Source: Eledone cirrhosa (taxonomy: Eukaryota). Taken from it: a stretch of DNA of 64,000 nt. The stretch lies in assembly GCA_964016885.1 (NCBI GenBank), contig OZ024745.1, positions 134,602,001 through 134,666,000 of the forward strand, given 5' to 3'. The position numbers and the translations under genes are program-made. Numbering within the stretch: position 1 is the first letter of the stretch; each line of letters opens with the position of its first letter. The notes under the pieces were generated by a model that did not search any database, was not told the origin of the DNA, and worked only from the letters and a program-made list of their open reading frames with translations. Below, in pieces: positions 1-64,000 of this stretch.

Positions 1-689
1 TTGCTCCGTTCGGTTGTAGGTGTCTAAACAGCCGGAGCTCAGCCGTCGGGGTCTTGACTCTGTTCCTTATGACCCTCTATACGACCGTAAATATCGAGTA
101 CTCCGGTGCGGTATGGTCCACGTGGTATGATGTATATATAATACATATTCTCTTACCTAGATAACCTAAACCTATAACATGTTTTGCAATAGTTTCCTAT
201 CTGATTAGCATTAGGTTCGATCCTACATTTTAATTTTCAACCCTCTAGCCTTATGGCGCCAATTTAAGTTGTTTTTAAGGTCAGGCAGGTCAGAAATGTT
301 TTATCATTGTTATTACTGTTTAACTGAGACTTTTTGAAACGAACCTGCACCCACCCTCCATTTACTCAAGCCGACATGACTTAGCCTTGATGAAATAAAT
401 AAACGATACGAAAGAAAATACACAACCGTGGTGAGACGTGTACACAGATACATATATTTTCCGACACCATCGGCAATTTTCAACAACAACAACACCACCA
501 CCATGATGGTAGTTTTGGTGGTGGTGGTGTTGTTTATGTTGATGGTATGGTGGTGATGTTACACACACTCACATACATACTACAACTGCAAAAATTAAGA
601 AACGGGAAGAGGAGGGTGGTAGGAAAAACTAGTGTCGCAAAAGAGAGGGTAGAGGTGAAGGGAGAGGATGATGGGGCTTCGGGCGTAGA

Positions 690-812
690 GGCCTAAGAGC
701 CGTGCCTCTCGGACAATGGCCAGCGACACCCGCTGCAACAGCCAGCCAACAACGTTCCGACGTTGTTTTGGAGCTCGGCTGTACGGGGTCGAAGTACGAG
801 TGAGGTGTCGGC
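690..812 (-). mobile_element. Decayed C-terminal fragment of a CRE-type (restriction-like endonuclease) non-LTR retrotransposon
   Basis: Manual minus-strand translation gives DTSLVLRPRTAELQNNVGTL...GWLLQRVSLAIVR. This matches ETSGVLDPRATSLLTTIGAEL...EWLFQRVSLAVLRGNA in the 25279-25662 ORF. Confidence 0.6.
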
Positions 813-915
813 GGTGGTGACCTTCCCTCGTATTTGTTTATTTTCCGTTATTTTTTTTTTTTTGTGAGGCTGGCGGAGAACGTGTCACAAGATGTGGTGT
901 CACCATCTCCACAGA

Positions 916-1065
916 GTCGGGCCGCTGACTGCGAGGTTCCTCTCTTCACTGGCGGCTCGCCTAATAGAGGTAACTGGCGAGGGCGCTTGTTTCTTCCAGC
1001 ACCTCAGCCTCGCCATCACTCGAGCTAACACTGCCAGTGTGCTGGCTTGCCTCAAATTTTTTTAG
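916..1065 (+). mobile_element. C-terminal fragment of a second, divergent CRE-type LINE
   Basis: Manual translation gives VGPLTARFLSSLAARLIEVTGEGACFFQHLSLAITRANTASVLACLKFF*, resembling the FQRLSLAIxRGNAxS terminal motif of CRE-clade proteins. Confidence 0.7.
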
Positions 1066-1169
1066 AGAGGTTGCCCAGTACCCTTGGCTGCTGTCTTTTG
1101 CTCTGGTGTTGGCTCCGTTTTGCACCCCTTCAATTTATACTGTTACTTAAGCATTTGTAGTGTTATGTA

Positions 1170-1540
1170 TATATTTAAAACATATTTATGTTATTCTACT
1201 GTAAATTTATTTATATGCTTTGTATATATCATATGTGTTTATATTTTCACTCCCATTTGTAACGTTATTTAATATATAATAATTGTTTCTACTTTTGGCA
1301 CAAGGCCGGCAAATATTCAGTGTATTACTGGTACTTTATTTAATATATAATAACATTTCAAATTGTAAGATGTAAATAATTGTTCCAAATGTATTTAGTT
1401 GATAACAAACTATCAAATTTCTTTTATTCACAGTTGTATAAATAACATTAGAAATCGTTTGCAATTCTTTCAGAATGAAAATATAAACAGAGCATATAAA
1501 TAAATTTACAGTAGAATAACAAATATGTTTTAAATACAGT
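1170..1540. repeat. AT-rich inverted repeat (foldback/MITE-like) enclosing a SINE fragment
   Basis: TATTTAAAACATATTT..GTTATTCTACTGTAAATTTATTTATATGC at about 1172-1218 is the reverse complement of about 1491-1536. The structure recurs in the 37.3 kb copy. Confidence 0.7.
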
Positions 1541-2149
1541 GATACCTTGAGATACGAGTGAACCGACATACGAGTTTTTTTTTAGATACGAGCTAGCGCG
1601 TGCCTGAGAGGGGTGCAGAATTAATTTCACCCGGTGAACCCCAACCAAAGTTACACCCGTCGTTTATATCCGTAAAGTGACTAAAGATTAAAACAAATGT
1701 AATATATTTACGGTTAGGGTTGAGGCAATACTTGGTTTTAGTGTCTTAAATTATCATCGACATTCAGTTATTAGCTCCACGCACTACACGACACGTCATC
1801 AGCTGCTGCTGCTTGATTTTTACATGTTAATTTTACACGAAAAAACATTGAATTTTTAGAATAAATATTTATTAAAATATTAACAGAGAAAATTAGATTT
1901 TTGATTTAATTTTTTAACAAAATAAATATTTATTTACAGTTTTTCACAGAAAAACTATGCTTCATTTTTACATGAATATTTATTTACAGTTTTTAACAGA
2001 AAAAATATTGCTGCGAAATACATTTTTTTTTTAACAGATTTACAGTTTTTAACAGAAAAAAAAATTCGTTAAACAATATATTTTTTTACCTGTGCAATTG
2101 TATGCGTGATGTATGTAGTGAATGGGTTGAGCAAAATCTGGCGATACTC

Positions 2150-2393
2150 GGTGTATGATCCATACAGATGAGTGGCGGGTATGCCAAATTTGCCTGGTCG
2201 TTATACACATCTCACTGTCAATCATTCAAAAAGCATTTCGTTGATCCCATATCAAGTACATACACGCAAAATATTGAGGGGGGTGTGGTCTGATGCCAAC
2301 AAGAAACTAAAACGCATCAATGGTACCAGCCGACCAATATTTCAGTCGTATTTAAGGCAGTTTGAGTGGCAATGTCACGTATCCAACTGGTGA
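2150..2393 (+). mobile_element. Merlin/ISXO2 (IS1595-family) transposase remnant, frameshifted
   Basis: Across frameshifts it reads IHTDEWR/GYANLPGRYTHLTVNHSK/HFVDPISSTYTQNIEG/VWSDANKKLKRINGTSRPIFQSYLRQFEWQ. This fits the TD-W--Y, VNHS, FVDP, NxIE-xW and YL-xF-W motifs of Merlin transposases. Confidence 0.85.
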
Positions 2394-2811
2394 AGGTAAA
2401 TGTTTCGAAAAAAATGTAGTTGTTCTAATGCAGTTTATATATAATATCGTCTTTGTTTTAATGCGTAGTGGAACTACGTCGCACCTCGCAATACCAACAT
2501 TTGCATACGCAATAATGTCAAACTGACCAATGGGAGGTTGCGTATGAATACATGGGCAATCTCACTCTCTTGTTAAAAACCCGAGACAGTCGTCGGGTGC
2601 CAGACAGATCGACACAGTTAACGCGTGAAGACGTATCTATAAAAATGGTGACCTGGCTGTAAAGAATACATCCTTCACACACATAAAAAAAATGTCGAGT
2701 TTACAATAACACAATATTTTGTTTGCACATGGCATTTTTGTCCAATGTGGCGACCCACCTCCTATTTCTTCATCACTTATTCTCGCGCTTTTACTTTGGC
2801 CAACATAAGCG

Positions 2812-4560
2812 GCAAGGGAGACGCGCTGGAAAAGCCACTCCAACTCGCGGGGCTCACACCTGCGGCTGGCCAGCTCAGCGCCTATGGTGGTGGTGAGTAA
2901 GGAGGTAGCCCTGGGGCCGAGGACACCAGAAGTCTCCACTTCCAGGGGTACGACCGCAAACCTGTCGGAGAGCGACCGATATGTGAGGAGTTTGGCCCCC
3001 TCAGCCTGACGTGCAGCAGAACCTGGGCCAGTCGCAGACTGCACCAGGTTGCAGCTGCAGAAAGTGTCGGTGCAAGTGGCATCCCAGACGAGGGGTTTGC
3101 CACCGCGGAACGGGAAGATGGTCATGCCATCTGGCCTTTTGCCGTCCCCTGGAGCTGGGAAGGGAAGCCTGCAGCGTCCAAGCCATGCTTAATGACTTCG
3201 TTGAGGGCAGCATGGCGTGGATTGCGGCTGGCACTGTGGCGACAGGAAAGCGGGTGGAGGCCGAAAGAGTTCATGGTGGAACGGCAGCGACATTGGTGTG
3301 AGGCCGAGCCTCAGGGAAACGCCGATGCGCAAGCTATGGTTGTCTAGCTGCGTGCCAGTGGAGAAGGCGGCCAAGCGTTCTCTGAACACAGAGGGTTCTG
3401 TTTTGTTTTGAAGAACCCTGCTGATGAGGATGTGGCACGAGGTTACCGACGAAAGATACGCCGGCAAAGCTAGTGAGATCTGGGACTGGAGGCCAAGGCC
3501 ACCATACCTGACAGGTAAAGTTGCATATCTCCTCGGCTACTGCTCGGATACAAGTATCGAGCTCAGCGAGGAGAGATGTCTGTGTGTAGCACAGAGTGTA
3601 TAGAGGAACTTCGGCATGGCATAGCAGTTCCTCAGTAGAAAGAGAACTGGGTGGCCATCAATCAAGCCCAGTCGGCTCGTGAGAGTCTGGACTTGATGGT
3701 GGACCTGATGGTGGAGCGGGTGGATTGGTGAGGGCATCCTCTTTGGGGGTCACCTGAACCTGGCGGAGAATGGACCGCACGTCCAAGACGGAGACTGCAA
3801 AGCTTGCAGCATCGAGGCTGACATTCACCACCTCCGACTTGGCTGAGTTGACCTGGAGGTCGATTCCCGCCAGGGCAGGAACCACCGATTGAAGGTCATG
3901 GCAGACCGCCTGTACGGGCCCACCCAAAGTAGCATCATCCAGATACCAAACGTTGAGAGGGGCCGTTATACTCCGGGCGATGTGGTCAATACCAAGGGTG
4001 AACAGGAGGGGTCCCAAAGGGTTGCCCTGTTGGATCCCAGTAGCCGAGGGTATGACCGTATCAGCAGCAAGGCGCATGCTCGGGGCTCCATATGACAGCT
4101 AGGCAGAGGGGGCTCGGCTGAGGCAGGCCTCGAGCAGATGATCCCAGCGTAAAGAGTTGAAGGCATTCCTCATGTCAAACTTGACAATGAGGTGGCTGGA
4201 GTCCCTGGATGCCGGTTCAGAGTGTTACGGACTTGCAGATCACCTTGGCAGCCAGCCTCCGGAAGACATTGCCCACAGCAATGGGGCGTATGCCAATCTC
4301 TTTCTTCCTGAGAGCGGTGAGGCTGGCCGAAAAAAAGAGGCCTCGAGCATAAGAGTCCAGGGCGCCATGGATGAGCCTATTGGTGAGCGCCACAATTGCA
4401 CTCAGAAGGCGGCGCCCGGCCTCAGCGGAGAGGGGAGATATCAACTCCTTGAGGAGGCCTAGTCAGAGACCATCAACATCTCCGCAGCTGCTAGCTGGGA
4501 AGGACCTGATGGCGGACATGATGTCTGCATCAGAAGCCACAAGGAGCAAGTGTGGATTAC
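2812..4560 (-). mobile_element. CRE-clade non-LTR retrotransposon (RT + restriction-like endonuclease), decayed and truncated at both ends
   Basis: GC-rich segment with motifs IRPIAVGNVFRRLAAK, GIQQGNPLGPLLF, WYLDD, DGMTIFPFRGGKPLVWDATC and WLFQRVSLA. It has an internal deletion of about 235 bp relative to the 25.3-27.4 kb copy. Confidence 0.85.
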
Positions 4561-4629
4561 AATACAAAACCTCTGAGAATGATTTCTAAGATATTTCACC
4601 ATAATTAATTTTCATCAATATATGTTAAT

Positions 4630-4915
4630 ATTATTATTGTTTATTAGGTCAGGTGGATTGGCCAGAACAATTCTACTCTTCTTTTTTAGATGTCACGATT
4701 TTTCATGGCATTCCTGAGATCATTAATCTCCAGCTGGAGATCCAGAGACATCTGATGTATGTAGGTGAACCTCAGTCATCCCACTTGGGTCTTACTATGT
4801 TTAGGTATCCACCACAAGAGCCAGCTCATCAGGTCATCCTACCCTCAGCAGCAATGTCCAGCATCTATTGACTTCCGCTCCCTAGTTATTGTGGTAATCT
4901 TCGATATCTGGGAAT
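4630..4915 (-). mobile_element. 3' end of an RTE-X-like LINE
   Basis: The minus strand reads AGHC..LWWIPKH..RFTYIHQMSLDLQLEINDLRNAMKNRDI*KRRV, followed by a TAA-repeat tail. A second copy lies at about 27415-27700. Confidence 0.55.
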
Positions 4916-5002
4916 ATATTTCTTCTACTTAAGGGAGTAATAAATATATAGTTTAAAAAAAAACATATATATACACACACATATATATATGTTGTCATTT
5001 AT

Positions 5003-5146
5003 AAGAGTTCTCTATCAAAAGCCTTCTCTATGTCCAAAGCTAAGTATAGTGGCTTATTTTTCTCTAAGAACCTCTTTTGTAGTTGTCTCACTAAGAAGAG
5101 GGCATCTGTTGTACTTTTCAGAGGCACAAAACCAAACTGCATCTCA
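5003..5146 (-). mobile_element. Short RTE RT fragment
   Basis: EMQFGFVPLKSTTDALFLVRQLQ...KAFDR. A second copy lies at about 27787-27930. Confidence 0.8.
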
Positions 5147-5184
5147 TACACATACATACATCATACATACATATACACATACAT

Positions 5185-5543
5185 GCATCATCATCATCAT
5201 CATCATCTTCATCATTTCGTTTTAAGTCCGCTTTTTCCCTGCTTGCAAGGGTGGGACGGGAACTGATTCTGGCTTGATTTCTACAGCTGGATGCCCTTCC
5301 TAACACCAACCTCATTTACAGTGAGTGCTGGGTGCTTTTTTGCCGTGGCACCTCCACGACCACTTTGCAGTGGAATGATATGGACCCCAGTCCCTATCAT
5401 CTCATTTCTACAGCTGAGTAAACTGGAGCAATGTGAAATAAAGTGTCTTGCTCAAGGAAACAACACATCACCTGGTCTGAGAATTGAACTCACAACCTTT
5501 CGATTGCCAGGCCAATGCTCTAACCACTAAGCCATGTGCCTCC
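5185..5543 (-). mobile_element. tRNA-derived CORE-type SINE with RTE-derived 3' tail
   Basis: On the minus strand: A box TGGCTTAGTGG, B box GAGTTCAATTC, CORE-like CCTTGAGCAAGACACTT, and tail CCCTTGCAAGCAGGGAAAAAGCGGAC..(GAT)n shared with RTE ends in this window. Confidence 0.85.
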
Positions 5544-6066
5544 ATATACATATACATACACATACATATACATACATATATATATATATACATACATACA
5601 TATATACACATACATACATACACATACATACATACATACATACATATACATACATACACATACATAAGCATATACACATAAGTATATATACATATACACA
5701 CGTATATATACATATACATACATACATATATACATATATACATATACATACATATATATACATATACATACATACATATATACATATATATATACATACA
5801 TACACACATACATATATACATATATATATACATACATACACACATATACATACATATATACATATACACATACATACATATACACATACATACATATACA
5901 TACACATACATATATATATATATATACATAAACACACATATATACATACACACACATATACATATACACATATATACACATACATACACATACATATACA
6001 TACATATACACATATACATATACACTCATATATACATATACATACATACACACACATACATACATA
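5544..6066. repeat. Compound (TA/CA/TACA)n microsatellite
   Basis: Directly visible. It produces the spurious YIH/MYV ORFs. Confidence 0.95.
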
Positions 6067-6159
6067 AAGACAAATCCACCTCATGGACGAGAATGCAAGG
6101 GCTCCTCCTCTTTGTTTCGGCCGCGGATGGCTAACATAACCCCATCCCCGCTCCCCACC

Positions 6160-6610
6160 GCTCTCTCTCTCCCTCTCTCTCTCTCTTCTCTCTCCTACAT
6201 CTATCTCTCTGGCTCTTTCTCTTTTAGTCCCTCTCTCTCTCTCTCTCCTACATCTATCTCCTTCTCTCCCTCCCTCTCTCTCCTACATCTATCTCTCTGG
6301 CTCTTTTTTAGTCTCTCTCTCTCCTTCTCTCTCCTACATCTATCTCTCTGGCTCTTTCTCTTTTAGTCTCTCTCTGGCTCTCTCTCTCTCTCCTTCTCTC
6401 TCCTACATCTATCTCTCTGGTTCTTTCTATTTTAGTCTCTCTCTCCCTACATCTATCTCTCTCTCTCTCCTTCTCTCTCTCTCCTACATCTATCTCTCTG
6501 GCTCTTTCTCTTTTAGTCTCTCTCTGACTCTCTCTCTCTTCCCTACATCTATCTCTCTGGCTCTTTCTCTTTTAGTCTCTCTCTCTCCCTCCCCTTCTCT
6601 CTCTCTCTCG
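6160..6610. repeat. CT-rich minisatellite
   Basis: Recurring CCTACATCTATCTCTCTGGCTCTTTCTCTTTTAGT embedded in (CT)n. Confidence 0.9.
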
Positions 6611-6699
6611 CTCCTATAAGGTCATGTAATTCAGCATTGTGGCTTTCTCTAATATGTGAAAATAAAGGCTAGCTTTTAACTGACAAGTAATTAGATAGA

Positions 6700-9594
6700 T
6701 ACAAAGCTAAATCTAACCTAAATCTAAGTTAATCTAAGCTAAATCTAGGCTAAATCGAAGCTAAATCTAAGCCAAATCGAAGCTAAATCTAAGCTAAATC
6801 TCACCTACATCTAAGCTAAATCTAACCTAATCTTAGCTAAATCGAAGCTAATTCTAATCTAAATCTAACCTAAATCTGAACCTAATCTCAGCTAAATCTG
6901 AGGTAAATTTTAGTTAAATCTAAGCTAAATCTTAGCTAAATCTAAGCTAAATAAAAGCTATATCTTAGCTAAATCTAGGGTAAATCTTAGCTACAGCTAA
7001 GCTAAATCAACACTAAATCTAAGTCAAATCTCAGCTAAATCTAACCTAAATCTAACCTAAATATGAGCTAAATGTATGGTAAATCTCGCCCAAATCTAAT
7101 TTAAATATAGGCTAAATCTAACCTAAATCTCATCTAAATCTAAGCCAAATCTCAGCTAAATCTAAGCTAAATCTGATGTAAATCTAAGTTAAATCTCAGC
7201 TAAATCTCGGCTAAATCTAAGCTAAATCTAAACTAAATCTAAGCCAAATCTAAGCTAATTCTAAGCTAAATCTAAGCATAATCTAACCTAAATCTAAACT
7301 AAATCTAACCTAAATCTTACCTAAATCTAAGTTAATCTAAGCTAAATCTAGGCTAAATCGAAGCTAAAGCTACACTAAATCTAAGCCAAATCTCAGTTAA
7401 ATCTAAGTTAAATCTAAGCTAAATCTCACCTAAATCTAAGCTAAATCTAACCTAAATCTTACCTTAATCTAAGTTAATATAAGCTAAATCTAGGCTAAAT
7501 CTAAGCTAAATCTTAGCTAAATCTAAGCTAAATCTCACCTATATCTAAGCTAAATCTAAGTTAAATACAAGCTAAATCTAACCTAAATATTAGCTTAATC
7601 TACGATAAATCTCACATAAATTTAAGTTAAATCTAGGCTAAACCTAAGCTTAATCTAAGCTAAATCTATGCTAAATCAAAGCTAATTCTAAGCTAAATTT
7701 AAGTTAAATCTAAGGTAAATTCACATAAATCTAAGCTAAATCTGAGCTAAATCTCACCGAAATCTAAGCTAAATCTCACCTAACCCTCAGCTAAATCTCA
7801 CATAAATCTAAGCTAAATCTCACCTAAATCTAACCAAAATCTTAGCTAAATCTAAGCTTAATCTAAGCTAAATCTAAGGTAATTCTAACCTAAATCTACG
7901 CTAAATCTAAACCAAATCTCAGCTAAATCTAAGCTAAATCTAAGCTAAATCTGAGGTAAATCTAAGTTAAATCTAAGCTAAATCTCACTCTAAGCTAAAT
8001 AAAAGCTATATCTAAGCTAAATGTAGGCTAAATCTCAGCTAGATCTAAGCTAAATCAACGCTAAATCTCACCTAAATCTAAGCTAAATCTAACCTAAATC
8101 TTAGCTAAATCTAAGCTTAATCTAAGCTAAATCAAATTCTAACCTAAACCTAAGTTAAATCTAAACCAAATCTCAGCTAAATCTGAGGTAAATCTAAGTT
8201 AAATCTAAGTTAAATCTAAGCTAAATCTCACTCTAAGCTAAATAAAAGCTATATCTAAGCTAAATGTAGGCTAAATCTAAGCCAAATCTCAGCTAAATCT
8301 AAGGTAAATCTAAGCTAAATCGAAGCCAAATCTAAGCTAAGTATTAGCTAAATCTAAGGTAAATCTCGCCCAAATCTAATTTAAATCTAGACTAGACCTA
8401 AGCTAGATCTAAGCTAAATCTCAGCTAAATCTTAGCTATATCTGATGTAAATGTAAGCTAAATCTAAACTAAATCCTAATTTAAATCTCAGCTAAATCTT
8501 AGCTAACCCTCAGCTAAATCTAGCTAAATCTAAGCTAAATCTAAGCTAAATCTAAGCTAAATCACACATAAATCTAAGTTAAATCTAGGCAAAACCTAAG
8601 CTTAACCTAAGCTAAATCTAAGCTTAATCTAAACTAAATCTAAGCTAAATCTGACCTAATTCTAACCTAAATCTAAGCTAAATCTGAGGTAAATCTTAGT
8701 TAAATCTAAGCTAAATCTTAGCTAAATCTAAGTTAATCTCACCTAAATCTAAGCTAAATAAAAGCTATATCTAAGCTAAATCTTAGTTAAATCTAAGCTA
8801 AATCAACACTAAATCTCAGCTAAATCTAAGCTAAATCTCACCTAAATCTAAGCTACATCTAAGCTAAATCTGATGTAAATCTAAGTTAAATCTCGGCTAA
8901 ATCTAAGCTAAATCTAAACTAAATCTTAGCCAAATCTAAGCTAAATCAAAGCTAATTCTAAGCTAAATCTCACCTAAATCTAACCTAAGTCTAAGCTAAA
9001 TCTAAGCATAATCTAACCTAAATCTTAAGTAAATCTAAGCCAAATCTTAGCTAAATCTAAGCTAAATCTAAATTAAATCTAAGCTAAATCTAACCTAAAT
9101 ATTAGCTCAATTTAAGCTAAATCTAGGCTAAATCTGATCTACATCTAAACTAAATCTCAGCTAAATATTAGCTAAATCTAAGCTAAATAAAAGATAAATC
9201 TAAGCTACATCCCCACCTAAATCTAAGCTAAATATAAGCTAAATCTAACCCAAATCTAAGGTAAATCTTACCTAAATCTAAGTTAATCTAAGCTAAATCT
9301 AGGCTAAATCGAAGCTAAAGCTACGCTAAATCTAAGCCAAAACTCAGGTAATTCTAAGCTAAATCTAAGCTAAATCTTAGCTAAATCTAAGGTAAATCTC
9401 ACCTATATCTAAGCTAATTCTAAACCAAATCTCAGCTAAATCTAAGCTAAATCTGAGGTAAATCTAAGTTAAATCTAAGCTAAATCTCACCTAAATCTAA
9501 GCTAAATAAAAGCTATATCTAAGCTAAATGTAGGCTAAATCTAAGCTAAAGCTAAGCTAAATCAAGACTAAATCTAAGCCAAATCTCAGCTAAA
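6700..9594. repeat. 11-bp satellite (TAAATCTAAGC)n, about 2.9 kb
   Basis: Roughly 260 diverged monomers with recurring variant blocks. Confidence 0.95.
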
Positions 9595-10885
9595 GTCCTG
9601 GATTGAACTTACAGACAAGGTTCTCACCATCTCTGGTACTTCCCACTAAGCTACCGAGACTGACACAAAGACTTACTGAAAATTAATTTTTATAAACCTA
9701 CTTTCATTTTTAATTTTCCTTTTACGTCTCTTAGAAAAAACTGAAAATCTTTGGTGAGAACCCCAATGTCTATTTATCTAATATAATTTAATTAATTTAA
9801 TTTAATTTAGTTAAATTGTCGAAACCACTGGTGATCTAAAGATGGAGGAGACAGATAAAATAGACATATTGTCTCCTCGACCTTTAGATCTTCAATGTTT
9901 TCGACAATTTAACTAAAATAAAAAATGAAATTAAATATAATTAAATAAATAGGGGTTCTCTTTTTCAAAGAGATATAGAAAGAAAATTAAAAAAAGATTA
10001 ACATTACACCTTACATGTATCACATGGACCAGGATTGAACCTCAGTCCTCAATTCAACCCTCAGACCAGGACTGAACAGGATCTCACCATCTCTGGTACT
10101 TCACACTAAGCTACCGAGACTGACACAAAGATTTACTGAAAATTAATATTTATAAACCTACTTTCAAAATTCAATTAATAAAATTAATTTTATTTTGAAA
10201 GTAGGTTTATAAATATTAAATTTGAGTAGACCCTTGTAGCAGTCTTGGTGGCTTAGTGGGAAGTACCAGAGATGGTGAGATCCTTGTCTGTAGGTTCAAT
10301 CCAGGACATGGGTTCAATCCTTGCTTGGACACATGTCTAATGTTTCCTTTTTACATCTCTTAGAAAAAACTGAAAATCTTTGGTGAGAACCCCAATGTCT
10401 ATTTATCTAATATAATTTAATTAATTTAATTTAATTTAATTTTTATTTTAGTGAAATTGTCGAAACCACTGGCGATCTAAATTTGGAGGAGACAGATGAA
10501 ATAAACATTATATTATCTCCTCAACCTTTAGATTGGCCGTAGTTTCAACAATTTAACTAAAATAAAAAATTAAATTAAATATAATTAAATAAGTAGGGGT
10601 TCTCTTTTTCAAAAAGATATAGAAGGAAAATTAAAAAAGATTAATATTATTCCTTATGTGTATCTCAACGGCCAGGATTGAACCTTAATCCTCGATTCAA
10701 TGCAGAGACCACAATTGAACACTGAGACCAGGATCTCACCATCTCTGGTACATCCCATTAAGCTACCAAGACTGACACAAAGATTTACTGAAAATTAATA
10801 TTTATAAACCTACTTTCAAAATTAAATTAAATTAAATTAAAAATAAAATGAAATAAATCGACATTGGGGTTCTAAACTTTAATAT
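9595..10885. mobile_element. Cluster of palindromic elements with tRNA-like heads (one rearranged copy and one full copy)
   Basis: Heads GGTGGCTTAGTGGGAAGTACCAGAGATGGTGAG..GGTTCAATCC occur in both orientations. Central hairpins lie at about 9810-9914 and 10450-10558. Confidence 0.7.
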
Positions 10886-11299
10886 ATATATATTTCTCAT
10901 TCTTTCTTCTGATGAAGGACTAGCGTCCAAAGACCCTCTTCCTGCTATATCAAGTGTACCGATATACTGTACCGATTGTGTTGTTATTTCTGTTTAGCTT
11001 TTATATACATATATAACTGATAGCAGATGTTCTGGTGAAATAGTGGTTTTACTGCTACAGATTGTAATGGAACTCTTGGTGGACACAATTGTAAAGTAGG
11101 AATGGATGACAGTGTAAGACTGATGTCGGCAAAAGAAAATTGTGTCTATATATATATATATAATTGTTACACAAGAGATATAATTAGATTAATTAAAGTT
11201 ATAATGAAGACAGACATTAGATTAATTAAAGTTATAATGAAGACGGCGGGTACTCGGTGTCATTGAGAATGATTCAACTCTCTTACCGGTGTCATCAAT

Positions 11300-11600
11300 C
11301 CCGTAAGGATGAAAGGGTAATTCAACTCAGATCGTAAAGAGAGGTAAATCTATGCTTCAAAGCATGCCGTCCGACCCTCTACCAATACTGCCAATCCATT
11401 GCCAGAGGTATTTTAAATAATTGTTTCTACTTTTGGCATAAGACCAGCAATTTACACAGTGCATTACTGGTACTTTATTTTATCGATCCCGTAAGGATGA
11501 AAGGCAAAGTTAACATCGACGGGATTTGAACTCAGACTGTAAAGGGACGTAACTATGCTGGAAAACATGGCATCCAACTCTCTACTGATACTGCCAAATA
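11300..11600 (-). mobile_element. Two decayed tRNA-derived SINEs with a Nin/Deu-like domain
   Basis: The minus strand has CTTTCATCCTTACGGGATCGATAAAATAAAGTACCAG and a B box GAGTTCAAATCC. Related fragments occur at about 1280-1340 and 41100-41195. Confidence 0.6.
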
Positions 11601-12060
11601 ATAAAGAGTCATGATAACAATAACCTGAAATATAGGATTACGTTGACTATACGGAATGACCAGTTATATTAAATGGTGAACCAACAAACCTAAATGTATA
11701 TATATATATATACAAGAGGGAGAATGATAGTCTGACGGTCTTCCAGTTTATTCCGAAGTCTGTACAAAAGATTTGCTGTTGATTGTATAACTAAGTTGTA
11801 ATGGATAATATGACTGCTATTTCTAGCAGTAAGAGAGACTACATAGAGGTTTTCTATTGATGTATAATTGATATTTTACTGAGTGATACTTTCTGATTTA
11901 CAATCAATTAAATACGATTGGAACTGTGTCTGAAGGTATTCAATTATATCAGGGACTTTTAATGTATGACACCGGTACGAGAGTTAAAACATTCTCAACG
12001 ACACCGCATACCTGCTGTCTTCGTTATAATTTTAATTAATCTAATTATATCTTGTGTAAC

Positions 12061-12094
<34 letters not shown>

Positions 12095-12098
<4 letters not shown>

Positions 12099-12439
12099 TC
12101 ATCATTTTATCATCATCATCATTTTACGTCCGCTTTTCCCTGCTTGCAAGGGTGGGACGGGAACTGATTCTGGCTTGATTTCTACAGCCGGATGCCCTTC
12201 CTAACACCAACCTCATTTACAGTGAGTGCTGGGTGCTTTTTTGCCGTGGCACCTCCACGACCACTTTGCAGTGGAATGATATGGACCCCAGTCCCTATCA
12301 TGTCATTTCTACAGCTGAGTAAACTGGAGCAATGTGAAATAAAGTGTCTTGCTCAAGGAAACAACACATCACCCGGTCTGAGAATTGAACTCACAACCTT
12401 TCGATTGCAAGGCTCTAACCACTAAGCCATGTGCCTCCA
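12095..12439 (-). mobile_element. CORE-type tRNA SINE with RTE tail
   Basis: Near-identical to 5185-5543 and inserted in a (TA)n tract. Confidence 0.85.
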
Positions 12440-12989
12440 TATATATATATACATACACACACACAATTTTCTATCCCCGACATCGGACTTGCACTGTCAT
12501 ATCTATTTTTGCTTTACAATTGTGTCTACTAGGAGTTCCATTACAATCTGTGGTAGTAAAACTACTATTTCACCAGAACATCTGCTATCAGTCATTTATA
12601 GACAATATATATACTTTAGACCACATATCAACCTAATATATATATATTTCCTATCAAATCTGTAGCTAGACATAAAGTCAGCCTCACTACTTCATTCTGA
12701 CAAGATATCAATTTATGACTAAAGATGAAGAAGATACACGAACGTTAATGTCGTGAAATAAAGCTGATAACATCTTTGAAACTTCTAATTTGATAACAAA
12801 GAGATTATTTCTTTGGTTGTTTAGTAACAACTAACAACACAACACATTGATTATATTTGAAGGAGGTAAGTTGACAAAGATTTACTTAATGTCTTTATTA
12901 ATGTGTGTAAATAATATAATATAATTATGTGAACCTTTCAACGATACAGTAATTATATACATGAAAATATATATAACAACATTACCACT

Positions 12990-13575
12990 AATAGTAAATA
13001 CTATACTGTACATTAGCTAATGTAGTCCTTGATACACTGTATCTGATAGCCAATAATACTAACTACTGTACATTAGATAATGTAGTCCTAGATACACCAC
13101 TATGGCACACAGCCACTAATACAAACTACTGTACTGTAGATTAGATAATGTAGTCCTAGATACACTATGTCTGAGAGCCACCAATACTAACTACTATACT
13201 GTACAGTAGATAATGTAGTCCTAGATACACTATGTCTGAGAGCCACTAATACTAACTACTGTACTGTACATTAGATAATGCAGTCCGAGATACACTATGT
13301 TTGATAGTCACTAATACTAACTACTGTACGTACATTAGATAATGTAGTCTTAGATACACTATGTCTGATAGCTACTAATACTAACTACTGTACTGTACAT
13401 TAGATAATGTAGTCCTAGATACACTATGTCTGATAGCTACTAATACTAACTACTATACTGTACACTAGATAATGTAGTCCTAGATACACTACGTCTGATA
13501 GCCACCAATATTAACTACTGTACTGTACATTAGATAATGTAGTCCTAGACTCCCCATGTCTGATAGTCACTAGTA
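12990..13575. repeat. 65-bp minisatellite, about 9 copies
   Basis: TAGATAATG recurs at about 13142, 13207, 13272, 13336, 13401, 13466 and 13531. Confidence 0.9.
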
Positions 13576-14204
13576 TATACGCAGTTCTCAGGGCGATTCA
13601 GCGAGACAAAACAAGACCGCCCGGTCTGGGATTCGAACTCACGAACCATACATTCTTAAATTACGCGCTATCACCGCGTAAACCCGGTGTCCTCCACACA
13701 AAATACACCAGAATAATTTAACCCGGATTAATTCACGAACGAGATTTACAATAATTCGCTGAGAGTGATCTCCCTTGGCTGATTTTAAAATCTTTTCTTC
13801 CATTAGAAATTAATTTGTTTCATGTCTGACTGAAAGACTCTGGAGTTTTTACCTGTCTTGGGTTTAATTAATGAGGAATTTTGAGGTATTTATAACAATT
13901 ATTAATTATTTCATTACTGAGATATCATTTGAAGGACTTACTAATGTTTTTATTTATTAATTATTTTATTAGTAACTTAACATGTGGTTCTTGTATAAAA
14001 TTATGTTGGAAGATTTTAGGAAGATGCTATGTAGCCGGTCGCGGTAAAATAGACGCCCAGGCTATGTAGCCGGTAAGAGTGTCAGACTCCATGTGTTGCG
14101 GCCCTTTATGGTCTGAGTTAAGACAATTTAAAATCTTTTCCACCATCAATTGTTAAAAAACAAGTTAAAATCATTTTGTCGTCCATTTGTAACGTACGTT
14201 ACAC

Positions 14205-14862
14205 TTTAGTTACATACACATATACTATGTTACATACACACATCTACTGTGTTACATACACACACATCAACTGGGTTACATACACACACATCTACTGCGT
14301 TACACACACATCTACTGTGTTACATACACACACATCTACTGAGTTACATACACACATCTACTGTGTTACATACACACACATCTTCTGTGTTACATACACA
14401 CATCTACTATGTTACATACACACATCTACTGTGTTACATACACACACCTGTGTTACATACACACACATCTACTGTGTTACATACACACACATCTACTGTG
14501 TTACACACATCTTCTATGTTACATACACACAATCTACTGTGTTACATACACACATCTACTGAGTTACATACACACACATCTACTGAGTTACATACACACA
14601 CATGTACTGTGTTACATACATACACATCTACTGTGTTACATACACACATCTACCGTGTTACACACACACATCTACCGTGTTACACACACACATCTACTGA
14701 GTTACATACACATATACTGAGTTACATGCAAACACACATCTACTGTGTTACATATACACATCTACTGTGTTACATACACATACATCTACTGAGTTATATA
14801 CACACACATCTACTGTGTTACACACACATCTACTGTGATACACACACACACACACATCTACT
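14205..14862. repeat. About 21-25-bp minisatellite (ACACACATCTACTGTGTTACAT)n
   Basis: Directly visible. It explains the ORFs at 14176-14881. Confidence 0.9.
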
Positions 14863-15699
14863 CATACATATTCATAAATAGACACACATTATACAAATAA
14901 TTATTACATACACACACATCTCTGTAATAATTCAGGAAGGAAGGGGCTGGTGAAACGCTATAGCAATGTGTGTGTGTTGTGTACCTTTCAGGTTTACCGG
15001 TTTCGTAGCCTATTTGAAGATTTTATTATAATTATGAACCTTATAATTCAATTAATTATGAATAATTTTGAGCTATTTATCACAATTGTTAGTTAATTAC
15101 TAACATAGTAACTTACCATATGGTTATTATATAGAATTTTGTTGGAAGACTTTAATTTAGATAGGAACCATTTCCATAGAACGAGAACTAATTTTGGCTG
15201 GGTTTCTACCAAAAGGGTTAATGAAGAATTTTGAACAATTTACTAAAATTATTAATTATTTCATTACTAAGATAATGTGTGAATACACAATTATATGTGT
15301 GTATATATGTATATATATATAAACAGTATATATATATATAGTATATATATATATATAAACAGTATATATATATAGTATATATATATATATAAACAGTATA
15401 TATATAGTATACAAAAGATGTAGTGGGATAGTGTGTAGTCTTAAGACAAGTCTGTCCAGATAGCTGCGCTGTAACTTACACTTATTGGGACTGTGTGTTG
15501 GCAAGCAGGCCTGTATTTTGGGATCTAGCTGGTCCATTATGAGGGAGGTCTGGTTAGTTGGCAGCACCATGCCTTACTTGTGGTATATGTATGTATAGAA
15601 ATAAGTTATTGTATATGCATAACTGTCCATCTATATGTATACATGTATGTTTACGTATATCTTTGCATACATATATACATTTTCAGATGTATACACGTA

Positions 15700-17620
15700 A
15701 TGGTCACCCGGATAGTAAACCAAGTCATACAGAATGGGGTTGTTCTGAAGGACTGGCGTAGCAGCATCATCATTAACTGTTACAAGGGTAAAGGAGACGC
15801 CCTAGATAGGAGTAACTATAGAGGCATTAAATTAATCGACCAGGTCATGAAGGTCACGGAAAAAGTAATAGCGCAACTAATCAGAGAGAGAATTGATCTA
15901 GATGAAATGCAGTTCGGGTTTGTGTCAGGTAAAAGTACCACAGACGCTCTTTTCATTGTACGACAACTACAGGAGAAGTACCTAGCTAAAAGTAAACCCC
16001 TATACTTAGCTTTTGTTGACTTGGAGAAAGCCTTGGACAGAGTCCCCCGTTCCATTATCTGGTGGGCTCTTAGAAAACTAGGTGTTGAGGAATGGCTTGT
16101 GAGAGCTATACGAGCCATGTATAAAGAAACAGTCAGCAAGGTTAGAATTAACAATGAATATAGTGAAGAGTTTAGCGTAAAATTTGGTGTTCATCAGGGC
16201 TCCGTCTTTAGCCCCCTATTATTTATTATTGCCCTTCAGGCTATAACAGTGGAGTTCAAGACCGGCTGCCCATGGGAACTCCTATACGCAAATGATCTAA
16301 CGCTCATAGCTGAATCAATGGCCGAGCTAGAGAAGAAATTCCAAACATGGAAGCAAGGCCTAGAATCAGAAGGCCTTAAAATTAACCTGGCTAAGACTAA
16401 AGTTCTAGTTTGTAGGAAAGAAAATAAGGCGCCGGTCCCTTCCGGGAAATGGCCATGCTCAGTGTGTAGGAAAGGCGTAGGTAGAAACTCCATTTTATGT
16501 CCCAAATGCAAAGTATGGGTTCATAAAAGATGTAGTGGGATCACAGGTAAGCTAACTAAGAACATAGATTTTACATGTGGCCGGTGCTCTGGTGCAATAA
16601 GTAGCAGCAAGTGCCCACAAAATACTAGCTCTTTCAATTGCGCAGAGGGTTCTATAGAAATAGTGGACAGCTTCCGTTACCTGGGTGACAAAATCAGCAG
16701 TGGGGGAGGGTGCTCTGAAAGTACAGTAGCTAGAGTCAGAACTGGATGGAAAAAGTTCAGAGAGCTTATACCACTATTAGCCGCTAAAGGGTTCTCCCTA
16801 AAAATGAAAGGCAGGTTGTATGATGCCTGCATATGAACAGCAATGTTGCATGGCAGTGAGACCTGGGCATTGTGTGCAGAGGATATATGCAAACTAGAGA
16901 GGAACGAAGCTTGCATGCTTCGCTGGATGTGTAATAGTAATATACGTGAACGGCAAAGCATAAACGAACTAAGGGAAAAATTAGAAATAAGAGGGATCAG
17001 ATGTTGTGTACTCGAGAGAAGACTACGTTGGTATGGTCCACGTGATGCGCATGAAAGACGACAGCTGTATAAAAAAAATGCAGGGCAATAAAGATAGACG
17101 GTAGCCACGGAGTAGGCAGACCCAGAAAAACCTGGGACGACTTGATAAATTCCGACCTCACACACTTACACCTCTCCAAGACAATGTCACTGGACCGAGA
17201 TCTTTGGCGGTGCTCAGTAATAGAGAAGACCCGCCTTACCTAAATACAAAGTAAAACCTACTACAGTCAGTAGGCACCTCTAACAAAATACACCCCCACC
17301 CCATCCACACCGCCCCTTTCACTGTAAAGTTATGTTGGTGCCACAACATCCAGGCCGAAACAAATGAGGTCGTGTAGGTGTCACGACAAAAAAAAAAACA
17401 CACAGTCCACGCAGTAATGTGGCCGTGTAGGTAACACGGTAAAAACTCCCAGTCCCACACTGTAAATGTGGTTGGTGTTAGGAAGGGCATCCAGCTGTAG
17501 AAAACCCGCCAGACAGTCCTATGCGAGCAAGACAACCACTCTTGCCTCAAGTGGGAAAACTCCCGTCCAAACCCATGCAAGCATGGAATATAGACGTTAA
17601 ACGATGATGATGATGATGAT
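15700..17620 (+). mobile_element. RTE-clade LINE, 5'-truncated, inactive (long-3'UTR subfamily)
   Basis: RT motifs NYRGIKL, QFGF, FVDLEKA, GVHQGS, a mutated catalytic YAND and FRYLGD. There is an in-frame stop at 16834, and the tail ends GACGTTAAAC(GAT)n. Confidence 0.95.
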
Positions 17621-17639
17621 ATATATATATATATATATA

Positions 17640-18403
17640 TATATTCCTTTGACATTTCTTAGAAAAAAAATGAAAAAGTTTTGTGAGAACCCCAATGTTT
17701 ATTTATTTTATTTTATTTTTAAATAAAATTAATAACATTAATTTTATTTTGAAATTAGGTTTATAAATATTAATTATCAGCAGACCTTTGTAGCAGTCTA
17801 GGCGGCTTAGTGGGAAGTACCAGAGATGGTGAGGTCCTTGTCTGTAGGTTCAATCGTTGCTGTAATGTGTCCTGTTAATCTTTTTTTCAACTTTCCTCAG
17901 AAAAAATGAAAATCTTTGGTGAGAACCCCAATGTCTATTTATCTAATATAATTTAATTAATTTTATTTTATTTTACTTTAGTTAAATTGTCGAAACCACT
18001 GGTGATCTAAAGTTAGAGGAGACAGATAAAATAGACATATTGTCTCCTCAACCTTTAGATCTTCAGTGTTTTCGACAATTTAACTAGAATAAAAAATTAA
18101 ATTCAATATAATTAAATAAATAGGGGTTCTCTTTTTCAAAGAGATATAGAAAGAAAATTATAAAAGATTAACATGACACCTTACATGTATCTCATGGACC
18201 AGGATTGAACCTCTGTCCTCAATTCAACCCTCAGACCAGGATTGAACACCCAGAACAGGATCTCACCATCTCTGGTACTTCCCACTAAGCTACCGAGACT
18301 GATACAAAGATGTACTGAAATTTAATATTTATAAACCTACTTTCAAAATAAAATTAAAAATAAAACGAAATAAATAGACATTGGGGTTCTAAACTTTAAT
18401 ATG

Positions 18404-18448
<45 letters not shown>

Positions 18449-18568
18449 CTTTGACATTTCTTAGAAAAAAAAACTGAAAAAGTTTTGTGAGAACCCCAAT
18501 GTCTATTTATTTTATTTTATTTTTAATTAAATTAAAAATAAAATGAAATCGACATTGGGGTTCTAAAC

Positions 18569-18610
<42 letters not shown>

Positions 18611-18770
18611 CTTTGACATTTCTTAGATAAAGAAACTGAAAAAGTTTTGTGAGAACCCCAATGTCTATTTATTTTATTTTATTTTTAAATCAAATTAATC
18701 AAATTAAATTAAATTAAAAATAAAATGAAATAAATCGACATTGGGGTTCTAAACTTTAATATATATATAT
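17640..18770. mobile_element. Full palindromic tRNA-head element (about 17640-18400) plus two internally deleted copies separated by (TA)n
   Basis: Each copy starts TTCCTTTGACATTTCTTAG and ends CATTGGGGTTCTAAACTTTAA. The central hairpin is at 17980-18085. Confidence 0.75.
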
Positions 18771-18772
18771 AT

Positions 18773-21670
18773 ATGGTGGATAAGATAATAAACGTAAATA
18801 TAGCGAATGACAGAATAATTAAAATAAGACTTGTTCTAAATAGAACTACGGTGACAGTAATATCTGTGTACGTGCCCCAATCCGGACTGCCCGGCACTAT
18901 AAAAGACAGATTCTATGAGACACTGATGCTCACTACCTCCCAAATAACCGACAGTGACTATATAATTATTGCTGGCGACCTAAATGGCCACGTTGGACAA
19001 CATTGTGACGGCTATGAAGGAATCCACGGAGGCTATGGGTTTGGTGAGGAAGGCTCCAGAATCCTGGAATTCTGTGACGCAAATAACCTAACTATCTGTA
19101 ACACTAACTTCAAAAAACGAAACAATCACTTGATCACCTATAGATCTGGGGACACACAAGCCAGGTAGATTATATCCTTACCAGGAGACGTGACAGAGTG
19201 TCTGTTGTAAACACTAAATCCCTCCCCCATGAAGAATGCAACTCCCAACATAGACTGATAATTAGCGACCTCATAGTCAGGACGAGACGTACTCGACAGC
19301 AGAAGAGGACTATCCTCAGGAGAAAAATATGGAAGCTAAAGGACCCCACAAACAGAAATAAATTTAAAAGCATATTACTTGATGCTTTCGACAGTAAGGA
19401 AGAGCATTTAGAGTCGTACAATATAGAGGAACAGTGGGAATTCCTGAAAGCAAAGCTGCTGATGGCGGCAGACAAAGTCTGTGGCTGGAGCAGACCTATA
19501 GGCAGGAGGAGAGTAACTTGGTGGTGGAACAGTAAGGTGGAGGAGTCAATTAAGGCCAAAAAGCAGGCTTGGAAAGTATAGCGGGAAGGGGGAAGTAGAG
19601 AAAACTATCAAGTGGCCAGGAGGGAAGCTAGGAGACAAGTGTACTTCTCAAGAAGGGAAGCAGAGAAAAGAAAGTTCAAGCATGTTCTACAACGCGAGGA
19701 CCAAAAACATGAGGTGTTCAGGATTGCTAGGCAATGTGTCAAGGAAAACCGTGATATTGTCGGGGAGAAGTGTGTCCTTAATGATGATGGTGTACTTGCC
19801 ATCACTGACGCTGATAAGAAGGTAGCTTGGAAGTGTCACTACGAAAGGCTACTAAATGAGGAGAATAAATGGGAAAAAGACAGTCTCCCCCACATCAACC
19901 CAATAGAGGGACCAGCAGTGTTAGTCAAAGGTAGTATAATAAGTAAGGCAATCAAAGACATGAAGACGGGTAAGGCGGCTGGGCCTTCGGAAATAGTTGC
20001 TGAAATGCTGAAAGCTTCTGGAACGGTGGGACACACCATGGTCACCCGGATAGTAAACCAAGTCATACATAATGGGGTTGTTCCGAAGGACTGGCGTAGC
20101 AGCCTCATCATTAACTGCTACAAGGGTAAAGGTGATGCCCTAGATAGGAGTAACTATAGAGCCATTAAATTAATCGACCAGGTCATGAAGGTCACAGAAA
20201 AAGTAATAGCGCAACTAATCAGAGAGAGAATTGATCTAGATGAAATGCAGTTCGGGTTTGTGTCAGGTAAAAGTACCACAGACGCTCTTTTCATTGTACG
20301 ACAACTACAGGAGAAGTACCTAGCTAAAAGTAAACCCCTATACTTAGCTTTTGTTGACTTGGAGAAAGCCTTCGACAGAGTCCCCCGTTCCATTATCTGG
20401 TGGGCTCTTAGAAAACTAGGTGTTGAGGAATGGCTTGTGAGAGCTATACGAGCCATGTATAAAGAAACAGTCAGCAAGGTTAGAATTAACAACGAATATA
20501 GTGAAGAGTTTAGCGTAAAAGTTGGTGTTCATCAGGGCTCCGTCTTTAGCCCCCTACTATTTATTATTGCCCTTCAGGCTATAACAGTGGAGTTCAAGAC
20601 CGGCTGCCCATGGGAACTCCTATATGCAGATGATCTAACGCTCATAGCTGAATCAATGGCCGAACTAGAGAAGAAATTCCAAACATGGAAGCATGGCCTA
20701 GAATCAAAAGGCCTTAAAATTAACCTGTCTAACACTAAAGTTTTAGTTTGTAGGAAGGAAAATAGGGCTCCGGTCCCATCCGGGAAATGGCCATGCTCAG
20801 TGTGTAGGAAAGGAGTAGGTAGAAACTCCATTTTATGTCCCAAATGCAAAGTATGAGTGCATAAAAGATGTAGTGGGATCACAGGTAGGCTAACTAAGAA
20901 TATAGATTTTATATGTGGCCGGTGCTCTGGTGCAATAAGTAGCAAGTGCCCACAGAATACTAGATCATTCCATTGCACAGATGGTTCTATAGAAATAGTG
21001 GACAGCTTCCGTTACCTGGGTGACAAAGTCAGCAGTGGGGGAGGGTGCTCTGAAAGTACAGTAGCTAGAGTCAGAACTGGATGGAAAAAGTTCAGAGAGC
21101 TTATACCACTATTAGCCGCTAAAGGGTTCTCCTAAAAATAGACGGTAGCCACGGAGTAGGCAGACCCAGAAAAACCTAGGACGACTTGATAAATTCCAAC
21201 CTCACACACCTACACCTCTCCAAGACAATGTCACTGGACAGAGATCTTTGGCGCTACACAGTAATAGAGAAGATCCGCCTTACCTAAGTACAAAGTGAAA
21301 CCTACTACAGTCAGCAGGCACCTCTAACAAAATACACCCCCGCCCCACTACCCCCACCCTATCCACTACACCACCCCTTTCAGTGTAAAGTTATGTTGGT
21401 ACCACAACGTCCAGCCCGAGACAAATGAGGTCGTGTAGGTGTCACGACAAAAAAACACACAGTCTATGCTGTAATGTGGCCGTGTAGGTAACACGGTAAA
21501 AACCTCCCAGTTCCACACTGTAAATGTGGTTGGTGTTAGGAAGGGCATCCAGCCATAGAAAACCCGCCAGACCGTCCTATGCGAGCAAGACAACCACTCT
21601 TGCCTCAAGTGGGAAAACTCACATCCAAACCCATGCAAGCGTGAAATATGGACGTTAAACGATGATCATG
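18773..21670 (+). mobile_element. Near full-length RTE LINE (APE endonuclease + RT + PHD-like finger), pseudogenised
   Basis: APE motifs SVYVPQ, AGDLNGHVG, QHRL and WWWN, and an intact YADD. Stops fall at about 19166, 19579, 20854 and 21133. About 290 bp is deleted at about 21135 relative to the 15.7 kb copy. (GAT)n tail. Confidence 0.95.
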
Positions 21671-21679
21671 ATATATATA

Positions 21680-23062
21680 TATATTCCTTTGACATTTCTT
21701 TAAAAAAAAAACTGAAAAGGTTTTTATTTTATTTTATTTTTAAATAAAATTAATTAAATTAGTTATATTTTGAAAGTAGGTTTATAAATATTAATTTTCA
21801 GTACACCTTTGTAGCAGTCTTGGTGGCTTCGTGGGAAGTACCAGAGATGGTGAGGTCCTTGTCTGTAAGTTCAATTCTTGCTTGGAGACATGTCTAATGT
21901 GTCCTATTAATCTTTTTTTAATTTTTCTTTTACATCTCTTAGAAAAAAATGAAAATCTTTGGTGAGAATCCCAATGTCTATTTAACTAATATAATTTAAT
22001 TAATTTAATTTAATTTAAGAGACCTTTGTAGCAGTCTTGGTGGCTTAGTGGGAAGTACCAGAGATGGTGAGAACCTTGTCTGTAGGTCCAATCCTGGTCT
22101 GGGAGTTCAATCGTTGCTGGGAGACACATGTAATGTGTCCTGTTAATCTTTTTTAATTTTCCTTAGAAAAAAATGAAAATCTTTGGTGAGAACCCCAATG
22201 TCAATTTATCTAATATAATTTAATTAATTTAATTTAATTTAATTTTTACTTTAGTTAAATTGTCGAAACCACTGGTGATCTAAAGATGGAGGAGACAGAT
22301 AAAATAGACATATTGTCTCCTCAACCTTTAGATCTTCAGTGTTTTCGACAATTTAACTAAAATAAAAAATTAAATTCAATATAATTAAATAAATAGGGGT
22401 TCTCTTTTTCAAAGAGATATAGAAAGAAAATTATAAAAGATTAACATGACACCTTACATGTATCTCATGGACCAGGATTGAACCTGAGTCCTCAATTCAA
22501 CCCTCAGACCAGGATTGAACAGCCAGAACAGGATCTCACCATCTCTGGTACTTCCCACTAAGCTACCGAGACTGATACAAAGATGTACTGAAATTTAATA
22601 TTTATAAACCTACTTTCAAAATAAAATTAAAAATAAAACGAAATAAATAGACATTGGGGTTCTAAACTTTAATATGTATGTATATATATATATATATATT
22701 CCTTTGACATTTCTTAGAAAAAAAAACTGAAAAAGTTTTGTGAGAACGCCAATGTCTATTTATTTTATTTTATTTTTAATTAAATTAGTTATATTTTGAA
22801 AGTAGGTTTATAAATATTAATTTTCAATAGACCTTTGTAGCAGTCTTGGTGGCTTAGTGGGAAGTACCAGAGATGGTGAGATCCTTGTCTGTAAGTTCAA
22901 TTCTTGCTTGGAGACATGTCTAATGTGTCCTATTAATCTTTTTTTAATTTTCCTTTTACATCTCTTAGAAATAACTGAAAATCTTTGGTGAGAACCCCAA
23001 TGTCTATTTATCTAATATAATTAATTTAATTTAATTTAATTTAATTTTTATTTTAGTGAAAC
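21680..23062. mobile_element. Cluster of palindromic tRNA-head elements (half copy, full copy, half copy)
   Basis: Same modules as 17640-18400, with a hairpin at about 22253-22358. Confidence 0.75.
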
Positions 23063-23189
23063 CACTGTTGTATTCAAGAGACCAGGTGGAGGGGTGGGTC
23101 TGCTAGATTCATCGTGGGTAAAGAACGGTGCTATGAACTTTTCTGGGTGGGAAATGACAATGGGCTGGGTATACACATACCACCCCACC

Positions 23190-23408
23190 ACCCCACCGCA
23201 AAGTGGTCGTGGAGGTGCCACGGCAAAAAAGCACCCAGCCCGCTCTGTAAAGCTGACGTGGAGGTGCCACGGAAAAAAAAAAGAACCCAGCACTCACTGC
23301 AAACTGGGTTGGCGTCAGGAAGGGCACCCAGCTGTAGAAACCAATCCAGAATCAGCTCCCACCCCACCCTTGCAAGCATGGAAAAGCGGACGTATGATGA
23401 AGTTGATA
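23190..23408 (+). mobile_element. RTE-type 3' tail (LINE end or SINE tail) with an internal duplication
   Basis: CGTGGAGGTGCCACGG occurs twice, followed by GGAAGGGCA.CCAGCTGTAGAAAC and GGAAAAGCGGACGT. Confidence 0.7.
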
Positions 23409-23799
23409 TATATATATATATATTAGTATATATATACACATATATATATACACACATATATATCAGTGTACATATATATATACATATATATATATAAATG
23501 AATATTTATTCAATTTAAAGCGCCAATTATCTATATATATAACAAGATATGAATTTTTCTAGGGATGGGGAAATTTTTAGTTTGTTTTTATATTTTCACT
23601 TCATTTTTTACTTTCTATTTAATACAGTCTTTGATCCAATATAATCCTGACAGTATTTGAACCAGTTTACCTCATATATATGTATGCACACACAACACTC
23701 AAGTTTCGCCCTCTACTGCTATTTCATTCATATTTATTGTTTAATTAACTCTGATCTAATTCATCAACTATTGTTAATTATATTATTACGTAGATTTCT

Positions 23800-24800
23800 T
23801 ATAAAATCTAGTGCATATATACGTGTATATATACAGGGAGACACTGTAATAGATGTAAAGAGAGTGGGAGATAGAGTTATAGAAGTAAAGAGAGGGGGAG
23901 AAATAAGCGGTAGATAGAGTAATAGATGTAAAGAGAGGGTTAGAGCGTTCAACTTGACAGTCAGTACAATGTTCAGCATGGTAGCCAGTACATATGCCAA
24001 CAACCCAACCGGCCAGCCAGCCGTATTTGCGGTTGACTGGCCAGTTGGGCGGTTGGTATGTGGAACGTTCAACTACGCAGTCAGTACCAAAGTTCAACAT
24101 TGTAGCCAGTGCATATGCCGATCGCCGCGCCCTCTTTGCTCTATTTTAATGACCTGGAACTAAGTAAAAAGAGTAGGAGATAACTCGACAAGAGCGGAGA
24201 GGGTGAGATTCGAACCATGTAAAGTCATTGGCTCCTGAACTTCGTAAGCGGGGCTGCTACTGACTGAGCAACGCCGGCAGCAAGGCAAATCGCGCATAAA
24301 ATAACACTTATATCGAGAAAATAAAACAAAAATGTCAATGTTGCACTCTTCTTTGTTGTTCTTTTATTTTACGTAAACATTTCGCTGCTCTAGCCTCTTA
24401 TTTCCTATTAGATTACACTTAATTCCATTAAACATTCATTCTTAGTCTCGTGGTAAACTATTTCATCTATATTTATATCGCTGTTACAGCCTTTTATTTC
24501 TACATCTATCACCTATAGCCACTGTTACGCCGGTAGTATAAGTAGCTTTATAACAAGAAACGATGATATAACTCCACAAAATGTCTTCTTCAGCAAGACA
24601 CTTCACTTCATATTGCTCCAGTACACTGAGTTACACATAGACAGATACATACATACACATATATATGTACACAGATAGAAATAAGAGGTAGATGTAAAGA
24701 TAGTGTAAAAGATTTAAAGAGAGGGTGAGAGTGTGACACACATTTATCTGTCTATCTCTCTCTATTTTAACACCGGTCGTTATAATTAGTTTTATAACAC
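23800..24800. mobile_element. Putative non-autonomous element with short direct repeats, a GC hairpin and an internal tRNA-like segment
   Basis: AGATGTAAAGAGAG repeats, a duplicated block at about 23947 and 24066, and minus-strand TTGCTCAGTCAG...GGTTCGAATC at about 24205-24275. Confidence 0.4.
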
Positions 24801-25278
24801 CGCTATATTACCGACATGAAAGAGGTAAATAATTATTTCTTAAATGTTTAGAACATGTTTCTCTTGTCTTAAATGTATAGAACATGTTTCTTATTTATAT
24901 TCTTAACATAGCTAGGACCTTATCTCATTTACTGGTCTCTACTTTTAGGACTTTGCTGGTCCCATGTGCCCTCCATCAAGGCACACTCGTCCCTTCTCTC
25001 TCAGGCCCCGTACTAATTACTACACATACATATATATATTTATTTTAAGAAACCTGAATGACAAATAATATAAAGTGTTTGTAAAGTGGGGAAGAGTAGT
25101 TTTACGGTGGGGTTGTTATATAGATATCGTTTTTGCAGTGGGGTCGTGACTGGCGTATAATAATGAGTCACTGTTGATGTATATACAAATCATATTTTGG
25201 ATATAAGTGAAGTTATTTAAGAGATTTAGTTGTTTTGTATACATTCAAGTTGTTGTCTCCCTGTTTCTTCTTCAACAA

Positions 25279-27350
25279 CTATAACGGTACGCGATGGGGC
25301 CCACCCACAGCCCCGGTGGACAGAATGGAGAAGGCGTTTCCCCGGAGCACGGCAAGGGAGACGCGCTGGAAAAGCCACTCCAACTCGCGGGGCTCACACC
25401 TGCGGCTGGCCAGCTCAGCGCCTATGGTGGTGAGTAAGGAGGTAGCCCTGGGGTCGAGGACACCAGAAGTCTCCACTTCCAGGGGTACGACCGCAAACCT
25501 GTCGGAGAGTGAACGATATGTGAGGAGTTTGGCCCCCTCAGCCTGACGTGCAGCAGAACCTGGGCCAGTCGCAGACTGCACCAGGTTGCGGCTGCAGAAA
25601 GTGTCGGTGCAAGTGGCATCCCAGACGAGGGGTTTGCCACCGCGGAACGGGAAGATGGTCATGCCATCTGGCCTTTTGCCGTCCCCTGGAGCTGGGAAGG
25701 GAAGCCTGCAGCGTCCAAGCCATGCTTAATGACTTCGTTGAGGGCAGCATGGCGTGGATTGCGGCTGGCACTGTGGCGACAGGAAAGCGGGTGGAGGCCG
25801 AAAGAGTCCATGGTGGAACGGCAGCGACATTGGTGTGAGGCCGAGCCTCAGGGAAACGCCGATGCGCAAGCTATGGTTGCCTAGCTGCGTGCCAGTGGAG
25901 AAGGAGTATGGAGCCAGGGTATGGAGCCAGGGTATGGAGCCAGGCCCCACTGTGGGGTTTGGAGGCCGCACGAAAACAAACAAGGCGGTGCTGGTCGAGC
26001 TGGCGTGTGAGCCTGTCTGAGGCCAGCCTGCACTGGATGGCATCCCAAGTGTGTTGGGGGGACTTGACGTCAACAGGGGGAGAAGGAGGAGGGACGTCTA
26101 CTGGGCTAAGTCCCAGCCGGTCCCACGTCTCACAGGCGGCCACGCGTTCTCTGAACACAGAGGGTTCTGTTGTGTTTTGAAGAACCCTGCTGACGAGGAC
26201 GTGGCACGAGGTTACCGACGAAAGATACGCCGGCAAAGCTAGTGAGATCGGGGATTGGAGGCGAAGGCCGCCATACCTGACAGGTAAAGTTGCATATCTC
26301 ATCGGCTGCTGCTCGGATACAAGTATCGAGCTCAGCGAGGAGAGATGTCTGGGTGTAGCACAGAGTGTATAGAGGAGCTTCGGCATGGCGTAGCACTTCC
26401 TCAGCAGAAAGAGAACTGGGTGGCCATCAATCAAGCCCAGTCGGCTCGTGAGAGTCTGGAGCTTTTGAAGCCTGGACCTGATGGTGGAGCGGATGGCCGG
26501 CGGGTGGATCGGTGAGGCCATCCTCTTTGGGGGTTACCTGAACCTGGCGGAGAATGGACCGCACGTCCAAGACGGAGACTGCAAGGCTTGCAGCATCGAG
26601 GCTGACATTCACCACCTCCGACTTGGCTGAGTTGACCTGGAGGTCGATTCCCGCCAGGTCAGGAACCATCGATTGAAGGTCATGGCAGACCGTCTGTACG
26701 GGCCCACCCAAAGTAGCATCATCCAGATACCAAACGTTGAGAGGGGCCGTTATACTCCGGGCGATGTGGTCAATACCAAGGGTGAACAGGAGGGGTCCCA
26801 AAGGGTTGCCCTGTTGGATCCCAGTAGCCGAGGGTATGACCGTATCAGCAGCAAGGCGCATGCTCGGGGCTCCATATGACAGCTAGGCAGAGGGGGCTCG
26901 GCTGAGGCAGGCCTCGAGCAGATGATCCCAGCGTAAAGAGTTGAAGGCATTCCTCATGTCAAACTTAACAATGAGGTGGCTGGAGTCCCTGGATGCCGGT
27001 TCAGAGTGTTACGGACTTGCAGATCACCTTGGCAGCCAGCCTCCGGAAGACATTGCCCACAGCAATGGGGCGTATGCCACCCTCTTTCTTCCTGAGAGCG
27101 GTGAGGCTGGCCGAAAAAAAGAGGCCTCGAGCATAAGAGTCCGGGGCGCCATGGATGAGCCTATTGGTGAGCGCCACAATTGCACTCAGAAGGCGGCGCC
27201 CGGCCTCAGCGGAGAGGGGAGATATCAACTCCTTGAGGAGGCCTGGTCAGAGACCATCAACATCTCCGCAGCTGCTAGCTGGGAAGGACCTGATGGCGGA
27301 CATGATGTCTGCATCAGAAGCCACAAGGAGCAAGTGTGGATTACAATACA
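25279..27350 (-). mobile_element. CRE-clade non-LTR retrotransposon, 5'-truncated and frameshifted
   Basis: GGIRPIAVG, QQGNPLGP, WYLDD, LPVRYGGL, SGAWLHTL, KPLVWDATC and FQRVSLAVLRGNA, up to the stop at 25279. Confidence 0.88.
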
Positions 27351-27969
27351 AAACCTCTGATAATGATTTCTCAGATATTTCACCATAATTAATTTTCATC
27401 AATATATATTAATATTATTATTGTTTATTAGATCAGGTGGATTGGCCAGAACAATTCTACTCTTCTTTTTTAGATGTCACGATTTTTCATGGCATTCCTG
27501 AGATCATTAATCTCCAGCTGGAGATCCAGAGACATCTGATGTATGTAGGTGAACCTCAGTCATCCCACTTGGGTCTTACTATGTTTAGGTATCCACCACA
27601 GGAGCCAGCTCATCAGGTCATCCTACCCTCAGCAGCAATGTCCAGCATCTATTGACTTCCGCTCCCTAGTTATTGTGGTAATCTTCGATATCTGGGAATA
27701 TATTTCTTCAGCTTAAGGGAGTAATAAATATATAGTTTTAAAAAAAACATATATATACACACACATATATATATGTTGACATTTATAAGAGTTCTCTATC
27801 AAAAGCCTTCTCTATGTCCAAAGCTAAGTATAGTGGCTTATTTGTCTCTAAGAACCTCTCTTGTAGTTGTCTCACTAAGAAGAGGGCATCTGTTGTACTT
27901 TTCAGAGGCACAAAACCAAACTGCATCTCATACACATACATACATATACATACATACATACATATACAC

Positions 27970-28320
27970 ACATCATCATCATCATCATCATTTCGTTTTA
28001 AGTCCGCTTTTTCTCTGCTTGCAAGGGTGGGACGGGAACTGATTCTGGTTTGATTTCTACAGCTGGATGCCCTTCCTAACACCAACCTCATTTACAGTGA
28101 GTGCTGGGTGCTTTTTTGCCGTGGCACCTCAACGACCACTTTGCAGTGGAATGATAGGTACCCCAGTCCCTATCATCTCATTTCTACAGCTGAGTAAACT
28201 GGAGCAATGTGAAATAAAGTGTCTTGCTCAAGGAAACAACACATCACCCGGTCTGAGAATTGAACTCACAACCTTTCGATTGCCAGGCCAATGCTCTAAC
28301 CACTAAGCCATGTGCCTCCA
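27970..28320 (-). mobile_element. CORE-type tRNA SINE with RTE tail
   Basis: Duplicate of 5185-5543. Confidence 0.85.
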
Positions 28321-28986
28321 TATACATACATACATACACACACATACATACATACATACACATATACATATACATACATATACATACATATATATATACA
28401 TATATATATACATACATATATATATACATAATATACATATACATAATATACATATACATACATACGCATACACACATATACATAAGTATATATACATATA
28501 CATACATACATATATACACATACATACATATATACACATACATACATATATACACACACATACATATATACACACACATACATATATACACACACATACA
28601 TATATACACACACACATACATATTTACATACACACATATATATATTTATACATACACACATACACACATATACATACATACACACATATACATACATACA
28701 CACATATACACATATACATACATACACACATATACATACATACACACATACATACACACATATACACATACATATATACATATATACATACACATACATG
28801 CATATACATACATGCATATACATACATACACATACATGCATATACATACATACATACACATACATGCATATACATACATACACACACATACATGCATATA
28901 CATACATACACACACATACATACACATACATGCATATACATACATACACACACATGCATACATATATATATATATATACATACATA
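28321..28986. repeat. Compound TA/CA microsatellite
   Basis: Directly visible. Confidence 0.95.
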
Positions 28987-29079
28987 AAGACAAATTCACC
29001 TCATGGACGAGAATGCAAGGGCTCCTCTTTGTTTCGGCCGCGGATGGCTAACATAACCCCATCAGAAAAAGCCCCCATC

Positions 29080-29345
29080 AGCCAGTTTATTCTACTTGTG
29101 GCTTGTTCTCCTGCTCAGGCAGTAAAACGATGTGCTTGATTAGCATTTCGTCTGATTTGCTGTTGTTCCTTAATTTGTTGTTCTCGAGTAGCAGCAGTCC
29201 TTTGTTCCCTTTCATCCAAACTGTGTGCTCTTGCTAAAGCTGTTTGGGCTCTGTTAGCAGCTAGACGGGCATGCCAAACTTCTTCACTTTCTTCAGATCG
29301 CTGTATTTTCTTTCTCTTAGCCTCTGAAGATGACCTTCCATATAA
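29080..29345 (-). mobile_element. Possible Helitron N-terminal (charged, STPR-like) coding remnant
   Basis: Manual translation gives GRSSSEAKRKKIQRSEESEEVWHARLAANRAQTALARAHSLDEREQR. This is a compositional resemblance only. Confidence 0.3.
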
Positions 29346-29412
29346 TGATCTGGAAGGTTACCGGTATGACAAAAGGCTCAATGCAAGTTTTCAAGTGTTT
29401 TACAGAACCGAG

Positions 29413-29790
29413 ATACAAAGTGTTAAAATGATCAAATTTTACTTTAGAACATTTATTTGCTGACAATTGTTTCTTCCAGAGGGAAGTCTGGAATCATCGG
29501 AGCATAAGGAATGTTGAAACATTGCTTATAACTTTTATGCCTGTGATTTTTTTGCTTGTGCTTTTTACTTATACCTATTACACTTCCAACCAGTGCTGCC
29601 TGTAATTGTGTTCTTTCAAGCAGAACATCTTTTTAACTCCTGATTCTCCACATGATGCCTTTGACACTAATAACAATTATGTATCTTAAATGTTCTGAAT
29701 GATAGGATTTTAGTAACATGTTTCTGGAAGAAACAATTGTCAGCAAATAAATGTTCTAAACTAAAATTTGATCGTTTTAACACTTTGTAT
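29413..29790. repeat. About 68-bp near-perfect inverted repeat with a spacer of about 240 bp
   Basis: 29413-29480 differs from the reverse complement of about 29723-29790 at 2 positions. Confidence 0.85.
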
Positions 29791-29829
29791 ATATATGTAT
29801 ATATATATATATATAAATATGTATATATA

Positions 29830-31320
29830 CTCTTTTTACCTGTTCCAGCCATCCGGCTGAGGCTATGCTGGGGCACCGCCCTTGTTGCTACACATTTAAT
29901 CTCCAGCCTGTATTGGTTGACCACTGGTGCAACAGGGAGTTCATTGCTGCTGCCCTTAGGTTTCCCTCGTGCCTTGCTGTGGGCTCATCTAGGATCTTGT
30001 ATAGCAAGGTGTCGACATGTTTCTTGAAGACATCCACACCATGCAGATCTCTCAGATCCCTTGGCAGCTTGTTGAAGAGTTGAGGGTCCTTGAACCCCAG
30101 ACTTTTGCAATATCTGCTCCTTATTCTAGATATGGAAGACGGGATCTTTGGCACCACACAATGACGTCCTGTTCGGCAGTTGGTCCAGCTGCCAATGCCA
30201 AAGTTTGGTGCTAGTCCCTCCAGAATTTTCCACATGTAGATCACTGCGTATCTCTCCCGTCTTCATTCCAAGGAGTAGAGGTTCAGTTCTTTTAGCCTCG
30301 CCCAGTAGCTTATCTCCTTCATAGTCACAATCCTCTTGGTGTAGCTTCGCTGGATTGCCTCAAGCTCCGTGGTTAGTTTGACACTATGGGGTGACCACAA
30401 CTGGGAGCAATAGTCCAGGCGGCTTAGGACAAATGTCCTCCATAGTGTCAACATGGTGTCTCGGTCTCTTGTCCGGAAAGTCTTCAAGATCCAGCCAGCG
30501 AGTCGTCTGCACATTGTCGCCACTTTCATGATGTGAGAGGAAAAAGATGCATCATCGCTCATGTCTATACCCAAGTCTCATATCGATTTTTACCCAGGGA
30601 TATCGGTCCCTCCTGGTCCGGTGTAACTGTGTTGTACTGTATTTGTGTTTGCAGGAATTGCGTAGCGCTTGGAATTTGCCAGCATTAAACTGCATGTTGT
30701 TATCTTCTGCCCATTTGTATATGGCATACAGCCCTTGTTGTAAAAGGGCAGAGTCAGCCGGGTTTTTGATTGCCTGTGCTACCTTAGTGTCATCAGCATA
30801 GCTAGTGAGGGATGTTGTTGTATGTACTACAGAGGGTATGTCTGAGAGAGCCACCAAAAACAGTAGTGGTCCCAGGACTGTGCCTTGGGGAACCCCACTT
30901 GTTATTGATAATTCCTTTGAGAGGGCCCCCGTTTGCTGCGACTGTCTGGCTTCTCTCCTTTAAGAAGTCGTGCAGCCACTCACCTACTTTTCTAGTTATG
31001 GTGAGTCCGTGTAGTTTGTGACATATCATTCCGTGGTCGACTTTGTCAAAGGCCTTCGCAAAGTCCAGATATATCATGTCCACATGTGAGCTGTCAAGTA
31101 GTTGTTTCAGTACCCAGTCTTAATGATGTAGCAGCTGTGTAAGGCAGCTTCTTCCTGGGTGAAAGCCATGCTGTGTGTTAGTCAGACAGTCATTTTCCTC
31201 GAGGAAAGTGATCAGTTTCTTTCTGACGATTCGCTCCATGACCTTACTGATATGTGACGTCAGGGAGACTGGCCTATGTTGTTTGGCTTCCGCTCTGCTA
31301 CCTCCTATATGGATAGGGCA
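29830..31320 (-). mobile_element. CR1-group LINE, 5'-truncated and frameshifted
   Basis: RPVSLTSHISKVMER, QHGF..GRSCLTQL, YLDFAKAFDKVDH, YADDTK, SRLDYCSQLWSP, YSLE.RRERY. Confidence 0.9.
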
Positions 31321-31615
31321 CTTGTGAATGCAAGCTCACCTTTATCATTCTGGAAACACTTCTCTCCAATGACATCACAATTCTCTCTGACACACTGCCT
31401 CGTAATCTGGAACACCTCCTGTTTCTGTTCCTCATGTTGCAAAACATGCTTGAATTTCCTATCCTCTGCCTCCCTTCTAGCTAAGTATACTTGTCGCCTA
31501 GCTTCCCTCCTGGTCTCTCTGTAATGTGCTCTGTTCTTCCATTCTTTCCATGCCTGTCTCTTAACCTTAACTGCCTCATCTACCATATTGTTCCACCACC
31601 AAGTCACTCTCCTCC
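31321..31615 (-). mobile_element. RTE linker-region fragment abutting the CR1 5' end
   Basis: TWWWN..KRQAWKEWK..RREARRQVY..RQCVREN. Confidence 0.85.
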
Positions 31616-32559
31616 TCCCTGTATATATCTTTTTATCATTATCCTTTTCTCAAATATAGACAAATTACGACACACACAAATATTATGCATGGATATGTTA
31701 CCTGGAAGCTGGAGAGTGAGAATAATATAGATGATAAAAGTCTATCTTCAGCAACAAGTGCTATATTTTCTCCCATGTTGAAAGATTATTTTACAATATA
31801 AGAACTTGAAACTAAGACTAACTGAGTCACAGAATAGATAGGGATGTACACAAAAGACCTAGATGTGAAAAGAAGTGGAAATTGTGCAGATTGAACATTG
31901 AAGATGTGACCGATGTGAAGAAGCTGTGGAAAGATGTGGCGAAAAGAGTGAAGAATGCAATCCCTAGAAAGGTCATCCCCGAGAGTAAACATTGGGAGTT
32001 ACAGCAAACGTTTTAAGACATAGAAAGAGTAGTTGTGGATTGTTCCGGTGAAAAGCAATGAATTGGAAGCATAACAGACGACGCTCAGCAGTTGGAGTTC
32101 GCTGCCAAGCAGATACCAATATAATATTATATATTAGGGAATCAGATAGTTTGTCTTTATTTCCTGTTGTTTTATTGCAAAAGCGTATCCTTGAAAGTGA
32201 GAGACAATATAGCGTTTGTTGGTGAAGATAATATAATTTGTTTATCTATATTACTCTCTATGCAGAAATAAGGAAACATTTGCACATGGTCGACCCTGAC
32301 TATACGTTCATATTAGTTGTGAAGCTTTGCTTTAGAGAAATAGAAAGAAGACGACTATATTTGTAATTCGAAGTATAATCGATGTAAGTATGATAAAAAA
32401 TATTTGAAACATTGGAGATGATGTGCATCTAAATACTAAGCATATACAGATGCACACATAAGTGAAAAGGAACACAAGCACACACAAATAGATGGATAGC
32501 TGCACACACATGCATACATATCTACCTAGTTGATGTTTAAATTTCAACAAGTCTTATCT

Positions 32560-34150
32560 TCATCACTTTACGTCCGCTTTTCCTTGCTTGCAAGGGTGGG
32601 ACGAACCTATTGAGCACAGTATTTCTCCACTTGTCACGGTCCTTCGTCATCTCCTCATTGAGCTTTAGAGATTTGAGGTCTGCTCACACCAGCTCCGCCC
32701 GTATTTTTCGTGGTCTTCCTCTACTGCGTTGTCCTTCTACTGGGATTTCTTGGCACTTCTTTACCTAGGTGTCATCCTCCATGCGCATCACATGTCTATA
32801 CCAACACAGTCTTCTCTCCTGCACACTACAACTTATCCCAATTAAACAGTTTCTCCCTGAAGTCCTCCATGCCTAGTCGTTCATTTCTCTCCAGCCATCG
32901 CATATCCTCTGCAGTTGCTGCCCAAGTCTCACTATCATGCAGCATCGCGCATCTCACACAGTCATCATATAACCATCCTTTCGTACGCAGGGAGAAATCC
33001 TTCTTTGTCAACAGAGGAAGCAGCTCCCTAAATTTCTTCCGACCTGTCCTTATTCTAGATATTATGGTCTCGGAACACCCCTCCCATTCTAATCAGATCA
33101 CCTAGGTAGCGGAAGCTATCACCCACTTCTATAGAACCCACCTTCATGTGGTAAATGTGTCTATCACTGCGTCTTCTACTGTCAAGTTCTGTACAACTAC
33201 TGCATACGTATTTCTCTCTACTTGTTAGTTTGCCTGCTATCCCACTACATCTCTTGTGTACCCAGGATCTGCATTGTGTACATTTTATAGAATTTATCCC
33301 AACTCCTTTTCTACATATTGAACATGACCATTTCCCTGATGGAATCAGAGTTTTGTCCTCTTCTCTACTTATCAATACTTTTGTCTTAGCTAGGTTCACT
33401 CTCAGTCCTCTTGATTCCAACTGATTTTTCCATAGACAGAATTTCTTCTCTAGTTCCTCTACTGAATCTGCTATAAGTACCAGATCGTCAGCCTAGAGAA
33501 GTTCCCATGGGCAGTCAGTCTTAAACTCATGTTATGGCTTGGAGAATTATAATGAACAAGATCGGGCTGAGGACAGAGCCCTGATGCACTCCTACTTGTA
33601 TCTGGAATTCCTCATTAAGCTCCATTACTTCTCTCACTTTACTGACAGAACCTCTGTACTTAGCTTGCACTGTCCTCACAAGCCATTCCTCTACACCTAT
33701 TTTCCTTAGAGACCACCAGATGACAGATCGTGGTACACTATCAAAGACCTCCTCTAAGTCATCAAAAGCTAAGTATAGTGGCTTATTCTTCTCTAATAAC
33801 CTCTCTTGTAGTTGTATCACTAAGAAGAGGGCATCTGTTGTACTTTTCCCAGGCATAAAACCAAACTGCATCTCATTTAGTTTGGCCCTTTCTCTAATTA
33901 GTTGCAATAGTATTCTTTCTGTCACTTTCATAACCTGATCCATCAGTTTGATGCCCCTATAATTGCTCATTTCCAGAGCATCCCTTTCTACCTTTGTCGC
34001 AATTTATAAGAATACTGCTGCACCAGTCTTTGGGTATGACTCAGCCATATATATAACTTGATTGACGATGCGTGCAACCAGTTTAGTAGCTACTTTTGAT
34101 GCCCTAACCCTATATTCGTCTTTGTGAATAGCTGGTCCCTCTATCGGATA
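32560..34150 (-). mobile_element. RTE LINE (short-3'UTR subfamily), decayed
   Basis: NYRGIKLMDQ, GVHQGS, FRYLGD and SETW motifs, with the tail at about 32560-32605. Confidence 0.92.
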
Positions 34151-35299
34151 ATAATTTGTGAAAAAATGAAAGAAGAAAACATACACTCTCTCACTCACAT
34201 GAACAGACATTGAGCACTAAATATCTATTTGTTTTTAAAATATAATTTCAATAATAATTAATTGCTAAGATGGATTACATTGCCACCGGTTATATTTTAT
34301 ATATTTCCTAAAACTCGTTTGTTTAAAAAGCTTAATTTTTTTTTCTTTTTACTCTGACATTTTGACTTGTAGCTCTGATAAGTTGAGCTAGATTGCCAGC
34401 GTTGAAATAGTTGCGCTTTAGTTTTGATGTAGCCGCGAGTCGTGGGGGTATAGTATATTGTCATGTATGTATATACTTATGTGTACATATATCTATATAT
34501 GTATGTATGTATACACGTGTATGTATATCTATATGTATATCTACATATATATATATATGTTATTGTGTATAGTGTTTGTGTGTTTACATAAGACTACAAA
34601 TCTGTTTATGCAGCATTCCAATTAGCAAAGGGAGATTACTCTACAATATTTTAATAAAATTATTGGAGTTGTTTCCCTTTTATCCGGAAATGTTGTTTGA
34701 TAAAACTGTCATTGAATTTATGCCTTGTTAAGGCTGGTTCGGTCTCAGTCAGTGCTAAGTGTATGCTGTTAAAAGAAAGATATTTCATGTGACATAATTA
34801 CTGCAACAGGTTAGGTATTTTCAAGGTTTGGGGTTGTATTTTATTGTTTAAATATGATTGTCACTTAGATAAGACAGGATTCATCAATTTGTAGAAGAAT
34901 TGATAGGGTTAAGTTTTAATTTTTGGGTGGGTGTGTATATATGAAACTGAATAGCTATTTATATACATGATCTGTTGATTCTCTATCCTTCTTTCTCATA
35001 AATATAGACATAGAAATTACGATATACAAGTACACACATACATGCATACACTCACACACATATATTTCACATTGTTCTGATCAAAATATTTAATTTCTTC
35101 ACAGAATAATAAATCATGTTTTAGTTTTTGCTGGTGTTGTTGGGAGTGGTGGCGGTGTTTGTGTTGTTGTTGTTACACATACCCACACTGACTGGCAAAA
35201 CTTCTTTCATCTCAATGAAATTTCCGCCCAAACAACTACTACCACCTCCATCCCCACCACCAGGTTCACAATTATACACACACACAGATTCATACATAC

Positions 35300-35730
35300 A
35301 CACATGTGTGAGATCCGTGATGCTGCATGGTAGTGAGACATGGGCAGCAACTGCAGAAGATATGCGACGGCTAGAGAGAAATGAAGCAAGCATGCTCCAT
35401 TGGATGTGCAATGCCAAAGTGCGTGAACGACCAAGCATAGACGAGTTGAGAAAGAAACTGGGTATAAGAGGGATAAGTTGTGGTGTGCAGGAGAGAAGGC
35501 TGAGATGGTATGGACATGTGATGCGAATGTAGGATGACCGCCGGCTAAAGAAGTGCCAAGAAATCCCAGTAGAGGTAGACCACGAAAAACATGGGCGGAG
35601 GTGGTGAGAGCAGACCTCAAATCTCACCGAGGAGATGACGAAGGACCGTGACGAGTGGAGAGATGCTGTGCTGAATAGGACCCGTCCAACCCTTGCAAGC
35701 AGGGAAAAGCGGACGTAAAATGATGATGAT
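35300..35730 (+). mobile_element. RTE 3' fragment (short-3'UTR subfamily)
   Basis: CVRSVMLHGSETW...RRLRWYGHVMRM, GRPRKTW and tail GGAAAAGCGGACGTAAAA(TGA)n. Confidence 0.9.
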
Positions 35731-35974
35731 ATTAGTGGGTGTGTGTTCATAATCACTCACGGGAAGTCAAATGGCTGCAGGTCAGTCAGATTTATATTTA
35801 ATTTATTTCTAAAAAAATAAAATTTTTTTAATTTATTTCTTAAAAAAAAGTTCAATTTAATTTTTTTCTTAAAAAATAAAAAGTTTAATTTCATTTATTT
35901 CTTTAAAAAAAAATTAAATATAATTAATTTCTTCAAAAAAAAGCTTTGTTAAATTTATTTTTACGTTTTGTATT

Positions 35975-36608
35975 GAGGGATCAGATGTTTACTCGAGAGA
36001 AGACTATGTTGGTATGGTCACGTGATGCGCATGAAAGAAGACAGCTGTATAAAAATGTGCAGGGCAATAAAAATAAACGGTAGCCACGGAGTAGGCAGAC
36101 CCAGAAAAACCTGGGACGACTTGATAAATTCCGACCTCACACACTTACACCTCTCCAAGACAATGTCACTGGACCGAGTTCTTTGGCGCTACACAATAAT
36201 AGAGAAGACCCGCCTTACCTAAGTGCAAAGTAAAACCTACTACACTCTGTAGGCACCTCTAACAAAATACACCCCCGTCCCACTACCCCCACCCCATCCA
36301 CACCACCCCTTTCAATGTAAAGTTATGTTGGTACCACAACATCCAGCCCGAAACAAATGAGGTCGTGTAGGTGTCACGACAAAAATACACACAGTCCACG
36401 CTGTAATGTGGGCGTGTAGGTAACACGGTAAAAACCTCCCAGTTCCACACTGTAAATGTGGTTAGTGTTAGGAAGGGCATCCAACCGTAGAAAACCCGCC
36501 AGACAGTCCTATGCGAGCAAGACAACCACTCTTGCCTCAAGTGGGAAAACTCCCGTCCAAACCCATGCGAGCGTGGAATATGGACGTTAAACGAAGATCA
36601 TGATGATG
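35975..36608 (+). mobile_element. RTE 3' fragment (long-3'UTR subfamily)
   Basis: Matches 16990-17620. Confidence 0.9.
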
Positions 36609-36890
36609 ATACATATATACATATACATACATATATACACATACATACACATATATACATACATACACATACATACATACACATACATACACATACATAC
36701 ATATACATACACACACATATATACATATACACACACATATATACATATACACACATATATACATATACACACACACACACACATATATACATATACACAC
36801 ACATATATACACATACACACATACATACATACATATACATTAGTATTCACACATACATATACATACCAGTACCCATACATATATGTATAT
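36609..36890. repeat. TA/CA microsatellite
   Basis: Directly visible. Confidence 0.95.
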
Positions 36891-37320
36891 ATCAGTATTT
36901 CGAGTACGGCCACTACATTATATTCATGTAGGAGAACCCCTACCGATGCGCTGAACGAGTGTGACTTTTTAGTCCAGCCAGCGACTTGAAAACTCTTGTA
37001 CAAACACTACACTTGTGATAATTATATATCTATCTATCTCCCTACATATCTATCAATTATATATCTATCTATCTACCTACATATCTATTTATGTATCTCA
37101 AAACCTTTTGCAACGTCTATCTTGAGATGTTAAACGCCCTCTTCCGCCATATGATGCTTGTTTGCCAAGGGGAGATAATTACATGATTGACTTTGACACG
37201 TGCGTACACACCAAACAAACTTAGACACGCCCACATACAGCAATGGTAGACGAACGGCGCTGAATTTGATTTTCGGTGAAAACGTAACAAGTTGTGTTTC
37301 ATTGTTTGAACAAACAATCA

Positions 37321-39008
37321 GGTGTTGGCTCCGTTTTCCACCCCTTCAATTTATACTGTTACTTAAGCATTTGTAGTGTTATGTATATATTTAAAACATA
37401 TTTATGTTATTCTACTGTAAATTTATTTATATTCTTTGTATATATCATATGTGTTTATATTTTCACTCCCATTTGTAACGTTATTTAATATATAATAATT
37501 GTTTCTACTTTTGGCACAAGGCCGGCAAATATTCAGTGTATTACTGGTACTTTATTTAATATATAATAACATTTCAAATTGTAAGATGTAAATAATTGTT
37601 CCAAATGTATTTAGTTGATAACAAACTATCAAATTTCTCTTTTATTCACAGTTGTATAAATAACATTAGAAATCGTTTGCAATTCTTTCAGAATGAAAAT
37701 ATAAACAGAGCATATAAATAAATTTACAGTAGAATAACAAATATGTTTTAAATACAGTGATACCTTGAGATACAAGTGAACCGACATACGAGTTTTTTTT
37801 TAGATACGAGCTAGCGCGTGCCTGAGAGGGGTGCAGAATTAATTTCACCCGGTGAACCCCAACCAAAGTTACACCCGTCGTTTATATCCGTAAAGTGACT
37901 AAAGATTAAAACAAATGTAATATATTTACGGTTAGGGTTGAGGCGATACTTGGTTTTAGTGTCTTAAATTATCATCGACATTCAGTTATTAGCTCCACGC
38001 ACTACACGACACGTCATCAGCTGCTGCTGCTTGATTTTTACATGTTAATTTTACACGAAAAAACATTGAATTTTTAGAATAAATATTTATTAAAATATTA
38101 ACAGAGAAAATTAGATTTTTTATTTAATTTTTTAACAAAATAAATATTTATTTACAGTTTTTCACAGAAAAACTATGCTTCATTTTTACATGAATATTTA
38201 TTTACAGTTTTTAACAGAAAAAATATTGCTGCGAAATACATTTTTTTTTTAACAGATTTACAGTTTTTAACAGAAAAAAAAATTCGTTAAACAATATATT
38301 TTTTTACCTGTGCAATTGTATGCGTGATGTATGTAGTGAATGGGTTGAGCAAAATCTGGCGATACTCGGTGTATGATCCATACAGATGAGTGGCGGGTAT
38401 GCCAAATTTGCCTGGTCGTTATACACATCTCACTGTCAATCATTCAAAAAGCATTTCGTTGATCCCATATCAAGTACATACACGCAAAATATTGAGGGGA
38501 GTGTGGTCTGATGCCAACAAGAAACTAAAACGCATCAATGGTACCAGCCGACCAATATTTCAGTCGTATTTAAGGCAGTTTGAGTGGCAATGTCACGTAT
38601 CCAACTGGTGAAGGTAAATGTTTCGAAAAAAATGTAGTTGTTCTAATGCAGTTTATATATAATATCGTCTTTATTTTAATGCGTAGTGGAACTACATTTG
38701 CATACGCAATAATGTCAAACTGACCAATGGGAGGTTGCGTATGAATACATGGGCAATCTCACTCTCTTGTTAAAAACCCGAGACAGTCGTCGGGTGCCAG
38801 ACAGATCGACACAGTTAACGCGTGAAGACGTATCTATAAAAATGGTGACCTGGCTGTAAAGAATACATCCTTCACACACATAAAAAAAATGTCGAGTTTA
38901 CAATAACACAATATTTTGTTTGCACATGGCATTTTTGTCCAATGTGGCGACCCACCTCCTATTTCTTCATCACTTATTCTCGCGCTTTTACTTTGGCCAA
39001 CATAAGCG
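37321..39008 (+). repeat. Probable source copy of the 1105-2811 duplication
   Basis: Near-identical sequence. Here it continues colinearly into Gypsy internal sequence. Confidence 0.9.
38368..38611 (+). mobile_element. Merlin/ISXO2 transposase remnant (second copy)
   Basis: Essentially identical to 2150-2393. Confidence 0.85.
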
Positions 39009-40200
39009 CACTCTTTACTGTTTCAAGGATACTATGGACTTTAAAAAATAATTTTTAAATGTTTTGTTCGCAACTATTTTGTTAAAGTTTACGAACGTCT
39101 TTGATGTACACCTTGGCGACTATACACCTACACAGCTCTTATGCTGATAACATTTTGGACCACTACTACGCCTTCACGACTTGCAACAAATGCTTCACCT
39201 TTTCCTGTCGCATCAGTTTCGGCCAGCGCCACTTCGATAAACGAAGCAACACTAAAGGCCATCCTTGACCTTACGAAGGAGGTACAACTTCTTCGTTTAT
39301 CCAGATCGAGATCTCCCCGGGAATGGTTCGAATTATTCACGTCGTCGTTTCTAACCTTCACCATCGCGAGCATGCTTTTACCATAACCGTTTCGGAGCCT
39401 CTGCTCATAAATGTATCTCCAACGAAGTAACAGAGAATTAAGCACGACGTCTTCTCCGTAATTCAGTACTGAAAGTCGTGCATTTTTCATTACGGATTCC
39501 TTCTCGCACGCACGCTGCCTCATCGACACAGGTGCGTCTTGCAGCATTTGGCCGTTAACACTCTTGAAAGAAAAACCTCCTCTCTCACACATATCACTAC
39601 AAGCTATAAATCATTCAGCTATCCCTACGTATGGACAAATCTCTCGCTCTTTGGACCTGGATTTACGTAGAGATTTCTCATGGATTTTGACCATAGCTGA
39701 TTAGGACTACCAGTTACCACCCTGCATCTAATGCTACTCAGGACTCTACACTATATGTGACCCGTTTGCGTGCGTATTTTCAAGTCCTGCCTCATATGAA
39801 AACTAGGCAACAAACCTTTAAATCTTCTGTTCCGAGGGACTTTCCTCGTGGACCCATGTTTTTGTCAGAAATGACGCAGTGAGAAGTCCTCTCACTCCAC
39901 CTTATTCTGGACCCTATCGTGTACTTGCACGTAGAGATAAACATTTCACCTTTGACTTTAATGGACATAAAGACACACTCTATTGACAGACTAAAGCGGG
40001 CCTACACAGATGCTCTCACACCAGAGCCTCATACTCCCCTCTGCTACAATGTGTCAATACAAGCACCACCGCAAACACCACAATCACATTCAAACACTCC
40101 TTTACTTTCAACATACATCAAACTGACCAATTGGAAGTTGCGTATGACAGACCGAACTGACTTAGAGATGATACAAACGCGCGAAAATTTATTGTAAAAT
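38690..40200 (+). mobile_element. Internally deleted Gypsy LTR retrotransposon (CsRn1-like)
   Basis: PBS-like TGGTGACC at 38843 and gag motifs LGDYTPTQLL and ADNIL. Protease LIDTGASCSIWP..IPTYG..DLRRDFSW..IAD at about 39480-39700. Integrase GPY/F end THVFVRNDAVRSPLTPPYSGPYRV..SIDRLKRAY at about 39850-40005. An LTR-like match TCAAACTGACCAAT.GG..GTTGCGTATGA occurs at about 38715 and 40118. Confidence 0.8.
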
Positions 40201-40860
40201 GACTCCTACAATCCTTTTCGACAAATAAAATTATATTTATAGAGGAGTGAGCATTGAAGAGCTATTTATTTATATCCTGGAAGTCAGAAGCATTTACTAC
40301 CGATAAGAAGCTACCAACTCTTCGATTAAGGTATTTCAATTATATCACTTATAACTAATATCCTTCGAAGACCTATAACAACAATGTAAAATCATATAGA
40401 TAATATTTAGCCCCTCATCCTTATCTATAAATGTATCATTTATCACATAAGACAGTGTAACACAATCTTCGTTCAACTAATGTGTATATTGTCAATTGCG
40501 ATTTTATTTGACGTATCTACATGTATATACTTGCGTATAATATCAATATACACACTACACATGCTAGCAGAAAACCACCCGTTGTATATATATATATATA
40601 GCGTAGAGTGTAGCTAGTGTATGTATGTATATATAAGTATATATGTATGTATATATAAGTATATATGTATGTATATATAAGTATGTATGTATATATATAA
40701 GTGTGTGTGTAAAAATGTCAATAATGACCTTTTTTTTTTTTGACAAAAATCTTGAATTTAAGTTGTCATGTTTACCTTAATTAACATTTTAAAAGAAAAG
40801 TTGGTTATTTTGACACACACGCCCCTCCCCAAACTAAAAACAAGACATAAAAATTTAAAT

Positions 40861-41650
40861 TTAAGTTTTAATTGTAAAAGTAACATTATCATATTTTAGC
40901 TCCTTGAGTTCCTTAAGTGCGTATTTCAGCTCGTATTCCCCATTTTCTAAACACAATGCTTTTGCAAGCGAATCTTCACTCATTGAATTCTGTATTCGTA
41001 GACCTGACTTTTCCCAGCAATTTACAATTGTCTCTTTTACAACCGAATCCCATGCCTGGACTGACCAAAAATACCATGCAATAACTGTTTTTACTTTTGC
41101 CAGCAATTATTCCAGTGCATCACTGGTACTTTATTTATCGACCCTATAAGGATGAAAGGCCAAGTTGAACTCGGAAAATAAAGGGGCGTAACTCATGACG
41201 TTCCTTTTAAATTGACACTTTCACATCTTTATTAACCAACTTTATTAATAAAAATCGTATTGTAGTTGCATTTGAATGACCAAATTATTCCTTGGTCTAA
41301 AGGTTGTAATTTTGTAGTTGTGTTCGAGGGTAGGAAACAAAAGTTTTATATTTTAAAAGCTTTGTTTGTGGCATGCTGCATTATCAAGGAGCAATAATAC
41401 TTTTCTCTCATGTTTAAAAAATTCGTAATTGATTTCTTTTAGGTAAAATGAAAATATATTGTCATCCATCCGTAATGTTCTTTTTATAATAAAATTCCTG
41501 TTTAGAAATGTCAATATTCTTGAAACAACGAGGTTTAAGGCTTTTTTCAGTAAAAAGGGGTTTAAACTTTTCACCAGTTGCACTACATGTGAATAGTACT
41601 GTAATTCTCTTTTGATTCCTCTAATTTTGTATTATCATCGTTAAGAAAAA
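40861..41650 (-). mobile_element. Tigger/pogo (DDE_1) transposase remnant interrupted by a SINE fragment
   Basis: RITVLFTCSATGEK..KPRCFKN, VLLLLDNAACH, FLPSNTTTKLQPLDQGII, AWDSV.KETIVNCWEKSG. Confidence 0.88.
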
Positions 41651-42324
41651 CATAACTTTTAGTCCCTCTCCTTATTCCTACCCTTTATGTCTCATCCTCG
41701 AATCCATATTCTCAGTCCCTGTCTCCTATTCCTTATCTCTCTATCTCTTACTTTTTATTATTTATTTAATCCTTTGATATTTTATTATACAACTTGCCTT
41801 TTTATTTTGCTGATTTATAAACTCAAAACATATATCGTATTCCTTTTCATGTCATCACTATTTTACACATCCACTTACTCACCACTATAACTTCTACTAC
41901 TACTATTATCAGAAACCGTATTTTGTACTTATTTTTTACATCGTCATTCTTTCTTCTTTATACTTTTATTATTGTTTATCTTTTATTATTGATGTTTTCG
42001 TTTTTATTCACTCGATTCCCTGATGTATCTATAAATGCTATTGTCATGTGTTACACCCTCCAGTATTCCGATGATTTTATCAGAGCCACACACTGTATTT
42101 AAGGTCGAGTGATTAGCGACTTTTAGACTCACCTGTTCAATGAAACAATTGTTAGTACTGTAAATAAAACCCTTTTTATACAGCCGACCATCTTGCTCTT
42201 CATTCTTTCACTACTATTACTCCAAGATCGACCTGCATGGGAATTATTGCAAACTCGCTACCTAAGTAAGGAAACCTCTCACTGGATTACCTAAAACGAT
42301 AACTTGTTATCCCATGTGTATATA

Positions 42325-42888
42325 TCATCATCATCATCATCGTTTAAAGTCTATCTTCCACGCTAGCATGGGTTTAGACGGGAGATGTCCCACTTCAGGC
42401 AAGATTGGTTTTTCTCGCTAGGCAAGATTGGTTTTTCTCGCTCGTATAGGACTGTCTGGCAGGTTTTCTACGGTTGGGTGCCCTTCCTAACACCAACCAA
42501 GTTTAGTGTGGACTGGGAGGTTTTTACCGTGTTACCTACACGGGCACATTACAGCGTGGAGATTTTTTTTTTGTTTTTTTTTTTATTTTGTCGTGACATC
42601 TACACGGCCTCATTTATTTAGGGCTGGATGTTGTGGTACCAACATAACTTTACAGAGAAAGATGTTGGAGGAGAGGGTAGTGGGATGCGGGTGTATTTTT
42701 GGTTAAGAGGTGCCTACTGACGAGGTTTCGCGTTGTACATAGACAAATCAGGTCTTCTGTATTACTGCGTAGTGCCAAAGATCTCTGTCCAGTGACATTG
42801 TCTTGGAGAGATGTATGTAAGGTCGGAATTTATCAGATCTTCCCAGGTTTTTCTGGGTCTGCCTACTCCGTAACTTCATCAATTTTGA
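42325..42888 (-). mobile_element. RTE 3' end (long-3'UTR subfamily)
   Basis: Reverse-complement match to 17090-17620, with a (CAT)n tail at 42325. Confidence 0.85.
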
Positions 42889-42889
42889 T

Positions 42890-45800
42890 ATATATATATA
42901 TATATGTGTATGTATATATTTGTCCTGGGTATGACATTAAACTACATCCAGTGGCAAGGCTCAAGTTCAGGAGGAACTGTGGGGAACGTGGAGTTACCCC
43001 CTTAGTTGTCATAACTCCCAGGTCTGCTCTGGCCTGGTGTAGTAGTACCTGTTGGGGCCCCATTTATAGGTTAAATAATAAGATGACAGATCGGCGTACC
43101 CTATCAAAGGCCTTCTCTAGGTCAACAAAGGCTAAGTATAGTGGCTTATTTTTCTCTAAGAACCTCTCTTGTAATTGTCTCATCAAGAAGAGGGCATCTG
43201 TTGTACTATTCCCAGGCACAAAACCAAACTGCATCTCATCTAGTTTGACCCTTTCTCTAATTAGTTGTGCTAATATCCTTTCTGCCACTTTCATAACCTG
43301 ATCCATCAGTTTTATATCCCTATAATTTCTCCTCTCAAGAGCGTCCCCTTTACTTTTGCACTAGTCTTTGGGTATGACACTGCCATATATAGCCTGATTG
43401 ATGATGTGTGCAACCAGTTTAGTGCCTACGTCCCCTGAGGCCTTCAGCATCTCAGCAACTATCTCCGATGGTCCAGCAGCCTCACCATTTTTCATTTCCT
43501 TAATCGCCTCTTGGACCCTATATTCGTTAATCTCAATAGCTGGTCCCTCTGTCTGATCTACTGAGGGTAATTTCACTCTAACGCTAGTGTTTTGTGTTTT
43601 GCAGGTATGACCAGTAAGAGCGAGGAAGTTATTTCAAAGGATTTTCGTAATTAAACACTTTTTTTACCATTATTTTAAGGTATTATCTCGGGTTTTTTTT
43701 TTTTAAATGGACCTCTTGATAAGACGAAATGACCTGTATAATTTTTTTTCATATTTAGATGGAATAGAAGAAAAAGAAGAGAAATGAAAGCAATGAAATT
43801 AAGTTTTAGAGAAAATACACGCCAACGACAATGGAGGTATGATTTCAGTTTAATCTTAACCTAATGACCACTTTACAGAGTGTACTGGGTGTGTTTTACC
43901 TCGCTATGTTTACTGTAAACCCTAGATAACGAATGCCTTGTTGAGTGTTGTGAATTGTGAACGTGAGGTTGTGTTGTGGGGTTGCTTGGTGAGGTTGCAT
44001 AAGAAGGGTGTTGTGAGTTTGCATTATGATGTAGCTTTGTGAGGCTTTGTTGTGAATTGATAAATATTTGAAAACACACCTCTGTCCCTCAACAGTCAGT
44101 CAGTCATTTTCTACTAAAACTCATTGATGCGAGTCCCTAGCATTGTATCTGTAAGTACATTATGACTATTTTCTCTTGGTGGACTTGACATTCAGAGATA
44201 TTTGTATATATTTTGTTGATGTTGTTTGTTAGTTAGGAAATTGCTTAAAAGCTACTTTGATCACAGCACTTTGTAAAGGCAACATATGTTTAAGATTCTT
44301 TTTTCTTTTATTTTTGTTATTCAGATGACAGAGAAGGCAAAGAAAGGCACAGAAGAAAAGAACAATGACGATTATTATTATTATTATTACTATTATTATT
44401 TGTTTTATTATAATCAAAATATGCTGTTAGTTTGCCTGCTATCCCACTACGTGCTTGCTATCGCACTCGATCTTTTGTGTACGTTTTATATAATTTATGC
44501 CAGTTCCGTTTCTGCATATCGAACATGGCCATTTCCCTGACGGAATTGAGTTTTGTCCTCTTTTCTACTCATCAACACTCATTCGTGACACAAAGTACAG
44601 CGGCATCATTGCGGACAGACTTAATCCCGATTTTCACTAACACACTGCCTTGCAGTACGGAACAGCGCACGTCGTCGAGCAGCCTCCTTGCATGCTAAGT
44701 ACACCTGACGTCTAGCTTCTCTCTTAGCGGCTGTATATTCTTCTCTACTCGCACTAATTTTGCAAGCATTCCATGCTAGTCTTTAGTCTCCAATGGCCCG
44801 ATCTACCGTGCTGTCCCACCACCATGTCACTCTCTGTCTGGTTGGAACTCTGATCCAGCCACAAGTTTCATCAGTAACCTGCAGTAAGGTATCGCATAAG
44901 AAATTCCAGTTATCATCTATGTTGTACGACTCTAAATCGTCTTCTTTTTCATCATACACATATTGAAGGGCTTTCCTAAATTTGTATTTTAGTGAGAGCT
45001 CTTTTAGCTTCCAGACCTTTCTTTTTTCCACACCTTCCTGTATGTCTCATTCAGTCTCTTGCTTAATGAGATATCACTAACGACTAACCTATGCTGTGGG
45101 GTACATTCTTCCCCGGGGTATGCCTTTGTATTTGACACCATCTGCCTGTCCCGCTGCCTAACTAGCAAGAAGTCAATCTGGCTTATGTGCTTGCCTGATT
45201 TGTAGGTTATTAGGTGGTTGGCAGATTTGTGTAAGTTAGTGTTGTAGATGGTTAGTGCAATTGCATCGCAAAATTCAAGAAGTTTCACTGCTTCATTTCT
45301 TAAGCCGTAAGTGTGCCCAACATGTACCTCGGTGTAACCATCGTAGAGCTGTCCAACATGACCATTGAAATCCCCTGCTAGCATAACGATGTCTCCGTCC
45401 TGTCATTGTGGCTGTTTGTAAAAATTGCTTGTAAATGCAGAATTTCTTGTCTTTACCTAGCAGCAGTTTCTTGCTCTCAATTAACCCTAAAACTAACCGT
45501 AACGCTAACAGTAACACTAACCGTAACACTAACTTATGCAGGCCTGGGTAAAGACGAGAAAGATAAAACAAGGAGTGATGCTATTTGAATTTCGTGATGC
45601 AAGTGTTTTAACCATTTGCAAAACCAACTTCCGCAAACCTGCCAACTGCCTAATAACCTACAAATTAGGCAAGCACAGAAGCCGGATTTCTCGGTAGTTA
45701 GGCAGCGAGACAGACAGATGGTGTGAAGTAGCAGGGTGTGCCCCGGGGAGGACTGTTTCCCACAGCGTGGGTTGGTTGTTGGTGATGTCTCGGTGATCCT

Positions 45801-46369
45801 GAGACGGAGTGAGAAGTGCAGGTAAATAGATAGACTGATGCACAGATATCTGGATAGATTGATAGAGAGATAGATATATAGAGAGCATCATTATCATCGT
45901 CTGTTCATCATTTTACGTCCGCTTTTCCCTGCTTGAAAGGGTGGGACAGGTCCTCTTGAGCAAAGCATCTCTTCACTTGTCACGGTCCTTCGTCATCTCC
46001 TTGGTGAGTTTCAGCGATCTGAAGTCGGCTCTCACCACCTCCACCCATGTTTTTCGTGGTCTTCCTCTACTGCGTCTCCCTTCTTTACCCAGCGCTCAAC
46101 CTCCATGCGCATCACATGTCCATACCATCTCAGTCCTCTCTTGCACACCACAACTTATCCCTCTTAAACACAGTTTCTCTCTCAACTCGTTTATGCTTGG
46201 TCGTTCCCGCACATTGACATTGCACATCCAACGGAGCGTGCTTGCTTCATTTCTCTCCAGCCATCGCATACCCTCTGCAGTTGCTGTCCATGTCTCACTA
46301 CCATGCAGGGTCGCACATCTCGCATAGGCATCATGTAACCACACTTTCGTACGCATATATATATTTGTA

Positions 46370-46408
<39 letters not shown>

Positions 46409-49400
46409 ATGTATATATATGTATGTATATATTTGTCCTGGGTATGACATTAAACTACATCCAGTGGCAAGGCTCAAGTTCAGGAGGAACTGTGGGGAAC
46501 ATGGAGTTACCCCCTTAGTTGTCATAACTCCCAGGTCTGCTCTGGCCTGGTGTAGTAGTACCTGTTGGGGCCCCATTTATAGGTTAAATAATAAGATGAC
46601 AGATCGGCGTACCCTATCAAAGGCCTTCTCTAGGTCAACAAAGGCTAAGTATAGTGGCTTATTTTTCTCTAAGAACCTCTCTTGTAATTGTCTCATCAAG
46701 AAGAGGGCATCTGTTGTACTATTCCCAGGCACAAAACCAAACTGCATCTCATCTAGTTTGACCCTTTCTCTAATTAGTTGTGCTAATATCCTTTCTGCCA
46801 CTTTCATAACCTGATCCATCAGTTTTATATCCCTATAATTTCTCCTCTCAAGAGCGTCCCCTTTACTTTTGCACTAGTCTTTGGGTATGACACTGCCATA
46901 TATAGCCTGATTGATGATGTGTGCAACCAGTTTAGTGCCTACGTCCCCTGAGGCCTTCAGCATCTCAGCAACTATCTCCGATGGTCCAGCAGCCTCACCA
47001 TTTTTCATTTCCTTAATCGCCTCTTGGACCCTATATTCGTTAATCTCAATTTTAAATGGACCTCTTGATAAGACGAAATGACCTGTATAATTTTTTTTTC
47101 ATATTTAGATGGAATAGAAGAAAAAGAAGAGAAATGAAAGCAATGAAATTAAGTTTTAGAGAAAATATACGCCAACGACAATGGAGGTATGATTTCAGTT
47201 TAATCTTAACCTAATGACCACTTTACAGAGTGTACTGGGTGTGTCTTACCTCGCTATGTTTACTGTAAACCCTAGATAACGAATGCCTTGTTGAGTGTTG
47301 TGAATTGTGAACGTGAGGTTGTGTTGTGGGGTTGCTTGGTGAGGTTGCATAAGAAGGGTGTTGTGAGTTTGCATTATGATGTAGCTTTGTGAGGCTTTGT
47401 TGTGAATTGATAAATATTTGAAAACACACCTCTGTCCCTCAACAGTCAGTCAGTCATTTTCTACTAAAACTCATTGATGCGAGTCCCTAGCATTGTATCT
47501 GTAAGTACATTATGACTATTTTCTCTTGGTGGACTTGACATTCAAAGATATTTGTATATATTTTGTTGATGTTGTTTGTTAGTTAGGAAATTGCTTAAAA
47601 GCTACTTTGATCACAGCACTTTGTAAAGGCAACATATGTTTAAGATTCTTTTTTTCTTTTATTTTTGTTATTCAGATGACAGAGAAGGCAAAGAAAGGCA
47701 CAGAAGAAAAGAACAATGACGATTATTATTATTATTATTACTATTATTATTTGTTTTATTATAATCAAAATATGCTGTTAGTTTGCCTGCTATCCCACTA
47801 CGTGCCTGCTATCGCACTCGATCTTTTGTGTACGTTTTATATAATTTATGCCAGTTCCGTTTCTGCATATCGAACATGGCCATTTCCCTGACGGAATAGA
47901 GTTTTGTCCTCTTTTCTACTCATCAACACTCATTCGTGACACAAAGTACAGCGGCATCATTGCGGACAGACTTAATCCCGATTTGCACTGACACACTGCC
48001 TTGCAGTACGGAACAGCGCACGTCGTCGAGCAGCCTCCTTGCATGCTAAGTACACCTGACGTCTAGCTTCTCTCTTAGCGGCTGTATATTCTTCTCTACT
48101 CGCACTAATTTTGCAAGCATTCCATGCTAGTCTTTAGTCTCCAATGGCCCGATCTACCGTGCTGTCCCACCACCATGTCACTCTCTCTGTCTGGTTGGAA
48201 CTCTGATCCAGCCACAAGTTTCATCAGTAACCTGCAGTAAGGTATCGCATAAGAAATTCCAGTTATCATCTATGTTGTACGACTCTAAATCGTCTTCTTT
48301 TTCATCATACACATATTGAAGGGCTTTCCTAAATTTGTATTTTAGTGAGAGCTCTTTTAGCTTCCAGACCTTTCTTTTTTCCACACCTTCCTGTATGTCT
48401 CATTCAGTCTCTTGCTTAATGAGATATCACTAACGACTAACCTATGCTGTGGGGTACATTCTTCCCCGGGGTATGCCTTTGCATTTGACACCATCTGCCT
48501 GTCCCGCTGCCTAACTAGCAAGAAGTCAATCTGGCTTATGTGCTTGCCTGATTTGTAGGTTATTAGGTGGTTGGCAGATTTGTGTAAGTTAGTGTTGTAG
48601 ATGGTTAGTGCAATTGCATTGCAAAATTCAAGAAGTTTCACTGCTTCATTTCTTAAGCCGTAAGTGTGCCCAACATGTACCTCAGTGTAACCATCGTAGA
48701 GCTGTCCAACATGACCATTGAAATCCCCTGCTAGCATAACGATGTCTCCGTCCTGTCATTGTGGCTGTTTGTAAAAATTGCTTGTAAATGCAGAATTTCT
48801 TGTCTTTACCTAGCAGCAGTTTCTTGCTCTCAATTAACCCTAAAACTAGTCGTAACGCTAACAGTAACACTAACCGTAACACTAACTTATGCAGGCCTAG
48901 GTAAAGACGAGAAAGATAAAACAAGGAGTGATGCTATTTGAATTTTGTGATGCAAGTGTTTTAACCATTTGCAAAACCAACTTCCGCAAACCTGCCAACT
49001 GCCTAATAACCTACAAATTAGGCAAGCACAGAAGCCGGATTTCTCGGTAGTTAGGCAGCGAGACAGACAGATGGTGTGAAGTACCAGGGTGTGCCCCGGG
49101 GAGGACTGTTTCCCACAGCGTGGGTTGGTTGTTGGTGATGTCTCGGTGATCCTGAGACGGAGTGAGGAGGGTGTTTATAGGTAAATAGATAGACTGATGC
49201 ACAGATATCTGGATAGATTGATAGAGAGATAGATATATAGAGAGCATCATTATCATCGTCTGTTCATCATTTTACGTCCGCTTTTCCCTGCTTGAAAGGG
49301 TGGGACAGGTCCTCTTGAGCAAAGCATCTCTTCACTTGTCACGGTCCTTCGTCATCTCCTTGGTGAGTTTCAGCGATCTGAAGTCGGCTCTCACCACCTC

Positions 49401-49728
49401 CACCCATGTTTTTCGTGGTCTTCCTCTACTGCGTCTCCCTTCTTTACCCAGCGCTCAACCTCCATGCGCATCACATGTCCATACCATCTCAGTCCTCTCT
49501 TGCACACCACAACTTATCCCTCTTAAACACAGTTTCTCTCTCAACTCGTTTATGCTTGGTCGTTCCCGCACATTGACATTGCACATCCAACGGAGCGTGC
49601 TTGCTTCATTTCTCTCCAGCCATCGCATACCCTCTGCAGTTGCTGTCCATGTTTCACTACCATGCAGGGTCGCACATCTCGCATAGGCATCATGTAACCA
49701 CACTTTCGTACGCATATATATATTTGTA

Positions 49729-49769
<41 letters not shown>

Positions 49770-52700
49770 ATGTATATATATGTATGTATATATTTGTCCT
49801 GGGTATGACATTAAACTACATCCAGTGGCAAGGCTCAAGTTCAGGAGGAACTGTGGGGAACATGGAGTTACCCCCTTAGTTGTCATAACTCCCAGGTCTG
49901 CTCTGGCCTGGTGTAGTAGTACCTGTTGGGGCCCCATTTATAGGTTAAATAATAAGATGACAGATCGGCGTACCCTATCAAAGGCCTTCTCTAGGTCAAC
50001 AAAGGCTAAGTATAGTGGCTTATTTTTCTCTAAGAACCTCTCTTGTAATTGTCTCATCAAGAAGAGGGCATCTGTTGTACTATTCCCAGGCACAAAACCA
50101 AACTGCATCTCATCTAGTTTGACCCTTTCTCTAATTAGTTGTGCTAATATCCTTTCTGCCACTTTCATAACCTGATCCATCAGTTTTATATCCCTATAAT
50201 TTCTCCTCTCAAGAGCATCCCCTTTACTTTTGCACTAGTCTTTGGGTATGACACTGCCATATATAGCCTGATTGATGATGTGTGCAACCAGTTTAGTGCC
50301 TACGTCCCCTGAGGCCTTCAGCATCTCAGCAACTATCTCCGATGGTCCAGCAGCCTCACCATTTTTCAATTCCTTAATCGCCTCTTGGACCCTATATTCG
50401 TTAATCTCAATTTTAAATGGACCTCTTGATAAGACGAAATGACCTGTATAATTTTTTTTTCATATTTAGATGGAATAGAAGAAAAAGAAGAGAAATGAAA
50501 GCAATGAAATTAAGTTTTAGAGAAAATATACGCCAACGACAATGGAGGTATGATTTCAGTTTAATCTTAACCTAATGACCACTTTACAGAGTGTACTGGG
50601 TGTGTCTTACCTCGCTATGTTTACTGTAAACCCTAGATAACGAATGCCTTGTTGAGTGTTGTGAATTGTGAACGTGAGGTTGTGTTGTGGGGTTGCTTGG
50701 TGAGGTTGCATAAGAAGGGTGTTGTGAGTTTGCATTATGATGTAGCTTTGTGAGGCTTTGTTGTGAATTGATAAATATTTGAAAACACACCTCTGTCCCT
50801 CAACAGTCAGTCAGTCATTTTCTACTAAAACTCATTGATGCGAGTCCCTAGCATTGTATCTGTAAGTACATTATGACTATTTTCTCTTGGTGGACTTGAC
50901 ATTCAAAGATATTTGTATATATTTTGTTGATGTTGTTTGTTAGTTAGGAAATTGCTTAAAAGCTACTTTGATCACAGCACTTTGTAAAGGCAACATATGT
51001 TTAAGATTCTTTTTTTCTTTTATTTTTGTTATTCAGATGACAGAGAATGCAAAGAAAGGCACAGAAGAAAAGAACAATGACGATTATTATTATTATTATT
51101 ACTATTATTATTTGTTTTATTATAATCAAAATATGCTGTTAGTTTGCCTGCTATCCCACTACGTGCCTGCTATCGCACTCGATCTTTTGTGTACGTTTTA
51201 TATAATTTATGCCAGTTCCGTTTCTGCATATCGAACATGGCCATTTCCCTGACGGAATAGAGTTTTGTCCTCTTTTCTACTCATCAACACTCATTCGTGA
51301 CACAAAGTACAGCGGCATCATTGCGGACAGACTTAATCCCGATTTGCACTGACACACTGCCTTGCAGTACGGAACAGCGCACGTCGTCGAGCAGCCTCCT
51401 TGCATGCTAAGTACACCTGACGTCTAGCTTCTCTCTTAGCGGCTGTATATTCTTCTCTACTCGCACTAATTTTGCAAGCATTCCATGCTAGTCTTTAGTC
51501 TCCAATGGCCCGATCTACCGTGCTGTCCCACCACCATGTCACTCTCTGTCTGGTTGGAACTCTGATCCAGCCACAAGTTTCATCAGTAACCTGCAGTAAG
51601 GTATCGCATAAGAAATTCCAGTTATCATCTATGTTGTACGACTCTAAATCGTCTTCTTTTTCATCATACACATATTGAAGGGCTTTCCTAAATTTGTATT
51701 TTAGTGAGAGCTCTTTTAGCTTCCAGACCTTTCTTTTTTCCACACCTTCCTGTATGTCTCATTCAGTCTCTTGCTTAATGAGATATCACTAACGACTAAC
51801 CTATGCTGTGGGGTACATTCTTCCCCGGGGTATGCCTTTGCATTTGACACCATCTGCCTGTCCCGCTGCCTAACTAGCAAGAAGTCAATCTGGCTTATGT
51901 GCTTGCCTGATTTGTAGGTTATTAGGTGGTTGGCAGATTTGTGTAAGTTAGTGTTGTAGATGGTTAGTGCAATTGCATTGCAAAATTCAAGAAGTTTCAC
52001 TGCTTCATTTCTTAAGCCGTAAGTGTGCCCAACATGTACCTCAGTGTAACCATCGTAGAGCTGTCCAACATGACCATTGAAATCCCCTGCTAGCATAACG
52101 ATGTCTCCGTCCTGTCATTGTGGCTGTTTGTAAAAATTGCTTGTAAATGCAGAATTTCTTGTCTTTACCTAGCAGCAGTTTCTTGCTCTCAATTAACCCT
52201 AAAACTAGCCGTAACGCTAACAGTAACACTAACCGTAACACTAACTTATGCAGGCCTAGGTAAAGACGAGAAAGATAAAACAAGGAGTGATGCTATTTGA
52301 ATTTTGTGATGCAAGTGTTTTAACCATTTGCAAAACCAACTTCCGCAAACCTGCCAACTGCCTAATAACCTACAAATTAGGCAAGCACAGAAGCCGGATT
52401 TCTCGGTAGTTAGGCAGCGAGACAGACAGATGGTGTGAAGTACCAGGGTGTGCCCCGGGGAGGACTGTTTCCCACAGCGTGGGTTGGTTGTTGGTGATGT
52501 CTCGGTGATCCTGAGACGGAGTGAGGAGGGTGTTTATAGGTAAATAGATAGACTGATGCACAGATATCTGGATAGATTGATAGAGAGATAGATATATAGA
52601 GAGCATCATTATCATCGTCTGTTCATCATTTTACGTCCGCTTTTCCCTGCTTGAAAGGGTGGGACAGGTCCTCTTGAGCAAAGCATCTCTTCACTTGTCA

Positions 52701-55700
52701 CGGTCCTTCGTCATCTCCTTGGTGAGTTTCAGCGATCTGAAGTCGGCTCTCACCACCTCCACCCATGTTTTTCGTGGTCTTCCTCTACTGCGTCTCCCTT
52801 CTTTACCCAGCGCTCAACCTCCATGCGCATCACATGTCCATACCATCTCAGTCCTCTCTTGCACACCACAACTTATCCCTCTTAAACACAGTTTCTCTCT
52901 CAACTCGTTTATGCTTGGTCGTTCCCGCACATTGACATTGCACATCCAACGGAGCGTGCTTGCTTCATTTCTCTCCAGCCATCGCATACCCTCTGCAGTT
53001 GCTGTCCATGTTTCACTACCATGCAGGGTCGCACATCTCACATAGGCATCATGTAACCACACTTTCGTACGCATATATATATTTGTATATATGTATATAT
53101 ATATATATATATATGTGTGTGTATGTATATATATGTATGTATATATTTGTCCTGGGTATGACATTAAACTACATCCAGTGGCAAGGCTCAAGTTCAGGAG
53201 GAACTGTGGGGAACATGGAGTTACCCCCTTAGTTGTCATAACTCCCAGGTCTGCTCTGGCCTGGTGTAGTAGTACCTGTTGGGGCCCCATTTATAGGTTA
53301 AATAATAAGATGACAGATCGGCGTACCCTATCAAAGGCCTTCTCTAGGTCAACAAAGGCTAAGTATAGTGGCTTATTTTTCTCTAAGAACCTCTCTTGTA
53401 ATTGTCTCATCAAGAAGAGGGCATCTGTTGTACTATTCCCAGGCACAAAACCAAACTGCATCTCATCTAGTTTGACCCTTTCTCTAATTAGTTGTGCTAA
53501 TATCCTTTCTGCCACTTTCATAACCTGATCCATCAGTTTTATATCCCTATAATTTCTCCTCTCAAGAGCGTCCCCTTTACTTTTGCACTAGTCTTTGGGT
53601 ATGACACTGCCATATATAGCCTGATTGATGATGTGTGCAACCAGTTTAGTGCCTACGTCCCCTGAGGCCTTCAGCATCTCAGCAACTATCTCCGATGGTC
53701 CAGCAGCCTCACCATTTTTCAATTCCTTAATCGCCTCTTGGACCCTATATTCGTTAATCTCAATTTTAAATGGACCTCTTGATAAGACGAAATGACCTGT
53801 ATAATTTTTTTTTCATATTTAGATGGAATAGAAGAAAAAGAAGAGAAATGAAAGCAATGAAATTAAGTTTTAGAGAAAATATACGCCAACGACAATGGAG
53901 GTATGATTTCAGTTTAATCTTAACCTAATGACCACTTTACAGAGTGTACTGGGTGTGTCTTACCTCGCTATGTTTACTGTAAACCCTAGATAACGAATGC
54001 CTTGTTGAGTGTTGTGAATTGTGAACGTGAGGTTGTGTTGTGGGGTTGCTTGGTGAGGTTGCATAAGAAGGGTGTTGTGAGTTTGCATTATGATGTAGCT
54101 TTGTGAGGCTTTGTTGTGAATTGATAAATATTTGAAAACACACCTCTGTCCCCTCAACAGTCAGTCAGTCATTTTCTACTAAAACTCATTGATGCGAGTC
54201 CCTAGCATTGTATCTGTAAGTACATTATGACTATTTTCTCTTGGTGGACTTGACATTCAAAGATATTTGTATATATTTTGTTGATGTTGTTTGTTAGTTA
54301 GGAAATTGCTTAAAAGCTACTTTGATCACAGCACTTTGTAAAGGCAACATATGTTTAAGATTCTTTTTTTCTTTTATTTTTGTTATTCAGATGACAGAGA
54401 AGGCAAAGAAAGGCACAGAAGAAAAGAACAATGACGATTATTATTATTATTATTACTATTATTATTTGTTTTATTATAATCAAAATATGCTGTTAGTTTG
54501 CCTGCTATCCCACTACGTGCCTGCTATCGCACTCGATCTTTTGTGTACGTTTTATATAATTTATGCCAGTTCCGTTTCTGCATATCGAACATGGCCATTT
54601 CCCTGACGGAATAGAGTTTTGTCCTCTTTTCTACTCATCAACACTCATTCGTGACACAAAGTACAGCGGCATCATTGCGGACAGACTTAATCCCGATTTG
54701 CACTGACACACTGCCTCGCAGTACGGAACAGCGCACGTCGTCGAGCAGCCTCCTTGCATGCTAAGTACACCTGACGTCTAGCTTCTCTCTTAGCGGCTGT
54801 ATATTCTTCTCTACTCGCACTAATTTTGCAAGCATTCCATGCTAGTCTTTAGTCTCCAATGGCCCGATCTACCGTGCTGTCCCACCACCATGTCACTCTC
54901 TGTCTGGTTGGAACTCTGATCCAGCCACAAGTTTCATCAGTAACCTGCAGTAAGGTATCGCATAAGAAATTCCAGTTATCATCTATGTTGTACGACTCTA
55001 AATCGTCTTCTTTTTCATCATACACATATTGAAGGGCTTTCCTAAATTTGTATTTTAGTGAGAGCTCTTTTAGCTTCCAGACCTTTCTTTTTTCCACACC
55101 TTCCTGTATGTCTCATTCAGTCTCTTGCTTAATGAGATATCACTAACGACTAACCTATGCTGTGGGGTACATTCTTCCCCGGGGTATGCCTTTGCATTTG
55201 ACACCATCTGCCTGTCCCGCTGCCTAACTAGCAAGAAATCAATCTGGCTTATGTGCTTGCCTGATTTGTAGGTTATTAGGTGGTTGGCAGATTTGTGTAA
55301 GTTAGTGTTGTAGATGGTTAGTGCAATTGCATTGCAAAATTCAAGAAGTTTCACTGCTTCATTTCTTAAGCCGTAAGTGTGCCCAACATGTACCTCAGTG
55401 TAACCATCGTAGAGCTGTCCAACATGACCATTGAAATCCCCTGCTAGCATAACGATGTCTCCGTCCTGTCATTGTGGCTGTTTGTAAAAATTGCTTGTAA
55501 ATGCAGAATTTCTTGTCTTTACCTAGCAGCAGTTTCTTGCTCTCAATTAACCCTAAAACTAGTCGTAACGCTAACAGTAACACTAACCGTAACACTAACT
55601 TATGCAGGCCTAGGTAAAGACGAGAAAGATAAAACAAGGAGTGATGCTATTTGAATTTTGTGATGCAAGTGTTTTAACCATTTGCAAAACCAACTTCCGC

Positions 55701-56441
55701 AAACCTGCCAACTGCCTAATAACCTACAAATTAGGCAAGCACAGAAGCCGGATTTCTCGGTAGTTAGGCAGCGAGACAGACAGATGGTGTGAAGTACCAG
55801 GGTGTGCCCCGGGGAGGACTGTTTCCCACAGCGTGGGTTGGTTGTTGGTGATGTCTCGGTGATCCTGAGACGGAGTGAGGAGGGTGTTTATAGGTAAATA
55901 GATAGACTGATGCACAGATATCTGGATAGATTGATAGAGAGATAGATATATAGAGAGCATCATTATCATCGTCTGTTCATCATTTTACGTCCGCTTTTCC
56001 CTGCTTGAAAGGGTGGGACAGGTCCTCTTGAGCAAAGCATCTCTTCACTTGTCACGGTCCTTCGTCATCTCCTTGGTGAGTTTCAGCGATCTGAAGTCGG
56101 CTCTCACCACCTCCACCCATGTTTTTCGTGGTCTTCCTCTACTGCGTCTCCCTTCTTTACCCAGCGCTCAACCTCCATGCGCATCACATGTCCATACCAT
56201 CTCAGTCCTCTCTTGCACACCACAACTTATCCCTCTTAAACACAGTTTCTCTCTCAACTCGTTTATGCTTGGTCGTTCCCGCACATTGACATTGCACATC
56301 CAACGGAGCGTGCTTGCTTCATTTCTCTCCAGCCATCGCATACCCTCTGCAGTTGCTGTCCATGTTTCACTACCATGCAGGGTCGCACATCTCGCATAGG
56401 CATCATGTAACCACACTTTCGTACGCATATATATATTTGTA

Positions 56442-56482
<41 letters not shown>

Positions 56483-59400
56483 ATATTTGTCCTGGGTATG
56501 ACATTAAACTACATCCAGTGGCAAGGCTCAAGTTCAGGAGGAACTGTGGGGAACATGGAGTTACCCCCTTAGTTGTCATAACTCCCAGGTCTGCTCTGGC
56601 CTGGTGTAGTAGTACCTGTTGGGGCCCCATTTATAGGTTAAATAATAAGATGACAGATCGGCGTACCCTATCAAAGGCCTTCTCTAGGTCAACAAAGGCT
56701 AAGTATAGTGGCTTATTTTTCTCTAAGAACCTCTCTTGTAATTGTCTCATCAAGAAGAGGGCATCTGTTGTACTATTCCCAGGCACAAAACCAAACTGCA
56801 TCTCATCTAGTTTGACCCTTTCTCTAATTAGTTGTGCTAATATCCTTTCTGCCACTTTCATAACCTGATCCATCAGTTTTATATCCCTATAATTTCTCCT
56901 CTCAAGAGCGTCCCCTTTACTTTTGCACTAGTCTTTGGGTATGACACTGCCATATATAGCCTGATTGATGATGTGTGCAACCAGTTTAGTGCCTACGTCC
57001 CCTGAGGCCTTCAGCATCTCAGCAACTATCTCCGATGGTCCAGCAGCCTCACCATTTTTCAATTCCTTAATCGCCTCTTGGACCCTATATTCGTTAATCT
57101 CAATTTTAAATGGACCTCTTGATAAGACGAAATGACCTGTATAATTTTTTTTTCATATTTAGATGGAATAGAAGAAAAAGAAGAGAAATGAAAGCAATGA
57201 AATTAAGTTTTAGAGAAAATATACGCCAACGACAATGGAGGTATGATTTCAGTTTAATCTTAACCTAATGACCACTTTACAGAGTGTACTGGGTGTGTCT
57301 TACCTCGCTATGTTTACTGTAAACCCTAGATAACGAATGCCTTGTTGAGTGTTGTGAATTGTGAACGTGAGGTTGTGTTGTGGGGTTGCTTGGTGAGGTT
57401 GCATAAGAAGGGTGTTGTGAGTTTGCATTATGATGTAGCTTTGTGAGGCTTTGTTGTGAATTGATAAATATTTGAAAACACACCTCTGTCCCCTCAACAG
57501 TCAGTCAGTCATTTTCTACTAAAACTCATTGATGCGAGTCCCTAGCATTGTATCTGTAAGTACATTATGACTATTTTCTCTTGGTGGACTTGACATTCAA
57601 AGATATTTGTATATATTTTGTTGATGTTGTTTGTTAGTTAGGAAATTGCTTAAAAGCTACTTTGATCACAGCACTTTGTAAAGGCAACATATGTTTAAGA
57701 TTCTTTTTTTCTTTTATTTTTGTTATTCAGATGACAGAGAAGGCAAAGAAAGGCACAGAAGAAAAGAACAATGACGATTATTATTATTATTATTACTATT
57801 ATTATTTGTTTTATTATAATCAAAATATGCTGTTAGTTTGCCTGCTATCCCACTACGTGCCTGCTATCGCACTCGATCTTTTGTGTACGTTTTATATAAT
57901 TTATGCCAGTTCCGTTTCTGCATATCGAACATGGCCATTTCCCTGACGGAATAGAGTTTTGTCCTCTTTTCTACTCATCAACACTCATTCGTGACACAAA
58001 GTACAGCGGCATCATTGCGGACAGACTTAATCCCGATTTGCACTGACACACTGCCTCGCAGTACGGAACAGCGCACGTCGTCGAGCAGCCTCCTTGCATG
58101 CTAAGTACACCTGACGTCTAGCTTCTCTCTTAGCGGCTGTATATTCTTCTCTACTCGCACTAATTTTGCAAGCATTCCATGCTAGTCTTTAGTCTCCAAT
58201 GGCCCGATCTACCGTGCTGTCCCACCACCATGTCACTCTCTGTCTGGTTGGAACTCTGATCCAGCCACAAGTTTCATCAGTAACCTGCAGTAAGGTATCG
58301 CATAAGAAATTCCAGTTATCATCTATGTTGTACGACTCTAAATCGTCTTCTTTTTCATCATACACATATTGAAGGGCTTTCCTAAATTTGTATTTTAGTG
58401 AGAGCTCTTTTAGCTTCCAGACCTTTCTTTTTTCCACACCTTCCTGTATGTCTCATTCAGTCTCTTGCTTAATGAGATATCACTAACGACTAACCTATGC
58501 TGTGGGGTACATTCTTCCCCGGGGTATGCCTTTGCATTTGACACCATCTGCCTGTCCCGCTGCCTAACTAGCAAGAAATCAATCTGGCTTATGTGCTTGC
58601 CTGATTTGTAGGTTATTAGGTGGTTGGCAGATTTGTGTAAGTTAGTGTTGTAGATGGTTAGTGCAATTGCATTGCAAAATTCAAGAAGTTTCACTGCTTC
58701 ATTTCTTAAGCCGTAAGTGTGCCCAACATGTACCTCAGTGTAACCATCGTAGAGCTGTCCAACATGACCATTGAAATCCCCTGCTAGCATAACGATGTCT
58801 CCGTCCTGTCATTGTGGCTGTTTGTAAAAATTGCTTGTAAATGCAGAATTTCTTGTCTTTACCTAGCAGCAGTTTCTTGCTCTCAATTAACCCTAAAACT
58901 AGTCGTAACGCTAACAGTAACACTAACCGTAACACTAACTTATGCAGGCCTAGGTAAAGACGAGAAAGATAAAACAAGGAGTGATGCTATTTGAATTTTG
59001 TGATGCAAGTGTTTTAACCATTTGCAAAACCAACTTCCGCAAACCTGCCAACTGCCTAATAACCTACAAATTAGGCAAGCACAGAAGCCGGATTTCTCGG
59101 TAGTTAGGCAGCGAGACAGACAGATGGTGTGAAGTACCAGGGTGTGCCCCGGGGAGGACTGTTTCCCACAGCGTGGGTTGGTTGTTGGTGATGTCTCGGT
59201 GATCCTGAGACGGAGTGAGGAGGGTGTTTATAGGTAAATAGATAGACTGATGCACAGATATCTGGATAGATTGATAGAGAGATAGATATATAGAGAGCAT
59301 CATTATCATCGTCTGTTCATCATTTTACGTCCGCTTTTCCCTGCTTGAAAGGGTGGGACAGGTCCTCTTGAGCAAAGCATCTCTTCACTTGTCACGGTCC

Positions 59401-59781
59401 TTCGTCATCTCCTTGGTGAGTTTCAGCGATCTGAAGTCGGCTCTCACCACCTCCACCCATGTTTTTCGTGGTCTTCCTCTACTGCGTCTCCCTTCTTTAC
59501 CCAGCGCTCAACCTCCATGCGCATCACATGTCCATACCATCTCAGTCCTCTCTTGCACACCACAACTTATCCCTCTTAAACACAGTTTCTCTCTCAACTC
59601 GTTTATGCTTGGTCGTTCCCGCACATTGACATTGCACATCCAACGGAGCGTGCTTGCTTCATTTCTCTCCAGCCATCGCATACCCTCTGCAGTTGCTGTC
59701 CATGTTTCACTACCATGCAGGGTCGCACATCTCGCATAGGCATCATGTAACCACACTTTCGTACGCATATATATATTTGTA

Positions 59782-59822
<41 letters not shown>

Positions 59823-62800
59823 ATATTTGTCCTGGGTATGACATTAAACTACATCCAGTGGCAAGGCTCAAGTTCAGGAGGAACTGTGGGGAACATGGAG
59901 TTACCCCCTTAGTTGTCATAACTCCCAGGTCTGCTCTGGCCTGGTGTAGTAGTACCTGTTGGGGCCCCATTTATAGGTTAAATAATAAGATGACAGATCG
60001 GCGTACCCTATCAAAGGCCTTCTCTAGGTCAACAAAGGCTAAGTATAGTGGCTTATTTTTCTCTAAGAACCTCTCTTGTAATTGTCTCATCAAGAAGAGG
60101 GCATCTGTTGTACTATTCCCAGGCACAAAACCAAACTGCATCTCATCTAGTTTGACCCTTTCTCTAATTAGTTGTGCTAATATCCTTTCTGCCACTTTCA
60201 TAACCTGATCCATCAGTTTTATATCCCTATAATTTCTCCTCTCAAGAGCGTCCCCTTTACTTTTGCACTAGTCTTTGGGTATGACACTGCCATATATAGC
60301 CTGATTGATGATGTGTGCAACCAGTTTAGTGCCTACGTCCCCTGAGGCCTTCAGCATCTCAGCAACTATCTCCGATGGTCCAGCAGCCTCACCATTTTTC
60401 AATTCCTTAATCGCCTCTTGGACCCTATATTCGTTAATCTCAATTTTAAATGGACCTCTTGATAAGACGAAATGACCTGTATAATTTTTTTTTCATATTT
60501 AGATGGAATAGAAGAAAAAGAAGAGAAATGAAAGCAATGAAATTAAGTTTTAGAGAAAATATACGCCAACGACAATGGAGGTATGATTTCAGTTTAATCT
60601 TAACCTAATGACCACTTTACAGAGTGTACTGGGTGTGTCTTACCTCGCTATGTTTACTGTAAACCCTAGATAACGAATGCCTTGTTGAGTGTTGTGAATT
60701 GTGAACGTGAGGTTGTGTTGTGGGGTTGCTTGGTGAGGTTGCATAAGAAGGGTGTTGTGAGTTTGCATTATGATGTAGCTTTGTGAGGCTTTGTTGTGAA
60801 TTGATAAATATTTGAAAACACACCTCTGTCCCCTCAACAGTCAGTCAGTCATTTTCTACTAAAACTCATTGATGCGAGTCCCTAGCATTGTATCTGTAAG
60901 TACATTATGACTATTTTCTCTTGGTGGACTTGACATTCAAAGATATTTGTATATATTTTGTTGATGTTGTTTGTTAGTTAGGAAATTGCTTAAAAGCTAC
61001 TTTGATCACAGCACTTTGTAAAGGCAACATATGTTTAAGATTCTTTTTTTCTTTTATTTTTGTTATTCAGATGACAGAGAAGGCAAAGAAAGGCACAGAA
61101 GAAAAGAACAATGACGATTATTATTATTATTATTACTATTATTATTTGTTTTATTATAATCAAAATATGCTGTTAGTTTGCCTGCTATCCCACTACGTGC
61201 CTGCTATCGCACTCGATCTTTTGTGTACGTTTTATATAATTTATGCCAGTTCCGTTTCTGCATATCGAACATGGCCATTTCCCTGACGGAATAGAGTTTT
61301 GTCCTCTTTTCTACTCATCAACACTCATTCGTGACACAAAGTACAGCGGCATCATTGCGGACAGACTTAATCCCGATTTGCACTGACACACTGCCTCGCA
61401 GTACGGAACAGCGCACGTCGTCGAGCAGCCTCCTTGCATGCTAAGTACACCTGACGTCTAGCTTCTCTCTTAGCGGCTGTATATTCTTCTCTACTCGCAC
61501 TAATTTTGCAAGCATTCCATGCTAGTCTTTAGTCTCCAATGGCCCGATCTACCGTGCTGTCCCACCACCATGTCACTCTCTGTCTGGTTGGAACTCTGAT
61601 CCAGCCACAAGTTTCATCAGTAACCTGCAGTAAGGTATCGCATAAGAAATTCCAGTTATCATCTATGTTGTACGACTCTAAATCGTCTTCTTTTTCATCA
61701 TACACATATTGAAGGGCTTTCCTAAATTTGTATTTTAGTGAGAGCTCTTTTAGCTTCCAGACCTTTCTTTTTTCCACACCTTCCTGTATGTCTCATTCAG
61801 TCTCTTGCTTAATGAGATATCACTAACGACTAACCTATGCTGTGGGGTACATTCTTCCCCGGGGTATGCCTTTGCATTTGACACCATCTGCCTGTCCCGC
61901 TGCCTAACTAGCAAGAAATCAATCTGGCTTATGTGCTTGCCTGATTTGTAGGTTATTAGGTGGTTGGCAGATTTGTGTAAGTTAGTGTTGTAGATGGTTA
62001 GTGCAATTGCATTGCAAAATTCAAGAAGTTTCACTGCTTCATTTCTTAAGCCGTAAGTGTGCCCAACATGTACCTCAGTGTAACCATCGTAGAGCTGTCC
62101 AACATGACCATTGAAATCCCCTGCTAGCATAACGATGTCTCCGTCCTGTCATTGTGGCTGTTTGTAAAAATTGCTTGTAAATGCAGAATTTCTTGTCTTT
62201 ACCTAGCAGCAGTTTCTTGCTCTCAATTAACCCTAAAACTAGTCGTAACGCTAACAGTAACACTAACCGTAACACTAACTTATGCAGGCCTAGGTAAAGA
62301 CGAGAAAGATAAAACAAGGAGTGATGCTATTTGAATTTTGTGATGCAAGTGTTTTAACCATTTGCAAAACCAACTTCCGCAAACCTGCCAACTGCCTAAT
62401 AACCTACAAATTAGGCAAGCACAGAAGCCGGATTTCTCGGTAGTTAGGCAGCGAGACAGACAGATGGTGTGAAGTACCAGGGTGTGCCCCGGGGAGGACT
62501 GTTTCCCACAGCGTGGGTTGGTTGTTGGTGATGTCTCGGTGATCCTGAGACGGAGTGAGGAGGGTGTTTATAGGTAAATAGATAGACTGATGCACAGATA
62601 TCTGGATAGATTGATAGAGAGATAGATATATAGAGAGCATCATTATCATCGTCTGTTCATCATTTTACGTCCGCTTTTCCCTGCTTGAAAGGGTGGGACA
62701 GGTCCTCTTGAGCAAAGCATCTCTTCACTTGTCACGGTCCTTCGTCATCTCCTTGGTGAGTTTCAGCGATCTGAAGTCGGCTCTCACCACCTCCACCCAT

Positions 62801-63121
62801 GTTTTTCGTGGTCTTCCTCTACTGCGTCTCCCTTCTTTACCCAGCGCTCAACCTCCATGCGCATCACATGTCCATACCATCTCAGTCCTCTCTTGCACAC
62901 CACAACTTATCCCTCTTAAACACAGTTTCTCTCTCAACTCGTTTATGCTTGGTCGTTCCCGCACATTGACATTGCACATCCAACGGAGCGTGCTTGCTTC
63001 ATTTCTCTCCAGCCATCGCATACCCTCTGCAGTTGCTGTCCATGTTTCACTACCATGCAGGGTCGCACATCTCGCATAGGCATCATGTAACCACACTTTC
63101 GTACGCATATATATATTTGTA

Positions 63122-63162
<41 letters not shown>

Positions 63163-64000
63163 ATATTTGTCCTGGGTATGACATTAAACTACATCCAGTG
63201 GCAAGGCTCAAGTTCAGGAGGAACTGTGGGGAACATGGAGTTACCCCCTTAGTTGTCATAACTCCCAGGTCTGCTCTGGCCTGGTGTAGTAGTACCTGTT
63301 GGGGCCCCATTTATAGGTTAAATAATAAGATGACAGATCGGCGTACCCTATCAAAGGCCTTCTCTAGGTCAACAAAGGCTAAGTATAGTGGCTTATTTTT
63401 CTCTAAGAACCTCTCTTGTAATTGTCTCATCAAGAAGAGGGCATCTGTTGTACTATTCCCAGGCACAAAACCAAACTGCATCTCATCTAGTTTGACCCTT
63501 TCTCTAATTAGTTGTGCTAATATCCTTTCTGCCACTTTCATAACCTGATCCATCAGTTTTATATCCCTATAATTTCTCCTCTCAAGAGCGTCCCCTTTAC
63601 TTTTGCACTAGTCTTTGGGTATGACACTGCCATATATAGCCTGATTGATGATGTGTGCAACCAGTTTAGTGCCTACGTCCCCTGAGGCCTTCAGCATCTC
63701 AGCAACTATCTCCGATGGTCCAGCAGCCTCACCATTTTTCAATTCCTTAATCGCCTCTTGGACCCTATATTCGTTAATCTCAATTTTAAATGGACCTCTT
63801 GATAAGACGAAATGACCTGTATAATTTTTTTTTCATATTTAGATGGAATAGAAGAAAAAGAAGAGAAATGAAAGCAATGAAATTAAGTTTTAGAGAAAAT
63901 ATACGCCAACGACAATGGAGGTATGATTTCAGTTTAATCTTAACCTAATGACCACTTTACAGAGTGTACTGGGTGTGTCTTACCTCGCTATGTTTACTGT
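42890..64000. repeat. Macrosatellite tandem array, unit 3.34-3.51 kb, 6 full units plus a partial one running off the window
   Basis: The same ORF recurs at 43064, 46577, 49938, 53291, 56631, 59971 and 63311 (periods 3513, 3361, 3353, 3340, 3340, 3340). Each unit contains a SINE-like piece, several minus-strand RTE fragments, a unique AT-rich segment and one plus-strand APE fragment. Confidence 0.97.
45570..45822 (+). pseudogene. Inverted RTE APE fragment with an A-to-G hypermutated tract (present in each complete unit)
   Basis: FRKPANCLITYK..RQRDRQMV*SSRVCPGEDCFPQRGLVVGDVS versus the partner arm LHKSANHLITYK..RQRDRQMVSNTKAYPGEECTPQHRLVVSDIS (45031-45295, minus strand). Confidence 0.8.

Follow-up and report, generated by a model that had tools for sequence, protein, structure and literature searches.

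The window, a 64,000-nucleotide stretch of the Eledone cirrhosa genome, carries what is likely the DNA copy of an edited RNA: a read-through transcript from a locus on another chromosome (C12), edited by ADAR and reverse-transcribed by the enzyme of an RTE-type LINE. Such events appear to be sporadic, and a second hairpin, at 45 kb (case 2), is likely of a similar kind. For the first block (case 1), we identified the parent locus, the direction of the changes, their confinement to stems, their strand and sequence context, the insertion junctions, the empty target site, and further copies that share the edits. Since its 13 A-to-G changes are found only where the RNA would fold into a double strand, edits made in RNA were likely reverse-transcribed into heritable DNA. 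The coordinates of all features are in Table 1.

Table 1. Features of the window, in positions of the 64,000-nucleotide stretch.
Feature	Position	Strand	Description
Target site, left half	10866..10893	+	Subtelomeric repeat motif, then (AT)6
Case 1 block	10892..17619	+	6.7-kb copy of G000:C12:24867238-24873926 (minus strand); likely retro-inserted
Outer hairpin, left arm	11016..11142	+	6 window-lineage A>G: 11045, 11054, 11078, 11081, 11099, 11104
Inner hairpin, left arm	11216..11295	+	2 A>G: 11245, 11248
Inner hairpin, right arm	11966..12045	+	1 A>G: 12023
Outer hairpin, right arm	12463..12592	+	4 A>G: 12491, 12511, 12532, 12552
5'-truncated RTE-like LINE of case 1	15697..17619	+	RT, PHD-like segment, 3' UTR, (GAT)n tail
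Target site, right half	17620..17660	+	(AT)13, then remainder of repeat
Empty form of case 1 target site	18557..18625	+	Further empty forms at 18383 and 22656
Second 5'-truncated LINE, same family	18775..21672	+	In the (AT)n tract of a different copy of the case 1 target repeat
SINE-like copy	23185..23410	+	T>C skew on +, opposite polarity
Old inverted repeat	31690..32284	.	Real but symmetric; outside the phenomenon
Tandem array, 3.35-kb unit carrying case 2	42888..64000	.	Runs on to about 69750
Case 2 left arm	45037..45293	-	LINE endonuclease region, without A>G excess
Case 2 right arm	45570..45826	+	Sense-strand LINE endonuclease fragment, 18 private A>G

The case 1 insertion and its parent locus

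The case 1 block consists of upstream passenger DNA, some 4.8 kb long, followed by a LINE that was already 5'-truncated. Its parent on C12 is interstitial and unedited, while the window copy lies at a chromosome end. The LINE matches Pfam RVT_1 and PHD; we take it to be of the RTE type, the observed features being RVT_1, an endonuclease match, and a microsatellite tail. Young LINE copies, which an earlier note on this DNA had described, are indeed present in the window. The insert is colinear with the C12 source upstream of the LINE and terminates exactly at the LINE's 3' (GAT)n tail, an end of the type that the note had suggested looking for. Within the LINE, the block and the C12 copy have four derived sites in common, the last at 16920.

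The insertion is flanked by (AT)6 on the left and (AT)13 on the right, within a variable microsatellite where no target-site duplication is readable. The empty form of the target is also found on C1, C2, C3, C4, C6, and C1499. On C12, older repeat copies extend through the position of the 5' junction, and hence the window copy is the one that was cut. We searched for intron loss between the block and its parent and found none; there are just three deletions of at least 10 nt (13-18 nt each), all in repetitive sequence. The RNA stage of case 1 thus rests on the junction at the LINE end and on the pattern of edits, since neither a target-site duplication nor a lost intron can be read.

A>G changes are confined to the hairpin stems of case 1

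The earlier note had reported an excess of + strand G opposite T at 11.0-12.6 kb. In the raw count of the inverted pair 11009-11162/12444-12599 this excess was not significant (12 G.T vs. 5 A.C, p=0.14), but a clear A>G excess emerged once the window was compared with the unedited paralog. It is because of this comparison that case 1 is the strongest case, despite the raw count. Between the window and C12, A>G differences affect 14 of the 142 As of the arms and 3 of the 1045 As of unpaired DNA outside the LINE and minisatellites (p=3e-11), so that the arms have roughly 34-fold the rate of the unpaired DNA of the block. In the same comparison, T>C was found at 0 of 133 Ts in the arms, which also lack any C>T. 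Family copies were used to polarize the changes: each of the 13 that arose in the arms on the window lineage was A>G on the LINE-sense strand, the one that would be the template, and the remaining three arm differences were assigned to the C12 lineage. The 13 edited As are all A-U paired in the folded parent: the changes affect 13/171 As in stems and 0/379 other As (p=2e-7). They occur on both arms of both stems (8 left, 5 right). In the LINE part, 2 of 16 window-lineage changes are A>G.

The sequence context of these changes is ADAR-like. A 3' G follows 9 of the 13 edits (p=3e-5) and a 5' T precedes 8 of them (p=0.025). When cases 1 and 2 are pooled, a 5' G is found at 1/32 edited As vs. 45/184 other As (p=0.004), with p=0.13 for case 1 and p=0.015 for case 2 taken separately. 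Depletion of 5' G is described as a signature of ADAR (PMC5625713). The same source gives a weak 3' G preference for hyper-edited sites in octopus, unlike the strong one of case 1. Domains of the ADAR-type deaminase were found in four places of the genome.

Four further chromosome-end copies of case 1, on C6, C18, and C1499 (two), carry every edit within their span. This indicates that case 1 is one event. The C1499 copies have a 1237-nt deletion with 5-nt microhomology, whose ends are not GT-AG. Contigs from public runs cover 11016-11205 and 11216-11298 with zero mismatches, from a sample that is possibly identical to that of the assembly.

The starting RNA of case 1 would have been a read-through transcript of the C12 locus, likely edited by ADAR, the putative enzyme, in its two fold-back stems. 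An RTE-type LINE enzyme then likely used the edited RNA as template for reverse transcription into the (AT)n tract of a subtelomeric repeat. Priming would have occurred in trans at the 3' end of the truncated LINE, and the enzyme may have switched templates within the last 700 nt. Reverse transcription would have fixed the 13 edits as A>G mutations, presumably in the germline. The part of the earlier proposal in which edited RNA re-enters DNA by retroposition is therefore retained for case 1, given the confinement of A>G to the arms and the LINE-ended structure of the insertion.

The 45-kb hairpin, other inverted repeats, and rival explanations

The asymmetry previously noted at 45.0-45.8 kb was confirmed, with 30 G.T vs. 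6 A.C in the inverted pair 45037-45293/45570-45822 (p=7e-5). In the left arm, A>G is not in excess (4/52 in the arm vs. 3/53 outside, p=0.72). In the right arm, compared with two family copies rather than a parent, we counted A>G at 18/78 As vs. T>C at 4/51 Ts (p=0.03), and 14/34 for A>G within 45720-45826. This arm is generally diverged, with 28 other substitutions. Confinement to the stem is less clear than in case 1, since only the right arm is rich in A>G. The changes are mostly non-synonymous in the LINE endonuclease frame, and the edited fragment is short, with other breaks of the frame.

As the hairpin is part of the 3.35-kb tandem unit, its six repeats in the window count as one event. 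The array is found on 12 contigs and sits in a segmental duplication common to many chromosome ends. Among the fetched loci, all 70 right-arm matches have G at the listed sites, some being counted twice where loci overlap. Of the 12 later variants in the right arm of the array, two are A>G and two are T>C, and there is no excess in the arms that would indicate a continuing gain of A>G among array copies. An unedited parent was sought with short-pattern genome searches, which were empty, and a DNA search, which returned array copies only. Case 2 probably reflects another such event, older than case 1, with the sense-strand LINE fragment alone having gone through an edited RNA; duplication at the DNA level later multiplied it.

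The + strand polarity that the earlier note attributed to unrelated inverted repeats is found at 45 kb and, through the paralog, at 11.0-12.6 kb; the other pairs of the window are balanced or opposite. Of the two weak cases, the repeat at 31.7-32.3 kb scored above all 100 shuffles and is symmetric (5 G.T vs. 6 A.C, or 7 vs. 9 in another count), whereas 45443-45561 forms a stem of 23 pairs with 2 G.T, which lies in the loop of the 45-kb hairpin and so is not independent. The pair 23245-23447/27936-28146 has the opposite polarity (3 G.T vs. 20 A.C, p=5e-4), and the remaining pairs are balanced. The SINE-like copy shows about 10 T>C, about 3 of which are preceded by G on the minus strand in an alignment read by eye; given this context, and comparison copies that are only about 85% alike, it was not counted as a case.

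We also analyzed evenly spaced genome samples totalling 790 kb. The genome-wide asymmetry anticipated by the note was not seen there: close inverted repeats show neither overdispersion nor a general skew (mean z2 0.92, n=37). One of the 37 close pairs reached p<0.01, in a test that would miss lightly edited copies like case 1. The one skewed inverted repeat of the samples (L132) has 1 G.T vs. 12 A.C, and its closest paralog gave no explanation. Direct pairs, which the note had proposed as a control, are not overdispersed either, and neither are distant-inverted and cross-locus pairs (mean z2 1.02-1.04). In the first 400-kb sample, the outliers among direct repeats proved to be minisatellites and disappeared after masking.

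These data bear on the broader scheme of the earlier note, in which the region gives one long + strand RNA that is edited and whose pieces replace local DNA again and again or inactivate transposons in a RIP-like manner. Both strong cases do have their A>G on the + strand, most of the case 2 changes are non-synonymous, and position 12546, an A in the window and in the parent, is G in the copies on C18 and C1499. Against this, the case 1 RNA originated at C12 and one pair of the window has the opposite polarity, so that a single regional transcript is not supported. Nor is RNA-templated repair, given the still unedited parent, array copies with as many later T>C as A>G in the right arm, and the single edit set of the case 1 copies. 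Inactivation of transposons does not fit edits that miss the LINE in case 1 or, in case 2, a fragment with other frame breaks, and the sampled close repeats add no sign of a general process. We consider this scheme very improbable; the cases likely arose sporadically, as by-products of active LINEs and abundant editing, and not from a defence system.

Slightly less probable still is that the block moved or was edited as DNA, by a deaminase acting on a single-stranded fold-back or an RNA:DNA hybrid. ADARs can act on DNA within such hybrids (PMC12925331 and its reference 166), and case 1 shows no intron loss or readable target-site duplication. However, a hybrid would not limit the changes to self-complementary arms, yet all 379 non-stem As are spared, and the block stops exactly at the LINE tail inside a microsatellite, with a second LINE in the same type of repeat nearby. 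Least probable is ordinary mutation (transcription-coupled A>G bias, chance clustering, G.U wobble selection, or an assembly artefact), which would suit the raw count of case 1 and the divergence of the case 2 arm, but is largely refuted as the source of case 1 by the excess in the arms, the lack of overdispersion in the control pairs, the absence of the C>T that wobble selection would also permit, and the presence of the edits in contigs from public runs as well as in four other copies.

Significance and comparison with known systems

Case 1 is likely a direct, parent-anchored instance of RNA editing turned into heritable mutation. The route visible in it is a fresh retro-insertion, not an alteration at the source locus, and the edits would record both the identity of the RNA strand and editing in cells whose DNA is inherited. 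More tentatively, germline ADAR editing and promiscuous LINE reverse transcriptases might form a recurring RNA-to-DNA mutation channel, with a preferred subtelomeric landing repeat and amplification across chromosome ends. If so, the genome would contain a fossil record of RNA editing in the germline that can be dated, and edited versions of host sequence could become fixed in it. The rate can be tested genome-wide through parent-copy pairs.

RIP of fungi acts systematically on DNA duplicates in either orientation and produces C>T. The clusters described here are likewise tied to repeats, but they are A>G, on one strand, rare, and linked to retro-insertion. We found no description of ADAR-edited endogenous non-LTR copies in the full-text papers searched, PMC2584115 included, most subscription papers being outside reach. 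The mechanistic origin of A>G substitutions at edited sites from editing is described as debated (PMC10209271), and in human cells L1 RNA was reported as not detectably edited by ADAR1 (PMC5224506).

Several described systems share elements with case 1. As in the work of Porath et al. (PMC5625713) on ADAR hyper-editing of dsRNA derived from repeats, nearby inverted repeats are the substrate and 5' G is depleted; that study describes the editing in RNA only, whereas here the marks are in genomic DNA. As in 5'-transducing non-LTR insertions such as SVA (PMC3287187), upstream host sequence travels with a non-autonomous element mobilized in trans, but the case 1 element is RTE-like, its tail is (GAT)n rather than poly(A), its target is a microsatellite rather than an L1 site, and its passenger bears RNA edits. 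APOBEC-edited LTR retrotransposons (Knisbacher and Levanon, PMC4866542) also carry a permanent deaminase scar detected by comparing copy and source. In those vertebrate elements the scar is G>A, left by editing of the cDNA, and a role in restriction has been demonstrated, whereas case 1 has A>G in double-stranded stems only and no evidence of restriction. A further likeness is in proviral DNA, where ADAR-type A-to-G hypermutation has been found fixed in Rous-associated virus, avian leukosis virus, and HTLV-2/STLV-3 (PMC12925331) and in BLV (PMC8025556): edited RNA is reverse-transcribed and leaves clustered A>G in DNA, also in an inverted-repeat region. Those are exogenous retroviruses in somatic cells. 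Case 1, in contrast, is an inherited and duplicated copy, in which the RNA would be a host read-through transcript, the copier likely a non-LTR enzyme, and the edits lie in passenger DNA.

Inverted repeats and their setting in the window

We compared the window with itself and tallied G.T versus A.C mismatches, read on the + strand, for each inverted pair. The earlier note had described four inverted repeats of the same polarity, and this observation was confirmed in part. The 45-kb pair has 30 G.T versus 6 A.C mismatches (p=7e-5) and folds as RNA into a long hairpin (z=-26 relative to 20 shuffles), and the 11.0/12.5-kb pair has 12 versus 5, with 4 versus 3 in the 11.2/12.0-kb pair nested within it. 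The 31.7-kb pair is a genuine repeat yet symmetric (5 versus 6), 45443-45561 is a 23-pair stem located in the loop of the 45-kb hairpin, and the 23245/27936 pair, absent from the earlier list, shows the opposite polarity (3 versus 20). Hence, there are two candidates instead of four, the 11.0/12.5-kb (case 1) and 45-kb (case 2) pairs, and the polarity is not uniform.

This part of the 3.0-Gb genome consists nearly entirely of LINE fragments, SINE-like repeats and satellites, plus a 3.35-kb tandem array. The KRPDG motif of one non-LTR element, duplicated within a subtelomeric unit, presumably marks the restriction-like endonuclease of site-specific clades, and we take a third LINE type to be CR1/L2-like.

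Features of the window and of related loci (window positions unless a contig or locus is named)
Feature	Position	Strand	Remarks
Window	G000:C5:134602001-134666000	+	~60-125 kb from contig end
Non-LTR element fragments	2637-4462; 25279-27360	-	different element; RT hit, KRPDG motif
Satellite, 11-bp unit	6704-9594		~265 copies; strong strand skew
AT-rich subtelomeric repeat	9595-10893; 17620-18774; 21672-23070		partly palindromic; (AT)n holds two LINE-ended insertions
Case 1 block	10892-17619		also C12:24867238-24873926, minus strand
SINE-like copy	23185-23410		~10 T>C versus family copies; opposite polarity; at many chromosome ends
Third LINE type, fragments	29888-31119	-	RT hit
Tandem array	42888-64000 (on to ~69750)		3.35-kb unit of LINE fragments; 3.7 kb on C4 and C7
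CTAAC repeats, then CAG	43580-43610; 45480-45545		resemble branch point and splice acceptor
Case 2 left arm	45037-45293	-	
Case 2 right arm	45570-45826	+	
Sampled inverted repeat	L132:7964-8166/8958-9157 (G000:C4:50.008 Mb)		1 G.T versus 12 A.C

Case 1: parent, insertion and spread

When the genome was searched for the 12.5-kb arm, the best 40 of 597 candidates included a 98% match on contig C12 carrying both arms. From C12 to the window, 14 of 142 arm adenosines changed to G, versus 3 of 1045 in unpaired DNA (LINE part and minisatellites tallied separately), and T>C occurred at 0 of 133 arm thymidines. When polarised against other family copies, all 13 arm differences of the window lineage are A>G; the remaining three, including the apparent G.U site 11043, arose on C12. 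In the folded C12 parent, all 13 A>G sites are A-U pairs within long-range stems (13/171 stem As versus 0/379 other As), with a 3' G at nine and a 5' T at eight. Contigs from a public run, possibly of the same sample, cover 11016-11205 and 11216-11298 with zero mismatches, which argues against assembly error.

The block finishes 3' with a (GAT)n tail belonging to a LINE truncated at its 5' end, and past this tail C12 and the window differ. At its 5' end, the block breaks an older repeat that runs on uninterrupted in C12 and other members of the family, which marks the window copy as derived. On either side lies one half of the subtelomeric repeat, divided within its (AT)n, and the window contains three copies of the empty form. 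A second LINE is inserted in the identical target motif at 18775, and this repeat is possibly a preferred landing site. The left flank motif has 17 exact matches in the genome: four enter the 6.7-kb insert (C5, C6 and twice C1499), two enter the second LINE, and most others are empty sites. The 5' junction is common to the C6 and C1499 copies, the 3' junction is crossed by all four other copies (C6, two on C1499, C18), and each covered edit is present on C6, C18 and C1499. This indicates a single insertion that afterwards spread as DNA. The copies at loci L263, L266 and L268 (C6, C1499) have large internal deletions, one of which shows a 5-nt microhomology and unites the two hairpins.

For case 1, the parent, the direction of change, the restriction to stems, the sequence context, both junctions, the empty site and the later spread are shown. 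The case likely arose by editing and retroposition: the C12 locus would have been transcribed, its RNA edited by ADAR (deaminase domains occur at four places in the genome), and the edited RNA copied by a LINE enzyme through target-primed reverse transcription in a germline cell. The A>G changes are on the sense strand of the LINE, where an RNA template of that strand would put them. The LINE parts of window and C12 have four derived sites in common, reaching 16920, and a template switch might have occurred within the last 700 nt. The interpretation in the earlier note is supported in part: RNA-templated repair in place and transposon defence were tested and found no support.

Case 2: a probably edited fragment within a tandem array

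Changes in case 2 were scored with two copies from the LINE family as outgroups. In the right arm, A>G affects 19 of 79 As (18/78 once one site common to the left arm is removed) and T>C 4 of 51 Ts; within 45720-45826, the values are 14/34 and 1/18. A 5' G is scarce at changed sites (1/19 versus 19/55). The left arm has no A>G excess (4/52 versus 3/53 outside), and a further 28 substitutions of other kinds are present in the right arm. Read most simply, the data mean that the sense-strand fragment alone passed through edited RNA, for which the 45-kb hairpin is one possible substrate. Pattern searches of the genome did not find an unedited parent, and we consider the mechanism of case 1 probable here, with less confidence.

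Among the best 40 of 2010 candidates, the unit is found on 12 contigs, mostly close to contig ends. The arrays have uniform start and end points and are embedded in a larger duplicated block, with single-copy forms on C1 and C2. The Gs are retained in 70/70 right-arm matches and, among the array copies compared, later variants in the arms show no A>G excess. This suggests that case 2 was edited once, ahead of DNA-level amplification. The segmental duplication holding the 3.35-kb arrays is common to many chromosome ends. Splice-like CTAAC/CAG motifs lie directly upstream of the right arm, and GTAAAT follows it.

Generality and known systems

The earlier note had proposed checking close inverted repeats genome-wide for asymmetry. 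We sampled 79 stretches of 10 kb at chosen round coordinates, masked tandem repeats (30%), and retained pairs with six or more transitions. A general skew was absent: the mean z2 was 0.92 for close inverted pairs (n=37, one with p<0.01), 1.04 for distant inverted pairs (n=36), 1.02 for direct pairs (n=84), and 1.02 for cross-locus pairs (n=4765). This speaks against both a pervasive system and an origin of cases 1 and 2 in transcription-coupled bias, in a test blunt enough that case 1 itself would fail its threshold. The sole skewed pair of the 37, in locus L132, is a possible minus-strand case.

In octopus, active RTE LINEs with microsatellite ends (passages of PMC9115989) and very high hyper-editing (passages of PMC5625713) are described. 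Our search of the full-text literature, with most subscription papers outside its scope, did not find ADAR editing described for endogenous non-LTR copies. As portrayed in parts of PMC12925331 and PMC8025556, ADAR-scarred proviruses work in the way proposed for the copies here; APOBEC-edited LTR elements are a parallel (sections of PMC4866542), and the delivery resembles a known type, the SVA 5'-transducing insertion (sections of PMC3287187). The window adds a full triad of parent, insert and empty site, in which the edits fall within the passenger sequence, as well as an edited fragment that was multiplied over chromosome ends.

Follow-up and report, generated by a model that had tools for sequence, protein, structure and literature searches.

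Introduction

The editing of inverted repeats by ADAR, as described for pairs of human Alu elements, leaves clustered A>G changes in the paired arms together with a depletion of 5' G (PMC2873906, in the part available to us), and the accessible text on squid reports that repeats are widely edited in all the tissues examined (PMC9068888). We describe here an octopod foldback that bears a similar footprint, but whereas the editing of Alu pairs and of coleoid repeats concerns RNA only, the apparent edits of this locus are fixed in nuclear DNA and are inherited by its duplicates.

Several other described systems come close to this situation. In Rous-associated virus, as in avian leukosis virus, A>G changes attributed to ADAR lie in an inverted-repeat region and were reverse-transcribed (PMC12925331, as far as its accessible text goes). 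Those sequences are viral and about half of their As are changed, whereas the octopod case would concern a non-viral transcript of the host, a non-LTR route, 7.5% of the arm As and a heritable product. Plant mitochondrial retroprocessing likewise involves an edited RNA that is reverse transcribed and integrated, its sites being fixed in DNA (PMC4987113, in the portion at hand), but it is C-to-U, it takes place in an organelle and it replaces the parent gene, whereas we deal with apparent A-to-I changes, in the nucleus, and in a new dispersed copy. The APOBEC editing of retrotransposons also fossilises deaminase footprints in repeats, and these have been found with pairwise and consensus filters (PMC4866542 and PMC2873906, both as available to us). 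Unlike the changes described below, the G>A clusters of APOBEC arise on cDNA and are not limited to arms; in the main text of PMC4866542, within its accessible part, the word 'ADAR' is absent and A>G is used only as a filter. Finally, the co-mobilisation of upstream sequence from an upstream promoter is known from the 5' transduction of L1 and SVA (PMC12593883, in whose accessible part the word 'editing' does not occur). It differs from our case in its carrier: the one here would be an RTE-like LINE, truncated and ending in (GAT)n, that took along 4.8 kb of flank from upstream. Active RTE LINEs have been reported in octopus (PMC9115989, in the part available).

As far as the sources at hand go, all the component processes, namely inverted-repeat editing, 5' transduction, retroviral hypermutation, mitochondrial retroprocessing and APOBEC footprints, are published; the foldback finding is real, and it is a variant of known processes. 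In the literature covered, which is incomplete and does not establish priority, we came across no description of a nuclear retrocopy in which A-to-I edits are fixed and whose source is unedited. In the portions accessible to us, retro terms do not occur in PMC7703385, and PMC5974252, PMC5365144 and bioRxiv 10.64898/2026.06.26.734816 held nothing relevant on edited retrocopies.

The Copied Segment and Its Source Locus

The window, by which we mean the whole stretch of 64,000 nucleotides that was analysed, corresponds to G000:C5:134,602,001-134,666,000 in a 3.0-Gb assembly, and it lies about 0.1 Mb from the end of contig C5 (134,728,681 nt). It is pieced together, mosaic-like, from fragments of LINEs, SINE-like copies and satellites. 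Among these are about 265 copies of an 11-bp satellite at 6704-9594, present too in the duplicates on C6 and C1499, and a tandem array at 43701-64000 with a unit of about 3.35 kb, which has 98.7-99.6% identity and comprises LINE fragments and microsatellites.

Within this mosaic, the segment 10891-17621 (+ strand) shows a sharp-ended identity with a locus on contig C12, and we read it as a putative retrocopy with 5' transduction. The locus on C12, at about G000:C12:24,867,270-24,873,930 on the minus strand, shares the whole foldback, and it differs from the segment at 78 of the 5254 compared sites, that is 1.48% (98.5% identity, tandem repeats left out). At the 5' end, the segment starts with a 5'-truncated piece of a dispersed repeat (10891-11015, + strand) that runs on upstream in the source locus: beyond the junction, the repeat goes on unbroken in C12 and in 11/11 aligned family copies, but in the window (AT)n takes its place. 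The junction itself has a TAT microhomology with the source, and it belongs to the left half of the target (10856-10892, + strand), a host repeat that terminates in (AT)n. At its 3' end, the segment is made of a 5'-truncated LINE (15690-17621, + strand), with a reverse transcriptase fragment matched on the + strand by Pfam RVT_1 (E=1.8e-27), a 3' UTR and a (GAT)n tail; by its repeat tail and its motifs, this LINE is a putative RTE-like element. The identity with the source ends exactly after the (GAT)n of the LINE at 17621, the LINE being in sense orientation, and there the right half of the target follows (17619-17670, + strand), which flank comparison resolves into (AT)n and then the continuation of the host repeat.

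The two flanks in the window are indeed the two halves of one repeat, and the empty target site was judged from paralogous sites where this repeat is uninterrupted, at 18397, 18571, 22670 and L036:2430 (C6). At 21684, a further LINE copy stops at a junction like this one, and about 12 of the 20 (GAT)n-type LINE tails listed pass into an AT-rich microsatellite, as judged by eye. The (AT)n site of this one AT-rich repeat is an insertion hot spot, where several different inserts are found, some of them with LINE-type tails (10856-10892, 17619-17670, 18397-18775, 21660-21700 and 22670 in the window, and loci L036, L039 and L042).

The upstream continuation on C12, the target halves in the window and the end on the LINE tail all point to C12 as the source and to the window as the copy, and the anatomy of the insert reads as that of a 5' transduction. 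Compared with its source, the copy shows no intron loss and no poly(A), its largest missing stretch being 18 nt; an unspliced RNA ending in the repeat tail requires neither of the two. The insert is flanked by (AT)n on both sides, where a target-site duplication is unreadable, though compatible. With an illegible duplication and no intron loss, the junction anatomy is not a proof of an RNA step, and since both junctions touch an AT-rich microsatellite, a DNA-level copy could yield the same ends. In the list of open reading frames, inspected by eye, neither a promoter nor a host gene came to light near the source.

Geometry of the Foldback

Realignment puts the outer arms at 11016-11145 and 12461-12592 (both described on the + strand), just where the earlier note had drawn them, and it gives the same 12 G-U against 1 A-C transition mismatches, with 7 Gs in the left arm and 5 in the right. 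To these are to be added 3 transversion mismatches and a 2-nt indel, absent from that note. The inner arms, at 11163-11295 and 11966-12062 (+ strand), were said to have about 4 G-U against 3 A-C, a count that we did not recover: they have 3 G-U, 4 A-C and 5 transversions, so that G-U is not in excess when these arms are compared directly. Their register is blurred by a 33-bp duplication in the left arm. Between the two right arms, a (TA)n tract and a SINE-like insertion (12064-12460, + strand) split the right-hand repeat copy.

The 12:1 split is modest by itself (binomial p=0.0034). A masked scan of 717 kb, which is less than 0.03% of the genome, returned 90 inverted repeats, some rows being redundant. 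Eight or more transitions are present in 34 of them, among which the outer arms show the strongest skew, and correction for these 34 brings the probability to p=0.12. When the 34 are pooled, foldback included, they hold 195 G-U and 228 A-C. The split is thus suggestive alone, and it becomes decisive once the changes are polarised.

The arms had been regarded as the terminal repeats of one element. They are instead two inverted copies of a dispersed repeat, lying inside the apparently retroposed segment of 6.7 kb. A foldback or MITE-type DNA transposon with terminal inverted repeats was rejected, since a single outer arm is all that is present in most of the 26 family copies; these single-arm copies continue from the outer arm into the sequence of 12600-12700, and the complete two-arm foldback is found only in the source locus and in the window. 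Rfam gave no meaningful match in the arms or in a family copy, and the folding of 10891-10990 is not unusual (z=0.45). At 10908-10935 and 12719-12750 lie motifs that resemble a hammerhead core, possibly akin to that of Penelope-type elements; Rfam has no match there, and the first of these copies in the window misses 7 nt that the family copies have.

Polarity and Clustering of the A-to-G Changes

The arm is a member of a dispersed repeat with 582 candidate copies, of which the best 40 of 582 were scored. Six of the 7 left-arm Gs are A in 25-26 of the 26 other family copies, and all five right-arm Gs correspond to a + strand A in 25-26 of 26. As the family copies were chosen by their likeness to the G-bearing arm, the selection bias runs against this result, not for it. 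The left-arm exception is G11100, which is the family base in 26/26 copies, its partner at 12508 having changed from C to T. The earlier note had held that C-to-T changes on the partner arm, or left/right differences fixed in all copies, would speak against editing; the family copies have A at 11 of the 12 sites, as has the source locus, which bears the foldback too, at 10 of the 12. Because C12 already carries G12485 and T12508, only 10 of the 12 G-U pairs are new. The reading of the 12 pairs as edits stands for these 10, while G11100 is ancestral and G12485 was already in the source locus.

When the source is compared with the copy over the 262 sites of the outer arms, all 11 differences are an A in C12 and a G in the window, and there is no difference of any other kind; 11/89 As are changed against 0/85 Ts. 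The loops and the rest of the insert hold 11 A>G among 60 differences (p=3e-7 against the outer arms). The A>G changes lie at 11045, 11054, 11078, 11081, 11099 and 11104 in the outer left arm and at 12491, 12511, 12532 and 12552 in the outer right arm. Position 11043 is ambiguous and was left out of the edit count because it is G in 42/42 family alignments; it is possible that an A-C mismatch was edited back to G there. The inner arms, once set against the source locus, add three further A>G, at 11245 and 11248 on the left and at 12023 on the right, the last being a site that no sister copy covers. The insertion that splits the right-hand copy has zero lineage A>G. A motif with both Gs of 11078 and 11081 is found at 4 places genome-wide, which are the window and three duplicates.

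When the 78 source-copy differences were polarised with sister duplicates and unrelated family copies, 39 of them proved to be source-derived and 18 fell on the copy's stem; 15 are private to the window, 5 stayed unpolarised and 1 belongs to the stem or the window. On the copy stem, 12 of the 18 changes are A>G, every one of them in the paired arms, and the addition of 12023 brings them to 13; among the six other apparent changes of this branch, 2 have mixed outgroups and 2 have one sister only. Lineage A>G is found at 13/173 arm As against 0/1429 As outside the arms on the stem (p=1.8e-13), or against 1/1429 if the window-private A>G at 17212 is counted (p=2.3e-12), and p=2.1e-11 is obtained with 17212 counted and 12023 dropped. 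The converse change, T>C on the + strand, affects 0/158 arm Ts. The strand on which the A>G changes sit, the + strand, is the sense strand of the LINE, which would have served a reverse transcriptase as template.

The 1.9-kb LINE part has no polarised A>G on the copy stem. The A/G differences that it does contain were considered as edits and rejected: an independent LINE copy on C2 agrees with the window, which makes them source-side G>A changes, several of them at CpG. For this part (window 16050-17600), the 39 changes of the source lineage, read on the window + strand, include 11 G>A and 4 C>T, a skew that is possibly a methylation- or transcription-linked asymmetry.

RNA Fold, Neighbour Context and the ADAR Enzyme

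When the source stretch is folded as RNA, each of the 13 changed As is predicted to face a U of the opposite arm. On the + strand, the fold is predicted to be about as stable in the source (-623.8) as in the window (-623.4), while that of the - strand weakens from -663 to -610 kcal/mol.

ADAR prefers 3' G and UAG. Compared with the 173 arm As, the 13 changed As are followed by G in 9 cases (p=4e-5) and stand in UAG in 5 cases, with only 9 UAG on offer in the arms (p=1e-4), and 8 of the 13 are preceded by U (p=0.02). A 5' G is found at 0/13 with the family base at 12022 and at 1/13 with today's source, in which the 5' G of 12023 is source-derived (p=0.06-0.07). The neighbour bias was said to favour editing, and so it does through the enrichment of 3' G, UAG and 5' U, while the lack of a 5' G, which goes in the direction expected, is not significant alone. 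A depletion of 5' G is a published signature of ADAR (PMC2873906, in its accessible part).

In the assembly, PF02137 matches were found on C1, C6 and C25. The match on C6 reads as an ADAR2 deaminase exon with HAE and PCG motifs and an intact-looking domain. This domain is 95% identical to the ADAR2 of Octopus vulgaris, against at most 72% for the other named matches listed, from which we take the animal to be an octopod; the Atlas search confirmed the deaminase family only.

The G Alleles in Genomic DNA

The absence of the sites from genomic DNA had been named as a further observation against editing. The Gs do stand in several genomic copies and in contigs of the public run X1. They are shared by the duplicates on C6, C1499 (two copies) and C18 wherever the arms are kept; the copies on C5, C6, C18 and C1499 are otherwise about 0.7-0.8% apart, and the source keeps A. 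Among 20 further sister loci, 19 are without both arms and 1 has the right arm only. A Logan contig of run X1 matches 11016-11205 with no other letter at depth 407, and a second contig matches 11216-11298, again with no other letter; the library type of this run is unrecorded, and the assembly itself may have been made from its sample. A different study provides a RAD-seq DNA run, where non-A letters occur in 7/107 reads at 12532 and 6/111 at 12552, a weak indication in which the letter is not given.

The sister copies have lost different stretches, 11263-12495 in the C1499 copies, 11638-13767 on C6 and 10891-13860 in most others, and with them one arm or both; instability of the inverted repeat in DNA would lead one to expect this. 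The block that includes the LINE part recurs, about 99% identical, at many contig ends (at least 40 matches). It is found near the ends of C6, C8, C9, C10, C13, C15, C18 and C19, and also at 32.7 and 35.0 Mb on C11 and on C1499; the two C11 sites are far from the ends of that 53.9-Mb contig, which may reflect a fusion or a misjoin.

Search for Further Cases

A second clear case of editing was found neither in the 717-kb scan, nor in a 245-kb scan against repeat families, nor with the genome-wide double-G motif. In the masked 717-kb scan, no other skewed inverted repeat was below p=0.09. Three inverted repeats of C12, skewed 4:42, 0:25 and 2:20, were rejected as (TA)n microsatellites with strand-skewed interruptions, and once these artefacts had been found, simple repeats were masked in the inverted-repeat scan. 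Such (TA)n tracts (G000:C12:24,926,000-24,941,000) mimic an extreme G-U/A-C bias, and genome-wide screens must mask them. The scan that uses the repeat families as a yardstick covered 245,383 positions and gave 14 cluster rows: two are the foldback, one is a SINE copy (23253-23379), two are the matching arms of one C12 repeat with shared variants, and in the remaining ones 5-6 changes of the G>A, C>T or T>C kind are clustered.

A G-rich SINE-like copy at 23150-23410 (- strand) has 10 A>G among its 24 differences from family copies. It was not counted as editing: three of the changes have a 5' G, none is in UAG, and most of the Gs are fixed in 10/10 copies. A search for its source gave 0 matches, and this copy could be an older editing fossil or a subfamily. 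It sits in a unit of about 5.9 kb (23066-29063), and a 35-nt marker taken from it occurs 252 times, the occurrences listed being mostly in tandem arrays near contig ends. Fragments of a second type of LINE, at 2637-3188 and 25871-26882 (- strand), have a weak RVT_1 match (E=1.3e-5) and a frame with what we take to be a restriction-like endonuclease motif; this LINE lies upstream of the G-rich copy in the 5.9-kb unit.

A Probable Route from an Edited Transcript to Heritable DNA

On the strength of these sequence comparisons, we consider it highly probable (about 0.9) that ADAR edited one read-through transcript and that a LINE reverse transcriptase then copied it into heritable DNA. At the source, two copies of the dispersed repeat lie inverted, 0.7-1.3 kb apart, upstream of the 5'-truncated LINE. 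A + strand transcript from an upstream promoter would have crossed the foldback and reached the 3' end of the LINE. Its arms would have paired, and the pattern of the changes suggests that ADAR deaminated about 13 of the 173 arm As, on both strands of the stem. The junctions suggest that a LINE reverse transcriptase worked in trans and started at the (GAT)n tail, priming on the (AT)n site near the end of C5; it would have read inosine as G and stopped after 6.7 kb, at 10891. As the copy was inherited and duplicated, the cell was probably one of the germline or of the early embryo. The copy was later duplicated as DNA to other chromosome ends, and most duplicates have lost the foldback; the block would have spread through exchanges between these ends, mostly once the foldback had been deleted. 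The earlier note had itself proposed that both arms of one folded transcript were edited and copied back into DNA, and this proposal is supported, every check that was named against it having come out in its favour.

The rival explanations share the small remainder between them. One, itself improbable, is a DNA-level copy by microhomology between AT-rich microsatellites, in which the adenines of a single-stranded DNA hairpin were deaminated by ADAR or chemically, with no RNA involved. The AT-rich microsatellite at both junctions and the lack of intron loss would agree with it, and ADAR is able to act on the DNA strand of RNA:DNA hybrids (PMC12925331, in the accessible text). However, the 3' end coincides exactly with the LINE tail, and LINE copies too insert at the place where the segment sits; the editing of the cDNA strand in a hybrid predicts + strand T>C all along the insert, and 0/158 arm Ts are changed; and in what is left of the four later DNA duplicates examined, the arms have gained no further A>G cluster. 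It also counts against such a copy that ADARs are not known to act on DNA:DNA duplexes. Less probable still is an artefact of assembly or polishing, by which edited RNA reads or miscalled bases would have entered the consensus: the region is repeat-rich and close to a contig end, and run X1, of unrecorded library type, may come from the assembly's sample, but the same Gs recur on C5, C6, C18 and C1499 in copies about 0.7-0.8% apart with A at the source, the short-read contigs agree with the G version, and the RAD-seq DNA run has its non-A reads at 12532 and 12552 (7/107 and 6/111, weak).

A chance cluster of A>G, produced by ordinary mutation, reverse-transcriptase error or GC-biased conversion, is as improbable as an artefact and already largely refuted. 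What it can call upon is a raw 12:1 split that is not significant after correction (0.12) and a source lineage whose 11 G>A among 39 changes imply that local spectra can be skewed. It has to face a polarised clustering with p about 2e-12, a trinucleotide bias with p=1e-4, the absence of the T>C counterpart and the absence of stem A>G from the 1.9-kb LINE part of the same event, and arm-to-arm conversion would erase mismatches, not make them. The least probable explanation is that a + strand RNA duplex is maintained by selection, with G-U as the only mismatch tolerated, which had been put forward as the other reading of the arms and which we do not find supported. The predicted energy of the + strand fold does remain nearly constant (-623.8 to -623.4) while the - strand weakens (-663 to -610 kcal/mol). 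Selection only filters, however, and it cannot lift A>G to 11-12% of the outer-arm As on a branch with about 0.1% of other change; C>T, which also yields G-U, is absent from the copy stem; through the changes, A-U pairs have become G-U wobbles within a single short branch; and the further sister loci have not kept the duplex, 19/20 being without both arms and 1 having the right arm only.

What an Edited Retrocopy Would Mean

The foldback is non-coding repeat DNA without any sign of function, and it represents a single event. A-to-I editing in animals is normally regarded as non-heritable, and this locus provides, in a heavily editing lineage, an unusually clean natural pair of before and after, with an unedited source and an apparently edited genomic copy. 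If the editing of a transcript followed by its reverse transcription is the right explanation, ADAR acts on retroposition-competent RNA in the cells that found the next generation, and the LINE enzyme copies through an edited stem, reading inosine as G. The case also bears on the question of why edited As often become genomic Gs, for which the accessible text of PMC7186786 leaves room for 'an unknown molecular mechanism'; since a dispersed copy leaves its parent site unchanged, the foldback gives no answer to that question. It does offer a screen that needs genomes only, namely for source-copy pairs with one-strand A>G clusters in paired arms.

A broader proposition, which we hold as tentative and rather doubtful, is that octopod LINE reverse transcriptase repeatedly captures ADAR-edited host transcripts of the germline, the genome holding a fossil editome. 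If that were true, past editing would have left many records, each dated and each from a single molecule, and RNA editing would have a mutational route to heritable A>G, which could also reach coding retrocopies.
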